A DNA stretch of 48,811 bases. It comes from a virus. Taxonomy: Duplodnaviria > Heunggongvirae > Uroviricota > Caudoviricetes. The stretch is from the IMG/VR virus record IMGVR_UViG_2706794677_000013; one strand, given 5' to 3'. Below the pieces are notes generated by a model. It saw only the letters and a program-made list of their open reading frames with translations, was not told the origin of the DNA and did no database searches. Made by a program: the position numbers and the translations under genes. This document shows, in pieces, positions 1 through 48,811 of this stretch. Positions within the stretch are counted from its first letter, which is position 1, and the number at the start of each line of letters is the position of its first letter.

Positions 1-1236
1 CTACGATAACCGCGCATTCAACATGGCTACCTGTTCGTCGTTCATGTCATCAATCCACATACCGTAAATTTCATACACCATCTGCGCAGTTTCATGCCCC
101 ATCTGGCTGGCTATAAACGCCGGGTTCGCTCCTGCCGTCAACAGCCAGCAGGCAAAAGTATGCCGCGTATGGTACGGATTACGGCGGCGAATACCAGCAC
201 GTTTTACTGCTGCATTCCATCTCGCACCCAAACTGCTTACCGAGTAATAAGGTTTCTGTTTTCCGTTACACACTCTGGGCATGAAAACAAAATGCAGTTT
301 TTGCTTTTCGGTTCTGCCGTACTCCCGATGATAAAAAGTGATTTCGCTTTTGCGATGATGCCCGGTCAGTTTGTATTGCTCCTTCAGTGCTTCAAGAGCA
401 GGCTGCAGTAGTGTTACCGTCCGGATCCCCGCATTTGTTTTTGGGGGACCGAACATATCCAGTATCGTCAGGTTTCTTCTGACATTCACAACTCCCTTCT
501 CGAAATCCACATCCTCCCACGCCAGAGCAGCCAGTTCCCCGTGACGAAGCCCGGAGTATACGGCAAATTTCCACAAGTTCTGGCTCTGTCCTTTTTCACT
601 TTCCATTAATGCATTGAATTCTGTTTTAGATAACGGGTCAGGCTTTATTCTGTTTCTCTGTAATTTCTTTACTCCTTCAAATGGTTTGGTTGATATAAAT
701 CCCGACTGATACGCAAAACGTAACAACGAACAGAGCAGGGCGATATAGTTATCAACTGTGCGCACGGTTCTTCCTTTTTTGTTGGATCTTGGATTATCCA
801 GGTAAAGCGTTTCTCCATGCAGCAGTTCATTCCGGTAGTTTAAGATATCGCTATAACGAATATGCGATATCGGAGTACTCTCACAAATTATTATCCTGAG
901 TGTTTTTAATTGTGATTTCGTTTTCTTCATTGTGTTTGTTGTTAACTCTGTTTCTTTAATTTTTGTCCAGATATCACAAAGCTCCCCGAACGTTTTTATG
1001 ACCCTCGTTGTCACCATTTTTGCCCCAGTGCTGGACTGGGGAAAACGTCTTAAATACTCAAACTCACCGGAATTGATTTCATGAACTATCAACGCTCTTA
1101 AATTCCCGGCTTTTTTAATGTTACTGTTAGTAACCTCCCAGCCTTTCAATGTTTCCCGACATCGTTTTCCTCGAAACATGAACCAGATGCGAATGTATTT
1201 ACCTCGAATCTCGACACCTGTTGGTAATTTAGACAT
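1..1236 (-). CDS. intR: Phage tyrosine integrase (Rac IntR-like), 411 aa, complete; stop codon at window positions 1..3
   Basis: Full-length minus-strand ORF; translation recognised as Rac-type integrase with C-terminal R..HxxR..Y-type region (RHTFACW, Y near C-terminus); sits at the prophage end next to an excisionase-like ORF. Confidence 0.88.
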   Translation of the reverse strand: MSKLPTGVEIRGKYIRIWFMFRGKRCRETLKGWEVTNSNIKKAGNLRALIVHEINSGEFEYLRRFPQSSTGAKMVTTRVIKTFGELCDIWTKIKETELTTNTMKKTKSQLKTLRIIICESTPISHIRYSDILNYRNELLHGETLYLDNPRSNKKGRTVRTVDNYIALLCSLLRFAYQSGFISTKPFEGVKKLQRNRIKPDPLSKTEFNALMESEKGQSQNLWKFAVYSGLRHGELAALAWEDVDFEKGVVNVRRNLTILDMFGPPKTNAGIRTVTLLQPALEALKEQYKLTGHHRKSEITFYHREYGRTEKQKLHFVFMPRVCNGKQKPYYSVSSLGARWNAAVKRAGIRRRNPYHTRHTFACWLLTAGANPAFIASQMGHETAQMVYEIYGMWIDDMNDEQVAMLNARLS

Positions 1237-1237
1237 A

Positions 1238-1453
1238 TCATGAGTCTTTGATAAACTGATTTATCTTTGGATAGTTATACCAGATAATCCCTCGCTTACT
1301 GTCTGGCTTCCCTAAAGGAGATACTCGTTTGAAGTGGAAGCCTTCCACCCAACAGTTCTGGCGGTATGCTTCAATTTGTCTGGCCCCCAGACCAGTGCGA
1401 AGCATCAGGCCGTATTCAACCATCCACTCTTCATTAAAGATTACTTGTGCCAT
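1238..1453 (-). CDS. Excisionase-like small protein (Rac XisR/YdaQ-like); start taken at [10 protein letters not shown], alternative upstream start at 1477
   Basis: Small ORF immediately upstream of the integrase on the same strand; sequence recalled as Rac excisionase-like protein. Confidence 0.55.
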
Positions 1454-1655
1454 CGCATCACCTCTGGCAGGCGCCAATGTTAGACTTAAATTGACGCCCG
1501 ATGTTGATTATTAATAATCAGCTATGAAGTTTTAATTTGAATACAATGCAATTCACGAGGACTGAAGTTTCTCGCAATTAAAATTTATCAGTTTTACTTT
1601 CTGCTCTCTGGAAACGCCTGCTTCTTTTTTACCTGAGAGCATTTTTTCGCATTCT

Positions 1656-1911
1656 NNNNNNNNNNNNNNNNNNNNNNNNNNNNNNNNNNNNNNNNNNNNN
1701 NNNNNNNNNNNNNNNNNNNNNNNNNNNNNNNNNNNNNNNNNNNNNNNNNNNNNNNNNNNNNNNNNNNNNNNNNNNNNNNNNNNNNNNNNNNNNNNNNNNN
1801 NNNNNNNNNNNNNNNNNNNNNNNNNNNNNNNNNNNNNNNNNNNNNNNNNNNNNNNNNNNNNNNNNNNNNNNNNNNNNNNNNNNNNNNNNNNNNNNNNNNN
1901 NNNNNNNNNNN
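1656..1911. other. Run of 256 N (assembly gap or masked sequence) interrupting a minus-strand small ORF between xis and recT
   Basis: Literal n characters in sequence. Confidence 1.
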
Positions 1912-1985
1912 TAACATTGTCATATCTCATAATTTTTCTCATAAAAATATTTCAAGTTGGCGGTGCATTACACCGCCAGGCTGAA

Positions 1986-2795
1986 TTATTCCTCTGAATT
2001 ATCGATTACACTGTATTCCCCGGTTAATACAGAGGAATCTGCAGGATCGATTGTCAGTGGTTCCTTTTCATCCATTGATACTGCACGCTGGATCTCAATT
2101 GATACGGGCAGATATTTGAACAGGCGACGAATAGCCGTTTTCTTTGCCATTTCTTCCCAGTGAGTTACCCACGGCCCGTTATTACCAGCTTTACTCTGGC
2201 TGCGCACCAGCTCAATCTGTTTGCGCGTCATAACTTCAAACTGAGTACCTCCGTCTTTCAGTCTTGCGACAGCATAGACGTGGGTAACAGGGGCATCTTC
2301 GTTTTCTCCTGGGCGGTGTATTAACTTTTCATCAAGGCCAAATTCGAAATTAAACTCGTCACCTTCACGGACAACACGGGCTGACAGGCTGGCGATTTGA
2401 CCTGAACGGCGAGCCAGATCAATCATGCCGCGATAGCCAATGATTAGCTGAACGTTTTTTTTACCGCTCTTTTCGTTTTTATTACCAAAAGGCAGTAAAT
2501 ATGCATGACCGAGGGCGCTACCGGGCTCAAGTCCGAGCTGTGAACACTGTACGATTGCACTGACAAAACTCATAGTGTCACAGTTTCCTAACGCCGGAAC
2601 TTTACGAATTTCTGTGGTGGCGATACGGATCATACGTTCAGCCGTCATATGGCGTGGAAGAGCTGCTGCCAGTTGCTCTTTCATTGATGGCTGGTTAATA
2701 AAACTAATCACGTCGTTATTTTTAATTGCTGCTGGTGCACGGTTTCCCTGAGTTTTTTGCAGATCGGCTTTTGCGATTGGTGGTTGCTTAGTCAT
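1986..2795 (-). CDS. recT: RecT single-strand annealing recombinase, 269 aa (start at MTKQPP)
   Basis: Translation matches RecT as I recall it; directly downstream of and overlapping recE. Confidence 0.9.
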
Positions 2796-5388
2796 TTGCA
2801 TATTCCTTAGCCCAGCGGGGCAGTGATAACGTCTTAATAGCTGGCCATTCATCGGTATTGAGGCAGTCAGCCAGGGTTCGCAGATTGCGGTGATATTCCA
2901 GCTGACCTGCCAGTTTTGCTTCTTCGCCCATCATGAAAATTTCAACCGGATAACGTCCGCATTCAATAGTTGTGCTGGCAACCAGAAAAACGAAAGTTGG
3001 CTGCACTCCAAACTGTGCTTCATAACCGTCACTGTAGAATGCATCCTGAACGTGATAGCGGTAGTCGTAATAAGCGGTTTTGAATCGTTGAATATCCGCC
3101 GTAGTTTTCACGTCCATGATCCAGTGAAATTCAGGGATAATTTTGTCCGGACGGCACCGACACAAAATTGCTGTTTCAGGATCTTCCCAGTAAATTGATG
3201 ATTCAGCGTGTCCGGCGCTTTCAACAAGCCATTGCCCCAGCGGCAAAGCCATAACGCTCTGATACATGAGTTCAATTTTCCGGCCTTCTTCGGCAGTGAT
3301 AACCGTTTTTCCTGTGCTTGCGCATTCCCTCAGAAACGCTTTCTCTTCTTCTTTTCCGGAGTTTGTCCGGCGGTTAAATTCAGGTGCTACGATAAAGCGG
3401 TTACTGAATTCTTCCGGCTCAAGTACCCGGCAGTGGAAAGCGGTTCCTAAATCGAGCGTTTTTGTCTTTGTGGTGTCCACGGGGGCATTTTTACGCCACA
3501 AATACAGTGCCGGAGTATCAGCAATGTCATCGAGCTGAGACTTACTGACACCGGGACCCGCGTGGTAATTCTCATTCGAAATTCCGTAATAAATACCTGG
3601 CTCTATGTCTTCTACGATTACGGGATCTGCGACTTCGCCAGTTTCATCACTGCAATCGCGATGCGGATCGCTGCCAGCATTCTCATTGTGCGGATGTTCA
3701 GCGCCTTCCATTTCCTCCGGATCATTTTCCTTAGCTTCAACCTGACTCTCTTCATCGAATGTTTCCTGGTATGTTGCGTCGCCCATCACCGCACCACAGT
3801 CAGGGCAGTTATCCCCGCCAGTCTGGCCGCAGGCATTGCAGGCTATTTCCGGTTCCTGTTGCACTACTGGCTCAGGTTGATTCATATCCGGGCTGGTTTT
3901 TTCCGTTTCTGGCTGGTTCTGGTACACACAATCGCGAGTCTGGATCCCCTTTACCCATTTCGGATCGTTCGGGTCGCTAATTCCGTCAACAAATTCACCA
4001 CGTGATGCAGCAAGCAATTTATCGGCATCGACAGGATTTTTTGATGGAATGTTTTTCCGGGCTTCATGGAGTTCTGCCCGCAGTTCCTGATATTTCGCAT
4101 CAACAGAATTTACCTGTGACTGAGCATCCAGCGGCTGCGTGTCCTGATGATGTTCAGTTGCGTCCGGTTCCATTGTTTCAGCCTCTCCCTGTTCAACTGC
4201 CGTTGTTCCAGATGGTTGCGGTTTTTCTTCATCATCCTGTTTTCCTTCTTCTGTTACTCGCTGCGGCATCGGGGCAGAGGAGCGACCGCAGGCAATATCC
4301 ACGATTTCCGGATCAGGGTTGGCATGATCGGTTTCAGTCAGTACTTTGTTCAGATATTCAGTGACGTGCGCGGGGATGACCTCGATCCCAATTGGTGCTT
4401 CTTTTACGGACGCAACCACGATGGCGCGGGAATAATCCAGCCCGCCAGGCATGGTGATGAATTTGTCGCGGAAAACAGAAAAGGGCGGTTTATTTTCAGC
4501 GATAATTTCCTCAATGCGTTTAGCGTGTGCCGGATGAAGGTTATAGATGTCCAGATCCATTGAACGGGCCAGTACGCCAGTGGCTACGTCCCGCGCCAGT
4601 GACGTCAGATCGTGTACGAAACCTTCGCCGCGATCGGTGAGGTTTCCGCCGCCAGCATTAGCACCGGAAGCCGTGCGAGTGATGTGTGAAACACGATTAC
4701 CCTTCATCCACTCTTTTGTCAGCAGTCCTCGATCGGTGTAGTCAGCGTTCAGGTATGCTTCGAAAAAAGCAGTTATCAGTCCCAGGTTTGAATTACCAGG
4801 ATTAGGGAAAACTTTGTCAGTGTCACGAACCAGTTTGTGGAGTTCGCGAATTTCCAGCGGGTCGAGCAGGCTGGTTTTGTGGGAAACAGCCAGGGCAGTA
4901 ACAGCCGGTAGTTCTTCAGCCCGAGCAATGTGTAATGCCTGGAGTCCGTCGCGTGAAACGTGCGTTACCGGTTTTTCGCTGCCGTGTTGAGCAAGCCAAC
5001 GAATGGGCAGTTCCTGGCCAGAAATTGGGAGTAGCATATTCTCCTCAATCTCAGTCATGTCTTCGCCGTTGACGTTGGTATTGCCTTGATAGTGAGCGTT
5101 GTCTGGTGCTGCTCCCGGTTTTAGTTCCCATGTCATGGAGTCTTTGCTGAGTTGATAGCGTTCACTCCAGGTAAAATCGATCTCACCTTCAGCGGGCAGG
5201 TCATTAACGACAGGAAAATTCGTGGCAACAGCTTTAAAATAGCTGCTCAGTTTTTTACCTGACTTAACGATCAGGTAGTCCAGAGTGGCACAGGTCGATT
5301 CAAAATCGTTGCTTGCCCACAGGACGACGTCAGGTTCACCGGATGATTTTTTCGCTTTCCGTAACAGGAAGAGTGGTTTTGTGCTCAT
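2788..5388 (-). CDS. recE: RecE exonuclease VIII, 866 aa
   Basis: 866-aa ORF with acidic/Cys-rich central region and C-terminal nuclease domain, immediately upstream of recT on the same strand (recET operon arrangement). Confidence 0.88.
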
Positions 5389-5489
5389 TGTTTTTTAACC
5401 TCAACTCAGATTAAAATTCGTTTTGTTCAGTGAATGATCTTGCCGGATACACACTGTTCATAGCCTGCGCCATACGCAGGCTATTTCTT

Positions 5490-5765
5490 TCAGATTTCAC
5501 CTTTTAATTTCATTGCAATTAGAGTTGCCAGAAATTCGGCTTTTTTTTCTGCGGGCAGATTCTTTCCGATATGCACCAGGCACATTTTTTTGACACCTTC
5601 ATCAAGTGTTTTTACGTTGCCTGATGGACCATCGATATCAACCACAGTGAATGGGGTTTCTTTATTTTCTGTTTTAATTACGTAGCCAATGCGCTTTCCT
5701 TCCAGATTCACCTCGTGAACAATGTCATCGGTAGTTACAACAGTGGCTTCATAATTGGTAATCAT
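5490..5765 (-). CDS. racC: RacC-like small protein, 91 aa (start at MITNYEA)
   Basis: Position upstream of recE and sequence recollection. Confidence 0.7.
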   Translation of the reverse strand: MITNYEATVVTTDDIVHEVNLEGKRIGYVIKTENKETPFTVVDIDGPSGNVKTLDEGVKKMCLVHIGKNLPAEKKAEFLATLIAMKLKGEI

Positions 5766-5839
5766 GTTTTTCTCCTTAATTAAGGTTGAGCGAATACCTG
5801 CCATTTCTGGCATAAATTCAGTTTCGAATAGTCAATTAA

Positions 5840-6010
5840 TTAAAGTTCATGTGCCATCTGGTCTTTTTCGGCACAAGCTTCACTGCAATATTTTCTCGGT
5901 TCGTCTTTTGATAAAATCCCGTGCATGAAGTGAAGCATTCTTTCAATAGCTTTGCTTTCTTCAACGTCTTTTTTGCAAAGGTGGTAAGCACATTTTATTT
6001 TCTTAGTCAT
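5840..6010 (-). CDS. ydaE: YdaE-like 56-aa Cys-rich (zinc-binding-type) protein
   Basis: Hand translation of the reverse complement gives [56 protein letters not shown]; its ATG overlaps the kilR stop (ATGA); below the 60-aa cutoff of the ORF track. Confidence 0.6.
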   Translation of the reverse strand: MTKKIKCAYHLCKKDVEESKAIERMLHFMHGILSKDEPRKYCSEACAEKDQMAHEL

Positions 6011-6231
6011 CACCATGACTCCGCCTTTACAGGTAAACCATCACGACCGAGGAAGACTTTAATCATGCGGTCAGTAATGCATGTTTTTGTGGTCAGGTTA
6101 CGAATATATAGTTTTCGCTTTTTAATATTGTTTGCCGAGGCAATATATGTCCGGCCTTCATGAAGAACATAATCGCCAGGAGTCACACACTGACGTGGTA
6201 TTTCATCAGTTCCGAAGTGATGTGCAATCAT
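6010..6231 (-). CDS. kilR: KilR-like cell-division inhibitor, 73 aa (start at MIAHHF)
   Basis: Sequence recollection of Rac KilR; location between sieB and racC. Confidence 0.8.
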
Positions 6232-6672
6232 AATTATCTCCATTTTTACAAATGAACTTTGTTGATGCGGTGCCTGGTGCCTCCAGGTGACTGCAACCAG
6301 TTAACAATTACAGTCGGCTTTCCCACCCAAACCAATAAGGACTAACATGACTTTTAACTGTGCCACGTGCGCTTAGCCGCATTCACCGCATCACAAAATT
6401 CACTTTAAAAAGGGCGGACATCAGCCGAACTTCAAGAAAAAAACTGATGCCGCCAGGACTACACACAGCAATGTCGTTATTTACAACCGGAGGCGCACTC
6501 CCACCATTTAAATTTAACAGACAAGACCGACTCTTTATGGATATCGGAAATGCGCCTTCGTGTTGTGCCCGGTTTTATTTCACCACCTCCGGGCTTCGGT
6601 GGTCTCGGCTATACCCCTACAGCGAGAGCTTGTGTTAACATTTCAATACCCTTACAGTTGAGAGTTATTGAT

Positions 6673-7161
6673 ATGTTGGATGTATTTACTCCATTGTTGA
6701 AACTTTTTGCTAACGAGCCACTCGAAATACTTATGTATACGATTATCATTTTTGGTCTCACTCTCTGGCTGATACCGAAAGAGTTTACTGTCGCATTCAA
6801 TGCTTATACTGAAATACCTTGGCTCTTTCAGATTATCGTTTTTGCCTTTTCTTTCGTGGTCGCCATTTCCTTCTCAAGATTGCGAGCACATATTCAAAAG
6901 CATTATTCATTACTACCAGAGCAACGAGTATTGCTTCGTTTATCTGAGAAAGAAATCGCTGTATTTAAAGATTTCCTTAAAACAGGAAATCTTATTATCA
7001 CTTCTCCTTGCCGTAACCCGGTTATGAAAAAATTAGAACGGAAGGGCATCATTCAACATCAGAGTGATAGCGCAAACTGTTCTTATTATCTCGTCACCGA
7101 AAAATACTCCCATTTTATGAAGTTATTCTGGAACAGCAGGAGTAGACGTTTTAATCGTTAG
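6673..7161 (+). CDS. sieB: SieB-like superinfection exclusion protein, 162 aa (start at MLDVFTP), membrane protein
   Basis: Hydrophobic N-terminal half; sequence recollection of SieB; ATG verified by frame from the ORF track. Confidence 0.8.
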   Translation: MLDVFTPLLKLFANEPLEILMYTIIIFGLTLWLIPKEFTVAFNAYTEIPWLFQIIVFAFSFVVAISFSRLRAHIQKHYSLLPEQRVLLRLSEKEIAVFKDFLKTGNLIITSPCRNPVMKKLERKGIIQHQSDSANCSYYLVTEKYSHFMKLFWNSRSRRFNR

Positions 7162-7323
7162 CTTACTGTGTGCTTCTCCAACCATCGGCGCGCACCAGTT
7201 TCGGTTTTAAATGTTTTGCTTTTGGTATACGTCATGGCAGTGAACGTTCCATCCTGGTTGGGGAACACGCCGCACACCAGGGATTCGTTGTTGCCGAGGT
7301 CGATTTTTTGCATTTTGCGAATC

Positions 7324-7458
7324 TCACATCTTGTTGCTGTGTATAGCGACTTCTGCCTGCCAGAGATCCCAGTCGTTGCTGCGTAAAGCCTGCACAGCCT
7401 GGTTGTAAGTGATACCGCAACAATCCATCAAATACTGAACTACTTCGTAATGCACCAT
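7324..7458 (-). CDS. Small YdaF-like ORF (start at MVHYEV)
   Basis: Short minus-strand ORF in the region between sieB and racR; weak recollection only. Confidence 0.3.
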   Translation of the reverse strand: MVHYEVVQYLMDCCGITYNQAVQALRSNDWDLWQAEVAIHSNKM

Positions 7459-7748
7459 CTTATCTCTCCCCTTAACGCCGGGTGGCGGAACTGAAACCTG
7501 CTGCACTGCAAAATCTGAACCCTGCCGTCATGTTCATACGCCTCGGGCTGGCTACTTAACCCCTGACCACTGCCTGGTAACTCGAAGTATTGCCCTGCGT
7601 TCTGTGGGGCGGGGTGGGTTGGTAGGTATATAATGTACTTTGTGTTCATTGATGTAAAGTACTATAAGTACATTTTGTGTGTAAAAAAATGAGATGGGAT
7701 AAAGTGAAGCACAAACCCGGAGGGGGACGCTACCGGATTTATGCTGGT

Positions 7749-8186
7749 TTAAGAGGCTTTTTGTTTTTTCTTTCGTGCTAGCTCTTCGTAAATTGCATTG
7801 TACTTCTGTTTTTTCTCCTCAAGAGTTTTTAAAAGTTCATCTGTCTCACTGTCAGGGAGCTCGTCCAGAAGGTCAATGATGATTTTTTGTCTTGGATTTA
7901 ACTCCTGATAGAAACGTACCTGTCCACTTTCTTCTGTATCCTCTCCCAAAAGATAGGTTGGTGTTGTTCCAATGAGTGTTGCTAATTCCCTTAATTTCTC
8001 TCGGCGAGGAATTGTTTCGCCATTAAACCATTTGCTAACCGCTTTTGGTGTTAATTTCATTCGACGGGCAATTTCTGCCTGCCTTCCATGTTGTTCATAA
8101 CCAGCGTTTTCACAGGCTAGCGCAAGCCTACTGGCGAACTCTTTACGCGCTTTATCTTCATGAACCATAAGTTCAATGATATTCAC
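7749..8186 (-). CDS. racR: RacR-like prophage repressor, HTH (Xre-type) N-terminal domain
   Basis: HTH-like segment (QAEIARRMKLTPKAVSKWFNGE); divergent from the ydaS-ydaT operon. Confidence 0.7.
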   Translation of the reverse strand: MNIIELMVHEDKARKEFASRLALACENAGYEQHGRQAEIARRMKLTPKAVSKWFNGETIPRREKLRELATLIGTTPTYLLGEDTEESGQVRFYQELNPRQKIIIDLLDELPDSETDELLKTLEEKKQKYNAIYEELARKKKQKAS

Positions 8187-8247
8187 TCTTGAATGTACTG
8201 TCAGTTCTGTTATAGCATGTACTCAAAGTTCACATTGTGAGGGTGAT
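8187..8247. promoter_or_regulatory. Divergent promoter/operator region between racR (leftward) and ydaS (rightward)
   Basis: 61-bp AT-rich intergenic region between divergently oriented regulator genes; no operator sequences verified. Confidence 0.4.
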
Positions 8248-8502
8248 ATGAACCAGAAAACACTTGAAGATGTAATCAAAACTGTTCGCGTTTCTGTTGT
8301 GGCCGACGTTTGTGGTGTCAGCCAAAGAGCAATCTACAAATGGATGGATAACGGAAAATTGCCTCGCACAGAATATACCGGCGAAACAAATTACGCTGAA
8401 AAAATCGCTCATGCATCAAACGGATTATTTTCTGCTGATGTAATTTTAACTATTGGCAGAAATAAAACTACTACGAAAAAGCTGATGGGAGTTGATTCAT
8501 GA
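8248..8502 (+). CDS. ydaS: YdaS-like Cro-type HTH protein (start at MNQKTLED)
   Basis: Small HTH protein (VCGVSQRAIYKWMDNGKLP) first in the rightward operon; ATG at 8248 preceded by gtgaggg. Confidence 0.7.
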   Translation: MNQKTLEDVIKTVRVSVVADVCGVSQRAIYKWMDNGKLPRTEYTGETNYAEKIAHASNGLFSADVILTIGRNKTTTKKLMGVDS

Positions 8503-8921
8503 AAATCAAGCATGAGCACATCGAGTCAGTGTTGTTAGCCCTGGCAGCCGAAAAAGGGCAGGCATGGGTAGCCAATGCCATTACTGAAGAATATCTGCGC
8601 CAGGGGGGCGGCGAATTGCCCCTGGTACCAGGCAAGGACTGGAATAATCAGCAGAATATCTATCACCGTTGGTTGAAAGGTGAAACGAAAACGCAAAGAG
8701 AAAAAATTCAGAAGCTGATCCCAGCAATTCTGGCAATCCTTCCGCGCGAGCTGCGTCACCGACTCTGCATCTTCGATACCCTGGAACGCCGTGCATTACT
8801 GGCGGCGCAGGAAGCGTTAAGTACGGCAATTGATGCGCATGATGATGCAGTCCAAGCCGTTTACCGGAAAGCGCATTTCAGCGGCGGCGGGTCTTCCGAC
8901 GATTCTGTCATTGTTCATTAA
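8499..8921 (+). CDS. ydaT: YdaT-like protein, 140 aa
   Basis: ORF overlapping the ydaS stop by 4 nt; sequence recollection. Confidence 0.65.
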   Translation: MKIKHEHIESVLLALAAEKGQAWVANAITEEYLRQGGGELPLVPGKDWNNQQNIYHRWLKGETKTQREKIQKLIPAILAILPRELRHRLCIFDTLERRALLAAQEALSTAIDAHDDAVQAVYRKAHFSGGGSSDDSVIVH

Positions 8922-8933
8922 GCAAAAGTTTCC

Positions 8934-9791
8934 ATGCTGTTTGTGCTTATTCTAAGCCACCGGGCAGCATCATACGGGGCAATTATGGCCGCATTACCAT
9001 ACATGCAACTGTACATAGCTGATTACCTGGCTGACACCATGCATTTGTCAGCAGAGGAGCATGGTGCGTATTTGTTGCTGATGTTCAATTACTGGCAAAC
9101 AGGAAAGCCAATACCTAAAAACAGGCTGGCAAAAATTGCCCGTCTGACTAACGAGCGATGGGCTGATGTTGAACCATCCTTGCAGGAGTTTTTTTGCGAT
9201 AACGGCGAGGAATGGGTGCATCTTCGGATTGAGGAAGATCTGGCATCAGTCAGGGAAAAATTAACCAAAAAATCAGCCGCAGGAAAAGCATCTGTTCAGG
9301 CCAGAAGAAGCAGAAAGGAAGCAGATGTTCAAACAAAACAAGAGAGAAATTTAACAGGTGTTCAAACAGATGTTGAAGTGGTGTTTGAACATGATGTCAA
9401 CACAAAGGCAACTAATAAAGATACAGATAAAGATCTAAAAACAGATCCCCCCCTAAATCCCCCCCGGGGGAATCGAGGTGTCAAAAAGTTTGACCCTCTG
9501 GATATTGCTTTGCCGAACTGGATTTCTGTCTCGCTTTGGCGTGAGTGGGTTGAATTTCGCCAGGCATTGCGAAAACCGATTCGAACGGAGCAGGGCGCTA
9601 ACGGGGCGATACGGGAGCTGGAAAAATTCCGCCAGCAGGGTTTTTCACCTGAGCAGGTGATTCGACACAGCATCGCCAATGAATACCAGGGCTTGTTCGC
9701 GCCGAAAGGTGTTCGACCTGAGACGTTACTCCGACAGGTTAACACCGTCTCGTTACCGGATAGTGCGATCCCGCCAGGCTTCAGGGGGTAA
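8934..9791 (+). CDS. ydaU: YdaU-like phage replication protein (DUF1376-type), 285 aa
   Basis: Sequence recollection; followed 6 nt later by a DnaC-like ATPase gene (replication module arrangement). Confidence 0.7.
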   Translation: MLFVLILSHRAASYGAIMAALPYMQLYIADYLADTMHLSAEEHGAYLLLMFNYWQTGKPIPKNRLAKIARLTNERWADVEPSLQEFFCDNGEEWVHLRIEEDLASVREKLTKKSAAGKASVQARRSRKEADVQTKQERNLTGVQTDVEVVFEHDVNTKATNKDTDKDLKTDPPLNPPRGNRGVKKFDPLDIALPNWISVSLWREWVEFRQALRKPIRTEQGANGAIRELEKFRQQGFSPEQVIRHSIANEYQGLFAPKGVRPETLLRQVNTVSLPDSAIPPGFRG

Positions 9792-9797
9792 CTGACC

Positions 9798-10224
9798 ATG
9801 AAAAATATTGCGACAGGCGACGTTCTTGAACGTATCCGCAGACTGGCCCCGTCACATGTAACCGCGCCATTCAAGACGGTAGCGGAGTGGCGCGAGTGGC
9901 AACTTTCCGAAGGCCAGAAACGTTGTGAGGAGATCAACCGTCAGAATCGTCAGTTGCGGGTGGAAAAAATTCTGAATCGCTCTGGCATCCAGCCATTGCA
10001 CCGCAAATGCTCGTTTTCGAATTACCAGGTGCAGAACGAAGCGCAGCGATACGCGTTGAGTCAGGCGAAATCCATCGCTGATGAACTGATGACCGGGTGT
10101 ACAAATTTTGCGTTCAGCGGAAAACCTGGTACCGGGAAGAACCACTTAGCGGCAGCTATCGGGAATCGCCTGCTGAAAGACGGTCAGACAGTGATTGTGG
10201 TTACCGTGGCTGATGTTATGAGCG
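9798..10224 (+). CDS. ydaV: YdaV-like DnaC/IstB-family helicase loader, 5' part only (runs into N gap)
   Basis: Walker A motif GKPGTGKNHLAAAIG; ORF truncated by N run at 10225. Confidence 0.75.
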
Positions 10225-10474
10225 NNNNNNNNNNNNNNNNNNNNNNNNNNNNNNNNNNNNNNNNNNNNNNNNNNNNNNNNNNNNNNNNNNNNNNNNNNNN
10301 NNNNNNNNNNNNNNNNNNNNNNNNNNNNNNNNNNNNNNNNNNNNNNNNNNNNNNNNNNNNNNNNNNNNNNNNNNNNNNNNNNNNNNNNNNNNNNNNNNNN
10401 NNNNNNNNNNNNNNNNNNNNNNNNNNNNNNNNNNNNNNNNNNNNNNNNNNNNNNNNNNNNNNNNNNNNNNNNNN
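10225..10474. other. Run of 250 N
   Basis: Literal n characters. Confidence 1.
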
Positions 10475-10694
10475 GCGTTAATTCAGGTTGGATGGCTGGT
10501 CGAAAATGACGGAGGGCTTTCTCTACCTAACTTTGAACGTCATAACGGAAAAAGCTCTAAAAAAAACGGGCGGTTACAAACGAGCGAGTAACAAAAATAC
10601 GCGAACTGAAACGAAAAGGTAACGCTGCCAGCGTTACACAAACGGATCAAAAAGCGTTACCAGAGGAAGAGGAAGAGGAAGATCTAAATACTGA

Positions 10695-11030
10695 TCTCCC
10701 CCTCGCCAAAAACGAGCGTCTAAAAAATTCGAGCCGGAGGCTATTGAGCTGCCCGATTGGTTGCCGGAAACACTCTGGCATGAGTGGGTCCGGTTCAGAC
10801 AGGCATTGCGAAAACCGATTCGAACGGAGCAGGGCGCTAACGGGGCGATACGGGAACTGGAAAAATTCCGTCAGCAGGGTTTTACACCTGAGCAGGTGAT
10901 TCGACACAGCATCGCCAATGAATACCAGGGCCTGTTCGCGCCGAAAGGTGTTCGGCCTGAGACGTTGCTCCGACAGGTTAACACCGTCTCGTTGCCGGAC
11001 AGTGCGATCCCGCCAGGCTTCAGGGGGTAA
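10695..11030 (+). pseudogene. Second, diverged copy of the YdaU-like C-terminal region (fragment; in-frame TGA immediately upstream at 10692..10694)
   Basis: Translation ...KKFEPEAIELPDWLPETLWHEWVRFRQALRKPIRTEQGANGAIRELEKFRQQGFTPEQVIRH... is near-identical to the C-terminus of the 8934..9791 protein. Confidence 0.5.
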
Positions 11031-11036
11031 CGGACC

Positions 11037-11325
11037 ATGAAAAATATTGCGACAGGCGGCGTTCTGGAACGCATCCGCCGACTGACCCCGCCACATGTAA
11101 CCGCCCCATTCAGAACGGTAGCGGAGTGGCGCGAGTGGCAACTTGCTGAAGGCCAGAAACGTAGCGAGGAGATCAACCGCCTGAATCGCCAGTTGCGGGT
11201 GGAAAAAATTCTGAATCGCTCAGGCATCCAGCCGTTGCACCGTAAATGCTCGTTTGCGAATTACCAGGTGCAGAACGACGGCCAGCGATACGCGTTAAGC
11301 CAGGCGAAATCCATCGCCGATGAAC
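11037..11325 (+). CDS. Second copy of YdaV-like DnaC-family gene, 5' part only (runs into N gap)
   Basis: MKNIATGGVLERIRRL... about 90 percent identical at protein level to the start of the 9798 gene; truncated by N run. Confidence 0.6.
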
Positions 11326-11575
11326 NNNNNNNNNNNNNNNNNNNNNNNNNNNNNNNNNNNNNNNNNNNNNNNNNNNNNNNNNNNNNNNNNNNNNNNNNNN
11401 NNNNNNNNNNNNNNNNNNNNNNNNNNNNNNNNNNNNNNNNNNNNNNNNNNNNNNNNNNNNNNNNNNNNNNNNNNNNNNNNNNNNNNNNNNNNNNNNNNNN
11501 NNNNNNNNNNNNNNNNNNNNNNNNNNNNNNNNNNNNNNNNNNNNNNNNNNNNNNNNNNNNNNNNNNNNNNNNNNN
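11326..11575. other. Run of 250 N
   Basis: Literal n characters. Confidence 1.
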
Positions 11576-11591
11576 AGTTTCAGGAGGATTT

Positions 11592-12014
11592 ATGGCGAAA
11601 CCTTTTACTCCCGAACAGCGGGAAGAACTGAAGACGCGAATTGTGGAACTCGTGCATCAGGACGGTCGGGTCACGATTCGGCAGTTGTCAGATGAAACAG
11701 GTATCAGTCGTGCGTCTGTCGGTCGCTTATGCATAGAACTGGTCGCAAGTGGTGATGTATATAATTCTGGCTACGGCTTATTCCCGTCTGAACAGGCTCG
11801 CAAGGACTGGCAAAGCGCCCGCAAAAAACTCTCGAGAGTAAAGGTGAGGAAACCGGTTGTTGTTGATCCGGACCTTATCTGGTCATTACCTGACGGAGAA
11901 ATACGCCGCTACGACAGGCGCCTGAATATAATCTGTCGCGAGTGCCGGAAGAGCGAAGCTATGCAGCGTGTACTGGCTTTCTATCAGGGTAATTTTCAGG
12001 AGGCGATACTGTGA
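11592..12014 (+). CDS. Hypothetical nin-region protein, 140 aa, C-terminal CRECRK motif (paralog A of 15721..16137)
   Basis: ATG at 11592 preceded by caggagg; the ORF track merges it with upstream sequence only because the N run happens to keep frame. Confidence 0.6.
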   Translation: MAKPFTPEQREELKTRIVELVHQDGRVTIRQLSDETGISRASVGRLCIELVASGDVYNSGYGLFPSEQARKDWQSARKKLSRVKVRKPVVVDPDLIWSLPDGEIRRYDRRLNIICRECRKSEAMQRVLAFYQGNFQEAIL

Positions 12015-12071
12015 ATGAAATTAGCTATCAGGCTTCAATTACCGCTGGCATTCGCATCAAAGGAGAGGAGC

Positions 12072-12428
12072 ATGGAAATAAAACCAGAAGATGAGTTAAG
12101 CAATATCGTTTTATTTCCGGTAAAAGAGGATGACCCTCGTAATCAGGTTAATTTTCTTTATGAGCCATCGGAAAGACCATATTGCCATCACGCCTCTGTA
12201 CGGGTTGACGAAAAAGAGCGTCAGGTCCGCTGTAAAATCTGCGGTGCGGTTGTGGAGCCGTTTGACTGGATGCTCTCTGTGGCAAAAAGAGAAACCAGAC
12301 TGGCAGATGATGTAAGGCTATTGCGCCAGGAGGAACAGGAAAGGCGGAGAAATATAGAAAAGCTGATACAGATTGAGCGTAACGCGAAAGCGCGGATACG
12401 CAGGGCGACAAAATCCAGAACTGAATAA
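12072..12428 (+). CDS. Hypothetical protein with CxxC-type Cys pairs and basic coiled-coil C-terminus (start at MEIKPEDE)
   Basis: ATG preceded by aaggagagg; Cys pairs CHH...CKIC. Confidence 0.5.
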   Translation: MEIKPEDELSNIVLFPVKEDDPRNQVNFLYEPSERPYCHHASVRVDEKERQVRCKICGAVVEPFDWMLSVAKRETRLADDVRLLRQEEQERRRNIEKLIQIERNAKARIRRATKSRTE

Positions 12429-12575
12429 TTAAATTTAGCACTGTTAAAAATTTAATCCTTAACCGGAGGGATTTCTGCACCCTCAAATCATCAGGAGACC
12501 ACCCGAAAGGGCGGGGAGCAGTCACACATCTGTTTCCGATAGCCCCGTTCTAATGCTACACTCTTTGATATTTTT

Positions 12576-13262
12576 ATGACCCCAATAAACATATTTATGA
12601 CAGTTGCTGATTTCAAACGGCCCAAATTGGAGCTCCCAAACGGGGCAAACAAACTACTACTGCACTCTTGCTGTGCTCCATGTTCCGGTGAGGTGATGGA
12701 GGCGCTTCAGGCCTCGGGAATCGACTACACCATCTTTTTCTACAACCCGAACATTCATCCTCAGAAAGAGTATTTAATTCGTAAGGATGAGAATATTCGC
12801 TTTGCTGAACAACACGGCGTGCCGTTTATTGATGCTGATTACGACACAGACAACTGGTTTGAACGAGCCAAAGGAATGGAATGGGAGCCCGAACGAGGGA
12901 TCCGTTGCACCATGTGTTTTGACATGCGTTTTGAGCGGACAGCGCTGTACGCCGCTGAAAATGGTTTCAGTGTGATCAGCAGTTCACTGGGCATTTCACG
13001 CTGGAAAAATATGCAGCAGGTTAACGACTGTGGGCGGCGAGCCGTCGCGCATTATCCGGGCATGGTGTACTGGGATTATAACTGGCGCAAGCAGGGCGGC
13101 TCGTCCCGTATGATTGAAATCAGCAAGCGCGAAAAATTCTATCAGCAGGAATATTGTGGCTGTGTGTATTCTCTGCGCGATACCAATCTACACCGCAAAT
13201 CTCAGGGACGCCCTCTTATCAAAATTGGTCAACTCCACTACGGTAAAGAAGAGAAGGAGTGA
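12576..13262 (+). CDS. queH: QueH-like protein (DUF208, epoxyqueuosine reductase family), 228 aa
   Basis: N-terminal [10 protein letters not shown] motif plus later CTMC and EYCGC motifs, which I recognise as the QueH/DUF208 signature. Confidence 0.6.
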
Positions 13263-13489
13263 TTTTATGGGGCACCTTTCTGATTGATTTCATATTGGCG
13301 AGGTAAGTAGAATGACTGCGGGTGCTTGAGGCTATCTGCTTCAGGCATGAACACCAAAAGGCAGATAGAGAAAAGCCCCAGTTAACATTACGCGTCCGGC
13401 AAGACGCTTAACATTAATCTGAGGCCAATTTCATGCTTTGCACATGTAGGTTAGCCTCTTACATGCCGAAAGGCAAGGAGAAGCAGGCT

Positions 13490-13645
13490 ATGAAGCAGCA
13501 AAAGGCGATGTTAATCGCCCTGATCGTCATCTGTTTAACCGTCATAGTGACGGCACTGGTAACGAGGAAAGACCTCTGTGAGGTACGAATCCGAACCGGC
13601 CAGACGGAGGTCGCTGTCTTCGTAGACTACGAATCCAGGAAGTAA
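13490..13645 (+). CDS. hok: Hok/Gef-family membrane toxin, 51 aa (HokD/RelF-like); the longer in-frame ORF from 13433 may be a mok-like leader
   Basis: MKQQKAMLIALIVICLTVIVTALVTRKDLCEVRIRTGQTEVAVF... is a textbook Hok-family sequence; structured leader with stem ctatctgc/gcagatag upstream. Confidence 0.85.
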   Translation: MKQQKAMLIALIVICLTVIVTALVTRKDLCEVRIRTGQTEVAVFVDYESRK

Positions 13646-13721
13646 GAGTGACCGGGCGGGGAGCTGATCCCATCCCCGCCCACCTCTGATGTGTCAGGCA
13701 TCCTCAACGCACCCGCACTTA

Positions 13722-13765
13722 ACCCGCCCATCGCTGTGATCTCTCAGCGTTTCGGCGGGTTTTTT
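13722..13765 (+). terminator. Hairpin plus T-run downstream of hok (intrinsic terminator / hok mRNA 3' fold)
   Basis: cccgcc...ggcggg stem followed by tttttt. Confidence 0.5.
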
Positions 13766-13894
13766 GTTGTTTATTTCCGGTGAATTTGATTCGCGCACCT
13801 TCGCAGATAGAATCGACTCACTTAAGTAGCGCGCAGGGAGAAGAGGGATGGACCCCGAACAGGGGAGAGCTATTTATCTGGAAGGATTCTGAAG

Positions 13895-14182
13895 ATGAAA
13901 ATCGAAGAATTGCGTGAAATTTTTAGTGAAAATGGCCTCTATGCTGTGCGCGTTGAGAATGGAGCGATTGTCAGCCATTGCCGCATTAGATGTTTGCAAT
14001 CTCAACAAAGGAAGAGCGGTGCTGTGTTATTTTATTTTTGTAATGGACTTCTGACGGACGGTTTTATTTTGCGTGAGGACGAATTTGTCACATCATTACG
14101 GGTTTTGAAAGAGATTGGTTTTAAGGCTGGTTTTCTGCTTTTGCTGAAGAATAAACTCATCTACAATCTTGAGCAGGATTGA
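13895..14182 (+). CDS. Hypothetical protein, 95 aa
   Basis: ORF with RBS-like ggaagga upstream; no recognisable family. Confidence 0.4.
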   Translation: MKIEELREIFSENGLYAVRVENGAIVSHCRIRCLQSQQRKSGAVLFYFCNGLLTDGFILREDEFVTSLRVLKEIGFKAGFLLLLKNKLIYNLEQD

Positions 14183-14220
14183 ACTCCTGCTGTGTAACAC
14201 CGTGCCACCGGAGAAAGCCG

Positions 14221-14469
14221 ATGGCACATATACAACTGGTCAAACAAACCTCTTCCGGATTACTTCTCCCGGCGACGCCGGAGAGTTGCGATTTTCTGCA
14301 TCAAATCAAAATAGGTGAGTGGATACACGCAGACTTTAAGCGTGTGTGTAACTACGCATTCCACAAGCGTTTTTTCAAACTCCTGCAACTGGGTTTCGAT
14401 TACTGGACTCCGGTCGGTGGGGCGATCACGCCTCGCGAACGAAAACTGGTGTCCGGTTTCGTTGATTAC
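14221..14469 (+). CDS. DUF1367-like nin-region protein, N-terminal part only (runs into N gap); near-identical to the start of 20088..20687
   Basis: MAHIQLVKQTSSGLLLPATPESCDFLHQIKIGEWIHADFKRV... duplicated at 20088. Confidence 0.55.
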
Positions 14470-14719
14470 NNNNNNNNNNNNNNNNNNNNNNNNNNNNNNN
14501 NNNNNNNNNNNNNNNNNNNNNNNNNNNNNNNNNNNNNNNNNNNNNNNNNNNNNNNNNNNNNNNNNNNNNNNNNNNNNNNNNNNNNNNNNNNNNNNNNNNN
14601 NNNNNNNNNNNNNNNNNNNNNNNNNNNNNNNNNNNNNNNNNNNNNNNNNNNNNNNNNNNNNNNNNNNNNNNNNNNNNNNNNNNNNNNNNNNNNNNNNNNN
14701 NNNNNNNNNNNNNNNNNNN
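14470..14719. other. Run of 250 N
   Basis: Literal n characters. Confidence 1.
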
Positions 14720-14921
14720 GGTGGTGCTGCACCAGATTGTTGATCGCCGGACAGCGTCGATGCGCAGCGTGGGGATGCTGACAAACCTGAACTATGAGGC
14801 CATGAAAACATTGCTCGGCGAGCGGATTATGGATCGCATGACCATGAACGGCGGGCGATGGGTGAATTTTAACTGGGAGAGCTGGCGTCCGAATGTCGTC
14901 CAGCCAGGAATTGAGAAGTAA
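14720..14921 (+). CDS. C-terminal fragment of an unidentified protein whose start lies in the N run (not the C-terminus of the DUF1367-like protein)
   Basis: Open frame from the gap edge to a stop at 14919..14921; differs from the C-terminus of the 20088 protein. Confidence 0.3.
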
Positions 14922-14943
14922 TTTTTACCGGGAGGAAATTTTT

Positions 14944-15705
14944 ATGGAGACTGTTTTTGACGCACTGAAAGCAATGGGAAAAGCCACATCCATAGAACTT
15001 GCTGCGCGACTTGATATCAGTCGTGAAGAAGTGCTGAACGAACTATGGGAACTGAAAAAAGCTGGTTTCGTTGATAAAAGCGCGTACACCTGGCGTGTGG
15101 CTGATAACAACGTTCAGCAGGAACAGCCAATGCAGGCAGAACTGCCGGAAGAAACCACCACGGCAACTGTAGTGAAAATCTCAGAGTGCGATTTAACCGC
15201 GACGATTGAACAACGCGGACCACAAACGGCGGATGAACTGGCTACGCTGTTCGGTACAACATCCCGCAAAGTTGCTTCAACGCTGGCAATGGCAATCAGC
15301 AAAGGACGCCTGATTCGCGTAAACCAGAACAGTAAATTTCGTTACTGCATGCCGGGCGATAATTTACCAGCAGAGCCGAAAGCTGCATCGGTAGCGGAAA
15401 CTGATGGTAAAGCCTTTCCTCAGCCAGCCGGTGTTGCGTTACCAGTACAGGAAGCGGCAACACAGGAAGATATTAAAACAGAAACTGTGGCGGACATTGT
15501 GCAGTCGCTGCCATCGTTTACTGAAACGCAAGCGGATGACCTAGTTTTACCATCGCTGCATATGGCAAACCGCGAACTGCGTCGGGCGAAAAATCATGTC
15601 CAGAAGTGGGAGCGAGTCTGCGCCGCGCTGCGGGAGCTGAACAAGCACCGGGATATTGTCCGACAGATTGTCGATTCCTCCAGTCGTATTGTGTCGGAAA
15701 AGTGA
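14944..15705 (+). CDS. Hypothetical protein with two winged-helix-like segments, 253 aa (start at METVFDAL)
   Basis: ATG at 14944 preceded by gggagg; two HTH-like stretches ([26 protein letters not shown] and [29 protein letters not shown]). Confidence 0.5.
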
Positions 15706-15720
15706 TTGCCGGAGGCGCTT

Positions 15721-16137
15721 ATGGCAAAAGTTTTTACACAGGAAGAGCGTGAAAAAATTAAGGAGCAGGTTGTTGAGTTGGTACGCCAGAGTGGGCGCGA
15801 GACGTTAAGGCAACTGGAGGCCAAGACAGGTGCGACAAGATATCTGATGAGCATTCTTGCCAGAGAGTTGGTTGCCAGTGGCGATGTATACAACTCTGGC
15901 TATGGGTTATTCCCGTCTGAACAGGCTCGTAAGGATTGGAAAAACGCCCGCAAAAAACTATCCAGGGCAAAGGTGAAAAAAACGGTTGTGGTTGATCCTG
16001 ACCTTATCTGGTCATTACCAGACGGAGAAATACGCCGCTATGACAGGCGTCAGAACATAATCTGTCGCGAGTGCCGGAAGAGTGAAGTTATGAAACGTGT
16101 ACTGGCATTTTATCAAGGAAATCTTCGGTATTTATAG
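15721..16137 (+). CDS. Hypothetical nin-region protein (paralog B of 11592..12014), 138 aa
   Basis: ATG at 15721 preceded by ggagg; C-terminal two thirds about 80 percent identical to paralog A, including the CRECRKSE motif. Confidence 0.6.
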   Translation: MAKVFTQEEREKIKEQVVELVRQSGRETLRQLEAKTGATRYLMSILARELVASGDVYNSGYGLFPSEQARKDWKNARKKLSRAKVKKTVVVDPDLIWSLPDGEIRRYDRRQNIICRECRKSEVMKRVLAFYQGNLRYL

Positions 16138-16275
16138 ACGTTACTAGATCAAAGAGCATTAGTTCATATGTAAATTGACATTTTTCTGGCACAGGGGAGA
16201 GCTAGCGTGGTTGTCCGCTTTGTGCCAATAGCGGACATTGCTGGCTCATGGTATGTTAGTTTAAGGAGGCAGGTT

Positions 16276-17298
16276 ATGCCCTGTATTTCGCTGTGGTATA
16301 ATAGTTGCGCAATTGATACAAGGGAGCGTTACATCGTGAAAATTGTTTTCGAGGTTAATGGAAAGAAAGTTCCACTAAAATCTTTAAAATACATAAGCAA
16401 AAAAGATCAACTCGAAGTAATGAAAAACTGGTTCTTTGAAAACTTTGAAGATCCGGCAAATGCTTGTCCGTATGAAAGTAGAGAAGGTGGCTATGCTTAC
16501 ATATATGGCGGGCCGTATGATGCGAGCGAAGAACTACAATCCATCTTCGGTCAATATGTTAAATCTGAGTATATTGAGGAATTAGTAGATGAATTACAAA
16601 CACAATGTTTTGACTGGTCTGGAAACTCAAATAATATAGATGATTGGTACGATGATGATATCTACGACGCTGTAACGTCTTCCGGTAATCCGTATTTAAA
16701 ATTCATTGATAATATCGATAAAATAAAAAAACTTGCAAAAGATAAAACTGAACAACAGCAAAAAAACCACTTGCTTAGTTTGCTCTACACGAATGTTATT
16801 ACAGCTTTGGAAACGCTTTATGTTGAGCTATTCATTAATTCTATAGAGAAAGATGATGTCTACATAGCCAATTGTATAGAAAAAGGTAAGACTGAATTTA
16901 AAGTAAGCAAAGATATTGCTGCGTTGCCTTTCAAGGGTGAACCCATCGAGAAAATTAGGGGAGAGCTAATCAGGTCAATCAAGGAACACTTGATCAGTGC
17001 AAGCTGGCATAGCACTAAAAAGGTAATCGACCGCTATGAAGCTACATTCGATATAAAAGTACAAAAAGACTGTCCGATAGAAGCTATTGAATTGGCAACC
17101 CTCAATCGAAATCACTTAGTGCATCGTGGTGGAAAGGATAAAGAAGGGAACCTCGTAGTGATTACAGACCAGGATCTTGAAACGCTGATTGAAAATGCAT
17201 CGAACCTGGCAATTATGCTCTACAACAGTTTAAATGTAGCAACGAATAAAACCACCATTTTGCAACCAGATGACAAACCGTTCATTCATGAATTTTAA
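16276..17298 (+). CDS. Unknown protein A of an AT-rich two-gene cassette, 340 aa; possible HEPN-like R-x4-H motif (RNHLVH) near the C-terminus
   Basis: Long ORF; ATG at 16276 preceded by a strong RBS (ttaaggagg); markedly AT-rich codon usage compared with flanking phage genes. Confidence 0.65.
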   Translation: MPCISLWYNSCAIDTRERYIVKIVFEVNGKKVPLKSLKYISKKDQLEVMKNWFFENFEDPANACPYESREGGYAYIYGGPYDASEELQSIFGQYVKSEYIEELVDELQTQCFDWSGNSNNIDDWYDDDIYDAVTSSGNPYLKFIDNIDKIKKLAKDKTEQQQKNHLLSLLYTNVITALETLYVELFINSIEKDDVYIANCIEKGKTEFKVSKDIAALPFKGEPIEKIRGELIRSIKEHLISASWHSTKKVIDRYEATFDIKVQKDCPIEAIELATLNRNHLVHRGGKDKEGNLVVITDQDLETLIENASNLAIMLYNSLNVATNKTTILQPDDKPFIHEF

Positions 17299-17313
17299 TA
17301 GCGCAGGTCATAC

Positions 17314-18315
17314 ATGGATATTCGCACACGAAAGACAAAATTTTTAGAGTCGTTAGATTCAACTGAAGTGATACGCAAAGCAGTAAGTCTCGCTATAGAT
17401 TGCATTATTGATAATCATAATAGTAATGAAGATACCCCCTTAGTTATTACCAGCTATGATGATCTCTGTAGAATCCAGGTGCTAAATTATGTACAGGAGT
17501 TTTGCGAAGCTGCATTCCCTGATATGGATGAATATTACTTTAGTCCTAACATACTTCGCATCAACGGCAAGACTAGTGAAGAAGCTTGTATTAACTTAAT
17601 TAAACTCTTAAGAAGTACAAAAGGCATGCTATTCTGGTCCGATGCCCCATCGTGGTTCGCTAGCCTCCCCGACGGATTATTCCATGTTGTTAACATTGAT
17701 CAAAAAATCGTTACTCGCGGCCTTAATAAGAAAAACTCTAAGCCGACAATAATCAATAAAGATTACAGTGTAGATACACTACTATCAGAGCTATTTTTGA
17801 ATGGCGCACACATGGAGCAACCCAACGTACACAACGTTTCTGAGGGAAACATGAAGTTCTATGATGAATGCCATGCTGGATTAATCAGACCAATACCCGC
17901 TCCAATAGGCGCGTCATACGATGAAGAGATCACAATTAATTCTCCAGATTGGCAAAAGCTCGCGTGTGTAGCTTTACGCCGCTATCAGTCGAAGGAATGT
18001 CATGACGGAATGCAATGGGATACAACCGATCATGGTTGGACTGATGTAATCGCGTATCCATTCGTCGAAGAAATACAATCAATGGATAATAGTGGTTATC
18101 GACAATGTTTAGTTGGGCTGGTCACAATAAACAATTCAAATGCAAATTCTCCGTACCTATCTACCGTTTGGATACATCCATTTTATCGCAGGAGAGGGTT
18201 ATTAAGTAAGTTATGGCCAAAATTACAAGAGTTATATGGAAGTAACTTCGAAATTGAGCGACCTAATGAAAATATGAAAGCATTTCTGAAAAGTGCGAAA
18301 CACGCAGATTACTAA
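17314..18315 (+). CDS. Unknown protein B of the AT-rich cassette, 333 aa; C-terminal GNAT-acetyltransferase-like motif (VWIHPFYRRRGLLSKLWPKLQELYG)
   Basis: ORF starts 15 nt after gene A stop (operon-like); AT-rich; motif resemblance by eye only. Confidence 0.65.
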   Translation: MDIRTRKTKFLESLDSTEVIRKAVSLAIDCIIDNHNSNEDTPLVITSYDDLCRIQVLNYVQEFCEAAFPDMDEYYFSPNILRINGKTSEEACINLIKLLRSTKGMLFWSDAPSWFASLPDGLFHVVNIDQKIVTRGLNKKNSKPTIINKDYSVDTLLSELFLNGAHMEQPNVHNVSEGNMKFYDECHAGLIRPIPAPIGASYDEEITINSPDWQKLACVALRRYQSKECHDGMQWDTTDHGWTDVIAYPFVEEIQSMDNSGYRQCLVGLVTINNSNANSPYLSTVWIHPFYRRRGLLSKLWPKLQELYGSNFEIERPNENMKAFLKSAKHADY

Positions 18316-18935
18316 TTTATGAATCAGTCTGTGGAGTTAGGGTTGGTGTGAACAAGTAGGGTAAGAGCCTCAACGTGATGCTATGCCGACCTGCTCCCTG
18401 AGAATTCACACAGAAGGCTGCTAGCAATGTCTGCAGATCGCTCAAAGCGGACTAAAATGTTGGCTTGTTTCTGACTTAGAGCATTTAAGGAAGTGCTGGT
18501 GGTGACTGGTTGTTGTGTTCCATTTCTACAGAATAAAATCACAGAAACTATACCCAATAGTTGTATTGAATCACTGACGAGACAGCCTCATATTTATCAG
18601 GACTGGTGTGCGTCTAATACAGGGGGTTGTCGTGCTGGTTCTCAAATGTGCGCTGGCTATTGCGGCTGTAATGGCAATTTATTGTCTTGCTGTTGTTCTT
18701 ATGGAGCGGCTTTCTGATTGATTACATACTGGCTAGAAAAAAGGTGTTACCTTGGTTTATCTTTGTCCGGCAAGGTGCGCTCATTAATCTTAAGTAAATT
18801 TATTGCTCAAGTATTCAGATTACTTCTTATGGTTGAAGTCTCCTGTCAATGTAGAACCAATATATTTACAAAAATGAGACCCGTCGGGGATAGCCCTGCC
18901 GGGTCTGACTGTTAAAGCATTTTTAATATGATCAT

Positions 18936-19274
18936 CTATTTTTTGGTGCTATAGACTTTTTCGCCCGAAAAGTCTGGAGCGACCCAAAAGTTAATATTAA
19001 ACTGAGCATCATCGCTTAGTTCAACACGGTGCCAGTATTGTGGTGGGCTTGTTGCAAAAGCGCCAGCATTAATGACTACTTTTATCTCCGGTTCAGTAGC
19101 ATTCTCATCAGTAAAACCATAATATGTTACAGTGCCTTCCATTACGCACAACTGCCCAAAAACACCTGCTGCTGTATTATGATGTGTTAATAACGCTGAA
19201 GGTACGTTCTCTTTTGTGAAGAACGGAGTTGAGCGTTTGATTACCCAATCTTTAGGAATTCTCTTGTGTGTCAT
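18936..19274 (-). CDS. Small cupin/DUF1971-like protein (start at MTHKRIPKDW), convergent with the AT-rich cassette
   Basis: Minus-strand ORF; weak recollection of a DUF1971-type family (HHNTAAGVFGQL, PPQYWHRVE). Confidence 0.4.
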   Translation of the reverse strand: MTHKRIPKDWVIKRSTPFFTKENVPSALLTHHNTAAGVFGQLCVMEGTVTYYGFTDENATEPEIKVVINAGAFATSPPQYWHRVELSDDAQFNINFWVAPDFSGEKVYSTKK

Positions 19275-20087
19275 AACCACCTCCTCCAAAACATGCATTA
19301 AAAATGCATCTTTTGGAGGGTTATGTCAAGCTGTTATGAAACACATAATTGATATGTTGATTAGAGGAGAAGATAGAATAAATATGGTTGTTTTTCGTAT
19401 AACTATTTGTTTTACTTTTAGTTTATGCATTCTGTGTGTTAGGAATAAGTTATTAAAGTTTAATCAAAAAATCTCGATGTAGTCCACATAGATTACTGTT
19501 ACTGAACCTTATTGTGTGTATTAGTTGTGTTCTGAAATTTCAGCTTAATTATTTATGATGTATTTTTTAACGATAAATATTTTCCCAGGATACCTTTACT
19601 GTGTATATAAATAAATTATATACGCATAAATAATGTAAAGGCGTCCTTTTAGATATATCTTATCAAATGTTAATGACTTGAGTGGGAAATATGATTCCAG
19701 CAACTTATCATGTGGCTACTTTATAAAAATAATGCCCATATAAAACAACAAGCGAAAAGGATTACGGATAAAAAAGGAGCGAGATGTGCGAACTTGTTAT
19801 TTTCCATGTTTAACCACCTTAAATAATTGATGATGACGGGATGATTGCATCTGTAATGCTTTTATTGAAATGTTATGATAAAAAAGAACTTTTGCATAAC
19901 ATTAAAATGTAATTTATCTAATCGTTTTTAATAATAAGTGTCGTATTTCTATCCTTGTACCAGCTATTTGATATGTAGTGTTTGTTCATGCTATGTGGGG
20001 CTTTACACCATAGCCAGTTTATTTATACTTTATTCGTCAGCCTGAACAACTGGCATCTGCTGCGCTGCGCCATCGAGAGATTGAGAA

Positions 20088-20687
20088 ATGGCGCATATAC
20101 AACTGGTCAAACAAACCTCTTCTGGTTTACTTCTCCCGGCGACGCCGGAGAGTTGCGATTTTCTGCATCAAATCAAAATAGGTGAGTGGATACACGCAGA
20201 CTTTAAGCGTGTGCGTAACTACGCATTCCACAAGCGTTTTTTCAAACTCCTGCAACTGGGATTCGATTACTGGACTCCGGTCGGTGGGGCGATCACGCCT
20301 CGCGAACGAGAACTGCTGTCTGGTTTCGTTGATTACCTGTGCGAATCAGTTGGTCGGGAACACACGCCAGCCCTGAGTGATGCCGCAGAGCAATACCTTA
20401 ACACCGTTGCGACTCGTAGAACCCGGGATACGGCGTTGCTAAAGTCGTTTGAGGCTTTCCGCGAGTGGGTAACCATTCAGGCCGGATTTTACACCGAGCA
20501 TATTTATCCGGACGGTAGCCGTGGGCGTCGGGCAAAATCCATCGCTTTTGCGAATATGGACGAAGTCGAGTTTCAGCAGGTTTATAAATCTGTACTGAAT
20601 GTGCTGTGGAACTGGATTCTGTTCCGTAAATTCTCCTCTCAGGAGGAAGTTGAAAATGTGGCCGCACAACTACTGGAGTTTGCGTAA
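20088..20687 (+). CDS. DUF1367-like nin-region protein, 199 aa, complete copy
   Basis: Complete ORF directly upstream of the DUF1364-like and Q-like genes. Confidence 0.6.
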   Translation: MAHIQLVKQTSSGLLLPATPESCDFLHQIKIGEWIHADFKRVRNYAFHKRFFKLLQLGFDYWTPVGGAITPRERELLSGFVDYLCESVGREHTPALSDAAEQYLNTVATRRTRDTALLKSFEAFREWVTIQAGFYTEHIYPDGSRGRRAKSIAFANMDEVEFQQVYKSVLNVLWNWILFRKFSSQEEVENVAAQLLEFA

Positions 20688-20977
20688 TGGTGAATTTACG
20701 TAAAGCGGCTAAAGGCCAGATGTGCCAGATCAGAATCCCTGGCTACTGCAATCACAATCCCGAAACCTCTGTGCTGGCGCATTACAGGCTGGCGGGGACG
20801 TGCGGAACAGCGACAAAACCACATGATATGCAGGCGGCGATAGCCTGTAGCTCATGCCACGATCTAATCGACGGGCGGGTAAAAACCAGCGATTACACCA
20901 AAGAAGAATTGCGCCTGATGCATGCTGAAGGGGTTTTTCGCACACAAGAAATCTGGAGAAAGAAAGGTCATTTATGA
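20687..20977 (+). CDS. DUF1364-like (YbcO-like) Cys-rich nin-region protein, 96 aa
   Basis: Cys pairs CQIRIPGYC and CSSCHDLIDGR; overlapping start/stop with neighbours. Confidence 0.5.
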   Translation: MVNLRKAAKGQMCQIRIPGYCNHNPETSVLAHYRLAGTCGTATKPHDMQAAIACSSCHDLIDGRVKTSDYTKEELRLMHAEGVFRTQEIWRKKGHL

Positions 20978-21516
20978 TTTACCCAACGAATACAGGAAAA
21001 AGCGGAGAACACCTTCGCCTCACCACGCTGGAAAGTGTCTGGATTCAGGGAAAACTACGTATGTGGGGGCGCTGGTCGTATATTGGCGGTGGCAGGTCAG
21101 GGAATATGTTCAATCAGTTGTTGGCATCCAAAAAACTGACGAAAACAGCCATTAATGAAGCCCTGCGCAGAATGAAAAAAGCGGGAATAGAGAAAGCTGA
21201 GCTGGAAGCGTTTTTGCGAGAGATGATCAACGGCAAGCAAAAGAGCTGGCTGGCGCATTGTACTGATGCAGAGGCGTTATGTATTGATCGAGTCATAAGT
21301 GAGGTGCTGGCAGAGCATCCAGGATTGATTTGCATTCTCCGGCAACGCTATGAAGGGCGGGGGATGACTAAGCGCAAAATGGCTGAATTGCTAAATGATG
21401 CACACCCAGAGTGGTGTTTTAGCACATGCGAAAAACGGATTGCTAATTGGTTAGCTGTTGCTGAGTATGCCCTATATATTCCCATGCGTGAATCATTTGC
21501 TGAGAAAATGGCTTGA
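20974..21516 (+). CDS. Late-gene regulator in the Q position (antiterminator Q-like), 180 aa
   Basis: Last gene before a strong intrinsic terminator and the lysis region; C-terminus has a sigma region-4-like/HTH character (RQRYEGRGMTKRKMAELLN); assignment is mainly positional. Confidence 0.55.
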   Translation: MIYPTNTGKSGEHLRLTTLESVWIQGKLRMWGRWSYIGGGRSGNMFNQLLASKKLTKTAINEALRRMKKAGIEKAELEAFLREMINGKQKSWLAHCTDAEALCIDRVISEVLAEHPGLICILRQRYEGRGMTKRKMAELLNDAHPEWCFSTCEKRIANWLAVAEYALYIPMRESFAEKMA

Positions 21517-21596
21517 TTTCTTACGTATAAACTGCTTCAATTTTGCTATGCTTCGCAAAGCTGTATCGCGAGGCGGATTGCAGACATGGACATCGT

Positions 21597-21624
21597 AAAA
21601 AAACCGCTTAATGCGGTTTTTTTA
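21597..21624 (+). terminator. Intrinsic terminator (tR'-like) downstream of the Q-like gene
   Basis: aaaaaaaccgc ttaat gcggttttttt: GC stem, 5-nt loop, 7-T run. Confidence 0.75.
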
Positions 21625-22560
21625 CGTCAGGAAAGCAGGGGAGAATGCTGCTAGTTGGGCAACTGGTCTTTCTGCTCCAAATTATAACAGAGACCAGTTA
21701 TAGTTTCGGTGCTGTGTTTTTTTTACAATATTGTGATAACACATTGCTGGCGGGAGTTTTGATATTTCTTGGCAGGGGCTGATGATGCGTTATCCTGATG
21801 TCGTCAACTCATATAAAATGAGATGAGAGATCATTGCAGGGTGGTTTGTAATTCGCTGTTTAGCGGGACAATATGTTGTCTGATACAAGACACCCGACGC
21901 CTCAGATTACTATAATAAAGACGAAGCATCCTTTGTATTGACCAACCGCCTGTTTAGGCGGTTCTTTTTGGGCTGGTTTATTGTATGCCAAATGATTATT
22001 AAAAAGGTTGTGTTAATAACAAGATCCGAAATAATATGCCTGCATATTTTTATCTTGCTTATATTCTGCATATTGTGCATAGCAGGCTCATCCCTGCAAT
22101 CAAAACTGTATGATGAGTATTTTTTGTTTTCCTTTTTTCCAGTCATCTGATGATGACCTGCTTCTTTTTAATCCGGATCGACATCAGTTTTTTAAGATAA
22201 TTCCTGCGAGTTATATGCATAAATGCCACAAACTCCGCATTTTATGTGGTTGGGAGTTGCCGGGCGCGCAGTGAGTTTGCTAAGAAAACTCCTGCATGGT
22301 GAATCCCCCTGTGCGGTGGGGTGATACCATTAACCTTTTCTGTCGCCGACAGGTATCACGAACATTTTGTTCACCGGGAGGCACCCGGCACCATGCACTT
22401 CAATAGATTCTCTCCACATTATGGATATTCTTTCAGAATATCCCACGCAGACTTTGTGTAAATGTTAACAAATGTGCGTTTTATTTGATCTGATTCGCTG
22501 TTTGAGCGTCCAAAACAACGGTATATATAATCCTTTACTATATGACATATGTGAGGAAAA

Positions 22561-22989
22561 ATGGGTTTTCGTAGCGCATCAATTCTTACGTTGATTATTA
22601 GTGGGATTATTATCGGGTGCACTGATGCTGTATCGACAAATTATCATGACCGTACATCATATTACTCCGATAAAGCAATAGAGACACAGTATGTGAGTTC
22701 ATCTGAACGTACTTCTGATGTTAGTGAGGATATCCGTCTGTATGCCCATCAAATCAAGAGCGCCATCGAAAAACAGTTCGGGGATGCGAGTAAGTATTCA
22801 GGAAAAGAGTGTACACTGAGAATGCATATGGCCCCGAATGGCCTTCTACTGGAGGTTAAAAGAGAAAGTGGAGACCTCGATTTATGTCGTGAAGCGATGA
22901 ATGCGATAAAGAATGCTGATATACCTGCCCCCCCTTCGCCGGAAGTATATAAAGTATTTCAAAATGGGGTGCTGGATTTTAAACCCTGA
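22561..22989 (+). CDS. Lipoprotein with TolA domain-III-like C-terminus, 142 aa
   Basis: Signal peptide with lipobox IIGC; C-terminal 85 aa (YAHQIKSAIEKQFGDASKYSGKECTLRMHMAPNGLLLEVK...PEVYKVFQNGVLDFKP) closely resembles the E. coli TolA C-terminal domain as I recall it. Confidence 0.7.
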   Translation: MGFRSASILTLIISGIIIGCTDAVSTNYHDRTSYYSDKAIETQYVSSSERTSDVSEDIRLYAHQIKSAIEKQFGDASKYSGKECTLRMHMAPNGLLLEVKRESGDLDLCREAMNAIKNADIPAPPSPEVYKVFQNGVLDFKP

Positions 22990-23139
22990 TATTTATTGTT
23001 TTGTAATAAACGGTTTCGGCTTAGGTTTGTTCTGACACAGCTACGGCACTGAGCTAAATTTAGCGGATAGTCAGCTCTGAGCCAGTGGCGGACGTAACAA
23101 CTACTATTGCTGAGATTTTAATGGATTGAGGAGCAAGAA

Positions 23140-23535
23140 GTGGGATTAAAGAAAATCGTTATGTTGACTTTTTGGGTCGGTTTTGTTGCGGGATGCACAC
23201 CTTTACACCCTTCAGATTGCCACAAAACTACTGCTACAGGTAGTTGCAGTTCAGGACGCTGGGATGATCAGGATGAATGGGGGGCGCAAGCGCGGGGAAT
23301 CAGAGCTGCAATTAATGCCAAACTTGATGAGCCGCATAACTGGAAAGGGAAAAAATGCAGGTTGCATATGGAATTCTCTCAGGATGGCACGGCGTTAAAA
23401 ATATCTACCAGTAACGGTGATAAAGCCTATTGCGAAGCGATAAAGTCCGCAGCTCATAAAGCCAAATTTCCGGCCTTCAACAATCCGGAAGTCTACAGAG
23501 ATTTTCAGAAATCTGGCTTTGACATGCGAGGTTAG
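23140..23535 (+). CDS. Second lipoprotein, diverged TolA domain-III-like paralog, 131 aa
   Basis: Lipobox VAGC; shares the C..L.M....G.LL / C.EA...A....P.....PEVY..FQ pattern with the preceding gene. Confidence 0.6.
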   Translation: MGLKKIVMLTFWVGFVAGCTPLHPSDCHKTTATGSCSSGRWDDQDEWGAQARGIRAAINAKLDEPHNWKGKKCRLHMEFSQDGTALKISTSNGDKAYCEAIKSAAHKAKFPAFNNPEVYRDFQKSGFDMRG

Positions 23536-23786
23536 CTCTTCAATTACTATATCTCATTCATAGCAAACTGACAGATTTGATGATGTTCTATATACGAAAC
23601 CTGTGATGTCAAGTCTGAGCTAATACAAATAAACATAATATCAGAGAAATACATTTTATTAGCTCGCTACGGCGAGCTTTTTATATTGCATCGTCTCCAG
23701 CATATATATCAATTAAGGCTCTGATTGATGTGTCTGAAAGCCTACACATAATAACTATGCCATCCGTTCCGTGCGGAGGTGAGGCT

Positions 23787-24002
23787 ATGAAATCCATGGA
23801 CAAAATTTCAACAGGCATTGCCTACGGCACCTCCGCAGGCAGTGCTGGCTACTGGTTTTTACAGTTGCTCGATAGAGTAACTCCGTCACAGTGGGCTGCA
23901 ATCGGTGTGCTGGGTAGTCTGGTATTTGGCCTGCTGACGTACCTGACAAACCTTTATTTCAAGATTAAAGAAGATAAGCGCAAGGCTGCGAGAGGTGAAT
24001 AA
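23787..24002 (+). CDS. Phage-21-type holin (S21 pinholin-like), 71 aa; dual starts MKSMDK
   Basis: [23 protein letters not shown]...[13 protein letters not shown] recalled as S21-like; two transmembrane segments; immediately precedes the endolysin (TAATG overlap). Confidence 0.8.
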
Positions 24003-24490
24003 TGCCTCCATCATTACGAAAAGTCGTTGCTGCTGCTATTGGTGGCGGAGCAATTGCTATAGCATCAGTGTTAATCACTGGCCCAAGTGGTAACGATGGT
24101 CTGGAAGGTGTCAGCTACATACCATACAAAGATATTGTTGGTGTATGGACTGTATGTCACGGGCATACAGGAAAAGACATCATGCTCGGTAAAACGTATA
24201 CCGAAGCAGAATGCAAAGCCCTCCTGAATAAAGACCTTGCCACTGTCGCCAGACAAATTAACCCGTACATCAAAGTCGATATACCGGAAACAACGCGCGG
24301 CGCTCTTTACTCATTCGTTTACAACGTGGGTGCTGGCAATTTCAGAACATCGACGCTTCTTCGCAAAATAAACCAGGGCGATATCAAAGGCGCATGTGAT
24401 CAGCTACGTCGCTGGACATATGCTGGCGGTAAGCAATGGAAAGGNCGTCGTGAGATTGAGCGTGAAATCTGTTTGTGGGGTCAGCAATGA
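24002..24490 (+). CDS. SAR endolysin (phage-21 R-type lysozyme), 162 aa; contains one N at 24445
   Basis: N-terminal Gly/Ala-rich signal-anchor-release segment ([20 protein letters not shown]) followed by a lysozyme-like domain. Confidence 0.8.
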
Positions 24491-24932
24491 ACAGAGTAAC
24501 CGCGATTATCTCCGCTCTGGTTATCTGCATCATCGTCTGCCTGTCATGGGCTGTTAATCATTACCGTGATAACGCCATTACCTACAAAGCCCAGCGCGAC
24601 AAAAATGCCAGAGAACTGAAGCTGGCGAACGCGGCAATTACTGACATGCAGATGCGTCAGCGTGATGTTGCTGCGCTCGATGCAAAATACACGAAGGAGT
24701 TAGCTGATGCGAAAGCTGAAAATGATGCTCTGCGTGATGATGTTGCCGCTGGTCGTCGTCGGTTGCACATCAAAGCAGTCTGTCAGTCAGTGCGTGAAGC
24801 CACCACCGCCTCCGGCGTGGATAATGCAGCCTCCCCCCGACTGGCAGACACCGCTGAACGGGATTATTTCACCCTCCGGGAACGACTGGTAATGATGCAG
24901 GCCCAACTTGAAGGTGCTCAGCAATACATAAC
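24487..24932 (+). CDS. Rz i-spanin, 3' end lost in N run
   Basis: N-terminal transmembrane segment then coiled-coil; ATGA overlap with the endolysin stop; embedded Rz1. Confidence 0.75.
24707..24892 (+). CDS. Rz1 o-spanin lipoprotein embedded in Rz (+1 frame), 61 aa
   Basis: Lipobox VVGC followed by a proline-rich segment ([15 protein letters not shown]), entirely inside Rz. Confidence 0.75.
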
Positions 24933-25199
24933 NNNNNNNNNNNNNNNNNNNNNNNNNNNNNNNNNNNNNNNNNNNNNNNNNNNNNNNNNNNNNNNNNNNN
25001 NNNNNNNNNNNNNNNNNNNNNNNNNNNNNNNNNNNNNNNNNNNNNNNNNNNNNNNNNNNNNNNNNNNNNNNNNNNNNNNNNNNNNNNNNNNNNNNNNNNN
25101 NNNNNNNNNNNNNNNNNNNNNNNNNNNNNNNNNNNNNNNNNNNNNNNNNNNNNNNNNNNNNNNNNNNNNNNNNNNNNNNNNNNNNNNNNNNNNNNNNNN
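24933..25199. other. Run of 267 N covering the Rz 3' end and the trkG 5' end
   Basis: Literal n characters. Confidence 1.
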
Positions 25200-26560
25200 T
25201 TTATAAAGAAAAAAGCCTGTTCGTTTTCTTTATAACTTTCGTTATATTTTTTTGCATTGGTGGCGGAGCGTGGTATACAACTAAGAAATCTGGCATTCAA
25301 TTACGTACCCGTGATGGGTTTATTATAATTGTAATGTTTTGGATTTTGTTTTCTGTTATTAGTGCATTCCCTTTATGGATTGACTCAGAACTTAATTTAA
25401 CGTTCATTGATGCTCTGTTTGAAGGGGTTTCTGGAATAACAACAACAGGAGCAACTGTAATTGATGATGTTAGTTCATTACCTCGGGCATATTTGTACTA
25501 TCGGTCACAGTTAAATTTTATAGGTGGTTTAGGAGTTATTGTTCTGGCGGTTGCAGTATTGCCATTATTGGGTATTGGTGGTGCAAAGCTTTATCAGTCA
25601 GAAATGCCGGGGCCATTTAAGGATGACAAACTCACTCCCCGCCTGGCCGATACGTCACGGACACTGTGGATAACTTATTCTTTATTAGGTATTGCTTGTA
25701 TTGTCTGTTATAGACTTGCAGGAATGCCTTTGTTTGATGCTATTTGTCACGGGATTTCCACAGTTTCGCTTGGTGGTTTCTCAACTCATAGCGAGAGTAT
25801 CGGATATTTTAATAACTATTTGGTTGAGCTGGTGGCTGGTTCTTTTTCCCTGCTATCGGCTTTCAACTTCACTCTTTGGTATATTGTTATTAGCAGAAAA
25901 ACGATAAAACCTTTAATCAGAGATATTGAACTTCGTTTCTTTCTGTTAATAGCCTTAGGGGTGATCATTGTTACCTCTTTCCAGGTCTGGCATATAGGTA
26001 TGTATGACTTGCATGGAAGTTTTATTCATTCGTTTTTTCTTGCCAGCTCCATGCTCACTGATAATGGTTTAGCTACGCAGGATTATGCAAACTGGCCCAC
26101 GCACACGATAGTGTTTTTGCTGTTGTCAAGTTTCTTTGGGGGATGTATAGGTTCAACCTGTGGTGGAATTAAGTCACTTCGATTTCTTATACTTTTCAAA
26201 CAAAGCAAACACGAGATAAATCAGCTTTCTCATCCCAGAGCGTTGTTGAGTGTAAATGTAGGAGGGAAGATAGTTACAGATCGTGTAATGAGGTCTGTAT
26301 GGAGTTTCTTTTTTCTTTATACTCTCTTCACGGTGTTTTTTATACTGGTGTTAAATGGTATGGGATATGATTTTCTTACATCATTTGCAACAGTGGCTGC
26401 ATGTATTAATAATATGGGATTAGGTTTTGGGGCTACTGCATCGTCATTCGGAGTGCTTAATGACATTGCAAAATATTTAATGTGCATAGCTATGATTCTT
26501 GGTCGCCTTGAAATTTATCCTGTTATTATATTGTTTTCAGGTTTTTTTTGGCGCTCCTAA
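25200..26560 (+). CDS. trkG: TrkG/TrkH-family potassium uptake membrane protein, 5' roughly 30 codons lost in N run
   Basis: Polytopic membrane protein; open frame from the gap edge; sequence recalled as Rac TrkG; AT-rich. Confidence 0.8.
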
Positions 26561-26697
26561 TATATGGCTGATTTATAATTGTGAGTTTAATATTATGTTG
26601 ACTCACTCATTGATCCAATACCTAACTTTACCAGCAACACCTCCGCCCCCAGTAGCACTGGCTGCTGGGGTGCGTTTTATTCATAAAGCAAGGCTGT

Positions 26698-27486
26698 ATG
26701 AGCGAGAAATTAAAGATAGTCTATCGCCCATTACAAGAATTGTCACCGTATGCGCACAACGCCAGGACGCACAGTACTGAGCAGGTGGCACAACTGGTAG
26801 AAAGTATTAAGCAATTCGGCTGGACTAATCCGGTGCTGATTGACGAAAAGGGCGAAATTATTGCGGGTCACGGTCGTGTTATGGCGGCTGAAATGCTCAA
26901 AATGGATTCTGTTCCGGTCATTGTTCTGTCTGGCCTGACGGATGAGCAGAAAAAGGCGTACCGCCTGGCAGATAATCGCCTGCCGATGAATGCTGGCTGG
27001 GATGAAGATCTGTTGCGGATGGAGCTGTCGGACCTAATCAATGCTGATTTTGATGTCTCCCTGACAGGCTTCATCCCGGCAGAAATTGATGAACTGTTGA
27101 CGGATGTTTTGCCCGGTACAGGAAATGAGGAGGAGCCGTATACGACGAAAATTGATACGCCTGTTTATGAGCCGTCAGGCGGTAAACCGGATATCAGTGA
27201 ACTGTACGACGATACGAAAACTCAGGAGCTGATCAGCCGGATACGTTCGGCGTCCCTTGATCCTGATATTGAGAAATTCCTCCTGTGTGCAGCAGAACGT
27301 CACACGGTGTTTAATTTCAGCAGAATTGCGGACTATTACGCTCATGCCCCCGCTGAAATTCAGTGCCTTTTCGAGGAGTCGGCGCTGGTGATCATTGATT
27401 ATCAGCAGGCTATTGAAAATGGATTTGTCCGAATGACGCAGCGCATGGTGGAGATCATGCATGGCGGGGAGGAGGAATATGCGTGA
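26698..27486 (+). CDS. ParB N-terminal-domain (ParB-like nuclease) protein, 262 aa
   Basis: ParB-like N-terminal segment (PVLIDEKGEIIAGHGRVMAA). Confidence 0.6.
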   Translation: MSEKLKIVYRPLQELSPYAHNARTHSTEQVAQLVESIKQFGWTNPVLIDEKGEIIAGHGRVMAAEMLKMDSVPVIVLSGLTDEQKKAYRLADNRLPMNAGWDEDLLRMELSDLINADFDVSLTGFIPAEIDELLTDVLPGTGNEEEPYTTKIDTPVYEPSGGKPDISELYDDTKTQELISRIRSASLDPDIEKFLLCAAERHTVFNFSRIADYYAHAPAEIQCLFEESALVIIDYQQAIENGFVRMTQRMVEIMHGGEEEYA

Positions 27487-28411
27487 TGATTTTTGCGCCT
27501 TTATTCTGACTCACGGGCGACCGGACAAAGTTCTGACTTACCGGACGTTGCGTCGTGCTGGCTATACCGGGAAAATTTTTATCGTTGTTGATGATGAAGA
27601 TAAGACACGGCATCAGTACATGGCTGAATTTGGTGAACAGGTGCTGGTATTTTCCAAAGCCGATATTGCTAGTCGTTTTGACGAAGCCGATAATTTTAGT
27701 GACCGCCGCTCAATTTTTTACGCCCGTAATGCCTGTTTCGACCAGGCAAAACTGGTCGGGTGTAAATACTTCATTCAGCTCGATGATGATTATCACGAGT
27801 TCCAGTTTCGGGTGGATCGCAACTATGACCAGGCCTATTTCCCGATAAGGAAACTGGATGAGATCCTTTCTGAAATGCTTGCGTACTACGAATCAATACC
27901 TGCTCTTTCCATCGCTATGTCGCAGGGCGGGGATTTTCTTGGTGACAATGGCGGCCATGCTTCGTGGGTGAAACGCAAGGCAATGAACAGCTTTATCTGT
28001 TCGGTTGATCGACCGTTCTCATTCATGGGGCGCATTAACGAGGATGTGAATACGTACACGAATCTCGGTCGCTGTGGTGAATTGTTTATGACGATCGGTG
28101 CTGTCCAGTTAGGGCAGAAACAGACGCAGAAAAACAGCGGCGGAATGACCGAGCTGTATCTGGATTCCGGAACCTACGTTAAAAGTTTTTACTCCGTCAT
28201 GTATGCGCCGTCGTGCGTAAAAATCTCACTTATGGGTGCCAGTCATAAACGCATTCACCATCAGGTCACCTGGAACAACGCTGCAGTAAAAATCCTTCAC
28301 GAAAAATACAGGAAGAAGACACCCTGCATATCAATGGGGGTGACAAATGATTCCGTATTCGAAAGTCGAGTCTCTGGCAGCGTGCCGGATGACTGCACAA
28401 CAAATCGCTGA
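27461..28411 (+). CDS. Hypothetical protein with GT-A glycosyltransferase-like motifs, about 310 aa (start 27461 or 27479)
   Basis: N-terminal FILTHGRPDKVLTYRTLRRAGYTGKIFIVVDDED and later QLDDDY resemble the GT-A N-terminal and DxD motifs; by-eye only. Confidence 0.45.
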   Translation: MAGRRNMRDDFCAFILTHGRPDKVLTYRTLRRAGYTGKIFIVVDDEDKTRHQYMAEFGEQVLVFSKADIASRFDEADNFSDRRSIFYARNACFDQAKLVGCKYFIQLDDDYHEFQFRVDRNYDQAYFPIRKLDEILSEMLAYYESIPALSIAMSQGGDFLGDNGGHASWVKRKAMNSFICSVDRPFSFMGRINEDVNTYTNLGRCGELFMTIGAVQLGQKQTQKNSGGMTELYLDSGTYVKSFYSVMYAPSCVKISLMGASHKRIHHQVTWNNAAVKILHEKYRKKTPCISMGVTNDSVFESRVSGSVPDDCTTNR

Positions 28412-28598
28412 CGTTCTGGATGTTGATCTGAACCGACTGAAAGAAAATCGGGAAGCAATGACAGATTTTTATGCGGCCATCCGTAAGGGCAGAGCGAAAG
28501 GTGAAGCCGAGTTACGAGCGGCATTGTTTAAGCTTGCCAGAAAAGGGGATGCCTTTGCTCTGCGCGAACTACTCAGGGTGGATAAAAATCAGGACTAA
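28347..28598 (+). CDS. Small hypothetical protein, 83 aa, upstream of the terminase small subunit
   Basis: ORF overlapping the 3' end of the previous gene; start uncertain. Confidence 0.35.
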   Translation: MIPYSKVESLAACRMTAQQIADVLDVDLNRLKENREAMTDFYAAIRKGRAKGEAELRAALFKLARKGDAFALRELLRVDKNQD

Positions 28599-28601
28599 CT
28601 G

Positions 28602-29696
28602 ATGAGCAGACCGGACTGGGGGGCGTTGCAGCAGGAGTATATTGCTGAATACACCCGCTCCGGTATATCTCCGGTGGCATGGTGTGAAGCAAGGGGACTG
28701 AATTACGCAACAGCCCGTCGTTACATCAAAAAAACTCCGAAAAATGCGCAGACAGAAATGTGCAAAACTGCGCAAAAAAGTGCGCAGAAAAAATCTGCGC
28801 AGACTGCACAAAAGCGGAACGAAAAATCTCAGGAAAAAAAGCCAGTATTCGATGCGGGCCTGAATGAGGGCGACGCGGAGGAATTTTCGTTCTGTCCCGA
28901 TGAATTCGGCATTTCTGACCAGCAGGCTAAGTTTGCGATGCTTGTTGCTCAGGGTAAAAAGCCGACAGAGGCGTACCGACTAGCCGGTTATGAGGGGCAA
29001 GGTGCGACAGCTAACAGCAACGCCAGTCGTATGCTTAGAAATGCCAGGGTTTTTCGCGCTATCAGCTACTTCCGCAATCAGTACCAGAAACGCTATACCG
29101 CAGACCTGGATTTACTAGTGAGTCAGTTGATGGCTATTGTCCTGGCCGACCCCAATCAGCTTGCACAATTTCGCCGTGTTAACTGCCGTTATTGCTGGGG
29201 CGAGAATCATCTCTACCAGTGGCGCGATATAGCAGAATTCGACAAGGCAGCGGCGCAGGCTTCCAGAGATGGCAAACCCGAACCGGAATATGGAGGCCTC
29301 GGCTTTGTTGATAACGCCATACCCAATCCGGACTGCCCGAAGTGCTGCGGTGAGGGAACGGGACAGCTTTATATGGCTGATACCACTCTGCTTGATGGGG
29401 ATGCGCGGCAATTATATGCAGGGGCAAAATTCGGAAAATTCGGCGTTGAGATCCTGCTGGAGGATAAGGCTGCCGCCCGGCGTGAATTGTTGCGTTTGTT
29501 TTCTGCTGGCGGGGCTTTATGTGCAGATAAGCGGCTACGGGAACTGGAAATTGAACGGCGCAGAATGGAAAACCAGAAGCTGCGCAAAGAGATCGAAACG
29601 GTGGAAGATAATGAACATCCCCAGCCTGTGGCGATCAATATTAATGTGGTTGATGCCAGAGTAAGGAGTGATGAAGATGATCTCTCCGACGCTTAA
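28602..29696 (+). CDS. Terminase small subunit
   Basis: N-terminal HTH-like region (ARGLNYATARRYIKK); immediately upstream of the large terminase. Confidence 0.7.
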   Translation: MSRPDWGALQQEYIAEYTRSGISPVAWCEARGLNYATARRYIKKTPKNAQTEMCKTAQKSAQKKSAQTAQKRNEKSQEKKPVFDAGLNEGDAEEFSFCPDEFGISDQQAKFAMLVAQGKKPTEAYRLAGYEGQGATANSNASRMLRNARVFRAISYFRNQYQKRYTADLDLLVSQLMAIVLADPNQLAQFRRVNCRYCWGENHLYQWRDIAEFDKAAAQASRDGKPEPEYGGLGFVDNAIPNPDCPKCCGEGTGQLYMADTTLLDGDARQLYAGAKFGKFGVEILLEDKAAARRELLRLFSAGGALCADKRLRELEIERRRMENQKLRKEIETVEDNEHPQPVAININVVDARVRSDEDDLSDA

Positions 29697-30978
29697 TGTG
29701 CCTCAGGCGCGATTTCTTTCAATGCCCCATAAATTTAAAGCCTATATTGCTGGTTTTGGCTCGGGCAAAACATGGGTTGGGTGTGGCGGCATATGCAAGG
29801 GGATTTGGGAGCATCCAGGTATAAATCAGGGATATTTTGCGCCAACGTATCCCCAAATTCGCGATATTTTTTACCCTACAGTGGAAGAAGTTGCTGCTGA
29901 CTGGGGATTGAACGTAAAAATTAATGAGGGAAATAAAGAGGTTCACTTTTATTACGGACGCCAGTATCGGGGAACCACTATCTGCAGATCGATGGAGAAG
30001 CCACAAACGATCGTCGGTTTCAAAATTGGTAATGCGTTGGTGGATGAACTGGACATTTTGCCGAAGGAAAAAGCCAGAACGGCGTGGCGCAAGATAATTG
30101 CACGTATGCGTTATAAGATTGATGGACTTCGCAACGGTATTGACGTTACAACCACGCCGGAAGGATTCAAATTTGTCTACGAGCAGTTTGTTAAAGCCGT
30201 GCGTGAAAAAACAGAGCTGGCCTCACTGTATGGTCTGGTGCAGGCATCTACTTTCGATAATGAAAAGAACCTGCCAGCAGATTACATTCCTTCGCTTCTT
30301 GAATCATACCCTCCAGAGCTGATTAAAGCCTATCTTCGAGGACAGTTTACTAACCTGACAAGTGGTACTGTTTACCATCAGTTTGACCGGAAACTGAATA
30401 ATTGCGAAGAAGTGGAGCAGCCAGGGGAGCCGATTTATATTGGGATGGATTTTAACGTTGGAAAGATGGCGGGAATCGTCCATGTGCTGCGTTTGGGGCT
30501 TCCATGTGCGGTAACTGAAATCATCAATGCCTACGATACGCCGGATATGATCCGCATCATTAAAGAACGCTTCTGGCTGTATGATGGGAATGATTACCGG
30601 AAAGTGAGGGAAATTTATATTTATCCAGATGCTTCCGGGGATTCCAGAAAATCAAGTAACGCAAGTACGACGGATATAGCCCAGCTTAAGCAGGCTGGTT
30701 TTAACGTTGTGGTGAACAGCTCGAACCCGCCAGTAAAAGATCGCGTTAACTCAATGAATGCAATGTTCTGCAATGCCAATGGTGAGCGTCGCTATAAAGT
30801 TAATGTGAAGCGTTGCCCGTTATATGCCGAATCTCTGGAGCAACAGGTCTGGGATGAGAAGGGGGAGCCTGATAAAAAATCTGGCAATGATCACCCGAAT
30901 GATGCCGGAGGTTATTTCATCGTTAAGCAATTCCCTATTGTCAAACCGACCGGAAGAGTCACATCACTTCGGATTTAA
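29668..30978 (+). CDS. Terminase large subunit
   Basis: Walker A-like GFGSGKTWVG near the N-terminus; size and position. Confidence 0.8.
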   Translation: MMKMISPTLNVPQARFLSMPHKFKAYIAGFGSGKTWVGCGGICKGIWEHPGINQGYFAPTYPQIRDIFYPTVEEVAADWGLNVKINEGNKEVHFYYGRQYRGTTICRSMEKPQTIVGFKIGNALVDELDILPKEKARTAWRKIIARMRYKIDGLRNGIDVTTTPEGFKFVYEQFVKAVREKTELASLYGLVQASTFDNEKNLPADYIPSLLESYPPELIKAYLRGQFTNLTSGTVYHQFDRKLNNCEEVEQPGEPIYIGMDFNVGKMAGIVHVLRLGLPCAVTEIINAYDTPDMIRIIKERFWLYDGNDYRKVREIYIYPDASGDSRKSSNASTTDIAQLKQAGFNVVVNSSNPPVKDRVNSMNAMFCNANGERRYKVNVKRCPLYAESLEQQVWDEKGEPDKKSGNDHPNDAGGYFIVKQFPIVKPTGRVTSLRI

Positions 30979-30980
30979 TT

Positions 30981-32387
30981 ATGGCTGATATATCAACACC
31001 CAACCTCGACTATAACGATATGCTGGAGGCGTGGGATATTAACGACGCACTGATGGGCGGTACGCTTGAAATGCGCAGGCAGGGGGAAAATTATCTCCCA
31101 AAATGGCCTAACGAAGATGAAGACGCTTATAAAAAACGCCTGTCTGTGGCTACGCTACTTCCTGTGTATGAAGAAAGCATCAAGCAAAATATTGGGCGCA
31201 TATTTGCAGAGCCGACAGTATTGAGTGAGGAAACGCCGGCAAAAATCAGGGAATATGCAGAAAATATCGACATGGAGGGGAGCCGACTGGATGTGTGGGC
31301 GCAGCAATTTTTCAGCCTCGCATTTCAGTATGGTGTGGCACATGCGCTGGTGGACTATCCACGAACGGATATGAAAGAGATTCGGACAAAAGCCGATGAA
31401 AACGCGACCGGTGGTCGTCCGTACGTTACGATGCTGAATCCACGCCAGGTTATTGGATGGAAATCGAAAGTTGAAAAAGGGAAAGTTGTTCTCACTGATT
31501 TGCGTATAAAAGAGGTCATCATTATTGATGGTGATGATTTCGGGCAGAAGAAGGTGGAGCAGATCCGCCATATTATGCCCCGTCGAGTTGAAATTTATCG
31601 ACGTAGCGAAGGCACTAATGGCGAATCTGTCTGGACGCTTCATGAGTCATGGAATACCAGCCGTGATGATATTCCTCTGGTAACACTGTACACGAAGAAA
31701 ACAGGATTTATGCGTGGTACACCGCCATTGCTTAATCTTGGCTTGCTGAATATCAAGCACTGGCAAAGCCAGAGCGAGCAGGACAATATTCTTCATGTTG
31801 CCCGCGTTCCATTGCTGGTGGCCTACGGGCTGGACAGGAATGAAGAACTGACGGTTGGTGCATCCACCGCTACGATTTTTGAGGACAGAACAAAAAATGG
31901 CCTCGAATATGTTGAACATAGTGGCGCAGCGATAGAATCTGGCGAAACATCACTTGAGAAGCTGGAAAATCAGATGCGTCATGCCGGCGCTAAACTTCTG
32001 CGTGCTGAAAATACATCCACCAAATCTGTTGATCAGACTAATGAAGAGCGAATGCAGGAAAACTCGCCGCTTTATACAATGGCGAACTCCCTCGAAGATG
32101 CCCTCGATAATATTCTCCAGATAATGGCGGAATGGATCGGAGAGAGTTGCGGTGGCAATGTGGATGTGCGCACTGAACTGGATGTATCTGCCCAGGTGTT
32201 TGACTCATCCTCCGCGCTGGCTGTTCAGTCATTGCGTCAGGGCGGTGATATACGTCAGATTGATGCGGTTCGGGTGTTGCAGGCGTTGAAATTTATCGAT
32301 CAGGATTCCCGTCCAGAGGAAGTGATCGATGAATTAAAAAATCAGAGTGTAATGCTGATGGAAATCAATGATGCAAACCGTGAATGA
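30981..32387 (+). CDS. Portal protein, 468 aa
   Basis: Size and position directly after the large terminase. Confidence 0.65.
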   Translation: MADISTPNLDYNDMLEAWDINDALMGGTLEMRRQGENYLPKWPNEDEDAYKKRLSVATLLPVYEESIKQNIGRIFAEPTVLSEETPAKIREYAENIDMEGSRLDVWAQQFFSLAFQYGVAHALVDYPRTDMKEIRTKADENATGGRPYVTMLNPRQVIGWKSKVEKGKVVLTDLRIKEVIIIDGDDFGQKKVEQIRHIMPRRVEIYRRSEGTNGESVWTLHESWNTSRDDIPLVTLYTKKTGFMRGTPPLLNLGLLNIKHWQSQSEQDNILHVARVPLLVAYGLDRNEELTVGASTATIFEDRTKNGLEYVEHSGAAIESGETSLEKLENQMRHAGAKLLRAENTSTKSVDQTNEERMQENSPLYTMANSLEDALDNILQIMAEWIGESCGGNVDVRTELDVSAQVFDSSSALAVQSLRQGGDIRQIDAVRVLQALKFIDQDSRPEEVIDELKNQSVMLMEINDANRE

Positions 32388-33483
32388 ACGGCTGCGTGAT
32401 GAATCAATTGCTCATGCAGTCTGGATATCCCGCTATAGCACTGGCGTGGCTGCCAGAATGGTGAAAATACTGAATGACAGCGATGCGGAACTTACTGCTC
32501 GCCTGCTGATAGCACTGGACAGCCTCGATCCAGGTAGTTTTACCGTTAAGCGCCTGGAGTCACTTCTGGCGAGCGTCAGAGAGGTTAACCGCACTGCTAT
32601 TAACAGCATGTTTACCAGTCTCTCCGGAGAGCTGAACGAGCTGGCAATTTATGAGGCTGGTTATCAGTTAAGTCTGTTTGATTCTATGCTACCTGATTTT
32701 GTTGCTGATGTTCACCCTCTGGTTGGTATCTCTCCTGATGCACTTTATGCCGCTGCAATGGCGCGACCATTCCAGGGACGACTGCTCAGTGAGTGGGCCT
32801 CAGATCTTGAGGCGGATCGGCTCAGACGCATAACAAATACAGTGCGTCAGGGTTTTTTGCTGGGGGATACCAATGAGCAGATCGCAAGAAAAATTCGGGG
32901 ACATGTCAGTAAGGGATTTCAGGATGGTGCATTGCAGATGAGCCGGGCTAATGCGGCCAGCATTGCAAAAACAGCGGTTGGACATCTTGCTGCTACTGCC
33001 CGTGAGAGTTTTGCCAGCGCGAATAATGATTTGATTAAGGGTAAGCAATGGTTATCAACGCTTGATAATCGTACTACGCCACAATGTCGAATCAGGGATC
33101 GCCTCAAATATACGCTGAATAATAAACCTGTAGGTCACAGCGTGCCTTATTTGCAGGGGCCGGGAAAAATTCATTTCTGCTGCCGCTCAACGGAAACGTT
33201 CATTCTGAAATCAGCGAAGGAACTGGGTATTGATGTTCGCGATATTTCCCCGGCTGAGCGGGCCAGCATGGATGGCGTGGTGGCCGGAGATACAACCTAC
33301 AGGGAATGGTTTTTGCGTCAGCCTTACACCAGACAAAAACAGATTGTGGGGGAAAGCCGAGCAAAGCTGATTCGGGATGGTGGTATGTCGCCAGATGAAT
33401 TTTACACCGATAAAGGCGAATGGCTGACGCTGAAGCAGCTCCGTGAGCGTGATGCACAGGTATTCAGAAAAGCAGGGATTTAA
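32368..33483 (+). CDS. Head morphogenesis / minor capsid protein (SPP1 gp7 / Mu F-like)
   Basis: Position after the portal; overlapping start; family assignment by recollection. Confidence 0.55.
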   Translation: MMQTVNERLRDESIAHAVWISRYSTGVAARMVKILNDSDAELTARLLIALDSLDPGSFTVKRLESLLASVREVNRTAINSMFTSLSGELNELAIYEAGYQLSLFDSMLPDFVADVHPLVGISPDALYAAAMARPFQGRLLSEWASDLEADRLRRITNTVRQGFLLGDTNEQIARKIRGHVSKGFQDGALQMSRANAASIAKTAVGHLAATARESFASANNDLIKGKQWLSTLDNRTTPQCRIRDRLKYTLNNKPVGHSVPYLQGPGKIHFCCRSTETFILKSAKELGIDVRDISPAERASMDGVVAGDTTYREWFLRQPYTRQKQIVGESRAKLIRDGGMSPDEFYTDKGEWLTLKQLRERDAQVFRKAGI

Positions 33484-33502
33484 ATAAATCATTTATTACA
33501 AC

Positions 33503-33527
33503 AGGCTACCTTCGGGTGGCCTTTTTT
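33503..33527 (+). terminator. Hairpin plus T-run after the head morphogenesis gene
   Basis: aggctacc ttcg ggtggcct followed by ttttttatt. Confidence 0.45.
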
Positions 33528-33587
33528 ATTGCTGCGATCCGGATGGTGAGCAGCGTAACTGTCGGAAGACTTAAACCAGGTACTAAT

Positions 33588-34352
33588 ATGAAACTGAAAA
33601 CGGTCGAGATTAACGGAAAACAATACGCAGAAATTGATACTGCTGGCCTGCCAGTTTATGTGCACGACGATGGTAAAGAAATTGGCTTCGATGCACCGCT
33701 GGCGACAAAAAAAATTACAGAGCTTAATGGCGAGGCAAAAAATCATCGCCTGGCTAAAGAAGCTGCAGAGGAAAAACTGGCTAAGTTTGCCGCTATCGAA
33801 GACCCGAAGAAGGCGATCGAGGCACTGGAAATGCTGTCAAAAATCGACCAGAAAAAGCTGCTCGATGCGGGACAGGTTGACCAGGTTAAGGCAGAAATTA
33901 CGAAAAATTTTCAGCAGCAATTAGATGAAGAAAAGCAACGCTCTCAGATGCTGGAGAAGCAGCTTTACGATTCTATGATTGGCGGTAGTTTTGCGGGTTC
34001 AAAATATATTGCCGATAAAATTGCGATCCCGGCAGATTTATTACAAGCCCGCTTCGGGCAGGCATTCAAAGTGGAAGAAGGGAGGATCGTTGCTTATGAC
34101 GCTTCCGGCAACAAAATTTATTCCCGCGCGAAGCCTGGCGAACTGGCGCAGTTTGATGAGGCGCTGGAGTTCCTTGTCGAAAATTACCCTCAGAAAGACT
34201 ACATCCTGAAAGCCAGTGGCAACAATGGCGGCGGCTCCCGTCCGACACAGCATGATATTGGTCAGAAAACGATGAAACGCTCTGCTTTTGATGCACTGGA
34301 TGTTGCAGGTAAGCAAAACGCATTGAAAGACGGTATCACAATCGTTGATTAA
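33588..34352 (+). CDS. Scaffolding-type protein (start at MKLKTVEINGKQ), charged helical sequence
   Basis: Position immediately upstream of the major capsid gene; highly charged, coiled-coil-like composition. Confidence 0.5.
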   Translation: MKLKTVEINGKQYAEIDTAGLPVYVHDDGKEIGFDAPLATKKITELNGEAKNHRLAKEAAEEKLAKFAAIEDPKKAIEALEMLSKIDQKKLLDAGQVDQVKAEITKNFQQQLDEEKQRSQMLEKQLYDSMIGGSFAGSKYIADKIAIPADLLQARFGQAFKVEEGRIVAYDASGNKIYSRAKPGELAQFDEALEFLVENYPQKDYILKASGNNGGGSRPTQHDIGQKTMKRSAFDALDVAGKQNALKDGITIVD

Positions 34353-34450
34353 CACATTTGTCAGCTTCCGGATGGGAGCTGGTGTCAGGGCTGGATAGCT
34401 CATTACTCCATCTATTCACAATTACGCAAATTTTTAAGGAATATTTAATT

Positions 34451-35590
34451 ATGGCTGGAAATACCCTGACCGGGTTGATCCCGACTATTTATACCGCCCT
34501 GGATGTTGTATCCCGTGAGCAGGTAGGTTTTATCCCTGCGGTAGCAAAAAACGCAAAAGCTGACGCCGCAGCAAAAGATCAGACGGTAACCGCGCCAGTT
34601 GCGCCTGAGGCGAAAACCGAAGATATCGTACCGGGGCCGTCAGCTCCGAATACCGGTGATCAAAATATTGGCACTGTTGATGTAAAAATTACTAAATCCA
34701 AAATGGCACCGGTTAAATGGAATGGTGAAGAACAACTGGCTCTTGGCCCTTCAGGGACTTACAACACCATTCTGGCTGATCAGTTCAAGCAGGCTTTTCG
34801 CGCCCTTGCAAACGAGGTTGAGGCTGATCTTGGTGCGTTGTATTTCGGTGCTTCCCGCGCCGTGGGAACCGCAGGGACAACGCCGTTTGGTGTTAAAGAT
34901 GATCTTTCTGATGCTGCTCTGGCTCGTCAGGTTCTGGAGGATAACGGCGCACCGACAACCGATCTGCAGATGGTGCTTGGCTCCACTGCCATTGCTAATT
35001 TGCGCGGAAAACAGTCTGTATTGTTTAAAGTGAATGAATCCGGCACTGAACAGCTACTGCGTGAGGGCGTGTTGGGGCGTCTGGAGGGATTCAATATTCA
35101 CAGTTCGGCAGGTGTGAAACGAGCGCCAAAGGTTGCTGCAACTGGTTATCTCGTGAATGGAGAGAAAAAAGAAGGCGATGTTCTTATTTCCATTGATACT
35201 GGTTCGGGGAGTATTTCTGCAGGTCAGATTGTTACGTTCGCTGGTGATCCGAATCAGTATGTTGTGGCAGCAGCGACCAGCAATCTGATTACTCTTGCAG
35301 CGCCCGGACTGCGTCAGGATCTGGCCGATGATACTGCCATCACAGTTGTTGGGGCCTTTACTGCAAATATGGCGTTTGATCGCAACGCGTTTCTGCTGGC
35401 ATCCCGTACTCCGGCAATGCCGGAAGGTGGCGATAATGCTGATGATGTAATGAATGTTACGGACCCGATTTCAGGGATTACGTTCCAGATTGCACTGTAT
35501 CGTCAGTATCGCCAGGTGCGCTATGAAGTTGGACTGGCATGGGGTGTTTCATCAGTGAAGCCGGCACATGGTTGTCTGATTCTTGGTTAA
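34451..35590 (+). CDS. Major capsid protein (start at MAGNTLTG), 379 aa
   Basis: ATG at 34451 preceded by taagga; size, position and a strong hairpin terminator immediately downstream. Confidence 0.7.
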   Translation: MAGNTLTGLIPTIYTALDVVSREQVGFIPAVAKNAKADAAAKDQTVTAPVAPEAKTEDIVPGPSAPNTGDQNIGTVDVKITKSKMAPVKWNGEEQLALGPSGTYNTILADQFKQAFRALANEVEADLGALYFGASRAVGTAGTTPFGVKDDLSDAALARQVLEDNGAPTTDLQMVLGSTAIANLRGKQSVLFKVNESGTEQLLREGVLGRLEGFNIHSSAGVKRAPKVAATGYLVNGEKKEGDVLISIDTGSGSISAGQIVTFAGDPNQYVVAAATSNLITLAAPGLRQDLADDTAITVVGAFTANMAFDRNAFLLASRTPAMPEGGDNADDVMNVTDPISGITFQIALYRQYRQVRYEVGLAWGVSSVKPAHGCLILG

Positions 35591-35600
35591 ACATTCAAAC

Positions 35601-35620
35601 GGGGCTTCGGCCCCATTTTT
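35601..35620 (+). terminator. Hairpin (ggggc ttcg gcccc) plus T-rich tract after the capsid gene
   Basis: Perfect 5-bp GC stem with ttcg loop followed by atttttaat. Confidence 0.55.
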
Positions 35621-35632
35621 AATGGGGGGCAT

Positions 35633-35809
35633 ATGGCCGGATTAACTAAAGAGCAAAGAGCACAGCGTGAAGCCGCACAAAAAACGCAAATTGAGTTAGT
35701 GGTTATGGTGACCGATTATCAGATGTTTCCCGGCGCACCAACTATCGCTAATGTTCATCCTGATGAAGTTGACAACTGGAAGGCTATGGGCTGGAAAACT
35801 CAGGAGTAA
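35633..35809 (+). CDS. Small 58-aa protein between the capsid and connector genes
   Basis: Hand-translated ORF MAGLTKEQRAQREAAQKTQIELVVMVTDYQMFPGAPTIANVHPDEVDNWKAMGWKTQE; below the ORF-track cutoff. Confidence 0.4.
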   Translation: MAGLTKEQRAQREAAQKTQIELVVMVTDYQMFPGAPTIANVHPDEVDNWKAMGWKTQE

Positions 35810-35812
35810 CAC

Positions 35813-36208
35813 ATGATCACTTACGTGACCTGTGATGACGTTGATAATGCGTTTGGGAACGCCTGGACGAGTGAGAACGCTAAAAATAAAGCTGTTTTAA
35901 TGGCTAATGCCTGGCTTAATGGCTTCAACCTGAAAATTAACCCATCCCGTATTCCGGAAGAGGTAAAACTTGCGGGAGCATATGCAGCCAGAATTGCCTC
36001 ATTCGGTAAGTTGTTTCAGCAGAAAAATGATTCTGGCGTTGTTATCAGTAAAGCCGTGTCGGCTGACGGGGTCAGTGTATCGAAATCATTTTCTGAGTTG
36101 CCAGCAAACAGCACTGCATTGCTTGAACCCGATTTACAGCTTGCGATAGCACTGCTGAAACCGTACGGACTTAGTCGCTCACAAGTCAGGGTTGTGAGGG
36201 GGGGATAA
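35813..36208 (+). CDS. Head-tail connector / head completion protein
   Basis: One of four tightly packed about 130-aa genes between the capsid and the major tail protein. Confidence 0.5.
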   Translation: MITYVTCDDVDNAFGNAWTSENAKNKAVLMANAWLNGFNLKINPSRIPEEVKLAGAYAARIASFGKLFQQKNDSGVVISKAVSADGVSVSKSFSELPANSTALLEPDLQLAIALLKPYGLSRSQVRVVRGG

Positions 36209-36591
36209 TGGGGCTTCGTGAAGAGATTCAGTCAGAGGTTGCCGCTGCTTTTGATGAGGATTTAGCGGACGCCGTGAGTGATTTTTCTGGTTCTTACGTT
36301 ACGCACCGGCACTGGGATCCTGTGACGGAAACTGGCGGCGAATCAACCGCAATCTATACCGGGCGAGGCGTGTTGACACGTTATAAGCTGGGCAGAATTG
36401 ATGGGATTAATATTTTGCATGGTGACCTTAAATTAACCGCTCTGGTATGCGAGGTTACGGATAAACCAGCTGTCGACCATATTATTGAGATTTATGATCC
36501 TGTATCAAGGCAGTTACAACGATACGAGGTAATTACAGCAAGTGTAGATCCTTCCGCATCAGTTTACTCTATCCAGTTAAGGAGAGCGTAA
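36208..36591 (+). CDS. Head-tail joining protein
   Basis: ATGA-type overlap with the previous gene; position. Confidence 0.5.
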   Translation: MGLREEIQSEVAAAFDEDLADAVSDFSGSYVTHRHWDPVTETGGESTAIYTGRGVLTRYKLGRIDGINILHGDLKLTALVCEVTDKPAVDHIIEIYDPVSRQLQRYEVITASVDPSASVYSIQLRRA

Positions 36592-36972
36592 ATGGCAAAG
36601 GCATGGGATATAGAACCGTCAATATTTGCCGGGATGATTGAGGAAGATGTAGGGCTGAAGATTCGCTACATCGCTATGCAGATTCTTACTGCTATTGATA
36701 TTGCTGCTCCGGTTGATACCGGACGTTTCAGAAATAACAACCTGGTGTCGTTACAGCATCCCGATTTTGGTATATCTGATAACGTGGATCCGAACGGTAC
36801 GATTGCTGTTCAGCGTGGGATCGGGGTTATTTCGAAAGCTGCAAATTACGGGGTTATTTATATCCAGAATAACCTTCCTTATGCAGAGGCTCTTGAAAAC
36901 GGTCATTCACAACAAGCGCCAACTGGCGTGTATGCCAACGCTTTTCATGGTGTTTTACAGGCTTACAAATGA
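36592..36972 (+). CDS. Head-tail joining / tail completion protein
   Basis: Position; contiguous with neighbours. Confidence 0.5.
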   Translation: MAKAWDIEPSIFAGMIEEDVGLKIRYIAMQILTAIDIAAPVDTGRFRNNNLVSLQHPDFGISDNVDPNGTIAVQRGIGVISKAANYGVIYIQNNLPYAEALENGHSQQAPTGVYANAFHGVLQAYK

Positions 36973-37361
36973 AGTTTACTGAAATCAGAAATACGGTTAT
37001 TTCCAGAATGACGGCACAGACGATTATTGATGGAAAAGACGTATTGTATCCGAACGGGCCAACGTTCGATCCTTCCGGTAAGTTAATCTGGGCGCGGTTA
37101 AGTAATATTCCCGGGCAGGCTGGAGTTAATGAAATTGGCGCGGGGCCGGTTGTTTATCGCACGGGGATAATCATTATTCAGTTATTTGTCCCCGCAGGTT
37201 CTGGTTCAAAACTCATTACTGAGACAGCCGATAAATTGCGGGAACTGTTTGAGTTTCAGGATGACGATCGTCTCAGTTACCAGGCTGTTTCCTCAATAGC
37301 CGTTGGCGAAAAGAATGGCTGGTTCCAGCTTAATCTTCAAATTCCATATCGCGCGCTCTAG
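36969..37361 (+). CDS. Tail completion / tail terminator-like protein
   Basis: 4-nt overlap with the previous gene; position before the major tail gene. Confidence 0.5.
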   Translation: MKFTEIRNTVISRMTAQTIIDGKDVLYPNGPTFDPSGKLIWARLSNIPGQAGVNEIGAGPVVYRTGIIIIQLFVPAGSGSKLITETADKLRELFEFQDDDRLSYQAVSSIAVGEKNGWFQLNLQIPYRAL

Positions 37362-37387
37362 CGCAATTAATGACATAGGAGGCTCCT

Positions 37388-38350
37388 GTGAGTTCAGGTG
37401 CAAAGGTTATCTCGGCATTTATCCGGGAGACGGTTGCAGGCACTACGCCAGCAAGTGGTGACTGGAGTTTATTAAAACGCACAAGCTGGGGAGTAAAACC
37501 CACCCAGAATAAAGGCGAAAATAATGAGATTGGTGGCTCCCGGATGGCTCAGGGGGCGACGCCTGGCACTGTGGATGTCGGCGGTGATGTTGGTACCAAA
37601 TTTCGCTGGGGTCAACATGATGATTTTCTTGCATCCTGTTTCGGCGCGGAATGGTCAGGCGATTCTCTGACAATGGGGAATGAGCGAATAACATTTTCTC
37701 TGGCGACCTATGCGTCCGATGTCGGAATTGCCTCTGTCGTCAGAGGAGCGCAGGTTGGCTCATGGAAAATGCAGATCCCTAACGACGGCGATATTACAGC
37801 GACCGTAACCTTTGCCGGACTGGACTGGGAATCAAAGGCCGATGATACGAATTTTATCAAAGGCGAACCTGTGGATAGTGCAGGAAAGCTACGTTATTCG
37901 TTTAAGGAGGTTTCAGCAGTAAGCCTGAATGGTGTTGCCGGAGGTAACGGTTTTTGTATCGACAGTTTTGATATTCAGTTCGATAACAAACTCCAGACAC
38001 AGCGTTGTATCGGGACTGGCTCGCCTTATGCAGGAGCAAATATTCCGACTACTTTTACACCGTCCGGTACGGTGACGCTTTCATGGTCTAAAGCCGCGTG
38101 GGAAATCTGGAGTAAAACACTGACTGGAGAAACAGTTCCGTTCAGCTTCACGCTTTCGAATGGAGAGGGGGCATACACTTTCAGTTTCCCGAAGGTTCAG
38201 GTGTCAGGTGAATGGCCTGATGGGGGTAATAGCGACATTATCCAGGTTCAATTGAGCATTACCGCAGCAGATGAAGCACCTACGATAACCAGAAAAAAAA
38301 ATTCCCCGGCTGCCGTGATCGCAAAAGCCAGTGCTGAGGCGATTAGTTGA
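37388..38350 (+). CDS. Major tail (tube) protein, 320 aa, likely GTG start
   Basis: GTG at 37388 preceded by taggagg; position upstream of the chaperone and tape-measure genes. Confidence 0.65.
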   Translation: MSSGAKVISAFIRETVAGTTPASGDWSLLKRTSWGVKPTQNKGENNEIGGSRMAQGATPGTVDVGGDVGTKFRWGQHDDFLASCFGAEWSGDSLTMGNERITFSLATYASDVGIASVVRGAQVGSWKMQIPNDGDITATVTFAGLDWESKADDTNFIKGEPVDSAGKLRYSFKEVSAVSLNGVAGGNGFCIDSFDIQFDNKLQTQRCIGTGSPYAGANIPTTFTPSGTVTLSWSKAAWEIWSKTLTGETVPFSFTLSNGEGAYTFSFPKVQVSGEWPDGGNSDIIQVQLSITAADEAPTITRKKNSPAAVIAKASAEAIS

Positions 38351-38398
38351 TTTTCCGTTATTCCTCCTGTGGTACTGCCCTACAGGGGGACGCATTGA

Positions 38399-38860
38399 AT
38401 GAGGTTATGGATGTTTATTCTTAATCAGAAAATTATCATTGGTGGAGAACGCTGGTTTACGCCAATGAAGGACTTAAAACCTGTAGACGGGTTAAAACTG
38501 TTGGTGGCAAGCAGCGATAACGATCAGTATCGCTCCCGTAATGCATTAATCCGTCGCCACATTGAGAAAATGGATGCCAGTTTGCACGTCGGAACGAAGG
38601 AGTTTGATATTTCAAAGGTTTCCGAGGTGGATTCTGTTGATGATTTACTCATTGATAATGCCGCTCGTTATCTGCTGAAAGACTGGAAAGGGGTTGGTGA
38701 ACTGGTTAATGGTGTTGAGGTTGCACTGGAATATACGGCAGAACGAGGGATCGCGCTGCTTAAGCAGAATCCAGAGTTGTACTGGCAGATCCTTGCAGAA
38801 GCAGCCAGCATCGCCCAGGGTAAAGAGCAGCAGAAGCAGGATACGATAAAAAAGCCATAG
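38399..38860 (+). CDS. Tail assembly chaperone (lambda G-like)
   Basis: Position directly upstream of the tape measure; ends just after a slippery A AAA AAG site. Confidence 0.7.
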   Translation: MRLWMFILNQKIIIGGERWFTPMKDLKPVDGLKLLVASSDNDQYRSRNALIRRHIEKMDASLHVGTKEFDISKVSEVDSVDDLLIDNAARYLLKDWKGVGELVNGVEVALEYTAERGIALLKQNPELYWQILAEAASIAQGKEQQKQDTIKKP

Positions 38861-39168
38861 CTGCCCAGCGGTGGTTATCGGAGTTCGGGGGAGAAAGGGG
38901 GGAAAAGGCAAGATGGAAGCGAGAAAAACTCAGGTTGCCACCGATACCGGAACCAGAAATAGACCCGGTGCTTAAGGAGTTGTTGTACGCCTATTCGGTA
39001 ATATCCCGTGCCCGACGTTATGCTGGAATGGCTGGGGTGCCTTTGCCTTTATCTCTGACAGAGATAAATGAATATTTAGCCACTCATCCGGTATTGATTG
39101 AGCGCGATGAATTTGAAGCAGTGATCTTTGCACTGGATGACCAGTATTTTCAGGAGCAGTGTGTGTAG
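38399..39168 (+). CDS. Tail assembly chaperone frameshift product (lambda GT-like) made by -1 frameshifting at A AAA AAG (38848..38854)
   Basis: The -1 frame is open from the slip site through to 39168 and continues the 38935..39168 ORF; frame arithmetic checked by hand. Confidence 0.6.
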
Positions 39169-39289
39169 TTGTTAATTACGTACACTCTGTTACAGAGATG
39201 TGATGGTGTCTTTAATTAAATCGATGATGCTCCTGGAGAAAAGCATTGCGTGGCCTCGTAATCGCTATATCTACTATTATGTCGCCTGA

Positions 39290-39316
39290 AACCCACTTCG
39301 CGGTGGGTTTTTTGTT
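39290..39316 (+). terminator. Hairpin (aacccac ttcgcg gtgggtt) plus T-run just upstream of the tape measure gene
   Basis: 7-bp stem followed by tttttgttg; may act as an attenuator. Confidence 0.4.
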
Positions 39317-39333
39317 GTCAGGAGTTTTAATAA

Positions 39334-42300
39334 ATGGCAGAGCAAACCTCGCGTCTCGCAATAATTATTGATAGCACTGGAGCGAAAAATAATGCTGACA
39401 ATCTGACCTCCTCATTAGTCAAAATGACGCAGGCTGGGGAAACTGCTGCAAATAGCGCAGGGAAAGTGACTAAGGCAACAGAAGATGAGAAGAACGCGCT
39501 CGCAAAATTAAAAGCAGCTATTGATCCAGTTGGTGCCGCAATTGATACTGTCGGTCGACGCTATTCTGAATTAAAGAAATTTTTCGATAAAGGGCTTATT
39601 GATAAAGAAGAATATGAATTTCTTGTCCGTAAACTTAATGAAACCACAGAGGAATTGAGCGGGGTTGCGCAAGCGCAGAGAGAAGCCGAGAAGGCCGGAA
39701 AACTTGCTGCCGCCCAGCAGGAAGCGCAGGCTCAGGCCTTTCAAAGAATGCTGGACAAGATCGACCCTCTGGCTGCGGCGCTAAGAAATCTTGAACAACA
39801 GCATGATGAACTTAATGCTGCGTTTGCATCCGGGAAAATAAATGGTTCTCAGTTTGAGAATTATAGCCGAAAAATACAGGAAACACGGCGAGAGCTTACC
39901 GGAGAGGCTCAGGCAGAGCGAGAAGCAGCAAAAGCGCATGATGAACAGGTTGTTGCTTTGCAACGTCTGATTGCTCAACTTGATCCTGTCGGAACTGCTT
40001 TTAATCGTCTGGTAGAACAACAGAAACAGCTCAATGAAGCAAAAGCTAAGGGGATGCTTTCTCCTGAAATGTATGAGGAGCTTTCTGGAAAACTTCGTGC
40101 TATGCGGAGTGAGCTTGAGGTTACTCAATCACAATTAAGCAAAACCGGAATGTCGGCAAAACAAACGGCTTTTGCTATGCGCATGTTGCCTGTACAAATG
40201 ACGGATATTGTTGTTGGGTTGTCCACTGGTCAGTCGCCATTTATGGTGTTAATGCAGCAGGGCGGCCAGCTAAAAGATATGTTCGGTGGGATTGGCCCGG
40301 CGATCAAAGGTGTAGGTTCTTATGTGCTGGGATTAATTAATCCTTTTACCCTGGCCGCAGCAGCCGTTGGGGTCTTAGGACTGGCTTACTATAAAGGCTC
40401 TCAGGAGCAGGACGAATTTAATAAATCTCTTATTCTTACCGGAAATCAGTTGGGGACAACCAGCGGGCAATTGGGCGATATAGCTCAACGTGCCGGGAAT
40501 GCGGCTGATTCGACAACTGGTGCTGCGGCGGCAGTATTAAATCAGCTTGTGCGTTCGGGAAAGGTAGCGAGCAGTTCGCTGGAGCAAGTGACGACAGCGA
40601 TAGTAAAAACGAGCGAAGTAACAGGAATATCAACCGAACAACTGGTTAATGACTTCAATGAAATTGCAAAGGATCCTGTCAGTGCCATATCAAAACTTAA
40701 TGATCAGTACCATTTTCTGACACTTGCGACTTATAACCAGATTAAGGCGCTACAGGATGAAGGGAACCAGCAGGAGGCCGCCCGCATTGCGACAGAAGAA
40801 TACTCATCCTCAATGATCCAGCGCACCAACCAGATTAAAGAAAATCTTGGTTATCTTGAGACTGCATGGAAAGCTGTCGCAGACTCCGCAAAATGGGCAT
40901 GGGATTCCATGCTGGATATTGGCCGTGAGGCCTCCCTTGATCAAAAAATCTCAGATGTTCTCCGTCAAATTGATGAAATAGAAAAAAATACCCGACCCGG
41001 AGTTTTCGGGTTAGGTGGCATTGGAGATGGCGGAGCTCAAAATAAAAGGCTGGCACGATTAAAGCAGCAATTGGGCGTACTTCAAGCAGAAAAAATTGCT
41101 CAGGACGTACTAAATTCATCAATAAACGATTACAACAAGCGACAACAGGAAGGAATTGAACTCAGACAGAGAGCAGATGCCTTTTCAAAACAATATCAGA
41201 CCCGGGAGCAGCAGAGAGCTAGTGAACTTGCAAAACTGGAAAAGCTAAAGAATCAGTATTCAAAGGAAGAATATAATAATCTTATCGCTCAAATAAATGA
41301 GCGTTATAAAGATCCAAAGCAACCAAAGGCGAAAGGTTATTCTGATGATGCAGCCCAACGAATGATTGATCATCTGAATCAACAGAATGCGTTACTAAGT
41401 TCACAAGCTGAGTTGACCGTTAAATTAAGTTCCTCTGAACAGGAACTGGTTAAGTGGCGTCAGCGGATTGCCGACCTAGAGTCACGACCATCATCGAAAT
41501 TAACCCAGGATCAGAAATCGCTTCTCTTACACCGGGAAGAAATAACCACGTTGATGGAGAAAAATGTTGCGATTGAAAAAAATAACAGGCTAATCAAGGA
41601 ATCCGCCGAAATAACAGCATGGCGTGATTCATTGCAGGCTTCGATTGATAATCGTCAGCAGGGGTATGATATTCAGATTGCTGGTTATGGGGTTGGCGAT
41701 AAAAATCAGCAACGCCAGCAGGAATTACTGCGGATTGAACATGGATATAACAATCAGCGTCTGCAACTTGAACGTGACTATGCAGATAAATCCCGTGGAA
41801 TGTCAGATCATGTTTTTCAAGAGAAAATGCAGGCTCTGAATGATGCTCTGGAACGGGAAAAAGAAATTGTCAGACAGAAAAACGAGCAGCTCGATATTCA
41901 GGCAGGAGACTGGGTTAGTGGTGCCTCCCAGGGATTCAATAACTGGCTGGATGACACTAAGGATATCAGTGAGCAGATAAAATCAACCACGACTCAGATG
42001 TTTGATGGGATGACCGATGCGCTGGGTGATTTTGTCACGACAGGCAAGGCAAATTTTCGTTCTTTCGCTACTTCCGTGATTTCGGATCTTAGTCGAATAG
42101 CATTAAAGGCTTCAATTACTGGGATTTTCGACAGCATTAGTAACAGTTCTTCTGGGGGGATTTTAGGAACTATCGGGAGTGCTATTAGTAAATTTATTCC
42201 GAATGCAAAGGGCGGTGTTTATGAGTCTCCGTCATTGAGCACGTATTCGAACGGTATTTATGATTCCCCGCAATTTTTTGCTTTTGCAAAAGGGGCTGGT

Positions 42301-42567
42301 GTTTTTGGTGAGGCTGGACCGGAAGCCATTATGCCATTAACACGAACTTCCGATGGTTCTCTTGGTGTCAGAGCTATTAATAGTAAAAGTGGTAATGGAG
42401 GCGGAGATATTACCTATGCCCCTGTATACCAAATCACTATTCAAAATGACGGCCAGAATGGAGAGATTGGCCCTCAGGCAATAAAAGCACTTATGGGGAT
42501 GGTTGATCAGCGGGTGCAGGGCAATCTGTTAAATATGCGACGTGATGGGGGAATGTTAAGTGGCTAA
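39334..42567 (+). CDS. Tail tape measure protein, 1077 aa
   Basis: Very long, coiled-coil-rich N-terminal half, Gly-rich C-terminal part; position. Confidence 0.85.
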
Positions 42568-42898
42568 TACGGAAGAATTTCACTGGTTACCAGAGGATGG
42601 AATGAAAACAGAAAATAAACCATCGATAAAAACTGTAAGATTTGGTGATGGTTATGAGCAACGAAGTCCAAATGGACTTAATCATTCTCTGCGCGTTTTC
42701 ACCTGTGATTTCAAAGTTGAGGCGAATGAACGTGATTCATTTGAAAAATTTTTAGCCCGGCATGAAGGCTATAAATCTTTTTTTTGGCGCCCGCCGGGTA
42801 TTAACAGAAAAATCAGAGTGGTGTGTCGAACGTGGTCAGCGACAGAACATATCACCTATACCGATTTTTCGTGTCAGTTTGACGAAGTGGTGATCTGA
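42560..42898 (+). CDS. Minor tail protein, lambda M-like
   Basis: [16 protein letters not shown] and ...FDEVV match my recollection of lambda gpM. Confidence 0.8.
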
Positions 42899-43596
42899 TG
42901 CAGGACATACAACAGGAAACGCTGAATGAATGCATTCGTGCGGAGCAGTCGGCCAGCGTGGTGCTCTGGGAAATCGACCTGACCGAGGTAGGCGGGGATC
43001 GCTACTTTTTCTGCAATGAGCAGAACGAGAAAGGAGAGTCTGTCACCTGGCAGAGTCGGCAGTATCAGGCCTATCCCATTCAGGGGAGTGGATTTGAGAT
43101 GAACGGCAAAGGTGCCAGTGCAAGGCCAACGCTGAAAGTCTCTAATCTGCACGGCATGGTCACCGGGATGGCGGAAGACCTGCAGAGTCTGGTCGGCGGA
43201 ACGGTGGTCAGGCGTAAGGTTTACGCCCGTTTTCTGGATGCGGTGAACTTCGTCAACGGAAACAGTGACGCCGATCCGGAGCAGGAGGTGATCAGCCGCT
43301 GGCGTATTGAGCAGTGCAGCGAACTGAGCGCGGTCAGTGCCTCCTTTGTACTGTCCACGCCGACGGAAACGGACGGCGCTGTTTTTCCGGGGCGCATCAT
43401 GCTTGCTAATACCTGCACCTGGACCTATCGCGGTGATGAGTGCGGTTATCACGGTCCGGCTGTCGCGGATGAATATGACCAGCCAACGTCCGATATCACG
43501 AAGGATAAATGCAGCAAATGCCTGAGCGGTTGTAAGTTCCGCAATAACGTCGGCAACTTTGGCGGCTTCCTTTCCATTAACAAACTTTCGCAGTAA
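42898..43596 (+). CDS. Minor tail protein, lambda L-like, 232 aa
   Basis: Size and Cys-rich C-terminus (CSKCLSGCKF) as in lambda gpL. Confidence 0.8.
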   Translation: MQDIQQETLNECIRAEQSASVVLWEIDLTEVGGDRYFFCNEQNEKGESVTWQSRQYQAYPIQGSGFEMNGKGASARPTLKVSNLHGMVTGMAEDLQSLVGGTVVRRKVYARFLDAVNFVNGNSDADPEQEVISRWRIEQCSELSAVSASFVLSTPTETDGAVFPGRIMLANTCTWTYRGDECGYHGPAVADEYDQPTSDITKDKCSKCLSGCKFRNNVGNFGGFLSINKLSQ

Positions 43597-43601
43597 ATCC
43601 C

Positions 43602-44344
43602 ATGACACAGACAGAATCAGCGATTCTGGCGCACGCCCGGCGATGTGCGCCAGCGGAGTCGTGCGGCTTCGTGGTGAGAACACCGGAGGGGGAAAGATAT
43701 TTTCCCTGCGTGAATATTTCCGGTGAGCCGGAGGAGTATTTCCGGATGGCTCCGGAGGACTGGCTGCAGGCAGAGATGCAGGGTGAGATTGTGGCGCTGG
43801 TCCACAGCCACCCCGGTGGTCTGCCCTGGCTGAGTGAGGCCGACCGGCGGCTGCAGGTGCAGAGTGATTTGTCGTGGTGGCTGGTCTGCCGCGGGGCGAT
43901 TCACAAGTTCCGCTGTGTGCCGCATCTCACCGGGCGGCGCTTTGAGCACGGGGTGACGGNNNNNNNNNNNNNNNNNNNNNNNNNNNNNNNCTGGCGGGAA
44001 TTGAGATGCCAGATTTTCATCGTGAGGACGACTGGTGGCGTAATGGTCAGAATCTCTATCTGGATAATCTGGAGGCTACAGGGCTGTATCAGGTGCCGTT
44101 GTCAACGGCGCAGCCGGGCGATGTGCTGCTGTGCTGTTTTGGTTCATCGGTGCCGAATCATGCCGCCATTTACTGTGGTGACGGCGAGCTGCTGCACCAT
44201 ATTCCTGAACAACTGAGCAAACGAGAGAGGTATACCGACAAATGGCAGCGACGCACACACTCCCTCTGGCGTCACCGGGCATGGCACGCATCTGCCTTTA
44301 CGGGGATTTGCAGCGATTTGGCCGCCGCATCGACCTTCGTGTGA
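43602..44344 (+). CDS. Tail assembly protein, lambda K-like (JAB/MPN + NlpC/P60), interrupted by a 31-N run; exact end uncertain
   Basis: HSHPGG JAB-type motif in the first half; C-terminal half with a Cys/His catalytic-like region; frame changes across the N run. Confidence 0.7.
43960..43990. other. Run of 31 N inside the K-like gene
   Basis: Literal n characters. Confidence 1.
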
Positions 44345-44889
44345 AAACGGGGGCCGAAGCCATCCGGGCACTGGCCACACAGCTCCCGGCATTTCGTCAG
44401 AAACTGAGCGACGGCTGGTATCAGGTGCGCATTGCCGGGCGTGATGCAGGCGAAAATGAATTATCTGCCCGTCTTAATGAACCGCTGGCAAATGGTGCCG
44501 TGATCCACATCGTTCCGCGTCTGGCGGGTGCCAAAAGTGGCGGTGTGTTTCAGGCGGTGCTGGGTGCGGCGCTGATTGCGGTGGCATGGTGGAACCCTGT
44601 GGGCTGGCTGGGGGCCGCGGCTGTATCGGGTATGTATGCAGCAGGGGCCAGTATGATCCTGGGTGGTGTGGCGCAGATGCTGGCACCGAAAGCCAGGACG
44701 CCCACGGCAGCCAGTACAGATAACGGCAAACAGAACACGTATTTCTCGTCACTGGATAACATGGTTGCCCAGGGTAATGTTCTGCCTGTTCTGTACGGGG
44801 AAATGCGCGTGGGGTCACGTGTGGTTTCTCAGGAGATCAGCACGGCAGACGAAGGGGATGGTGGTCAGGTTGTGGTGATTGGTCGCTGA
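44242..44889 (+). CDS. Tail assembly protein, lambda I-like, 215 aa
   Basis: MAATHTLPLASPGMARICLYGDLQRFG... and C-terminus matching lambda gpI as recalled. Confidence 0.8.
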   Translation: MAATHTLPLASPGMARICLYGDLQRFGRRIDLRVKTGAEAIRALATQLPAFRQKLSDGWYQVRIAGRDAGENELSARLNEPLANGAVIHIVPRLAGAKSGGVFQAVLGAALIAVAWWNPVGWLGAAAVSGMYAAGASMILGGVAQMLAPKARTPTAASTDNGKQNTYFSSLDNMVAQGNVLPVLYGEMRVGSRVVSQEISTADEGDGGQVVVIGR

Positions 44890-44949
44890 TGCAAAATGTT
44901 TTATGAGAAACCGCCTGCGGGCGGTTTTGTCGTTTATGGAGCGTGAGGA

Positions 44950-47900
44950 ATGGGTAAAGGCAGCAGTAAGGGGCATACCCCGCGCGAAGCGAAGGACAAC
45001 CTGAAGTCCACGCAGCTGCTGAGTGTGATCGATGCCATCAGTGAAGGGCCGGTTGAAGGTCCGGTGGATGGATTAAAAAGCGTGCTGCTGAACAGTACGC
45101 CGGTGCTGGACAATGAGGGGAATACCAACATCTCCGGCGTCACGGTGGTGTTCCGGGCAGGTGAGCAGGAGCAGTCACCGCCGGAGGGGTTTGAATCCTC
45201 CGGCTCCGAGACGGTGCTGGGTACGGAAGTGAAATATGACACGCCGATCACCCGGACCATCACGTCGGCAAACATCGACCGTCTGCGCTTTACCTTCGGT
45301 GTACAGGCACTGGTGGAAACCACCTCAAAGGGAGACAGGAATCCGTCGGAAGTCCGCCTGCTGGTTCAGATACAGCGTAACGGTGGCTGGGTGACGGAAA
45401 AAGACATCACCATTAAGGGCAAAACCACCTCGCAGTATCTGGTCTCGGTGGTGGTGGATAACCTGCCTCCGCGCCCGTTCAGTATCCGGATGCGCAGGAT
45501 GACACCGGACAGCACCACAGACCAGCTGCAGAACAAAACGCTCTGGTCGTCATACACCGAAATCATCGATGTGAAACAGTGCTACCCGAACACTGCACTG
45601 GTCGGCGTACAGGTGGACTCGGAGCAGTTCGGCAGCCAGCAGGTGAGTCGTAATTATCATCTTCGCGGGCGCATTCTGCAGGTGCCGTCGAACTATAACC
45701 CGCAGACGCGACAATACAGCGGTATCTGGGACGGAACGTTAAAACCAGCATACAGCAACAACATGGCCTGGTGTCTGTGGGATATGCTGACCCACCCGCG
45801 CTACGGCATGGGGAAACGTCTTGGTGCGGCGGATGTGGACAAATGGGCGCTGTATGTCATCGGCCAGTACTGCGACCAGTCAGTGCCGGACGGCTTTGGC
45901 GGCACGGAGCCGCGCATCACCTGTAATGCGTACCTGACCACACAGCGCAAGGCGTGGGATGTGCTCAGTGATTTCTGCTCGGCGATGCGCTGTATGCCGG
46001 TATGGAACGGGCAGACGCTGACGTTCGTGCAGGACCGACCGTCGGATAAGGTGTGGACCTATAACCGCAGTAATGTGGTGATGCCGGATGATGGCGCGCC
46101 GTTCCGCTACAGCTTCAGCGCCCTGAAAGACCGCCATAATGCCGTTGAGGTGAACTGGATTGACCCGGATAACGGCTGGGAGACGGCGACAGAGCTTGTG
46201 GAGGATACGCAGGCCATTGCCCGTTACGGTCGTAACGTCACGAAGATGGATGCTTTTGGCTGTACCAGCCGGGGGCAGGCACACCGCGCCGGGCTGTGGC
46301 TGATTAAAACAGAACTGCTGGAAACGCAGACCGTGGACTTCAGCGTGGGCGCAGAAGGGCTTCGCCATGTGCCGGGCGATGTCATTGAAATCTGTGATGA
46401 TGACTATGCGGGTATCAGCATCGGCGGGCGCGTGCTGGCGGTAAACAGCCAGACCCGGACGCTGACGCTCGACCGTGAAATCACGCTGCCATCCTCCGGT
46501 ACCATGCTGATAAGCCTGGTTGACGGAAGTGGCAATCCGGTCAGCGTGGAGGTTCAGTCCGTCACCGACGGCGTGAAGGTGAAAGTGAGCCGTGTTCCTG
46601 ACGGCGTTGCTGAATACAGCGTGTGGGGGCTGAAGCTGCCGACGTTGCGCCAGCGCCTGTTCCGCTGTGTGAGTATCCGTGAGAACGATGACGGCACGTA
46701 TGCCATCACTGCCGTGCAGCATGTACCGGAAAAAGAAGCCATCGTGGATAACGGGGCGCACTTTGACGGCGACCAGAGCGGCACGGTGAATGGTGTCACG
46801 CCGCCAGCGGTGCAGCACCTGACTGCCGAAGTCACCGCAGACAGCGGGGAATATCAGGTGCTGGCGCGCTGGGACACGCCGAAGGTGGTGAAGGGGGTGA
46901 GCTTTATGCTTCGCCTGACCGTGGCAGCGGATGACGGCAGTGAGCGGCTGGTCAGCACGGCCCGGACGACGGAAACCACATACCGCTTCACGCAACTGGC
47001 GCTGGGACGGTACACGCTGACAGTCCGGGCGGTAAATGCCTGGGGACAGCAGGGCGATCCGGCGTCGGTATCGTTCAGGATTGCCGCACCGGTAGCACCG
47101 TCGCGGATTGAGCTGACGCCGGGCTATTTTCAGATAACTGCCACGCCGCATCTTGCGGTTTATGATCCGACGGTACAGTTTGAGTTCTGGTTCTCGGAAA
47201 CGCGGATTACCGATATCAGGCAGGTTGAAACCACAGCCCGCTACCTTGGCGCGGGGCTGTACTGGATAGCCGCCAGTATCAATATCAAACCGGGCCATGA
47301 TTATTACTTTTATATCCGCAGTGTGAACACCGTTGGCAAATCGGCATTCGTGGAGGCCGTCGGTCGGGCGAGCGATGATGCGGAAGGTTACCTGGATTTT
47401 TTCAAAGGCAAGATAACCGAATCCCATCTCGGTAAAGAGCTGCTGGAAAAAGTTGATCTGACGGAGGATAACGCCAGCAGACTGGATGAGTTTTCGAAAG
47501 AGTGGAAGGACGCTAACGATAAATGGAATGCGATGTGGGGCGTCAAAATTGAGCAGACCAAAGACGGCAAACATTATGTCGCGGGTATTGGCCTCAGCAT
47601 GGAGGACACGGAGGAAGGCAAGCTGAGCCAGTTTCTGGTTGCCGCCAATCGTATCGCGTTTATTGACCCGGCAAACGGGAATGAAACGCCGATGTTTGTG
47701 GCGCAGGGCAACCAGATATTCATGAACGACGTGTTCCTGAAGCGCCTGACAGCCCCCGCCATTACCAGCGGTGGCAGTCCTCCGGTATTTTCCCTGACAT
47801 CAGACGGAAAGCTGACCGCTAAAAATGCGGATATCAGTGGTAGTGTGAATGCGAACTCAGGAACGCTCAACAATGTCACGATTAACCAGAACTGTACGAT

Positions 47901-48363
47901 TAAGGGCATGCTGGAGGCGACCCAGGTCAGAGGGGATTTCGTTAAAGCTGTATCAAAAGCCTTCCCGAAAAAAGTCGGTACGTGGGGTAACACGGAAACA
48001 CCAGACGGTACGGTTACAGTCACCATCAGCGATGATCATAACTTTGACCGCCAGATTATTATTCCGCCCATTATTTTTAACGGTATAGCGTATGACGATC
48101 CGGGGAGCGGAAATAACCCGGGAGGCACGCGATACACGGGTTATGGTTTTGAAGTTCGCAAAAACGGCGTATTAATCGCATCCAGAGAAACTAAAGGGGC
48201 CATTCCCGGTAGTTACAGTGCAGTTATTGATATGCCTAGTGGTGGTGGTAGCGTCACTCTGGAGTTTAAGATTTTCCAGAAAGGCAATCAGGGGGCAGGC
48301 AATATCACCGACTGTACGGTGATTGTGACCAAAAAAGCGGCTTCCGGCATCAGTATTCGTTGA
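44950..48363 (+). CDS. J: Host specificity / central tail fibre protein, lambda J-like, 1137 aa
   Basis: Size, position after I, and sequence recollection of lambda gpJ. Confidence 0.88.
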
Positions 48364-48385
48364 AATATTTATAACCCCAATAAAT

Positions 48386-48409
48386 GGCGTCAGGAATGAC
48401 GCCTTTTTT
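48386..48409 (+). terminator. Intrinsic terminator after J
   Basis: ggcgtca ggaa tgacgcc hairpin followed by tttttta. Confidence 0.6.
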
Positions 48410-48433
48410 ATTGCAGAAAAGCGAGAGGTAATT

Positions 48434-48811
48434 ATGCGTAAAGTTTGTGCCGCCATTTTGTCCGCAGCCATTTGTCTGGCCGTATCCGGTGCGCCTGCAT
48501 GGGCGTCTGAACATCAGTCCACGCTGAGCGCGGGGTATCTTCATGCCCGGACCAACGTTCCCGGCAGTGATGATCTGAACGGGATTAACGTGAAATACCG
48601 TTATGAGTTTACGGATACGCTGGGGCTGGTGACGTCATTCAGCTATGCAGGAGACAAGAATCGCCAGCTGACCCGTTACAGCGATACCCGCTGGCATGAA
48701 GATTCCGTGCGTAACCGCTGGTTCAGCGTGATGGCGGGGCCGTCTGTGCGCGTGAATGAATGGTTCAGCGCGTATGCGATGGCGGGTGTGGCTTACAGCC
48801 GTGTGTCGACT
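48434..48811 (+). CDS. lom: Lom-family outer membrane protein, 3' end beyond the window
   Basis: Signal peptide MRKVCAAILSAAICLAVSGAPAWA followed by beta-barrel-like sequence; ATG preceded by gagagg. Confidence 0.8.
   Translation, partial: MRKVCAAILSAAICLAVSGAPAWASEHQSTLSAGYLHARTNVPGSDDLNGINVKYRYEFTDTLGLVTSFSYAGDKNRQLTRYSDTRWHEDSVRNRWFSVMAGPSVRVNEWFSAYAMAGVAYSRVST

Follow-up and report, generated by a model that had tools for sequence, protein, structure and literature searches.

A full-length Rac-family prophage of Escherichia coli: gene content, probable assembly artefacts and the deletions of K-12 Rac

That the Rac element of E. coli K-12 is a deleted lambdoid phage is an idea established long ago. 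The primary paper on full-sized Rac-like prophages is reportedly that of Jobling in 2016. Such prophages are already in the literature (PMC5917428; PMC4632033; PMC6379469): Rac-SA53 and other LT-II-encoding prophages are described as full-sized lambdoid elements of this type (PMC5917428), and integration at ttcA is documented (PMC4632033). The 48,811-nt stretch analysed here (the window) very probably covers about 44 kb out of the ~52 kb of a Rac-family E. coli prophage, a lambdoid element of the type that inserts at the 5' end of ttcA, and by its alignments the element is an undeleted relative of K-12 Rac. The element is not new: this is a known, common, annotated and ordinary E. coli prophage, whose form recurs in the literature and in hundreds of complete genomes. 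Its late half is covered to at least 80% in 680 of 5,426 complete E. coli genomes, and about one in eight of these carries the full-length Rac form. As a discovery the element has little weight; the practical products are the coordinates of all three K-12 deletions to the base, a correction of the immunity assignment and a warning on the assembly.

The closest reference is the prophage of NCTC10444 (NZ_LR134092.1, ~2711.3-2763.9 kb), which is contiguous, lies beside ttcA and is bounded by att repeats. Up to the K gene its DNA is 99.8-99.97% identical to the window; from the 3' end of K through I, J and lom the identity is just 96.6%. All 50 mapped window proteins match it, 44 being complete and identical; the others are cut by N runs or by the window end, or are 95-99.9% identical (the DUF1627 protein, tape measure, J and lom). 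The left edge of the window is the intR stop codon and the right edge lies inside lom; ttcA, stf, tfa and both att sites fall beyond it. The window does not support the description of the prophage as apparently complete: both ends are missing, and N runs of unreliable length break four genes. The near-identical NCTC10444 prophage is bounded by the K-12 attL and attR sequences. For the window, ttcA and attL would be expected ~50 nt to the left of position 1, and the remainder of lom, followed by stf, tfa, possibly sitABCD, and attR, on the right. Within the window the modules from int through J are all represented (tblastn with NCTC10444 proteins, Pfam and PHROGs) and the gene set, with its predicted functions, looks complete; a tRNA scan of the window found zero tRNA genes.

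Gene content and predicted working of the prophage

The features of the early half are as follows:

1-1236, minus strand: intR, tyrosine integrase of 411 aa, 100% aa identity to NCTC10444 IntR
1238-1453, minus strand: xisR, excisionase, 71/71 aa identical to NCTC10444 XisR
1656-1911: N run (256 N) over the ydaC(rcbA)/ralA/ralR region, which is 254 nt in K-12 and Sp10
1986-5388, minus strand: recT and recE (exonuclease VIII), 269/269 and 866/866 aa identical to NCTC10444
5490-7458: racC, ydaE and kilR (minus), sieB (plus), ydaF and a ydaG-like ORF (minus)
7749-8168, minus strand: Sp10-type repressor of 139 aa, with HTH_3 alone and no S24 peptidase domain (Pfam)
8248-8502, plus strand: Cro-like regulator of 84 aa, not YdaS, with no K-12 DNA match
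8499-9791, plus strand: ydaT (CII analogue) and ydaU (replication initiator), 100% aa identity to NCTC10444
9798-10224, plus strand: ydaV (DnaC-type helicase loader), codons 1-142, stopping at a gap; the 3' end resumes at 14720-14921
10225-14719, plus strand: gap-bounded foreign block in two sequence pieces, bounded by three 250-N runs
14944-16137, plus strand: ydaW-like DUF1627 protein and a DUF977 protein; K-12 deletion 1 begins at 15394
16336-19298: low-GC moron slot with a HEPN protein (RiboL-PSP type), a 333-aa protein and a DUF1971 protein (minus)

At the nucleotide level intR is 96.9% identical to K-12 and 99.5% to Sp10, the prophage of O157 Sakai; recT and recE are 99.2% and ydaT and ydaU 99.4% identical to K-12. 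The six genes from racC to the ydaG-like ORF are each 100% identical in aa to NCTC10444 and sit within a K-12 block at 1912-7624 with 99.2% identity (blastn). The first-pass annotation had listed a Rac early region that also included racR and ydaS. Searches with the NCTC10444 proteins (tblastn) bear out intR, recET, racC, ydaE, kilR, sieB, ydaT and ydaU as intact and ydaV as present in part, split by gaps, but racR and ydaS are both absent. The K-12 racR/ydaS cassette (8620-9678 of the K-12 locus, L003) has no DNA match in the window by blastn, and the alignments of the window repressor with RacR and of the Cro-like protein with YdaS are confined to the HTH motif (E 1e-4 and 0.03). The repressor is identical to Sp10 ECs_1941 at 138 of 139 positions. 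As judged by these comparisons, the immunity cassette is of the Sp10 (O157 Sakai) type and not racR/ydaS.

In the moron slot, the HEPN protein has a HEPN/RES NTD1 domain and the 333-aa protein a weak GNAT match; a PADLOC search matched neither of them. We considered and set aside a conserved two-gene defence system of HEPN and GNAT-like proteins, as distant HEPN homologues stand alone at Aeromonas prophage ends and in other mobile elements. The late half comprises:

20088-21516, plus strand: DUF1367 protein, YbcO nuclease and DUF1133 Q-like antiterminator candidate (Pfam), 100% aa identity to NCTC10444
21887-21963, plus strand: candidate late promoter and possible Q-sensitive terminator-like hairpin, from a consensus scan
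22264-23535, plus strand: STnc100 sRNA and two ORFs with TolA C-terminal domains, in moron position
23787-24932, plus strand: phage 21-type lysis cassette with holin, SAR-type endolysin, Rz and nested Rz1
24933-26560, plus strand: N run (24933-25199), then trkG codons 34-485, GC 37.9%
26698-28598, plus strand: full-length ParB-like YnaK (262 aa), an overlapping TAGT-family glycosyltransferase-like protein and a 69-aa ORF
28602-35590, plus strand: TerS, TerL, DUF4055 portal, MuF-like protein, DUF6651 scaffold and P22-coat-like major capsid protein
35633-39168, plus strand: connectors, tail terminator, tail tube, tail assembly chaperone (ydaY) and a downstream ORF
39334-48363, plus strand: tape measure, M, L, K, I and J, with a 31-N gap in K at 43960-43990
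48434-48811, plus strand: lom, first 126 of 199 codons, cut by the window end

The Q candidate matches DUF1133 with E 2.5e-107 and Phage_antitermQ at the borderline (26.1 bits against a cut-off of 26; Pfam), and the promoter-like and terminator-like pair, which are consensus matches, lies ~370-450 nt downstream of its gene. STnc100 scores 86.6 bits in Rfam and the TolA domains have Pfam E-values of 2e-23 and 1e-14. The holin belongs to the S21 family over its full length (PF04971, E 2e-35). The endolysin (Phage_lysozyme, E 5e-41; a single N at 24445) has an N-terminal SAR-like segment, from which a signal-anchor-release function is predicted. Rz (Pfam E 9e-51) has its final codons and 3' end in a gap, and nested in it is the 61-aa Rz1 ORF (24707-24892), whose LVVVGC resembles a lipobox. 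Of trkG, the first 33 codons likewise fall in a gap, and a terminator-like hairpin follows the gene at 26647-26670. The packaging and head genes, assigned by Pfam and PHROGs, are 100% identical in aa to NCTC10444, and the major capsid protein is 75% identical in aa to that of phage HK639; on these assignments the head module is of the P22-coat/HK639 type and not of the lambda type.

For this half the first-pass annotation fares well. An intact DUF1133 Q-like protein, a candidate for Q, is found by tblastn, as are intact TerS, TerL, portal, MuF-like, scaffold and major capsid genes; the phage 21-type lysis cassette is there with its S21-family holin, SAR-like endolysin, Rz and nested Rz1; and trkG lies between the spanin and packaging genes as described, being placed between Rz/Rz1 and ynaK like in K-12. 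The tail described as running through J and lom is borne out for the connectors, tail tube, chaperone, tape measure, M, L, I and J, with K gapped and lom partial.

The overlapping ParB-like/TAGT pair lies directly upstream of the small terminase gene in full-length Rac prophages. The TAGT-family protein resembles the beta-glucosyl-HMC-alpha-glucosyltransferase of T6; a PDB sequence search returned nothing for it. A Lactobacillus phage has the same pair, at 43% aa identity, adjacent to its packaging genes, and a haloarchaeal virus has it ~3 kb upstream of its gene for the large terminase. We consider it rather unlikely, if worth stating, that the two form a conserved packaging-linked module for glycosylation of DNA (or the virion), lost from K-12 by deletion 2; if it were so, about one in eight E. 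coli genomes would harbour a prophage with a so far undescribed means of modifying its DNA.

The working scheme that we infer follows the analogy of lambdoid phages. The HTH-only repressor would silence divergent early operons. Upon derepression the leftward operon would yield KilR, RecET, Xis and Int, and the rightward operon the Cro-like regulator, YdaT, YdaU and YdaV for replication, and the Q-like protein. From there, late transcription dependent on Q would cross the TolA-like morons, the lysis cassette (pinholin, SAR endolysin and spanins) and the moron trkG before entering the packaging, head and tail genes.

N runs and the block at 10225-14719

The window contains seven N runs with 1,305 N in total. 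We rejected their reading as size-true masks: five of the seven differ in length from near-identical relatives (250 vs 456, 267 vs 253, 31 vs 32, 256 vs 254 and 1 vs ~10 nt). The runs, not being true to size, obscure ydaV, K, the end of Rz and the start of trkG.

Between the two parts of ydaV lies the foreign block, which the first-pass annotation had passed over. It contains the 3' part of an O-like gene, the 5' part of a second, diverged ydaV copy (11037-11325), a DUF977 gene, a Zn-ribbon ORF, queH (Pfam), hok/sok (sok by Rfam), a 95-aa ORF and the 5' part of a DUF1367 gene. Over both pieces the identity to IMG/VR locus L130, which is another lambdoid prophage, is 100%, and to a prophage beside ybhA in FDAARGOS_944 it is 98.5-99.9%. 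The NCTC10444 prophage has no such 4.4-kb block in ydaV; there it has 120 nt, as do close relatives of the window. Most likely, the block represents two contigs of another prophage (~4.4 kb) placed here by scaffolding, since the N runs are not size-true, the pieces are identical to another prophage and start and end in mid-gene, and no complete genome has the block inside Rac. As for how this came about, a simple de Bruijn repeat break was rejected, for a k-mer overhang would not explain contigs that end 1-7 nt past the last mismatch specific to an allele; scaffolding that relied on a reference or on mapped reads seems more likely.

Were the block instead a real insertion from another prophage into ydaV, the helicase loader would be disrupted and the prophage replication-defective. 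The order as given in the window would agree with this, as would the clean partition of the Rac ydaV, in which codons 1-142 precede the block and codons 183-248 follow. Yet all three junctions fall inside N runs, the run at 11326-11575 measures 250 nt against 456 nt in the identical prophage, the pieces start and stop in mid-gene, and the block is found inside Rac in none of the 5,426 complete genomes, the 11 closest of which lack exactly ~4,380 nt. To our knowledge there is also no mechanism for inserting a fragment of this kind when neither end has homology, and we regard a real insertion as improbable. A gapped scaffold with at least one probable misplacement further invites the thought that the whole window is a chimera of a Rac early region and the late region of an unrelated prophage. 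This is extremely improbable and already contradicted by the alignments: both halves are contiguous at 99.8-99.97% identity in the complete genome of NCTC10444, and K-12 itself keeps remnants of both in the same order. Misplaced scaffolding remains our preferred account of the block, and both the 10.2-14.7 kb block and the N-run lengths would reflect assembly rather than biology.

Inducibility and state of the prophage

The first-pass annotation had called the element possibly inducible and proposed mitomycin C as the assay. The repressor matches HTH families alone in Pfam, and no RecA-cleavable (S24 peptidase) feature was found in it. Asadulghani et al. (2009; PMC2669165) reported that the Sp10 repressor, too, is without the peptidase motif and that mitomycin C failed to induce Sp10; the prophage nevertheless excised spontaneously, was packaged and moved to K-12 at low frequency (PMC2669165). 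Judging from its repressor, SOS (mitomycin) induction is not expected for the prophage in the window, and a mitomycin C assay could be negative even for a functional phage because the repressor is HTH-only and 99% identical to that of the non-induced Sp10. Inducibility stands, then, only in a qualified form, and with an Sp10-type immunity region mitomycin C is the wrong assay.

The visible ORFs equal those of NCTC10444, with ydaV, K, the 3' end of Rz and the endolysin interrupted by N runs; the first three of these, together with the start of trkG and the ralR region, lie in part under gaps that could conceal lesions. A reading that we take seriously, while rating it at somewhat below even chances, is that the element has its full gene set but is grounded or domesticated, being inherited vertically at ttcA and kept for cargo such as trkG, recET and sitABCD, with infective particles no longer formed. 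It would account for one element being found at one locus in hundreds of genomes at ~99% identity and with a repressor lacking the peptidase domain. We found no public record in which this late module comes from an isolated virion, and HK639, whose capsid protein is 75% identical in aa, is the closest phage in culture; ON470595 and ON032529 were rejected as virion evidence, for they include host genes (abg, ttcA, uspF and ompN) and are in-silico prophage calls. It would also agree with the finding that K-12 lysogens of the related Sp10 showed no visible particles (PMC2669165), and with the occupation of the Rac locus in 69% of strains, interpreted as an old integration (PMC6379469). Against it, the structural ORFs are all intact and identical across independent genomes, which is unexpected of an element long dead. 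Purifying selection on domesticated prophages has been proposed, and this softens the objection. That Sp10, with the same left arm, still excises, is packaged and transfers counts against it as well.

Comparison with K-12 Rac and other relatives

Beyond the window, the NCTC10444 prophage extends on through stf, tfa and sitABCD to attR. Sp10 of O157:H7 Sakai and CP-933R of EDL933 are also at ttcA. Sp10 is 99.1-99.5% identical to window positions 1-8919 (int to ydaT, immunity included), whereas its replication genes are ~90% and its tail-tip genes 72-76% identical, and its late region is unrelated, with HK97-like heads, another lysis cassette and no trkG. Rac-SA53 (KU052037) matches 36% of the left half of the window at ~92% identity, in the left part that runs intR-recET-ydaU, and it did not appear among the best late-half matches; unlike the LT-II-encoding Rac-like prophages, the window has no LT-II or pertussis-like toxin genes. 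The LF82 prophage Perceval was dropped as a ttcA/sit relative, the 'ttcA' match in the paper having been a primer string. HK639 (NC_016158), nearest among cultured phages for the head module, differs in early genes and regulation and has no trkG. With phage 21 and DLP12 the window has in common an S21-family holin, a SAR-type lysozyme and Rz/Rz1, on the basis of Pfam family, sequence inspection and annotation names; PGAP names the NCTC10444 copies of these lysis genes essD and rrrD.

K-12 Rac (NC_000913.3, 1411899-1434958) aligns with the window in eight collinear blocks of 95.4-99.9% nucleotide identity (blastn): intR-xisR; recT to the ydaG-like ORF; ydaT-ydaU-ydaV; the 5' part of ydaW; rzpR/rzoR; trkG-ynaK; ydaY-ynaA; and lomR. 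This agrees with the first-pass view of a Rac-like early region. Every K-12 block spanned is collinear with the window, the immunity genes excepted, and the matches flank three clean deletions: K-12 lacks window positions 15394-24506, 26952-38508 and 40269-48635, that is, 9.1, 11.6 and 8.4 kb, with 2-nt microhomology at each junction. Deletion 2 begins within the ynaK-TAGT region and ends in the stretch of connector and tail genes that includes ydaY (35633-39168), and deletion 3 covers most of the region from tape measure to J. K-12 Rac lacks the Q-like gene and the full lysis, packaging, head and tail genes of the window, and it has racR/ydaS immunity and an IS5 in lom, in contrast to the Sp10-type repressor and cro of the window. 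The layout may be read as a left arm (int, xis, recET, kilR and sieB) common to K-12 Rac and Sp10 of O157 Sakai, then the Sp10-type immunity cassette, and then replication genes and a late region that are the undeleted version of the K-12 fragments (rzpR/rzoR, trkG, ynaK, ydaY, ynaA and lomR); K-12 Rac is the same backbone with three deletions, an immunity swap and an IS5 in lom.

Collinearity with K-12 Rac and the extent of the element

Comparison by blastn of the defective Rac prophage of E. coli K-12 (NC_000913.3 1411000-1436000) with the window recovers a series of collinear blocks:

Window blocks collinear with K-12 Rac, with blastn identity to K-12
1-1655: intR-xisR, 96.9%
1912-7624: end of ralR to ydaG, 99.2%
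8493-10222: ydaT, ydaU and the 5' part of ydaV, 99.4%
14720-15393: 3' part of ydaV and 5' part of ydaW, 95.4%
24507-24932: rzpR/rzoR, 98.4%
25200-26951: trkG-ynaK, 99.5%
38509-40268: ydaY-ynaA, 99.9%
48636-48811: lomR, 98.3%

From the breaks between these blocks it follows that K-12 lacks window 15394-24506, 26952-38508 and 40269-48635. The deletions could be mapped to the base (window 15393/24507, 26951/38509 and 40268/48636), and at each K-12 junction the window flanks share a 2-nt microhomology (TA, AA and CA), as expected of illegitimate deletion. The collinear blocks and clean K-12 deletions directly support the central proposal of the first-pass annotation: an undeleted relative of K-12 Rac. 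Two of the junctions in K-12 were also traced with 80-nt probes; ~335-348 complete genomes cover these in full, and laboratory K-12 strains account for many of them.

Both halves of the window have near-identical matches among 5,426 complete E. coli genomes (megablast), with the late half covered to at least 80% in 680 of them. The complete genome NCTC10444 (NZ_LR134092.1) has the two halves adjacent within one annotated prophage, which extends from intR, next to ttcA, as far as tfaR and sitABCD, next to uspF. Its ends carry the K-12 attL and attR sequences, giving an element of ~52.5 kb. The sitABCD genes of such relatives (NCTC10444 locus 3318-8024; ON032529 locus 28143-31592) lie between tfaR and attR, within the att bounds, and replace pinR and ynaE of K-12. 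The window itself (48,811 nt; GC 47.1%, Ns excluded) extends from the stop codon of intR to codon 126 of lom. Hence, neither att site falls within it, nor do stf, tfa, the remainder of lom or any cargo at the right end, and the earlier description of the prophage as apparently complete does not apply to this stretch.

The proposed Q-like, lysis, packaging, head and tail genes are all present. Of 54 NCTC10444 prophage proteins used in tblastn against the window, 50 were matched, 44 of these complete and identical; identity is 97.1% for J, 95.2% for lom and 99.9% for the tape measure. No match was obtained for tfaR, the tail fibre or ralR, and a ydaC-like ORF was partly matched; these fall outside the window or beneath a gap. 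For lysis, Pfam and PHROGs identify a holin of the phage 21 S family, an endolysin of the lysozyme family and Rz; for packaging, TerS and TerL (Terminase_6); and for the head and tail, a DUF4055 portal, a MuF-like protein, a DUF6651 scaffold, a P22-coat-like major capsid protein, head-tail adaptor, head closure, neck, tail terminator, tail tube and tail assembly chaperone. The N-terminus of the endolysin (27 residues) is a SAR-like segment, and Rz contains a nested 61-aa Rz1 lipoprotein ORF. The Q-like assignment comes from DUF1133 and a Phage_antitermQ match that is borderline. At the 31-N gap in K, identity to NCTC10444 falls from 99.97% to 96.6% (window 43960-48811) and GC climbs to 53-61% through J; the change marks a boundary of recombination among the genes for tail tip and host range.

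N runs and the block at 10225-14719

Seven N runs, amounting to 1,305 N, interrupt the window (1656-1911, 10225-10474, 11326-11575, 14470-14719, 24445, 24933-25199 and 43960-43990). Three of them, each of 250 N, bound two sequence pieces, 10475-11325 and 11576-14469. Between the positions matching window 10222 and 14720, NCTC10444 has 120 nt, and the 11 closest genomes are shorter than the window by ~4,380 nt. The IMG/VR locus L130 has both pieces at 100% identity, and a prophage next to ybhA in FDAARGOS_944 has them at 98.5-99.9%. In both of these prophages they belong to a longer run made up of an O-like gene, ydaV, DUF977, queH, hok/sok and DUF1367. Within the window they start and stop mid-gene, from the 3' part of the O-like gene and then the 5' part of a second ydaV through to the 5' part of DUF1367. 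The Ns separating them number 250, against 456 nt in the identical prophages; four others also depart from the expected lengths (267 versus 253, 256 versus 254, 31 versus 32, and a single N versus ~10 nt), the 31-nt run giving an apparent frameshift in K. The Ns are thus assembly gaps, and in all likelihood the block consists of two contigs of a second prophage misplaced by scaffolding. When the two ydaV alleles are compared, the contigs end 1-7 nt past the last allele-specific mismatch; these positions are compatible with ambiguity-driven breaks, and do not fit a simple k-mer model.

YnaK, trkG and other accessory genes

Accessory features of the window
16176-18315: low-GC (36-39%) moron with its own promoter-like TTGACA / TGgTATAAT
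18936-19298, minus strand: DUF1971 gene (Pfam E 3e-26), in the low-GC stretch before DUF1367
22264-23535: stretch separating the Q-like gene from the holin, with the sRNA STnc100 (86.6 bits in Rfam) and two ORFs, of 142 and 124-131 aa, that have TolA C-terminal domains
25200-26670: trkG, GC 37.9% against 47% for the window
26647-26670: strong terminator-like 10-bp GC-rich hairpin and T run, 3' of trkG
26698-28411: ynaK overlapping a glycosyltransferase-like gene of the TAGT family (Pfam E 4e-34), with TerS immediately downstream

The ParB-like YnaK is full-length in the window (262 aa), whereas K-12 keeps only 87 aa. The same overlapping pair, with ~43% aa identity, occurs in Lactobacillus phage phi jlb1, directly upstream of the terminase genes, and in the haloarchaeal virus HHTV-2, ~3 kb upstream of the TerL gene. 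RefSeq labels ynaK of NCTC10444 (33239-33496 of its locus) a truncated pseudogene; the full 262-aa ORF is there, unbroken and with the same sequence as in the window, and the label looks like an annotation artefact with the K-12 fragment used as reference.

The layout of trkG and its hairpin is that of a moron within the late operon. Low-GC genes occupy the slot between DUF977 and DUF1367. One codes for a 320-aa HEPN protein containing the motif RNHLVH (Rx4H); its homologues have the Pfam domains HEPN_RES_NTD1 and HEPN_RiboL-PSP. Next comes a 333-aa protein that matches GNAT weakly. Neither has a PADLOC match. A conserved pairing of the two was rejected: distant HEPN homologues stand alone on other mobile elements. 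The HEPN protein is a candidate abortive-infection effector. The slot with STnc100 is where Stx phages carry toxin genes; more speculatively, its TolA-domain ORFs could serve as decoys for Tol-dependent phages or colicins.

Immunity, induction and comparison with known Rac-like prophages

Immunity of the racR/ydaS type, as first annotated, is not borne out: the window matches neither racR nor ydaS of K-12 at the DNA level (blastn), and its divergent pair, an HTH_3 protein of 139 aa and a cro-like protein of 84 aa, resembles RacR and YdaS over the HTH motif alone. The repressor is instead that of Sp10, a prophage of O157:H7 Sakai also at ttcA, with 138/139 residues identical; Sp10 matches window 1-8919 at 99.1-99.5% identity. 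The Sp10 repressor is without a peptidase motif, and mitomycin C gave no increase in circular Sp10 DNA; Sp10 showed spontaneous excision, packaging and low-frequency marker transfer to K-12, and its K-12 lysogens yielded no visible particles (Asadulghani et al., PMC2669165). By inference, the element in the window would not respond to SOS induction.

In favour of a live phage are the intactness of all visible ORFs and the complete modular order; counted against it, or as unknown, are the gaps, a repressor non-cleavable on SOS induction and the fact that no isolated virion genome with the late module of the window was found. In GenBank, the 'phage' records with this module (ON4706xx series, ON032529) are in-silico predictions in which host genes are included; ON470595 and ON032529, rejected as evidence of virions, take in the flanking host genes abgABT, ttcA, uspF, ompN and nifJ. 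The record named 'Salmonella phage SPF_0923' combines chromosomal sequence with the right half of an E. coli-like Rac.

Among cultured phages the closest capsid protein is that of HK639 (75% aa identity). Full-sized Rac-like prophages have been described (Jobling, PMC5917428), as have the Rac-like Sp10 and CP-933R (of EDL933) at ttcA (Liu et al., PMC4632033), and a review gives Rac as incomplete in K-12 and intact in EDL933, with the locus occupied in 69% of strains (PMC6379469); the existence of a full-length Rac-like prophage is therefore already known. Rac is variable in size and content, with recE and trkG conserved (Krishnamurthi et al., PMC5700373).

Follow-up and report, generated by a model that had tools for sequence, protein, structure and literature searches.

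Sequence comparison shows that the window (the whole 48,811-nt stretch of DNA that was analysed) has a full-length Rac-type lambdoid prophage of E. coli as its backbone. Positions 1-10224 and 14720-48811 were collinear, at 99.8-100% identity, with the Rac-type prophages of the closed genomes JP538 and NCTC10444 and with an N-free contig (L048), and in all three the block between them, 10225-14719, was reduced to 118 bp of ydaV. The gene order that the window has in common with full Rac-type prophages runs intR-xisR-ralR-recT-recE-racC-kilR-sieB-ydaT-ydaU-ydaV-DUF1627-DUF977-cargo-DUF1367-YbcO-DUF1133-lysis-trkG-terminase-head-tail-J, and besides the divergence of J, lom and the tail fibre, where identity falls to 96.6% after position 43991, the window differs from these prophages only in its scaffold gaps and in the inserted block. 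Rac of K-12 is a shortened version of this prophage. Since ttcA adjoins the prophage in the closed relatives, it was probably the integration site here too; the window itself starts at the intR end, without ttcA.

The replication genes of the main prophage, all on the plus strand, begin with an intact ydaU (8934..9791), which matched Pfam DUF1376 (replication-initiator-like, E 2.7e-26) and was 99.9% identical to the annotated ydaU of JP538 and NCTC10444; the exact YdaU protein was found in 10,058 blocks of public assemblies. The next gene, ydaV (Pfam IstB_IS21, a DnaC/IstB-like ATPase), is present in two parts: nucleotides 1-427 of 747 at 9798..10224, the right end of what is called here the main-left contig, and nucleotides 546-747 at 14720..14921, the left end of the main-right contig and 100% identical to L048 from its position 10341. 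Joining 9798-10224, the 118 bp from L048 and 14720-14921 gave an intact 248-aa YdaV with both Walker A (GKPGTGKN) and Walker B (DLLVLDEIG) motifs, and the reconstructed ydaV junction was present in 1,363 of 5,426 complete E. coli genomes, the best match having 100% coverage at 99.9% identity. With the DUF1376 gene adjoining an IstB/DnaC-like AAA+ gene in the Pfam assignments, YdaU and YdaV form a putative phage replication module of an initiator and a DnaC-like helicase loader. A DUF1627 gene follows (14944..15705, E 2e-100; annotated in the JP538 and NCTC10444 relatives), then a DUF977 gene (15706..16137, E 3.3e-31; started at 15721 in the relatives' annotation) and, further downstream, an intact DUF1367 gene (20088..20687, plus strand, E 6.4e-98), the counterpart of a partial gene at 14221-14469. 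All 10 distinct neighbourhoods of the exact YdaU protein had the order ydaU-ydaV-DUF1627-DUF977, without duplication.

Between the two parts of ydaV lie two pieces, 10475-11325 and 11576-14469, that carry a second set of plus-strand genes, the copies of which are marked here with a prime. The first piece opens with the 3' part of a replication-initiator gene (10475..11030) that is frameshifted, has stops in all frames and was 100% identical to the sequences L022, L023, L025 and L026; its homologue in the closed genome FDAARGOS_944 is an intact 262-aa ORF (L003 19776-20564). Nucleotides 1-289 of 747 of ydaV', recognised by translation, follow at 11037..11325 and end this contig (alt-left). The second piece (alt-right) holds DUF977' (11592..12014, 140 aa, E 1.1e-33), whose exact protein was found in 6,560 blocks, nearly always on public draft contigs shorter than 10 kb; a hypothetical gene of 118 aa (12072..12428), with a same-size ORF at this place in closed genomes and only a sub-threshold Pfam match; and a QueH (epoxyqueuosine reductase) cargo gene (12576..13262, E 1.9e-65), annotated in FDAARGOS_944 (L003), the true start of which is probably 12597 given that the product is annotated with 221 aa in relatives. 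These are followed by a hok/sok type I toxin-antitoxin locus at 13320..13645 (sok RNA 13320-13495, Rfam 117 bits; hok ORF 13433-13645, Pfam HOK_GEF, E 9.8e-23), by a Rem-like gene of 95 aa (13895..14182), which had no match in a direct Pfam profile search and is named after the precomputed PF27490 Rem match of 95-aa products at related loci, and by nucleotides 1-249 of 600 of DUF1367' (14221..14469, profile positions 1-82 of 198), which form the right end of alt-right.

Both pieces were 100% identical to a single N-free contig, L022, on which they lie 456 bp apart, and both were collinear, at 98.5-99.9% identity and with the same 456-bp spacing, with a prophage beside ybhA in FDAARGOS_944; the junction with this spacing occurred in 58 complete genomes. 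In closed genomes the inserted pieces are part of another, decayed prophage beside ybhA. The defective lambdoid prophage in this gal-mod region of FDAARGOS_944 and FDAARGOS_943, and related Shigella remnants, have the same gene order as the pieces (replication gene, ydaV', DUF977', hypothetical gene, QueH, hokD, Rem-like gene, DUF1367'), while the window differs from it in the frameshift of the replication gene, the absence of 456 bp of ydaV' and the absence of the remaining prophage.

A self-BLAST of the window, a self-comparison like the dot-plot proposed in the first-pass annotation, recovered all three internal similarities near the positions given there. The second copy of the ydaU end and ydaV start was real, with 92.0% identity over 553 nt, but its extent had to be corrected: the strong match pairs 9534-10086 with 10773-11325, so that it starts at 10773 and not 10695 and its partner ends at 10086 and not 10224, with only weak, gapped similarity reaching upstream to ~10667. 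The near-duplication of the DUF1367 gene start held up as described (14221-14469 against 20088-20336, 96.8% over 249 nt). The two DUF977 genes were similar as well (11732-11997 against 15861-16126, 86.1% over 266 nt; 75% identity over 136 aa of protein), although the 140-aa protein at 11592..12014 turned out to be the counterpart in another prophage of the gene at 15721..16137 and not a duplicate within one element. With E-values from 1e-85 to 0, far above chance, these similarities are accounted for by homology between two lambdoid prophage modules.

The pieces are delimited by three N runs, each exactly 250 nt long and already recorded in the earlier reading. Run 1 (10225-10474) would be an artificial join of main-left to a contig of the other prophage, run 3 (14470-14719) an artificial join of the second prophage to main-right, and the flanks of both are collinear in no reference; run 2 (11326-11575), in contrast, takes the place of the remaining 456 bp of ydaV' in the second prophage, by comparison with L022 and FDAARGOS_944. 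The claim that the flanks of each run are discontinuous therefore applies to runs 1 and 3, while the two sides of run 2 are collinear elsewhere in one prophage. Likewise, each run had been said to cut a gene: run 1 interrupts ydaV to the left, at nucleotide 427 of 747, and the frameshifted replication gene to the right, run 3 cuts the DUF1367 gene (nucleotide 249 of 600) and the 3' end of ydaV (from nucleotide 546), and run 2 cuts ydaV' at nucleotide 289 on its left only, its right flank beginning 16 nt upstream of DUF977'. I found four more N runs that had been missed: 1656-1911 (256 nt), 24445 (1 nt), 24933-25199 (267 nt) and 43960-43990 (31 nt). Measured against the 99.8-100% identical relatives, these stand for 254, 10, 253 and 32 nt, respectively, and their closeness to the true missing lengths marks them as scaffold gaps and not masks, whereas the whole block of three 250-N runs and two contigs (4,495 nt) corresponds to only 118 bp in the references. 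Three of these other gaps sit in DNA that matches the second prophage at 94-97% identity. Gaps of estimated size are at odds with the fixed length of the three 250-N runs, which counts against the assembly explanation set out below.

The positions at which the contigs stop are informative. Compared through proxies from other strains, the two ydaV copies were 90.8% identical over nucleotides 1-282 but 97.3% identical over nucleotides 283-722, a core of 440 nt, and they have identical stretches of 62, 80 and 142 nt in common. At ydaV nucleotides 289, 427, 546 and 746, the four inner ends of the contigs all lie within or border the core, and alt-left stops 7 nt inside the 62-nt exact run that it has in common with the main ydaV. 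In addition, base 10223, the penultimate base of main-left and its sole difference from L048 within that part of ydaV, is C and not T, which is the allele of the second copy. At their outer limits, 10475 and 14469, the inserted contigs showed no clear repeat in common with the Rac backbone, so that a third repeat copy or low coverage must be assumed there, a point against the assembly explanation.

I consider it probable, at roughly 80%, that block 10225-14719 is an assembly artefact in which repeat-bounded contigs of a second prophage were mis-scaffolded into Rac. This corresponds to one option of the first-pass annotation, scaffolded contigs from two related lambdoid prophages, and it is borne out by the collinearity that removal of the block restores, by the contiguity of the pieces elsewhere and by contig ends in the ydaV core. 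The strain carries a full-length Rac-type prophage, and its read set would also have held a second, decayed lambdoid prophage, the nearest closed relatives of which lie by ybhA in the gal-mod region. The 440-nt ydaV core, near-identical in the proxies for both copies, may not have been resolved by the assembler, which would have broken Rac into left and right contigs and the second prophage into contigs of 851 nt and 2,894 nt. Later, the contigs would have been ordered or scaffolded, probably by placing them according to their similarity to a reference, and so set in the row main-left, alt-left, alt-right and main-right with 250-N spacers. Going by the proxies, the true Rac would pass from 10224 to 14720 via 118 bp of ydaV, and the two inserted contigs would be neighbours, separated by 456 bp, elsewhere on the chromosome. 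The observed contig order is not obviously produced by a simple paired-end model, which counts against this explanation, as does the origin of the proxies for the two copies in other strains.

Homology among lambdoid prophages is reported to fragment short-read assemblies of E. coli with many such prophages (PMC7175801). Like drafts of poly-lysogenic E. coli and Shigella that are broken at repeats, the window has contig ends in near-identical lambdoid stretches, gaps written as N and short repeat-bounded contigs (0.85 and 2.9 kb), and thousands of public drafts have the DUF977' module on contigs of less than 10 kb. The difference is that here the small contigs would not have been left unplaced but fitted, with fixed 250-N spacers, into a homologous gap in a different prophage.

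The same artefact could also have arisen from inserted contigs of a second strain in the read set, through a mixed culture, contamination or a metagenomic sample, which I regard as unlikely. The inserted module is typical of Shigella-type decayed prophages, and the allele at 10223 places both copies in the read set but does not put them on one chromosome. Moreover, the IMG/VR isolates with the exact inserted sequence and those with the exact main cargo sequence did not overlap, but this is weak evidence because the IMG/VR lists comprise predicted viral contigs with exact 50-mer matches only. Against a second strain, several ydaV/nin-type loci are normal in E. coli (median 2 and up to 14 places per genome), FDAARGOS_944 has the second prophage and 3 such places, and the other scaffold gaps of the window also lie in inter-prophage homology, as for one poly-lysogenic genome.

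It is very improbable that the order is real, with the replication and nin segment of a second lambdoid prophage inserted into Rac ydaV as a nested mosaic with three truncated gene copies and N runs hiding the junctions. In its favour, lambdoid prophages are mosaics that do recombine, a junction could be hidden in each 250-N run, and 118 bp of ydaV would fit in one. However, all three required junctions are N runs, so that none of the novel junctions of a genuine duplication lies in sequenced bases; two of them (ydaV nucleotide ~427 to the middle of the replication gene, and DUF1367' nucleotide 249 to ydaV nucleotide 546) would fuse non-homologous sequence, and the product of homologous exchange would be a replaced segment rather than a duplicated one. 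Contig ends in a near-identical core together with the other copy's allele are predicted by repeat collapse and not by insertion, and the 250 nt of run 2 disagree with its real spacing. None of the 5,426 complete E. coli genomes had at least 80% of window positions 8000-17000 in one place, and the scaffold arrangement was absent from all 10 distinct YdaU neighbourhoods. Two recombined prophage modules, as had also been proposed, thus find support in neither a sequenced junction nor another genome, and the earlier warning not to trust the gene order from about 9.8 to 16.2 kb proved sound. Deliberate base-for-base masking of continuous real sequence, suggested by the one round length of the three runs, is scarcely credible, as the written and hidden lengths differ (256/254, 267/253, 31/32, 1/10 and 250/456), the sides of runs 1 and 3 come from different prophages with gene order running backwards, and the duplicated partial genes would be left unexplained.

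The value of this case is one of caution only. Taken at face value, the scaffold would show three falsely truncated genes (ydaV twice and DUF1367), replication and nin modules that look partially duplicated, and a prophage 4.4 kb too long, and it would mislead gene calling, prophage typing, paralogue counts and the inference of recombination between prophages. Most probably the replication and nin genes are not partially duplicated in the genome at all, and no new biology follows: read correctly, the window has a single intact Rac-type replication module, ydaU-ydaV-DUF1627-DUF977, together with pieces of another, decayed prophage that belong elsewhere.

Seven N runs were found in the 48,811-nt window. 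Three of these, each of 250 nt (N run 1, 10225-10474; N run 2, 11326-11575; N run 3, 14470-14719), had been correctly listed in the first-pass annotation, while four further runs were missing from it: 256 nt at 1656-1911 in ralR/DUF1187, a single N at 24445 in rrrD, 267 nt at 24933-25199 between the lysis genes and trkG, and 31 nt at 43960-43990 in J, which stand against 254, 10, 253, and 32 bp in the closed relative, respectively. Because these counts are near, and not equal to, the real lengths, the four are size-estimated scaffold gaps. Self-BLAST of the window recovered the three partial duplications claimed earlier and returned exactly three internal similarities, each touching the flagged region: 9534-10086 with 10773-11325 (92.0% over 553 nt), 14221-14469 with 20088-20336 (96.8% over 249 nt), and 11732-11997 with 15861-16126 (86.1% over 266 nt). 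The ydaU/ydaV duplication was thus present, but with tighter bounds than first given, since the strong copy runs only from 10773 on and its partner stops at 10086.

The backbone of the window is a full-length E. coli prophage of the lambdoid Rac type and an ordinary representative of these known prophages. Positions 1-1655, 1912-10222, 14720-24932, and 25200-35341 are collinear with the closed genome JP538 at 99.7-100% identity, and collinearity with NCTC10444 extends to the window end, taking in intR, xisR, ralR, recT, recE, racC, kilR, sieB, ydaT, ydaU, and ydaV on the left, DUF1627, DUF977, two hypothetical cargo genes, DUF1971, DUF1367, YbcO, and DUF1133 in the middle, and the lysis genes, trkG, terminase, head, tail, and J on the right. 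The right 23.6 kb was found in 680 complete genomes (at least 80% coverage). Across the backbone and the inserted module, gene identities were assigned with Pfam and Rfam (DUF1376, IstB_IS21, two DUF977, QueH, and HOK_GEF with sok RNA), and Pfam further identified two DUF1367, DUF1627, YbcO, and DUF1133. An STnc100 sRNA was detected by Rfam in the backbone at 22264-22450, downstream of the Q-like DUF1133 gene.

Identity to NCTC10444 is 99.97% over 25200-43959 and 96.6% from 43991 to 48811, and the drop coincides exactly with the 31-N gap inside gene J. The drop marks a mosaic boundary, where the assembly was probably broken by one more repeat shared between prophages. A separate 5,219-bp contig (JARKOR010000130.1), binned in a 'Candidatus Nanosynbacter' MAG, matches E. 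coli Rac prophage DNA at 98.7-99.9% identity over window 5353-7624, 8493-9029, and 20330-21422; mis-binning or contamination is very likely.

The distance between 10224 and 14720 is 118 bp of ydaV in NCTC10444, JP538, and L048, an N-free draft contig (IMG/VR UViG_2711768017_000020) matching the window at 99.99-100% identity. The window has 4,495 nt between the two positions, made up of the three 250-N runs and two pieces of 851 and 2,894 nt. Splicing the 118 bp of L048 between 10224 and 14720 produced a 747-nt ORF that encodes an intact 248-aa DnaC/IstB-like YdaV, the Walker B motif of which (DLLVLDEIG) falls within the missing stretch. The reconstructed ydaU-ydaV-DUF1627 junction was found at a coverage of at least 80% in 1,363 of 5,426 complete E. 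coli genomes and at an identity of at least 99% in 117 genomes, the best matches reaching 100% coverage and 99.9% identity, while window 8000-17000 was present in one place at 80% or more in none of the 5,426. The exact YdaU protein occurred in ten different neighbourhoods with the order ydaU, ydaV (248 aa), DUF1627, DUF977, variable cargo, DUF1367, YbcO, and DUF1133, and the duplicated fragments were seen in none of the ten.

The variable cargo of the backbone lies between DUF977 and DUF1367 and comprises two unannotated genes on the plus strand, one of 363 aa (16207-17298) with a sub-threshold HEPN_RES_NTD1 match and one of 333 aa (17314-18315) with a sub-threshold GNAT match, as well as a DUF1971 gene on the minus strand (18936-19298). 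PADLOC found no defence system among the unannotated ORFs of both modules. Other Rac-type prophages carry differing contents in the same slot, namely a methylase with an AAA_15/21 ATPase, GmrSD_N, an S8 peptidase with an AAA protein, KilA-N/BstA_C, or NA37, so the slot resembles a hot spot for cargo or defence genes, and the 363-aa/333-aa gene pair may be an undescribed cargo.

Both inserted pieces, 10475-11325 and 11576-14469, were 100% identical to a single N-free contig, L022 (IMG/VR UViG_2671180821_000008), where they are collinear and 456 bp apart, the missing 456 bp being the rest of the second ydaV copy (ydaV'; primes denote second-prophage copies). The first-pass annotation had noted that the sequence on either side of each N run does not continue the same gene; to this it should be added that N run 2 parts two pieces that are adjacent in one prophage elsewhere. 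The pieces are also collinear at 98.5-99.9% identity in the closed genomes FDAARGOS_944 and FDAARGOS_943. In FDAARGOS_944 they are part of another lambdoid prophage, which adjoins ybhA in the gal-mod region and has the order integrase, excisionase, Rha, cI/cro, ydaT', a 262-aa replication gene, ydaV', DUF977', a hypothetical gene, QueH, hokD, a 95-aa gene, DUF1367', YbcO', DUF1133', tRNAs, and lysis genes. The replication gene, an intact 262-aa ORF there, is frameshifted in the window (10475-11030), and several contigs of IMG/VR isolates have this frameshifted version at 100% identity. Given the frameshift and the many IS elements in related loci of Shigella-type genomes, the second element is a decayed prophage; decayed lambdoid prophages of the type to which the inserted pieces belong have been sequenced before. 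Rfam placed a sok antisense RNA at 13320-13495, next to hok on the inserted contig. The two DUF977 proteins, earlier called diverged paralogs, are indeed related (75% identical), but they are counterparts of two prophages and not paralogues of a single element. Public drafts have the exact DUF977' protein overwhelmingly on short contigs; by longest contig, 1,270 DUF977' blocks fell below 2 kb, 3,418 in 2-5 kb, 1,557 in 5-10 kb, and only 315 in all longer classes. Small contigs bounded by repeats, like the 2.9-kb piece, are therefore the usual form in which this module assembles.

The two ydaV copies were compared using proxies from other strains, L048 or NCTC10444 for the main copy and L022 for the second. 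Their identity is 90.8% over nt 1-282, 97.3% over nt 283-722 with exact runs of 62, 80, and 142 nt, and 52% over the last 25 nt. All four inner contig ends lie within or at the edges of this shared core, at ydaV nt 289 (11325), 427 (10224), 546 (14720), and 746 (11576). Overhangs into the shared runs were 7, 82, and 80 nt, and estimating the assembler k-mer size from them was dropped, as they were inconsistent and measured on proxies from other strains. Base 10223, the second-to-last before N run 1, is the sole difference between the left ydaV part of the window and L048, and carries the second-copy allele C instead of T, as expected where a repeat has collapsed and reads of both copies enter the consensus. 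The read set therefore included both ydaV copies. Three of the gaps, those in ralR/DUF1187 and ydaV and the single N in rrrD, fall in DNA 94-97% identical to the second prophage, with 94-96% for ralR/DUF1187 and rrrD, and homology between lambdoid prophages is known to fragment short-read assemblies (PMC7175801). No clear exact repeat with the Rac backbone was found at the outer ends, 10475 and 14469; the breaks of other drafts, 154-167 nt upstream of 10475, hint at a repeat shared with a third element.

More than one ydaV/nin-type locus is usual in E. coli genomes, with a median of 2 and up to 14, and a second element in the same chromosome as the Rac backbone is favoured; that the inserted contigs came from a second strain within the read set is unlikely. 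A real nested insertion of a second-prophage segment into Rac is very improbable: it needs three unsequenced junctions, two of them joining non-homologous sequence, is without precedent in the 5,426 complete genomes, and predicts neither contig ends in the shared ydaV core nor the mixed allele. Base-for-base masking by N can practically be discounted, as the N-run lengths mismatch the real lengths and the flanks are not collinear.

For two prophages that share a ydaV core, the assembler would have given four contigs ending in this core, and a later ordering step would have put the two small second-prophage contigs at the homologous place in Rac and joined all four by fixed 250-N spacers. Because the spacers are of fixed length, ordering was probably by best similarity to a reference or by where the contig centre falls. 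The order of left Rac part, 851-nt piece, 2,894-nt piece, and right Rac part is not what a simple short-insert paired-end model predicts, which favours placement by reference similarity with a fixed spacer. The literature searched yielded no '250 Ns' spacer convention, only unrelated nanosecond matches. The whole pattern is a known kind of draft-assembly artefact without a new biological feature, and its only use is as a warning not to take as real the gene order, the gene truncations, or the seeming duplications from about 10.2 to 14.7 kb.

Follow-up and report, generated by a model that had tools for sequence, protein, structure and literature searches.

The stretch of DNA analysed here (the window) comprises 48,811 nucleotides of a Caudoviricetes genome (IMG/VR record IMGVR_UViG_2706794677_000013) and is a lambdoid prophage of E. 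coli, with a queH gene in the nin region between the replication genes and a Q-like antiterminator gene. The integrase and repressor genes and their neighbours stand at the left (Table 1), followed by the DUF1376/YdaU and IstB/DnaC-like YdaV replication genes and by DUF977. Beyond queH and the sok/hok module come the nin-type genes DUF1627, DUF1367 and YbcO, and, downstream of the antiterminator gene, TolA-like ORFs, lysis genes, a trkG-like gene and then the terminase, head and tail genes. A sequence-only reading had described a QueH-like tRNA-modification-type gene carried in the nin region of a prophage, and this gene order bears out that placement. The gene shares the orientation of the early-right operon, with no terminator called in between. 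ARAGORN found no tRNA gene within the window; related prophages carry tRNAs for Ile, Arg, Thr and Gly, none of which is a substrate for queuosine (Q), and a link between phage tRNAs and QueH was dropped on these grounds.

Table 1 Features of the window, with positions counted from its first nucleotide.
Feature	Position	Strand	Notes
Integrase	1-1236	-	Followed by RecT, RecE and sieB
cI-like repressor	7749-8186	-	Followed by a cro-like gene and ydaT
Apparent recombinant segment with queH	10773..14469 (~10.5-14.5 kb)	+	Seen from identity blocks and internal repeats
Zn-ribbon ORF	12015-12428		Followed by queH and sok/hok
GC-rich hairpin CCACCC-GAAA-GGGCGG	12499..12516	+	Directly 5′ of the conserved cassette
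Conserved 5′ leader of queH cassette	12526..12596	+	Putative promoter region
queH ORF as first given	12576-13262	+	Uninterrupted, 228 codons (ORF list)
queH CDS, likely true gene	12597..13262	+	221 aa plus stop
HSCCAPC motif	12663..12683	+	Residues 30-36; His30, Cys32, Cys33, Cys36 (228-aa numbering)
RCTMC motif	12903..12917	+	Residues 110-114; Arg110, Cys111, Cys114 invariant; second Cys pair
CGC motif	13155..13163	+	Residues 194-196; Cys194, Gly195, Cys196 invariant; third Cys pair
sok/hok regulatory RNA, type I toxin-antitoxin	13320..13495	+	Rfam RF01794 sok, 117 bits, E 4e-26
mok/hok reading frame, HokD-like toxin	13433..13645	+	From the ORF list; hokD annotated 3′ in related prophages
DUF1133/Q-like antiterminator	20974-21516		

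The ORF on which the sequence-only reading was based is intact, although its start was probably placed seven codons too early. The ATG at 12576 is an in-frame ATG lying 5′ of the likely start, ATG 12597 (Met8 of the longer ORF), which we favour because it is unchanged across all alleles examined in an alignment of upstream regions, because the N-termini of chromosomal QueH homologues coincide with it in alignment and because the RefSeq product (WP_012421537.1, named ‘epoxyqueuosine reductase QueH’) has 221 residues. In strain 200177, the upstream ATG is replaced by ATT.

Similarity between prophages begins at ~12526 (megablast against other E. coli, query position 127), and upstream alignments of seven and then 19 distinct variants revealed a nearly invariant TGcTACACT at 12554-12562, an extended -10-like sequence 35-43 nt 5′ of the ATG that forms a putative promoter element. 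A scan for consensus promoters and terminators called neither for queH, and there is no recognisable Shine-Dalgarno sequence ahead of the gene. The hairpin directly 5′ of the cassette lacks the T-run of a canonical terminator, and in other prophages its place is taken by a different hairpin. Rfam searches at the gathering threshold and at E ≤ 1 found no riboswitch (preQ1 or other) 5′ of queH and returned only sok. The window gene lies ~240 bp upstream of the sok/hok module, and hok lies ~238 bp 3′ of the gene in 67 of the 84 different contexts seen on viral contigs, while queH occurs without hok in O157:H7 Z892 and strain 200177.

A segment of the window (Table 1)—holding the 3′ end of ydaU′, a ydaV-like gene, DUF977, the Zn-ribbon ORF, queH, sok/hok, orf95 and a 5′ fragment of DUF1367—is 98.5-99.9% identical to a prophage of FDAARGOS_944, as against 88-92% for its flanks. 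It looks like a second ‘replication-to-nin’ module gained by recombination between related prophages, because the sequences at its borders recur at other places in the window (9534-10086 matching 10773-11325; 14221-14469 matching 20088-20336). The joints themselves are unreadable because of N-masked stretches at the junctions.

Profile, residue and fold comparisons all identify the predicted protein as QueH. The sequence-only reading had recognised the QueH (DUF208) family from the HSCCAPC motif and later cysteine motifs and had proposed a profile search as a check: Pfam PF02677 (QueH) matched over essentially its full length (profile positions 1-174 of 175, residues 27-201) at 220.6 bits, against a cut-off of 23.5, with an E-value of 1.9e-65. 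A search of PDB sequences matched the window protein to Thermotoga maritima QueH (7lc5) at E 5e-22. NCBIfam gave no match for the queH product, although PGAP names the protein QueH, and is uninformative here. The single match in PHROGs was to phrog_3217, labelled ‘unknown function’, over residues 41-228; as this profile begins at residue 41, it excludes the N-terminal CCAPC motif, and the result is an annotation gap rather than evidence against QueH.

For residue-level comparison, we aligned the window protein with 36 diverse homologues (35-86% identity) drawn from a search of 1.84 billion representatives, which gave 318 matches at E ≤ 1e-30, and from a word-indexed search. The window protein retains all 15-17 invariant columns of this 37-sequence alignment (C32, C33, C36, N59, E65, R69, E106, R110, C111, C114, R118, K144, Q191, C194, G195, C196 and S199). 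Six of its cysteines—C32, C33, C111, C114, C194 and C196—align with T. maritima cysteines and were present in each of the 38 sequences compared; in the alignment with 7lc5, Cys32 and Cys33 correspond to Cys9 and Cys10. The T. maritima cysteines reportedly build a [4Fe-4S]-plus-iron site, in work of Li and colleagues from 2021, and we take C32/C33, C111/C114 and C194/C196 to be the three metal-site pairs (CC, CxxC and CxC).

The only departure from the T. maritima enzyme at invariant sites is Cys36, which occupies the position of Asp13, the residue replaced in the D13N mutant of T. maritima QueH (PDB 9dco). Since cysteine stands here in every other sequence sampled (37 of 37 non-Thermotoga sequences, including the window protein), it appears from the alignment to be the normal state of the family and the T. 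maritima aspartate the exception. Overall, the window protein shares with T. maritima QueH (7LC5, 7LC7, 9DEU) the same six cysteines, the other invariant residues and the predicted fold at 30-33% identity, whereas it is 80-92% identical to chromosomal QueH of Enterobacterales. A basic C-terminal tail of ~25 residues is common to other proteobacterial QueH proteins.

The AlphaFold2 model of the window protein has a mean pLDDT of 93 and a pTM of 0.89. Its best Foldseek matches in the PDB were 9d86, 7lc5 and 7lc7 (E 5e-15 to 2e-14), on which it superposes with a target-normalised TM-score of 0.92 and an rmsd of 1.2-1.3 Å. The next folds, the sulfurtransferases TtuA and LarE, followed at E 1e-5, nine orders of magnitude weaker.

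Of 5,426 complete E. coli genomes, 995 (18%) carry the queH CDS, 985 of them at a coverage of at least 80%, and 1,014 of the 1,017 places found in these genomes are chromosomal, with a median of one copy per genome. These copies are mostly 95-99% identical and bear the RefSeq name QueH throughout; carriers include O157:H7, O104:H4, ST131, APEC and E. coli B. Whereas queH is accessory, queG is core (5,426 of 5,426 genomes) and so coexists with every queH. QueH is expected to perform the reaction of QueG on the same four tRNAs, but the two enzymes are unrelated in both sequence and fold, and QueH does not require cobalamin. The window copy differs from known QueH proteins in being encoded by a prophage or phage rather than by a chromosomal housekeeping gene, and in accompanying QueG instead of replacing it.

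All contexts examined were lambdoid, Rac-like or Qin-like prophages, and in each the gene sat in the same slot, preceded by the replication genes and DUF977 and followed by hokD and the nin genes. Elements with queH in this slot were seen in FDAARGOS_944, 042, 200177, O157 Z892, E. coli B and the phage HannyBb, those of 042 and 200177 being degraded Rac-like elements in which queH has nevertheless stayed intact; a lambdoid element at ybhA/pgl carries queH together with ipaH. In the O157:H7 Z892 prophage, a Dcm and NgoMIV restriction-modification pair adjoins queH instead of hok. E. coli B retains an intact queH in a degraded Qin-like element with IS3 and truncated genes, and BL21(DE3) has lost it from the same slot through a clean 1,361-bp deletion of no known consequence. 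Related prophages therefore vary in the presence of queH at a fixed site.

This arrangement resembles that of lambdoid morons and other nin cargo (hok/sok, restriction-modification systems, tRNA genes upstream of the lysis genes), which likewise form a variable cargo at a fixed slot between the replication genes and Q, are present or absent among related prophages and are retained in cryptic ones. Unlike typical morons, queH lacks a clear promoter-terminator pair of its own and a deviant base composition, and where typical moron cargo serves defence, virulence or toxin production, queH encodes a tRNA-modification enzyme.

Among 50,697 GenBank phage records searched with megablast, one was a full-length carrier: Escherichia phage HannyBb, an isolated and viable phage whose QueH is 96.5% identical in amino acid sequence and annotated as ‘hypothetical’. 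A tblastn search of GenBank phages brought in nothing further except faecal contigs lacking annotation and ‘giant phage’ entries of doubtful status. IMG/VR held ~211-215 viral contigs with a relative of QueH, of which the best 80 were all of the coli type, and a divergent QueH query returned no other phage-borne lineage among its best 80 IMG/VR matches, within the sensitivity of the tool.

A survey scanning one genome per species for QueH placed the 99% allele outside E. coli only in E. albertii, where it has lambdoid neighbours. The closest non-phage proteins (89-92% amino acid identity), from Scandinavium, Kluyvera and Enterobacter, lack such neighbours, as do the 76-87% copies spread across Proteobacteria; the Enterobacter and Scandinavium genes sit amid metabolic genes and that of Providencia adjoins tmcA, purC, bamC and dapA. 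The simplest history is that a lambdoid phage captured a chromosomal queH from Enterobacteriaceae, which then spread through Escherichia prophages.

Across seven alleles from E. coli and phage, pairwise dN/dS was 0.02-0.08 at dS of up to 0.45. Viral contigs yielded 30 distinct alleles of 666 nt, in which variation was confined to synonymous changes at 48 polymorphic codons and altered the protein at 14, all of them outside the invariant residues; the 221-aa frame was intact at 147 of 150 loci. Judged from these alleles, the selection pattern is that predicted for a working enzyme rather than for decaying cargo, and it extends to clearly defective prophages. That queH stays constrained even in cryptic prophages points to selection in the lysogen, which would imply some expression from the repressed prophage.

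The steps of the queuosine pathway in which host Tgt and QueA act are described in PMC5372724, and the enzyme QueG is cobalamin-dependent (PMC4646009; PMC5175355). In E. coli, reduction of epoxyqueuosine (oQ) depends on cobamide according to Frey (1988), as cited in PMC4646009, and the passages of PMC5615194 and PMC5372724 that cite Zallot 2017 present QueH as a non-orthologous, cobalamin-independent replacement for QueG. Staphylococcus aureus has both enzymes, with differing expression profiles that have been attributed to cofactor availability (PMC13443448), and in Shewanella phage infection raises both queG expression and the Q/oQ ratio (preprint 10.64898/2026.03.05.709803). The oQ-to-Q step is physiologically variable, since S. 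aureus keeps two differently expressed enzymes and the Q/oQ ratio shifts in Shewanella.

We consider it probable that, taken as a whole, the window gene is a captured housekeeping queH, now prophage cargo, whose product carries out the cobalamin-independent conversion of oQ to Q on host tRNA; on the sequence evidence, the prophage copy most likely gives the host a second route to finish queuosine. Both tgt and queA are core genes of E. coli, and host Tgt and QueA would place oQ at position 34 of tRNA-Asp, -Asn, -His and -Tyr. The QueH product, predicted to be a catalytically competent iron-sulfur epoxyqueuosine reductase (EC 1.17.99.6) independent of cobalamin, would then reduce the epoxide of oQ34 on these host tRNAs to yield queuosine. 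Derived, as we suppose, from a chromosomal housekeeping gene of Enterobacteriaceae, queH would circulate among Escherichia prophages as accessory cargo, usually as a queH-sok/hok cassette in the one nin-region slot, and its expression in the lysogen may come from a weak promoter of its own together with early-right read-through. The benefit would be to free Q completion from corrinoid supply and to provide redundancy with a different cofactor, because host QueG needs cobalamin and E. coli is incapable of de novo corrinoid synthesis. Against such a benefit stands the finding that an E. coli metE mutant grew no differently on cobamides once queG was deleted (PMC11841063), and the literature surveyed gave no sign that oQ is costlier to fitness than Q.

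The advantage might instead fall to the phage, with queH acting as a delayed-early gene of the PR operon that is expressed only after induction and raises Q/oQ for decoding the NAU and NAC codons of late genes, without benefit to the lysogen. The orientation and position of queH, between the replication genes and Q with no terminator called, its presence in the viable phage HannyBb and the rise of Q/oQ in phage-infected Shewanella all fit this account, yet it struggles to explain an intact, constrained ORF in prophages too defective for lytic growth (the Qin-like element of E. coli B, for example), and we regard it as unlikely. Benefits to phage and host are compatible and not mutually exclusive. 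That queH is instead a chance capture with no selected function, kept by hok/sok and the recombining nin region, would suit the frequent nearness of hok (67 of 84 contexts), the movement of the cassette between prophages by recombination and the loss from BL21(DE3) without known effect; we nevertheless think it quite improbable, given dN/dS of 0.02-0.08 across appreciable synonymous divergence, the excess of synonymous-only codons (48 against 14, none of the latter catalytic), the 147 intact frames of 150 and the survival of queH without hok in O157:H7 Z892 and 200177. Linkage to hok/sok could keep queH regardless of benefit, a point that counts against our preferred reading, as do the loss from BL21(DE3), the missing Shine-Dalgarno sequence and consensus promoter, and the family-typical cysteine in place of Asp13.

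The sequence-only reading had offered two roles, in host queuosine tRNA modification or in a 7-deazaguanine pathway step; the ubiquity of queG and the purifying selection on queH favour the former, while the latter, applied to phage DNA, is not supported by the ~47 window ORFs scanned. Some phages do use Q-pathway enzymes to place 7-deazaguanines in their own DNA (PMC6884629), so that QueH might act on DNA or on a precursor in phage genome modification. Such systems, however, need a DpdA/TGT transglycosylase and usually FolE, QueD, QueE and QueC, and Pfam scans of ~47 window ORFs (the two longest tail ORFs, at 39334-42567 and 44950-48363, falling outside the scan) found none of these. The sets in phages such as 9g and CAjan are, like queH, phage-borne and borrowed from the queuosine pathway, but they combine the early preQ0 branch with a DNA transglycosylase and act on DNA, whereas the window gene represents the last, tRNA-specific step and comes without DpdA or preQ0 genes. 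The survey of such phages found no QueA, QueG or QueH (PMC6884629), the deazaguanines listed for DNA (dG+ and related bases) exclude oQ (Hutinet 2019; PMC6884629) and housekeeping tRNA enzymes match the protein at 80-92% identity; with all this against it, we find a role in DNA scarcely credible. Hardly better placed, and in our view very improbable, is a neofunctionalised QueH fold that acts on another substrate or interferes with host defence or with a tRNA-targeting toxin. The slot does hold defence-type cargo elsewhere (the Dcm and NgoMIV pair of O157:H7 Z892), but PADLOC gave no defence-system match for queH or its neighbours, the conserved positions have not diverged from those of housekeeping orthologues, and there is no extra domain, the basic C-terminal tail being common to chromosomal homologues. 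The sequence-only reading also remarked that what the gene does for a phage is not obvious, which is still a fair description: the predicted enzymatic role of the captured queH is clear and its selective benefit is what we infer.

The QueH family, the chemistry of the enzyme and the RefSeq name for this exact protein are already known. What appears to be undescribed in the searchable literature is QueH as a widespread and constrained cargo of E. coli prophages, of housekeeping origin and functionally redundant with QueG; the literature searched contained nothing relevant linking QueH or epoxyqueuosine reductase to prophages. A survey from 2019 reported homologues of QueA, QueG and QueH to be absent from the viruses analysed (PMC6884629), and the present findings correct the resulting impression that genes of the tRNA-specific part of the pathway are missing from viruses. 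Phage databases miss queH because its PHROG is labelled as of unknown function and the profile lacks the N-terminal CCAPC motif.

More tentatively, and with a little less than even confidence, we suggest that no virus-borne enzyme of the tRNA-specific queuosine branch was recognised before this one, which would bring about lysogenic conversion of the host tRNA epitranscriptome: thanks to a prophage gene, about one in five E. coli strains would complete Q34 independently of vitamin B12, and K-12 and BL21(DE3) would retain oQ under corrinoid scarcity. If so, the oQ-to-Q step would be a target of phage-host interplay, in keeping with the rise of Q/oQ in Shewanella. If the enzyme is active, whether E. 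coli tRNA carries Q or oQ would depend on the strain and its prophages and not only on B12 supply, with a bearing on the response of gut and pathogenic E. coli to competition for corrinoids, and comparisons of tRNA modification among K-12, B, BL21 and clinical strains may mix different Q states. It would also make queH a clean case of a phage-captured housekeeping tRNA-modification gene under strong constraint.

Within-window comparison revealed three pairs of diverged direct repeats in the early-right region, where the ydaV-like gene, the DUF977 gene and the 5′ end of the DUF1367 gene are each present twice; the prophage therefore comprises two tandem 'replication-to-nin' modules, each spanning replication genes and nin region. 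The first module (~10.5–14.5 kb), which carries queH and the adjoining hok toxin-antitoxin gene, is 98.5–99.9% identical to the FDAARGOS_944 prophage, whereas the remainder is only 88–92% identical. N-masked runs lie at the module junctions. The doubling could have arisen when related prophages recombined unequally, or it could be a chimera produced by assembly. Coordinates of these and other features are collected in the table.

Repeats, masked junctions and accessory features of the prophage
Feature	Window position	Support	Placement or remark
Direct repeat pair 1	9534-10086 / 10773-11325	92% identity	early-right region
Direct repeat pair 2	11740-11997 / 15869-16126	87% identity	early-right region
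Direct repeat pair 3	14221-14469 / 20088-20336	97% identity	early-right region
N-masked runs	10225-10474 and 14470-14719		module junctions
Large ORF of unknown function, 363 aa	16207-17298	N-terminal HEPN/RES match, sub-threshold	second nin module
Large ORF of unknown function, 333 aa	17314-18315	GNAT match, sub-threshold	second nin module
DUF1971 gene	18936-19298		second nin module; - strand, opposite to the two large ORFs
STnc100 sRNA	22264-22450	Rfam, 86.6 bits	between Q-like antiterminator and lysis genes
Two ORFs with TolA C-terminal domains	22561-22989 and 23140-23535		between Q-like antiterminator and lysis genes
TrkH/TrkG-family potassium transporter gene	25334-26560		between lysis and packaging genes
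ParB_N-domain ORF	26698-27486	N-terminal part also MTase_II-like by PADLOC	
TAGT (TET-associated glycosyltransferase) ORF	27461-28411	Pfam TAGT, E 4e-34	after ParB_N ORF

In the prophage of O157:H7 strain Z892 (L010 7872-9882), genes for a DNA cytosine methyltransferase and an NgoMIV-family restriction endonuclease take the place of hok/sok downstream of queH; this position is a hot spot for cargo genes. The FDAARGOS_944 prophage, in which the queH module has its closest relative, also encodes the type III secretion effector E3 ligase IpaH (L003 14761-16587), so this strain, though labelled E. coli, is Shigella- or EIEC-like.

queH is missing from BL21(DE3) at the corresponding locus (L164, NC_012971.2, about 1591.2–1591.5 kb). 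Comparison with the E. coli B derivative B-ZidR (L011 6613-7973) revealed a clean 1,361-bp deletion, with flanks 100% identical on both sides, that takes out the DUF977 3′ end, a methyltransferase fragment and queH. Whether queuosine can be completed without B12 may therefore vary among laboratory strains of the B lineage.

According to the homologue lists, the E. coli prophage QueH is still 76–80% identical to copies from Alpha-, Beta- and Gammaproteobacteria (Sphingomonas, Rhizobium, Pseudomonas, Stenotrophomonas); evolution in this clade is very slow. A few homologue records with implausible taxon labels (Bacillus subtilis, Kingella and Acidaminococcus MAGs) probably represent contamination. 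The PHROGs match to window 12576-13259, phrog_3217 (188 profile positions), is labelled 'unknown function' and lacks the N-terminal CCAPC cysteine motif because the profile begins only at residue 41 of the window protein. The gene calls behind this family probably started at Met41, an internal methionine preceded by GGTGAGGTG. This short profile, together with the 'hypothetical protein' annotation of queH in the isolated Escherichia phage HannyBb, may explain why phage-oriented annotation fails to recognise QueH.

The TrkH/TrkG-family gene, whose ORF is truncated 5′ by an N-masked run (24933-25199), matches trkG of the Rac prophage in its placement between the lysis and packaging genes. The ParB_N and TAGT ORFs sit immediately upstream of the small terminase subunit gene, in a position equivalent to Rac ynaK/ydaY, and together may serve to modify DNA. 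A TET/JBP gene was not observed. The two large ORFs and the DUF1971 gene of the second nin module gave no PADLOC matches; they may be cargo with a defence or other accessory role. In the Rac-like element of E. coli strain 200177, too, a DUF1971 gene comes after queH.

Follow-up and report, generated by a model that had tools for sequence, protein, structure and literature searches.

A hok/mok/sok toxin-antitoxin cassette, very probably intact, in the replication region of a Rac-type lambdoid prophage

Among type I toxin-antitoxin systems, hok/sok is the founding member. In the form carried by plasmid R1 (hok/mok/sok, or parB) its established role is post-segregational killing, and it is from this paradigm that the elements of the hok mRNA are defined and for this system that Hok toxicity, neutralisation by Sok, RNase III cleavage of the duplex and 3′ processing of the mRNA have been shown (PMC9841398). 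The closest homologue of the locus described here is hokW-sokW, found together with mokW in Stx2 phage 933W and Sakai prophage 5 (Sp5). HokW is toxic and is neutralised by sokW in a manner that depends on the Sok promoter and partly on RNase III and Hfq; a promoter-less sokW mutant was made with primers YO-421/422, which alter the motif TAGGTTA (PMC8621323). After treatment with mitomycin C the sokW RNA vanishes and HokW appears in the inner membrane, RecA-dependently and about 1 h before the endolysin, and a hokW-sokW deletion mutant releases two-fold less phage (PMC8621323). More widely, hok genes show enrichment in prophages and occur in 9.3% of Escherichia phages (bioRxiv 10.1101/2025.08.07.668861). 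Further relatives reside in E. coli K-12, among them hokC (gef)/mokC/sokC at a chromosomal, non-prophage locus and hokD (relF) in the Qin prophage.

Here we analysed a 48,811-nucleotide stretch of DNA from a virus of the Caudoviricetes (IMG/VR record IMGVR_UViG_2706794677_000013; the whole stretch is hereafter the window), in which inspection of the letters had suggested a hok/sok-type toxin locus among phage early genes. We conclude with high confidence that positions 13284-13765 contain a hok/mok/sok type I toxin-antitoxin cassette that is intact and self-contained and belongs to the hokW/hokD allele group; as a moron, it resides in the replication/nin region of a lambdoid prophage of the Rac type. 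The system at this locus is already known, and its exact sequence is in RefSeq, where it is annotated as hokD. In agreement with the original prediction, every family-defining sequence element that we examined is present. The interval singled out there, 13263-13765, begins at the stop codon of QueH, the gene upstream, and ends with the terminator, and so the whole cassette lies inside it.

The 51-aa Hok-family toxin named in the original prediction is encoded by an uninterrupted reading frame at 13490..13645 on the plus strand. Re-translation, in which a frameshift or internal stop was searched for, yielded neither. The resulting peptide, MKQQKAMLIALIVICLTVIVTALVTRKDLCEVRIRTGQTEVAVFVDYESRK, matches Pfam HOK_GEF (PF01848) across profile positions 1-42 of 42 (E=4e-23; 81 bits, where the cut-off is 22 bits) and carries the conserved TR(K)xLCE motif. 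It scores under the cut-off of the NCBIfam Hok models (55 vs 73 bits), and the family assignment is therefore based on Pfam and Rfam. Identity is 98% with HokW (50/51 residues, the one change being E50R), 90% with K-12 HokD and 78% with HokC, falling to 43% with R1-type Hok and 37% with HokB; residue 50 lies in the C-terminus, the most variable part of Hok. In frame with hok, a 70-aa mok reading frame begins at the ATG at 13433 and occupies 13433..13645, the same layout as in mokW and mokC. Both genes are preceded by a Shine-Dalgarno sequence that can be read directly from the letters, AAGGAG at 13475..13480, 9 nt upstream of the hok ATG, and GAGG at 13421..13424, 8 nt upstream of the mok ATG. 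Of 75 homologous copies, 61 retain the start and frame of mok, and the other 14 have lost one or the other.

Comparison with hokW-sokW gave 92% DNA identity over the cassette, with the in-frame mok, the sok promoter, the Sok hairpin and the tac, ucb, dcb and fbi elements all the same. The window allele departs from the tested hokW-sokW in a hok promoter spacer region that is 10 bp shorter, an insertion of 23 nt within the terminator loop, the sequence of the Sok 5′ tail and the E50R change. The hok -35 region is unlike that of 933W hokW, about 7 of 17 positions differ across the Sok 5′ tail and mok start (GCAAAGCAUGAAAUUGG vs GUUCAGCAUGGAUUGAG), and the terminator hairpin after fbi is kept in the window allele, whereas 933W diverges there. 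The two cassettes also differ in position, the one in the window lying in the replication/nin region and 933W hokW lying on the opposite strand in a moron region by the tail-fibre genes. Given this different genomic position, the induction-linked behaviour of 933W hokW may not transfer to the window locus.

The more distant relatives place the cassette within the wider family. An R1-type locus on pTC1, which we used to represent R1 hok/mok/sok, has the same architecture and RNA elements as the window; both match the Rfam family RF01794, and their sok promoters and dcb blocks can be aligned. They differ in that the Hok proteins are about 43% identical, the Sok and target sequences are not the same, and the R1 locus is on a plasmid whereas that of the window is in a prophage. 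At hokC the mok frame is likewise in phase and the leader matches RF01794 at 118 bits, in a non-prophage setting as opposed to the prophage of the window; in K-12 a copy of IS186 lies about 20 nt past the hokC stop, where the fbi region would be.

The PGAP name would assign the window gene to a hokD/relF-type locus, and this assignment was rejected. K-12 hokD does resemble the window gene in position, in that it lies within a lambdoid prophage and has a Rem-like gene after it; in the window that gene is orf95, 67% identical to Rem. K-12 hokD can be aligned, however, over no more than query 214-465, which begins just ahead of the hok start, and it lies directly after relBE without an RF01794 leader, mok or sok. 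The window cassette, by contrast, has the full leader, mok and sok, with QueH as its upstream neighbour in place of relBE. No relE homologue adjoins hok at any of the 84 related loci. Because K-12 hokD has no leader, mok or sok, the label 'hokD' on the window gene reflects protein similarity (90%) only.

The mok frame, the sok promoter and the fold-back elements tac, ucb, dcb and fbi could all be placed by alignment and folding. A candidate hok promoter at 13284..13313 on the plus strand combines the -35 sequence TTGATT (13284-13289), an 18-nt spacer and the -10 sequence TAGAAT (13308-13313), and was returned by a consensus scan with 9 of 12 positions matching. Its -10 is kept in nearly all of 56 unique homologous cassettes; the -35 region varies with context, and in the window allele it is 10 bp shorter than in HannyBb and 933W. 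We place the 5′ end of the hok mRNA at 13318-13320, the Rfam model beginning at 13320, 7 nt past the hok -10, which predicts a full-length transcript of about 446 nt (13320..13765, plus strand). The leader (13320-13495) matches RF01794 over model positions 1-157 of 157 at 117 bits (E=4e-26), well above the gathering score of 59 bits.

The transcript begins with the putative translational activator, tac (GGGUGCUUGAGG, 13320..13331), which pairs with fbi in the minimum free energy (MFE) structure and with ucb in the Rfam consensus. It is followed by the structured leader noticed in the original prediction. The ctatctgc/gcagatag stem described there is real, and leader match and fold together refine it to 13332-13339/13361-13368, where it forms the inner part of the 5′ hairpin (inner hairpin 13332..13368, plus strand). 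The upstream complementary box, ucb (AAGCCCCAG, 13373..13381), was placed by folding and serves as an anti-Shine-Dalgarno sequence of mok; in the closed fold it pairs with the mok Shine-Dalgarno region at 13419-13425, and its alternative partner is tac at 13320-13327. In the Rfam consensus, which represents the open form, the mok Shine-Dalgarno sequence pairs instead with the downstream complementary box, dcb (GCCUC, 13454..13458, plus strand). The block that contains dcb, UAGCCUCUUAC, is invariant in 9/9 aligned loci, with R1-type, hokB and hokC included.

Downstream of the toxin gene, the hairpin and T-run reported in the original prediction proved to be two elements, both of them in the MFE structure, namely a hairpin at 13654-13681 and a terminator at 13721-13765. 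The former, on the plus strand, is a GC-rich stem-loop of 9 bp (-20.9 kcal/mol) and is expected to protect the end of the hok mRNA once this has been processed to its truncated form; it is kept in 24/24 sequence variants through compensatory changes, with free energies of -15 to -21 kcal/mol. The intrinsic terminator, on the same strand, has an 8-bp outer stem (13721-13728/13754-13761), a branched loop and a T6 run (13760-13765). A simple terminator scan found neither of the hairpin terminators, because their loops exceed 8 nt, and they were placed by homology and folding instead. Relative to most homologues the terminator loop of the window allele contains a 23-nt insertion, in common with loci L012, L014 and L058. 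The loci that share it with the window are a few IMG/VR contigs.

Between these two elements lies the putative fold-back inhibitory element, fbi (CCUCAACGCACCC, 13702..13714, plus strand), which is complementary to tac with a one-base bulge. The long-range tac/fbi pairing, with its single bulged base, is present in the MFE structure of the full-length mRNA (-189.6 kcal/mol; z = -8.5 vs shuffles). The two elements covary between clades, reading GGGUGC/GCACCC in the hokW type and GGCGC/GCGCC in the R1 type, and among hokW-type alleles the bulged base may be C, T or A with no change in the paired bases. When RNA duplexes of the 5′ end with the 3′ untranslated region were predicted, both the window and 933W gave a slightly shifted register; the canonical tac/fbi pairing is that of the whole-transcript MFE structure.

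These elements are arranged as expected for a closed-to-open switch, and in silico folding is consistent with such a switch. All of the pairs that we forced (ucb with the mok Shine-Dalgarno sequence, tac with ucb, and the mok Shine-Dalgarno sequence with dcb) are canonical, and the nascent first 40-50 nt of the hok mRNA fold into a metastable tac hairpin. In constrained folding with fbi present, the closed form is favoured over the open form by 19.7-20.6 kcal/mol, a difference that narrows to 1.6-2.7 kcal/mol after trimming to 13684-13690. The open form was never the MFE structure, and unconstrained folding of the 3′-trimmed mRNA did not return the open tac/ucb conformation. The fold energies therefore support the switch and do not demonstrate it.

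The antisense RNA, which had not been located by eye in the original prediction, could be placed by homology to the annotated sokW of 933W and sokC and sokB of K-12. Predicted Sok occupies 13365..13441 on the minus strand. It starts with the G at 13441, the position with which the annotated K-12 sokC start aligns, and its 3′ end falls at 13371 by the sokW annotation or at 13365 by that of sokC. A conserved promoter accompanies it at 13448..13476 on the minus strand, made up of the -35 sequence TTGCCT (13476-13471), a 17-nt spacer and the -10 sequence TAACCT (13453-13448). This is the single site of the TTGCCT-17-TAACCT pattern in the window, and it can be aligned with the promoters of sokW, sokC, sokB and R1-type sok. 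A generic consensus scan of promoters found the hok promoter and did not find that of sok, whose -10 agrees with the consensus at just 3 of its 6 positions. On the plus strand, window positions 13447-13453 read TAGGTTA, the complement of the sok -10 and the same site that was altered in the promoter-less sokW mutant.

As a 71-nt RNA, Sok folds with 15 nt of single-stranded 5′ tail ahead of one long hairpin and a terminal UUUU (-28.6 kcal/mol; z = -4.7), and this architecture of tail, hairpin and U-tail is common to all of the allele variants. The predicted RNA spans both the mok Shine-Dalgarno sequence (13421-13424) and the mok start codon (13433). As judged from sequence, a cis-encoded Sok gene with its own promoter and terminator would thus overlap the mok initiation region. 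The Rfam family RF01794 bears the name 'sok' and yet sits on the hok-sense strand, its K-12 matches lying opposite the annotated sokC and sokB. The plus-strand match in the window consequently marks the hok leader, the target of Sok, and not the Sok gene.

The original prediction placed the cassette among phage early genes, and it is indeed flanked by genes of the replication and nin regions, in a lambdoid prophage of the Rac type. Window positions 1-24932 are collinear, at 99.8-100% identity, with a Rac-type prophage that E. coli JP538 carries at ttcA, with the exception of a block at about 10225-14719 that is absent from the JP538 prophage. The latter carries intR, xisR, recT, recE, kilR, sieB and ydaT/U/V, followed by DUF1367, DUF1364, DUF1133, essD and rrrD. 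The block of about 4.5 kb is 98.5-99.9% identical to part of another prophage, at the ybhA/modC site of FDAARGOS_943/944, and contains a second ydaV, DUF977, a 137-aa ORF, QueH (identified by Pfam at 221 bits), hok/sok, a Rem-like ORF and the 5′ part of DUF1367. Both of its junctions fall in masked N-runs, at 10225-10474 and 14470-14719. FDAARGOS_943/944, in which the cassette is 100% identical, was considered as a model for the genomic context and rejected; it is collinear with the window only over about 10475-14469, and the JP538 Rac-type prophage was used for this reason. The rest of the window holds trkG and genes for terminase, portal, tape-measure and gpJ. With its lysis and structural genes the prophage could plausibly be induced. 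Since the recombined block either interrupts or duplicates the ydaV replication gene, its inducibility is uncertain.

Of 5426 complete E. coli genomes, 4713 carry the cassette or a close relative of it, in a median of 2 places each and at most 9, and related cassettes are present in 79 phage records. The exact allele was found in two RefSeq chromosomes, under the PGAP name hokD. Neighbours vary among the 84 related loci, and include a 933W-type YgiW-like gene, Rem-like/DUF1367 genes and others, and homology among these loci begins at the hok -10 and stops at fbi or at the terminator. Varied neighbours and homology bounded in this way are as expected of a portable moron, and on this comparison the cassette would qualify as one.

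These data allow us to propose how the cassette would work, on the model of R1 hok/sok and Sp5 hokW-sokW. The hok promoter would drive a transcript of about 446 nt in which tac at the 5′ end pairs with fbi at the 3′ end while ucb masks the mok ribosome-binding site. With translation of hok coupled to the mok leader frame, the full-length mRNA would be stable and could not be translated. Its 3′ end would then be trimmed slowly, as far as the hairpin at 13654-13681, with the loss of fbi, allowing tac to capture ucb and expose the mok ribosome-binding site. For as long as it is made, the unstable Sok RNA would pair with the trimmed mRNA, and RNase III would destroy the duplex. Once Sok falls, whether through prophage induction, transcription shut-off by an infecting phage or loss of the element, Mok and Hok would be translated, and the 51-aa Hok would enter the inner membrane and kill or lyse the cell. 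We speculate that, since the cassette shares its orientation with the early rightward genes, transcription reading through upon induction would meet the sok promoter head-on and could help to switch Sok off.

By analogy with Sp5, the most likely role of the cassette is to bring about faster lysis and phage release on induction. The original prediction was that the locus may act as an addiction or abortive-infection element; the sole direct experiment on the closest homologue found another role, help with lysis and with phage release on induction (PMC8621323). Both of the roles first suggested are plausible, and exclusion of other phages is a second possibility. We regard it as possible, if not our favoured reading, that the cassette is functional and that its main benefit is abortive infection, in which a superinfecting lytic phage halts host transcription, the short-lived Sok decays and Hok kills the cell ahead of the invader's maturation, to the protection of its lysogenic kin. 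The collinear prophage copy in JP538 has other exclusion genes, for example sieB and kilR. Pecota and Wood reportedly found in 1996 that R1 hok/sok excludes T4. A role for Hok in phage defence is described in the literature summarised by a recent survey, which also reports the enrichment of hok in prophages; however, the same survey saw no enrichment of hok beside defence systems (bioRxiv 10.1101/2025.08.07.668861), and the experiments on the closest homologue address induction and lysis rather than defence (PMC8621323). A main function in addiction, whereby stable hok mRNA would kill cells that lose the prophage or the recombined block and so stabilise the element, seems to us unlikely, and less probable than abortive infection. 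It is the classical role of R1 hok/sok (PMC9841398), the hokW of 933W is annotated 'prophage maintenance', and the cassette sits inside a mobile 4.5-kb block and is found in several phage contexts. Nevertheless, deletion of hokW-sokW from Sp5 left growth unaffected (PMC8621323), no stabilisation effect has been reported for hokW-sokW, and an integrated prophage is lost spontaneously less often than a plasmid mis-segregates.

A further reading would deprive the cassette of any role, in that it could be an intact-looking copy that is silent or decaying and confers no phenotype through impairment of the hok promoter, of processing or of the toxin. We consider this improbable, more so than either of the functional alternatives to a role in lysis. 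The grounds for suspecting it are the change to the hok -35 region by a 10-bp deletion, the 23-nt insertion in the terminator loop, the NCBIfam scores under cut-off, the loss of the mok start or frame in 14/75 related copies and the want of the entire leader at K-12 hokD. Pedersen and Gerdes reportedly found in 1999 that none of the five hok loci in E. coli K-12 is active, from which it would follow that hok loci often decay. In the window, however, the reading frames, both Shine-Dalgarno sequences, both -10 sequences, tac, ucb, dcb, fbi, the Sok hairpin and the 3′ hairpin are intact and match those of the functional hokW-sokW. Despite the deletion the hok promoter still matches the consensus at 9/12 positions with an 18-nt spacer, and the differing C-terminal residue is in the most variable part of Hok. 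Together these observations favour the reading of an intact cassette, for which assistance in lysis remains the most likely role.

The value of the locus as a discovery is small, and its practical value lies in annotation. Public records call the gene 'hokD' and annotate neither mok nor Sok, and the coordinates given here correct this for the locus. They also correct the strand of the antitoxin, which automated pipelines would misplace on account of the Rfam 'sok' match on the hok-sense strand.

The sole mildly new observation is the hypervariability of the Sok tail between alleles. Among the 56 unique cassettes, conservation from the hok -10 to fbi is 92-100%, excepting three spots, which are the loop of the 5′ hairpin, the Sok 5′ tail together with the mok start, and the Hok C-terminus together with the 3′ hairpin. 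The single-stranded 5′ tail of Sok, 14-15 nt in length, takes about 20 variants among the 56 unique phage copies, of which that in the window is the third most common; the Sok hairpin, in contrast, is almost invariant. Franch et al. are said to have shown in 1999 that in R1 the 5′ tail of Sok makes the first contact with the hok mRNA. Neutral drift could account for the variability and is the null, as any change in a cis-antisense pair is automatically matched in the partner RNA. More tentatively, the hypervariable tail might reflect selection for mutually orthogonal toxin-antitoxin pairs. If this were true, the hok/sok copies of co-resident prophages (a median of 2 and up to 9 per genome) would not cross-neutralise and each would keep private control of its toxin, and the hypervariable Sok tail may merit a dedicated comparative study.

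The hok/mok/sok cassette lies on a block of about 4.5 kb (window 10225-14719) that is situated within ydaV and is missing from the Rac-type prophage of E. coli JP538, which is elsewhere collinear with the window. The same block shows 98.5-99.9% identity to part of a different prophage, located at the ybhA/modC site in the genomes FDAARGOS_943 and FDAARGOS_944. Besides hok/sok, the block contains a second ydaV, DUF977, a 137-aa ORF, QueH, a Rem-like ORF and the 5′ portion of DUF1367. Its presence produces three pairs of internal repeats in the window (9534-10086 and 10773-11325; 11732-11997 and 15861-16126; 14221-14469 and 20088-20336), and both of its junctions fall within masked N-runs.

The gene immediately upstream of hok in the window (12576-13262, plus strand) encodes a homologue of QueH, the epoxyqueuosine reductase (Pfam PF02677, 221 bits); this prophage-borne gene adjoins the cassette in only 4 of the 84 related loci. 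On the other side, shortly 3′ of the hok terminator and 5′ of the Rem-like ORF (13895-14182), we observed a second promoter-like site on the plus strand (TTGATT-16-TAGAAT, 13786-13813) whose hexamers are identical to those of the hok promoter; chance alone predicts about 0.8 sites of this type over the region scanned.

Elsewhere in the window, Rfam matched the gammaproteobacterial sRNA STnc100 at 22264-22450 on the plus strand (86.6 bits; gathering score 47). The match falls between the Q-like DUF1133 gene and the genes for lysis, a region where one would expect a late-promoter leader transcript. At 2079-2228 the collinear JP538 prophage (L093) carries ralR, which encodes the toxin of a further type I toxin-antitoxin system, ralR/ralA; by collinearity the corresponding window position is 1656-1911, almost wholly in a masked, unreadable N-run. 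In phage 933W (L001), sRNA-Xcc1 was matched at 81-169 on the plus strand (69 bits; gathering score 53), approximately 2.4 kb upstream of hokW, and Rfam gave no sRNA-Xcc1 match near the window's cassette.

The Rfam family named for the sok antitoxin, RF01794, matches the window at 13320-13495 on the plus strand, which is the hok-sense strand. At the E. coli K-12 loci used for comparison, the family matches the minus strand at 602-754 of the hokC/sokC locus (L010) and at 667-818 of the hokB/sokB locus (L011), in both cases opposite to the annotated sok gene. Automatic annotation from RF01794 would therefore place the antitoxin on the wrong strand.

One variable spot within the cassette is window 13423-13447, which corresponds to the Sok 5′ tail on the minus strand and to the mok start on the plus strand. 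This segment is hypervariable, with about 20 variants among the 56 unique cassettes, whereas the rest of the locus is near-invariant and the Sok hairpin adjoining the tail almost invariant. Allele-specific recognition between Sok and hok may be set in this hypervariable segment.

Follow-up and report, generated by a model that had tools for sequence, protein, structure and literature searches.

How are the late genes of this prophage switched on, and what kind of protein operates the switch? The window, a stretch of 48,811 nucleotides of DNA from a virus of the Caudoviricetes (IMG/VR record IMGVR_UViG_2706794677_000013), carries a gene for a 180-aa protein that the original prediction had described as a late regulator in the Q position, followed by a strong intrinsic terminator. 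The feature serves as the late-gene switch in an E. coli lambdoid prophage of the Rac type. The protein, from the DUF1133 branch of the Q21 superfamily, is probably a processive antiterminator of the Q type, with positions 21513..21626 as its cis-acting cassette.

Gene order around the Q-like gene

The Q-like gene was found between genes of the nin region and a lysis cassette, in the following order:

20088..20687: NinB-like DUF1367 gene, upstream of the Q-like gene
20687..20977: YbcO-type nuclease gene, immediately upstream of the Q-like gene
20974..21516, + strand: gene for a 180-aa Q-like late antiterminator; its family, Pfam DUF1133 (PF06576), forms a distant branch within Q21/PF06530
23787..24002, + strand: S21-type pinholin gene, 90% identical to phage 21 S21-71
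from 24002: phage-lysozyme-family gene, next after the holin gene
behind the phage-lysozyme-family gene: Rz-position ORF

With NinB-like and YbcO-type genes upstream and the holin, lysozyme and Rz-position reading frames downstream, the 180-aa reading frame occupies the Q position of a lambdoid prophage, as had been proposed. Its ATG overlaps the stop codon of the YbcO-type gene (ATGA). The holin gene, approximately 2.2 kb downstream, is the first late gene expected to depend on read-through, and its similarity to S21 bears out the phage-21-type lysis cassette suggested earlier. The late genes are all co-oriented with the Q-like gene and run to the end of the window, including approximately 27 kb of head and tail genes.

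We call the element Rac-type on two grounds. First, trkG adjoins the lysis genes in an E. coli chromosome whose copy of the region is 99.9% identical. Second, the GenBank record 'Escherichia phage Rac' contains an 83%-identical stretch with the same three genes annotated, the last of which is named 'Q; prophage antiterminator; DUF1133 family protein'. A literature search for a mapped start site or a study of Q in Rac-type prophages returned nothing usable. Within 20974..21516, we found no TTGYN6TTGY motif that would point to a CII-dependent antisense promoter like paQ of lambda and phage 21; the total number of such motifs across the window was at chance level.

Homology and fold similarity to the phage 21 Q protein

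Searches against Pfam assigned the protein to DUF1133 (PF06576) along nearly the entire model (E 2.5e-107; 356.4 bits against a gathering cut-off of 23.1; positions 1-175 of 176). The model PF06530 (Phage_antitermQ, the Q21/Q933W family) scored 26.1 bits, right at its cut-off of 26, and the PHROGs assignment of the protein is PHROG 753, 'anti-termination protein Q-like'. Consistent with the earlier view that the protein is unlike lambda Q, the models for lambda Q (PF03589) and Q82 (PF06323) gave no match at E <= 1. Q21, lambda Q and Q82 constitute separate families (bioRxiv 10.1101/651190). With lambda Q and Q82, the window protein has the genome position in common and would also share the regulatory role and the logic of loading at a sigma-dependent, promoter-proximal pause, but it has no sequence similarity to them.

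Q21 itself served as the reference (PDB 6P18, 6P19, 6P1A-C, 6JNX and 6JNY; Pfam PF06530; pR'21 with its Q-binding element (QBE), sigma-dependent pause element (SDPE) and tR'). With the single sequence as query, a PDB search gave a weak but collinear match to Q21 (E 0.27), and a search of 1.84 billion representatives returned 69 matches, few of them full length, without reaching Q21. Profiles were therefore needed. When family profiles built from 18 and from 45 members were searched against the PDB, phage 21 Q was the only real match (E 7e-9 and 1.6e-9), covering the N-terminal helix (about residues 15-52) and residues 95-181. Alignment of the DUF1133 family with a 20-member alignment of the Q21 family by hhalign gave 98.4% probability (E 8e-15, 135 columns). 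The comparison with known Q proteins that had been proposed as a check on the gene thus singled out Q21. The databases already overlap at this point: relatives of Q21 that are 81-85% identical to it carry precomputed PF06576 matches, and NCBI calls some of them 'DUF1133 family protein'.

Structure prediction agreed with the profile searches. The AlphaFold2 model had a mean pLDDT of 73.8, with about 90 in the C-terminal half (residues 98-180) and a low-confidence middle third (residues 39-93), in which residues 39-55 and 87-93 fell below 50. In a Foldseek search of this model against the PDB, the best 12 matches were all Q21 (probability 1.00, E 7.5e-5 to 1e-2, TM 0.66-0.75 on the target), and the 13th match had an E value of 0.68. 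The protein is hence homologous to Q21 (about 17-21% identity), both in the N-terminal helix and throughout the C-terminal helix-turn[loop]-helix domain, and alike in predicted fold; gene position and the S21-type lysis cassette are likewise in common. This places the suggested Q21-type antiterminator on firmer ground as far as family and fold are concerned. In other respects the protein belongs to a divergent DUF1133 branch, which does without the Q21 loop and, in the window, without a repeated binding site of the Q21 type.

The divergence within the protein concerns two regions. Compared with Q21, DUF1133 proteins are longer by about 30-38 residues in the segment that leads from the N-terminal helix to a conserved C-T-D motif, and three short helices are predicted there with low confidence. 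Furthermore, all DUF1133 members show a 13-residue gap in the helix-turn[loop]-helix loop, and nothing in them corresponds to the Q21 loop residues RPRKMLCRGGGRI. The Q21 loop makes contact with the minor groove of the DNA and with the adjacent protomer (10.1101/651190).

The C-terminus had originally been likened to sigma-70 region 4 or a LuxR-type domain. Directly, this likeness did not hold, as the models Sigma70_r4, Sigma70_r4_2, Sigma70_r2 and GerE (LuxR) gave no match at E <= 1 and the significant Foldseek matches included no sigma factor (best sigma-containing entry E 3.8). It survives in an indirect form: residues 95-180 can be aligned to the portion of Q21 that contains the helix-turn[loop]-helix, and the fold of Q21 is described as related to ECF sigma region 4 (10.1101/651190). 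Starting from this relationship, one could regard the protein as a sigma-region-4/LuxR-like activator, or an alternative sigma-like factor, of the late promoter instead of an antiterminator, and the poor -10 element of the putative late promoter (see below) could indeed need help. We consider such a role highly improbable. The similarity to Q21 extends over the N-terminal helix as well as the C-terminal domain, no sigma or LuxR model is matched, and the significant fold matches are limited to Q21. Moreover, nearly all related loci have a terminator right behind the promoter, which suits antitermination and not plain activation. We therefore retain the reading of the protein as an antiterminator.

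Layout of the putative promoter, pause element and terminator behind the gene

Directly behind the gene we found a promoter-like sequence, a TAnGCT element and an intrinsic terminator, with two further hairpins before the lysis genes:

21513..21518, + strand: -35 hexamer TTGATT of the presumed pR', containing the stop codon TGA of the Q-like gene
21519..21535, + strand: 17-nt spacer TCTTACGTATAAACTGC, a candidate Q-binding element by its position
21533..21541, + strand: extended -10-like element TGcTTCAAT, with the weak hexamer TTCAAT at 21536-41, which lacks an A at -11
21547..21552, + strand: TATGCT, the presumed SDPE, at about -1..+5 of the late transcript
21553..21575, + strand: conserved initial transcribed region TCGCAAAGCTGTATCGCGAGGCG
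21594..21626, + strand: tR'-like intrinsic terminator with a 14-bp stem, a 5-nt loop and a U7 tract within the 3' arm
21944..21970, + strand: second terminator-like hairpin with an 8-bp stem (5 GC), a weak fold (z -2.0)
23661..23683, + strand: third terminator-like hairpin with a 7-bp stem (5 GC) and a T run

The 5 nt between TTCAAT and TATGCT are TTTGC. Across the 48.8 kb of the window, the layout TTG-N21-TNAAT-N5-TANGCT has a single occurrence, compared with an expectation of 0.01. A late promoter and a Q-utilisation site had been predicted between gene and terminator, within 21517..21596. The pR'21-like layout agrees with this placement except at its upstream edge: since the TGA stop codon lies in the -35 hexamer TTGATT, the promoter would reach back to 21513 and overlap the last bases of the gene.

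In the phage 21 record (OL657228), pR'21 reads TTGACA, a 17-nt spacer, AACACT, 7 nt and TAAGCT. The spacer holds the annotated Q-binding element ATTGAGCA AATGAGCA, the transcript starts at the A just before TAAGCT, and TAAGCT is annotated as the sigma-dependent pause element. A similar arrangement, TTGACA-17/18-(-10)-7-TA[AT]GCT followed by a terminator, is present in a P22-like phage, Hafnia phage yong1 and Providencia phage PSTCR7lys, whose Q proteins are of the Q21 family proper (60-85% identical to Q21). The window and phage 21 therefore share the promoter plan of -35, 17-nt spacer, -10, TAnGCT and terminator. As the QBE of phage 21 sits in the corresponding spacer, we regard the spacer in the window as the candidate Q-binding element.

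Within this shared plan, several details differ. The QBE in the pR'21 spacer is a tandem pair of 8-bp direct repeats, (A/T)TGAGCA, and 8-bp tandem spacer repeats are also present in yong1 and PSTCR7lys (ATTGAACA AATGAGCA; AATGGCCA AATGGACA), whereas the window has none. No (A/T)TGAGCA site with up to 2 mismatches was found on either strand of 21495..21580; the only repeat in this interval is (C/A)TGCTTC with a 16-bp period. The -10 of the window is of the extended type (TGnTTSAAT) and lacks an A at -11, unlike that of phage 21. The gap between the -10 and TAnGCT is 5 nt instead of the 7 nt of phage 21 (11 versus 13 nt from start to start), and the predicted terminated transcript is about 77-80 nt long compared with about 45 nt for phage 21. 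In the layout of lambda, the pause element is likewise 2 bp farther from the -10 than in the window.

With a -10 that has no A at -11 and a pause element shifted 2 bp towards it, the start site could differ from the one assumed here. This leads to another reading of the same bases, which leaves the function of the protein unchanged: TGcTATGCT (21544..21552) would be the real extended -10, transcription would start near 21559, a pause element would lie farther downstream (e.g., TATCGC at 21564..21569), and the terminated RNA would measure about 66 nt. Judged by the consensus for an extended -10 (TG, T at -7, A at -11), TGnTAnGCT is indeed a closer fit than TTCAAT, the upstream hexamer without an A at -11. 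However, the TG is not conserved, as more than 15 near-identical loci show TCCGG-TATGCT and other classes show CAGA-TAAGCT or CATA-TAAGCT in its place, and there is no -35 at 17 nt from TGcTATGCT. The downstream pause candidates TATCGC, TAAAGC and TACACC have no final T and no fixed distance. In contrast, TA[AT]GCT is the annotated SDPE of phage 21 and recurs in three other Q21-family phages, and the TTG-17-hexamer arrangement precedes TAnGCT in every layout-matching locus. We therefore judged TGcTATGCT less likely than TTCAAT to be the -10 of the promoter, and consider it unlikely overall. Instead, we read TATGCT as a putative pause element, based on the annotation in phage 21 and on its recurrence.

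Comparison of related loci, gathered with the single 180-aa protein as query, gave further information on the layout. The set comprised 24 genome loci from distinct enterobacterial species (protein identity 52-99%) and 80 viral-contig loci, all of which are at least 94% identical and thus uninformative for deep comparison. A fixed arrangement of TTGnnn, 17 nt, TT[G/C/A]AAT (usually after TGn), 5 nt and TAnGCT was matched behind 21 of the 24 genes in the genome loci and nearly all of the 80 viral-contig copies. In every layout-matching locus, TTG stands 17 nt upstream of TT[GCA]AAT, whether this DNA is coding or non-coding, and TAnGCT varies only in its middle base. The extended form TGnTT[GCA]AAT is kept in nearly all DUF1133 loci; in a class with a 192-aa protein, the stop codon of the Q gene lies within the TT[G/A]AAT hexamer. 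Nearly all related loci have a GC hairpin with a T run approximately 40-110 nt past the promoter.

Conservation is unevenly distributed along the cassette. In the group of the window, the spacer is conserved even though it is non-coding (T[CT]TTACG[TC]ATAAACTGC). Q genes that are at least 94% identical are followed by an unchanged promoter and an unchanged start of the transcript (first ~30 nt, TCGCAAAGCTGTATCGCGAGGCG), whereas what comes after, the remaining leader with the terminator, exists in five or more unrelated versions. Such a pattern would be expected if the factor recognised its loading site but did not discriminate between terminators. Exchange between Q classes is also seen for initial transcribed regions (loci L015 and L018), and the initial region of the window is also found behind a Q gene of a different class (L015); the spacer, in contrast, stays with the protein class. 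The Q classes differ in the recognition helix residues after 'TC' (EKR, RRR or E[STN]R), so the co-variation of spacer class and helix class would be consistent with a spacer-located binding site like that of Q21. We did not retain it as evidence for such a site, because physical linkage explains it equally well: both elements lie within about 100 bp, and the spacer is coding in some classes.

The strong terminator that had been noted about 80 nt downstream of the gene was confirmed in form. The hairpin at 21594..21626 begins 77 nt past the stop codon, has a perfect stem (CGUAAAAAAACCGC/GCGGUUUUUUUACG) and folds with a dG of -19.7 kcal/mol (z -8.2; none of 200 shuffled sequences was as good). 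Its opposite strand folds equally well, so that the structure is bidirectional in form. A consensus terminator scan did not list this hairpin, probably because the T run is part of the stem. The hairpins starting at 21944 and 23661 both lie between pR' and the lysis genes, the latter behind two TolA-like accessory genes and just before the holin gene. Together, the homology to Q21, the pR'21-like layout and the terminator suggest a Q gene with its pR', a pause element and tR'.

Short promoter-proximal RNAs of other prophages suggest an alternative view of the leader. Besides or instead of providing the Q loading site, the short transcript (about 21548..21626) could be a trans-acting regulatory RNA, for which the cassette is kept in the prophage, like IsrK of Gifsy-1 or StxS of Stx phages. 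StxS, which is made from pR', is a functional sRNA (PMC7547250). In the window, the isrK model gave a weak full-length match at 21550..21623 (21.6 bits, E 0.039), and the first ~30 transcribed nt are conserved. True isrK copies occur at the corresponding place behind the 184-aa variant of DUF1133 (75.6 and 67.1 bits); over all DUF1133 genes with a true copy, the scores are 67-81 bits. The score in the window is far below the gathering threshold of 50 bits and rests largely on the terminator hairpin, so we rejected membership of 21550..21623 in IsrK (Rfam RF01394). Furthermore, the 3' half of the transcript is freely replaced among near-identical loci. We thus regard a trans-acting RNA as quite improbable here, and continue with the leader as the site at which the antiterminator would load.

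The isrK loci also provide a link to experimental work. In Salmonella enterica (L009) and E. coli (L005), a 184-aa DUF1133 gene is followed by isrK (67.1 and 75.6 bits versus a gathering cut-off of 50) and a C4-like RNA; the Salmonella locus additionally carries an ORF6N antirepressor-like gene after the C4-like RNA. For Gifsy-1, the accessible text of Hershko-Shalev et al. 2016 (PMC4825925) gives the order antQ-isrK-orf45-anrP. AntQ is described there as a Q-like antiterminator that is growth-arresting and toxic and is reported to promote elongation of core-genome transcripts. According to the same text, the toxicity is relieved by Rho and SrmB and is independent of prophage DNA, and no specific loading site is reported in it. 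In the Salmonella locus with the published antQ-type layout, the Q-like gene is 84% identical to that of the window. Judging by this synteny, and not by a published sequence, AntQ appears to belong to the DUF1133 family, of which it is the only member with experimental data. It differs from the window protein in being of the 184-aa variant with another C-terminal tail. Its locus also differs, with a canonical isrK promoter (TTGACT-18-TATATT) that lacks TAnGCT and is followed by an immI-like module.

Proposed mechanism and meaning for DUF1133 proteins

From these observations, we propose the following course of events for the window. Sigma-70 RNA polymerase would use TTGATT (21513-18), the 17-nt spacer and TGcTTCAAT (21533-41) as promoter and initiate at about A21548. 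Renewed binding of sigma region 2, now to the -10-like TATGCT (21547-52), would then make the polymerase pause a few nucleotides beyond. In the absence of the protein, transcription would terminate at 21594..21626 and leave a transcript of about 77-80 nt. If present, the protein would use its helix-turn[loop]-helix to bind the promoter spacer or the DNA beside it, load onto the paused complex and then travel with the polymerase. By analogy with Q21, it may form a nozzle on the RNA-exit channel. The modified polymerase would ignore the terminator at 21594..21626 as well as the hairpins at 21944 and 23661, and read-through would express the S21-type lysis genes together with roughly 27 kb of co-oriented head and tail genes.

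The loading step may follow a different pattern in the DUF1133 branch. Given the deleted loop, the missing tandem repeats and a pause element 2 bp closer to an extended -10 without an A at -11, DUF1133 proteins might load on RNA polymerase differently from Q21, as a single protomer or at a differently organised site (TTACGYATAAACTGC), and the ~78-nt pR' transcript might also act in trans like IsrK and StxS. We put this forward tentatively, as a possibility that we consider doubtful on balance.

The feature is real, but as a regulator it is ordinary and of a kind known before; PHROGs, GenBank annotation and one paper had already made the link between DUF1133 and the Q family. What is new here is the base-level annotation of promoter, pause element and terminator for the DUF1133 branch, together with its departures from Q21. 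Structural studies of Q21 could draw on the natural variation in this branch for comparison, namely its shorter DNA-binding loop, its lack of a tandem binding site and the 2-bp displacement of its pause element.

The region was matched in 1951 of 5426 complete RefSeq E. coli genomes, a count in which not every match is necessarily to the Q-like gene itself. A 'DUF1133 family protein' in RefSeq E. coli genomes can be read as a Q21-superfamily protein for late antitermination, which is of use in predicting which prophages are still able to switch on lysis. It also helps to predict which accessory genes behind pR' are under the control of the Q switch, such as the TolA-like genes and STnc100 in this prophage, and tRNAs or toxins elsewhere.

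Gene ends and the downstream promoter

Coding sequence and promoter overlap in DUF1133 genes of the 192-aa class. At about 3550..3580 of the genome loci with this overlap (L010, L014 and L017-L027), the -35 element and spacer of the downstream promoter also serve as the last nine codons of the gene, and its stop codon (TGA or TAA) forms the centre of the -10-like hexamer TT[G/A]AAT. The window-type gene ends earlier than the 192-aa class, with its stop codon inside the -35 element.

The accessory region from the tR'-like terminator to the lysis genes

The following features were located in this region of the window:

21887..21970 (+), a promoter-like site of good quality (AAGACA-18-TATAAT) followed by a terminator-like hairpin
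22264..22450 (+), STnc100 sRNA gene (Rfam RF02076, 86.6 bits against a gathering score of 47)
22502..22531, promoter-like site of the TolA-like ORF pair
22561..22989 (+), small ORF with a TolA C-terminal domain (PF06519, E 2.4e-23)
23140..23535 (+), small ORF with a TolA C-terminal domain (PF06519, E 1.3e-14)
23661..23683, terminator-like hairpin of the TolA-like ORF pair

In the first of these, the hairpin (21944..21963) and its T run follow the promoter-like site by about 30 nt, and the pair could give rise to a predicted transcript of about 50 nt. An Rfam search of 21887..21970 returned no family match. The STnc100 gene occupies an accessory region with the tR'-like terminator on one side and the lysis genes on the other, and is therefore in the path of late transcription. 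Both PF06519 ORFs are annotated as TolA-like in RefSeq, and they resemble 'morons', accessory genes that have been inserted after Q/pR' and before the holin gene.

RNA elements in related loci and in the early region

The Salmonella locus L009 carries two copies of a pair composed of isrK and a C4-like RNA, which are separated by about 3.3 kb and flank the nin-region and DUF1133 genes, one on each side. The coordinates of these pairs and of an element in the E. coli locus L005 are:

L009, 290..476 and 3588..3768, isrK + C4-like RNA pairs
L005, 3575..3776, a1/b1 C4-target element overlapping isrK

The arrangement resembles an immI-type module of P1/P7 located at the expected position of pR'. 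In the window, a sok antitoxin RNA was detected:

13320..13495 (+), sok (Rfam RF01794, 117 bits)

This places a hok/sok module in the early region. Several related loci likewise carry the element upstream of their DUF1133 gene.

Sequence quality and other copies of the prophage

Translations of the lysozyme-family gene and the Rz-position ORF (about 24400..25200) both contain X residues, with a long run in the latter, and the window must therefore hold N or masked bases there. Residues 1-149 of the E. coli prophage DUF1133 protein were also recovered at 100% identity from a 5.2-kb contig (JARKOR010000130.1) assigned to a 'Candidatus Nanosynbacter' metagenome-assembled genome, where this contig is most likely a binning contaminant.

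In E. coli LD39-1 (L001, 7103..8936), an IS2 element splits the endolysin gene rrrD; the prophage region is otherwise a 99.9% identical copy of that in the window. Other genomes have IS1 or IS5 insertions within the stretch queried, which runs from the end of the YbcO-type gene through the DUF1133 gene to about 1 kb beyond it. Together, these insertions indicate that many copies of the prophage are defective.

Follow-up and report, generated by a model that had tools for sequence, protein, structure and literature searches.

Group A colicins, related bacteriocins and filamentous phages all gain entry to the cell through domain III of TolA, and it is through this domain, too, that the Tol motor pulls on TolB-Pal. 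Small outer-membrane lipoproteins that block the entry of competitors are encoded by several mobile elements, such as Cor of phages phi80 and N15, Llp of T5 and TraT of F. In work by Levengood-Freyermuth in 1993, periplasmic TolAIII reportedly conferred tolerance to group A colicins. Exported free TolAIII perturbs Tol-dependent functions and causes periplasmic proteins to leak from E. coli (PMC6195910), and in the converse type of decoy periplasmic g3p-N1 sequesters TolA, so that the uptake of colicin A and phage is blocked (PMC10424213). The TolA sites used by g3p, colicin N, TolB and colicin A have been defined (PMC4339652, PMC3365938), and the g3p of phage If1 binds TolA III (PDB 2x9a).

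The locus described here carries two adjacent genes, ORF1 and ORF2, whose products consist of this domain behind a predicted lipid anchor. It lies in a 48,811-nt Caudoviricetes sequence (IMG/VR record IMGVR_UViG_2706794677_000013; hereafter the window), which belongs to an E. coli Rac-type prophage with the pair lying after a Q-like gene and ahead of the lysis genes. Both proteins share the Pfam family, the fold and the disulfide cysteines of E. coli TolA III (residues ~333-421; PDB 1TOL, 2X9A, 3QDP/3QDR, 1S62); however, TolA has a TolQR-coupling helix, a long domain II and a place in the tol-pal operon, whereas ORF1 and ORF2 lack these and begin with a lipoprotein signal peptide that leads into a short tether, from which it is predicted that the domain is anchored in the outer membrane and is not energised. 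The engineered periplasmic TolAIII (Levengood-Freyermuth et al. 1993; Wan and Baneyx 1998) is likewise a free TolA III without the motor-coupled part, although it is artificial, soluble and overproduced, while ORF1 and ORF2 are natural, lipid-anchored by prediction, borne by a mobile element and diverged from TolA. Cor, Llp and TraT, which have no sequence relationship to either protein, inactivate an outer-membrane receptor, whereas ORF1 and ORF2 are proposed to mimic a periplasmic co-receptor. In the superinfection immunity exerted by periplasmic g3p-N1/pIII of Ff phages the same TolA III-ligand interaction is disturbed (PMC10424213), but there the ligand sequesters the receptor, and here a copy of the receptor would sequester the ligand. 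The C-terminal domain of TonB has a related fold, binds its partners by strand augmentation and gives weak matches (PF13103, TonB CTD structures); this similarity is far weaker (TM 0.3-0.5, E >0.01), and TolA is clearly the nearer relative of both proteins.

ORF1 (142 aa) occupies positions 22561-22989 and ORF2 (131 aa) positions 23140-23535, both on the + strand, coordinates which an ORF check bore out as given in the initial annotation. ORF1 comprises a signal peptide with lipobox (aa 1-20, 22561-22620), a disordered tether (aa 21-54, 22621-22722) and TolA domain III (aa 55-142, 22723-22986). The resemblance of its C-terminus to TolA domain III, pointed out in the initial annotation, goes far beyond chance: ORF1 matches Pfam PF06519 with 82.6 bits (E=2.4e-23, gathering score 25) and the TolA III chains in the PDB with E ~5e-28 (phmmer), and it is 60% identical to residues 336-421 of E. 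coli TolA over 86 ungapped residues (blastp). Its AlphaFold2 model, with pLDDT >90 across the domain, superposes on E. coli TolA III at 0.6-0.7 A (TM 0.96, Foldseek), and its cysteine pair C84/C109 corresponds to the TolA disulfide C363/C388. Identity to TolA is highest for the E. coli protein (60.5%, against 53.6% for Klebsiella and 53.5% for Salmonella), as would be expected if ORF1 mimics the receptor of its host.

In ORF2 a signal peptide with lipobox (aa 1-19, 23140-23196) and a conserved Cys-containing linker (aa 20-45, 23197-23274) precede the TolA domain III fold (aa 46-131, 23275-23532). The similarity is lower, with 54.6 bits against PF06519 (E=1.3e-14, gathering score 25) and 34% identity to E. 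coli TolA over 77 residues (blastp); the AlphaFold2 model again has pLDDT >90 across the domain, and E. coli TolA III superposes on it at 1.1 A with TM 0.88-0.91 (Foldseek). Cysteines C73/C98 take the place of C363/C388, and no sequence among the 46 aligned, ORF1 and ORF2 included, lacks the TolA-type pair. Pairwise alignment and structure prediction against TolA III, proposed as a check in the initial annotation, thus gave significant similarity for both ORFs, whose models have the alpha/beta fold of TolA III (helix I, beta1-beta2, helix II, a short helix and beta3). The same annotation had described ORF2 as a diverged paralog of ORF1; the divergence holds, as the two are 29% identical, but the local paralogy does not, since ORF2 belongs to a separate cross-genus lineage that occurs by itself on ~600 plasmids and on many chromosomes of Enterobacterales. 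An origin by tandem duplication was ruled out by the low identity together with the separate lineages and separate distributions.

Both ORFs had been credited with lipoprotein signal peptides, and these fit a PROSITE PS51257-type rule, which asks for K or R within residues 1-7, for an h-region without charged residues and for [LVI][ASTVI][GAS]C with its Cys between positions 15 and 35. ORF1 has the lipobox IIGC with Cys20 and R4 in the n-region, and ORF2 has VAGC with Cys19 and K4 and K5. The lipobox Cys is kept in at least 90% of the aligned homologues, and an exhaustive HMMER search found a canonical lipobox in 49 of 68 small representative proteins of the family, none of the 49 having Asp at +2. 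In ORF1 and ORF2 the +2 residue is Thr, so neither protein carries the Asp signal for retention in the inner membrane, and Lol-dependent targeting to the outer membrane is predicted for both. The TolA transmembrane anchor and the helical domain II are missing, and the disordered tether spans 25-35 residues. Neither protein matches TolA end to end, has the TolQR-coupling helix with domain II or lies in a tol-pal operon: both score below the cutoff of 213 of the full-length TolA model NF007065 (ORF1 107.8, ORF2 53.7), and although ORF1 exceeds the cutoff of TIGR02794 (75.6 against 59.45), model positions 265-362 alone are matched.

That ORF1 meets the full-length TolA models in their C-terminal quarter alone is what would be seen if it were a non-functional remnant, a decaying piece of a captured tolA, and in NZ_CP033250 PGAP annotates it as a pseudogene with its N-terminus missing. 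Such an origin is highly improbable. ORF1 has its own start codon (ATG), a ribosome-binding site (Shine-Dalgarno GAGGA, 5 nt upstream) and the lipobox signal peptide; intact 142-aa variants with 65-91% identity occur in other prophages; and about one-sixth of the complete E. coli genomes (898 of 5426) contain the lineage, which is confined to Escherichia/Shigella prophages. At 0.09-0.34 the domain has a lower dN/dS than the tether (0.4-0.8), and on this ground the pseudogene reading of ORF1 was rejected. A recent capture from the host tolA was likewise ruled out, as blastn with word size 11 joins ORF1 to tolA in no genome, a distance which argues against a recent fragment. Both ORF1 and ORF2, the latter starting with GTG behind the Shine-Dalgarno GAGGAG 6 nt upstream, are intact and show purifying selection.

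The residues that TolA offers to its ligands are differently preserved in the two proteins. ORF1 is identical to TolA in helix I at D336, I337, Y340, A341, Q343, I344, K345, S346, A347, I348 and E349 and in beta3 at L417, D418, F419, K420 and P421, while its colicin A box reads LLEVKR, compared with LLDIKP in TolA, with K379 and K396 retained. Almost all contacts for g3p, colicin N and TolB are therefore present in ORF1, together with most of those for colicin A. ORF2 lacks K368, K379 and K396, the lysines used by colicin A, and most of the helix I contacts, a loss which suggests that its ligand is probably not that of ORF1; its remodelled surface probably serves a different, conserved ligand. 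In both proteins the beta3 edge strand is proline-free at the positions of TolA D418 and K420, reading L-D-F-K in ORF1 and F-D-M-R in ORF2, and by the criterion of PMC4339652 each strand is a candidate acceptor, predicted to be able to accept a strand from a partner.

The best explanation of these features, which we put forward tentatively, is that the pair encodes outer-membrane-tethered, motor-uncoupled TolA III decoys conferring tolerance to colicins and filamentous phages. Anchored by lipid in the outer membrane, ORF1 and ORF2 would show a copy of TolA III to the periplasm on a flexible tether, and the domain, lying just beneath the outer membrane, would meet TolA-binding epitopes ahead of the TolQR-energised TolA. 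The epitopes caught in this way would include g3p-N1 of Ff/If1-type filamentous phages as well as the domains by which group A colicins and related bacteriocins are translocated, and the lysogen or plasmid host would become tolerant. ORF1, as a close mimic of the host TolA, would cover the g3p/colicin N/TolB site and a large part of that for colicin A; such a decoy is physically reasonable because ORF1 retains the contacts in helix I and beta3 and the greater part of the colicin A box. Exported free TolAIII (PMC6195910) and the converse decoy g3p-N1 (PMC10424213) serve it as precedents. Several observations were counted against the decoy reading. Its logic does not carry over simply to ORF2, in which the contacts are lost; harm to Tol-Pal, and with it a cost, could result if a copy of TolA III retained binding to the N-terminus of TolB; and the permanent linkage of the ORF1 lineage to the lysis cassette would also fit a role in the lytic cycle.

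The surroundings of the pair, all on the + strand, bear on when it might be expressed. The candidate Q-like late regulator, of the DUF1133 family, lies at 20974-21516 (PF06576, E=2.5e-107), with a marginal match to PF06530 Phage_antitermQ (26.1 bits, cutoff 26). Behind it a consensus scan placed the late-promoter candidate AAGACA-18-TATAAT, at 21887-21916, and after this, at 21944-21963, a strong hairpin resembling a terminator; the two elements (21887-21963) may represent pR'/tR'. An STnc100-family prophage sRNA element covers 22264-22450 (Rfam RF02076, 86.6 bits with a gathering score of 47, the model being matched over its full length). The pair had been assigned to the moron position immediately downstream of the late regulator; the position between Q and holin is correct, but the genes are not immediately downstream, given that the Q-like gene ends at 21516, ~1 kb upstream of ORF1, with the STnc100 match intervening. 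A sigma-70 promoter-like site, TTGAGC-18-TATAAT, which agrees with the consensus at 10 of 12 positions, is found at 22502-22531, 30 nt upstream of ORF1; it is kept in mEp460 and in P0007-type loci but not in P0028-type loci. Between ORF2 and the holin gene, at 23661-23688, the hairpin AGCUCGC-UACG-GCGAGCU, at 23661-23678, followed by a U-run (dG -16.4 kcal/mol, z -3.7) makes a convincing candidate for an intrinsic terminator. The P21-type holin gene (23787-24002; PF04971, E=4.5e-35) and, as the next lysis gene, the phage lysozyme or endolysin (24002-24490; PF00959, E=8.4e-41) follow. The promoter-like site in front of the pair and the terminator hairpin behind it were counted, as features of a cassette, in favour of the decoy reading, and that the promoter is a consensus match alone was counted against it.

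The interval 22370-24003, which holds ORF1, ORF2 and the P21-type holin gene, is common to the window and phage mEp460_ev081 at 99% identity, with the mosaic breakpoint at 22370 falling inside the STnc100 element. Among 80 IMG/VR loci, homology is lost at ~22350-22400 in 35 and ends at ~23950-24050 in 30, and the Q modules joined upstream to the block differ between relatives. Judged from these boundaries, the pair and the holin gene travel together as a single mosaic block. In a tblastn search of 50,697 phage records the pair was carried by one, namely mEp460_ev081, and single-protein searches of the viral collection returned solely near-identical copies from E. coli prophages; ORF1-type genes without ORF2 are present in other prophages. 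As extra genes that lie between conserved phage modules and are variably present, ORF1 and ORF2 have the character of morons.

Every ORF1-lineage locus examined sits between Q and a P21-type holin, and this constancy, along with the position of the cassette directly 5' of the holin gene and their shared movement, is in keeping with a part played in the lytic cycle. The pair would then be transcribed late, under Q, with holin, endolysin and spanin, and its TolA III copies would titrate the N-terminus of TolB; the TolA-driven release of Pal would be blocked and the outer membrane weakened, to the benefit of lysis or of the shedding of vesicles, or else infected cells would be closed to Tol-dependent entry. 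The retention in ORF1 of the beta3/helix I site used by TolB (PMC4339652) and the leakiness of E. coli upon TolAIII export (PMC6195910) agree with such sabotage of Tol-Pal. We nevertheless regard it as unlikely, though by no means negligible, since no such factor is needed for lambdoid lysis, the hairpin between pair and holin together with the promoter-like site upstream is the pattern of a moron expressed in the lysogen, and the ORF2 lineage occurs by itself on plasmids and chromosomes, under strong purifying selection, with no lysis genes nearby.

The plasmids that carry the ORF2 lineage alone belong to the conjugative IncI complex (IncI1/B/O/K/Z) and pO157, and the chromosomal copies are spread across many Enterobacterales genera. 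Between members from Escherichia, Enterobacter, Serratia, Citrobacter and Klebsiella the proteins of the lineage are 78-89% identical, dS reaches 1.1, and dN/dS, linker included, is 0.06-0.14. The solitary occurrence on plasmids and chromosomes and this low dN/dS suggest that the benefit goes to the living cell and is not limited to lysis. Plasmids of the IncI type encode the pili that phage If1 uses, which was likewise counted in favour of the decoy reading. The cross-genus conservation of ORF2 was counted against that reading, being better suited to a conserved host partner than to fast-evolving attackers.

The same conservation is favourable to a quite unlikely alternative that concerns mainly ORF2, according to which the lineage would consist of ordinary outer-membrane lipoproteins of enterobacteria that act as envelope accessory factors, picked up by the prophage as cargo; the strand-augmentation domain of TolA/TonB type and the conserved Cys-rich linker would bind a conserved partner in the periplasm or outer membrane, e.g., TolB, CpoB or a porin, and so tune the envelope. 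The ligand surfaces of ORF2, unlike those of TolA, are compatible with such a role, as is the fixed chromosomal position of an ORF2-type gene in Enterobacter kobei (three places shown, 15 similar). Across species, however, the gene is patchy and its neighbours are not conserved, and its recurrence on mobile elements is typical of genes of conflict and defence rather than of housekeeping genes.

Extended to the whole family, the decoy reading would make outer-membrane-tethered, motor-uncoupled copies of TolA III a widespread, unrecognised class of mobile immunity in Enterobacterales, acting as periplasmic decoys against Tol-dependent bacteriocins and pilus-specific filamentous phages, with the ORF1 type tracking the host TolA and the ORF2 type adding a Cys-rich epitope for a second target, e.g., TolB; this generalisation is possible but rather doubtful. 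A full-text literature search found no functional study of the TolA-III lipoprotein family. PADLOC gave no match for ORF1 or ORF2, a result counted against the decoy reading, a structural search of BFVD none with E <0.1, and PHROGs a sole match to phrog_5772, a family of unknown function, with no named PHROG. The ciprofloxacin-induced CP-933O gene EDL933_2012, which had been linked to TolA (PMC11125564), was discarded as expression evidence, as the supplementary table lists it as a tail fiber protein.

If tolerance to colicins and phages holds true, this would be exclusion of a new type, working by mimicry of a periplasmic co-receptor, with a bearing on bacteriocin-based therapeutics, phage display hosts and plasmid ecology; if the proteins modulate Tol-Pal instead, they would provide a natural tool for studies of vesicle release and of the stability of the outer membrane. 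Prophages, plasmids and chromosomes commonly carry the family, and the RefSeq label of ORF1 as a broken tolA hides it from gene-content analyses. Among the ~600 plasmids with relatives are the EHEC virulence plasmid pO157 and resistance plasmids of the IncI complex.

Two intact open reading frames lie on the plus strand where the initial annotation had placed them: ORF1 (22561-22989, 142 aa), with an ATG start preceded by GAGGA, and ORF2 (23140-23535, 131 aa), with a GTG start preceded by GAGGAG. The Pfam TolA C-terminal family PF06519 matches ORF1 with 82.6 bits (E=2.4e-23) and ORF2 with 54.6 bits (E=1.3e-14), the cutoff being 25, and residues 55-142 of ORF1 align without gaps to residues 334-421 of E. 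coli TolA in several PDB entries (E ~5e-28). By blastp, identity to TolA is 60% for ORF1 and 34% for ORF2, and the two are 29% identical to each other across their full lengths; both match end to end phrog_5772, a family of unknown function. AlphaFold2 models exceed a pLDDT of 90 over residues 54-142 of ORF1 and 46-131 of ORF2, the signal peptides and tethers being of low confidence. Foldseek returned E. coli TolA domain III (TolA III) as the top match for both, the ORF1 model superposing on the g3p-bound forms 2X9A and 1TOL (rmsd 0.6-0.7 A, TM 0.96) and the ORF2 model on E. coli TolA III (rmsd 1.1 A, TM 0.88-0.91). The cysteine pair of the TolA III disulfide is invariant across a 46-sequence alignment. 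The C-terminal resemblance to TolA III, proposed from the sequence alone, is thus borne out by alignment and by structure prediction.

Neither protein is a full-length TolA: both fall below the cutoff of the equivalog model NF007065, full-length TolA models are matched in their last quarter only, and ORF1 and ORF2 lack the transmembrane anchor and domain II of TolA. Searched exhaustively with HMMER, 1.84 billion representative proteins yielded 130 clusters at E <0.001; a canonical lipobox is present in 49 of the 68 matches of 105-170 aa, none with Asp at position +2, and the combination of lipoprotein and TolA III is therefore a recurrent architecture. No paper on this architecture was found in a literature search, and PADLOC, the named PHROGs and BFVD hold no counterpart of either protein. 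The TolA III domain itself is already known, and RefSeq names these genes after it; its motor-less form with a predicted lipid anchor, carried by mobile elements, has no described function.

The lipoprotein signal peptides predicted earlier are supported by both N-termini, which fit the lipobox rule, MGFRSASILTLIISGIIIG-C20 in ORF1 and (M)GLKKIVMLTFWVGFVAG-C19 in ORF2. The GTG start originally chosen for ORF2 is preferable to that of RefSeq, since only from the GTG are the basic residues K4 and K5, required in the signal peptide, retained; RefSeq PGAP begins the gene at a later ATG, cutting off the basic n-region. The predicted lipid-modified cysteine is followed in both proteins by threonine, which under the Lol sorting rules directs lipoproteins to the outer membrane, and such targeting is predicted for the pair. 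In the RefSeq record NZ_CP033250, the ORF1 equivalent (20330-20590 of locus L001) is labelled a tolA pseudogene "missing N-terminus". This label and the late ORF2 start look like annotation artefacts, arising from full-length TolA equivalog models. Pairwise dN/dS is 0.06-0.14 for ORF2, linker included, at dS up to 1.1, and for ORF1 0.09-0.34 in the domain and 0.4-0.8 in the tether; both are therefore working genes, which in turn argues against the pseudogene label of ORF1. That they are remnants of a dead gene is very improbable, being contradicted by these values and by the intact reading frames.

Two ligand sites of TolA III, defined by published structures and mutagenesis, were mapped onto the alignment with ORF1 and ORF2: strand beta3 (A415-K420) and helix I bind g3p-N1 (a domain of the filamentous phage protein g3p), colicin N and the TolB N-terminus, and strand beta2 (375-380) with K368, K379 and K396 binds colicin A (PMC4339652, PMC3365938, PMC7391070). 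In ORF1, 11 of the 16 helix I positions are identical to TolA, beta3 reads GVLDFKP (APLDFKP in TolA), the colicin A box reads LLEVKR (LLDIKP in TolA), and K379 and K396 are retained, K368 being replaced by His. In ORF2, beta3 is without proline (FDMRG), helix I is mostly altered (e.g. I337W, Y340Q), and the three lysines are replaced by E, S and H. Judged by these retained and altered contacts, ORF1 appears to imitate the receptor domain of its host faithfully, and ORF2 looks like a TolA III scaffold with another specificity.

The reading that we favour, though tentatively, is that the pair acts as a decoy, a motor-uncoupled TolA III tethered to the outer membrane that would block the import of colicins and filamentous phages. 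From the architecture, fold, conserved contacts, selection pattern, distribution and cassette signals observed here, we infer its remaining steps as follows. A tether of 25-35 residues would suspend the domain from the outer membrane's inner face, directly under the porins and pili where colicin translocation domains and g3p come in; an incoming colicin or g3p would bind a TolA copy unconnected to TolQR, the motor that energises TolA, and, with no energised step, import would stall. Levengood-Freyermuth et al. are said to have found in 1993 that exported TolAIII gives tolerance to group A colicins. Export of free TolAIII leads to leakage of periplasmic proteins (PMC6195910), and periplasmic g3p-N1 sequesters TolA, blocking uptake of colicin A and phage (PMC10424213), a mirror image of the proposed decoy in that there the ligand sequesters TolA. 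Both effects are consistent with a decoy. The interpretation offered in the initial annotation seems plausible and is now better framed.

ORF2 had been regarded as a diverged paralog of ORF1; the shared TolA III domain stands, but ORF2 belongs to a separate lineage, and the 29% identity and distinct distributions exclude its origin by one local duplication. The 46 clusters of ORF1 relatives are, wherever a source is named, from Escherichia or Shigella, and ORF1 shares more identity with the TolA of E. coli (60.5%) than with that of Klebsiella (53.6%) or Salmonella (53.5%). ORF1-type genes were found by blastn in 898 of 5426 complete E. coli genomes, 959 of the 962 places being chromosomal; none was on a true plasmid, the "plasmid" matches being chromosome fragments with the real tolA. 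ORF2 relatives form 368 clusters from Citrobacter, Enterobacter, Serratia, Klebsiella, Raoultella and others, and a scan of species representatives turned up close relatives in 33 of these. Chromosomal ORF2-type genes are single, in neighbourhoods unrelated to each other; in Serratia marcescens (locus L009) one adjoins a GmrSD-family gene and a HEPN-domain gene, a setting (6957-8736) that resembles a defence island. ORF2-type genes also occur on about 600 PLSDB plasmids at 87-88% nucleotide identity (143 aa as annotated at 4995-5426 of each of the plasmid loci L003, L004 and L005). On conjugative plasmids of the IncI1/B/O and IncK2/Z types the gene follows the nikB-type relaxase without a gap in gene order, and on the EHEC plasmid pO157 it has the hok/psiAB leading region on one side and toxB on the other. 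Phage If1 uses the pili of IncI-complex plasmids as its receptor, and its g3p binds TolA III (PDB 2X9A); the presence of ORF2-type genes on these plasmids fits protection of the plasmid host.

The ORF2 "tether" TPLHPSDCHKTTATGSCSSGRWDDQDEWG (residues 20-45, window 23197-23274) equals the folded domain in its conservation across genera and holds two further cysteines, both invariant, and an acidic/aromatic motif, with low model confidence; it looks like a putative binding epitope, not a passive linker, and it resembles the Trp-containing TolB boxes of colicins only superficially. An accessory function in the envelope, exerted chiefly by ORF2 through a conserved partner in the host, is suggested by the extreme conservation of this protein and of its Cys-rich linker, and we consider it unlikely.

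The window is a Rac-type E. coli prophage (intR, xisR, recET, kilR, sieB ... trkG ... ompN). Upstream of the pair lie DUF1367, YbcO and a DUF1133 protein (20974-21516), fairly called Q-like because it just reaches the Phage_antitermQ gathering score; downstream lie a P21-type holin (23787-24002), lysozyme and a spanin-type lysis gene. The holin N-terminus, M-K-S-M, is a dual-start motif typical of phage 21-type holin/antiholin pairs. Stx phages carry stx between the late regulator and the lysis genes, and the pair, lying between the Q-like gene and the holin, therefore occupies the same slot. The moron site proposed after the Q-like gene holds to this extent, but an STnc100 RNA (22264-22450, plus strand, full-length Rfam match, 86.6 bits) intervenes, about 750 bp past the DUF1133 gene and directly upstream of ORF1. 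No tRNA genes were found within the window. A 2026 preprint presents STnc100 as an sRNA of prophages with a relationship to PasD, which itself has lambda-type Q genes among its neighbours. Ahead of ORF1 is a promoter-like site (TTGAGC-18-TATAAT, 22502-22531), and behind ORF2 is a GC-rich 7-bp hairpin with a U-run after it (23661-23688, dG -16.4 kcal/mol, z -3.7); these predicted signals give the pair a classical moron layout. A late-expressed sabotage of Tol-Pal aiding lysis or vesicle release would suit the close association between ORF1 and the holin; we consider it rather unlikely, as the ORF2 lineage lives independently of lysis genes and the predicted terminator separates ORF2 from the holin.

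Phage mEp460_ev081 has only 22370-24003 in common with the window (99% identity), that is, distal STnc100, ORF1, ORF2, terminator and holin; its upstream genes differ, and two of them are named as Q antiterminators in its record. The breakpoint at 22370 falls within the STnc100 hit, so this element may serve as a joint at which Q modules recombine with cargo/lysis modules. In 35 of 80 IMG/VR prophage contigs carrying the identical pair, homology ends upstream at ~22350-22400, and in 30 it ends downstream just past the holin. ORF1 variants of 91% and 66-72% identity are solitary, without ORF2. They likewise lie after a Q gene, of lambda or DUF1133 type, and before a P21-type holin, and the cargo beside them includes a SASA-domain esterase, an AraC-type regulator and PmrD.

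Elsewhere, the middle of the prophage (8522-19705) sets it apart from the Rac-type prophage of strain ECCHD184, to which the rest is nearly identical. This middle part holds QueH (12576-13262), DUF1627 (14893-15705), DUF1971 (18936-19298, minus strand), two DUF977 genes, and adjoining genes with weak HEPN/RES N-terminal (16207-17298) and GNAT (17314-18315) matches, which could form a defence or toxin module. The Rfam model of the sok antitoxin RNA matches at 13320-13495 (plus strand, 117 bits), the site of a hok/sok type I toxin-antitoxin locus in the prophage. Masked N runs (1656-1911, 10225-10474, 11326-11575, 14470-14719, 24933-25199 and 43960-43990) break several genes, e.g. the spanin-type lysis gene just past the endolysin.
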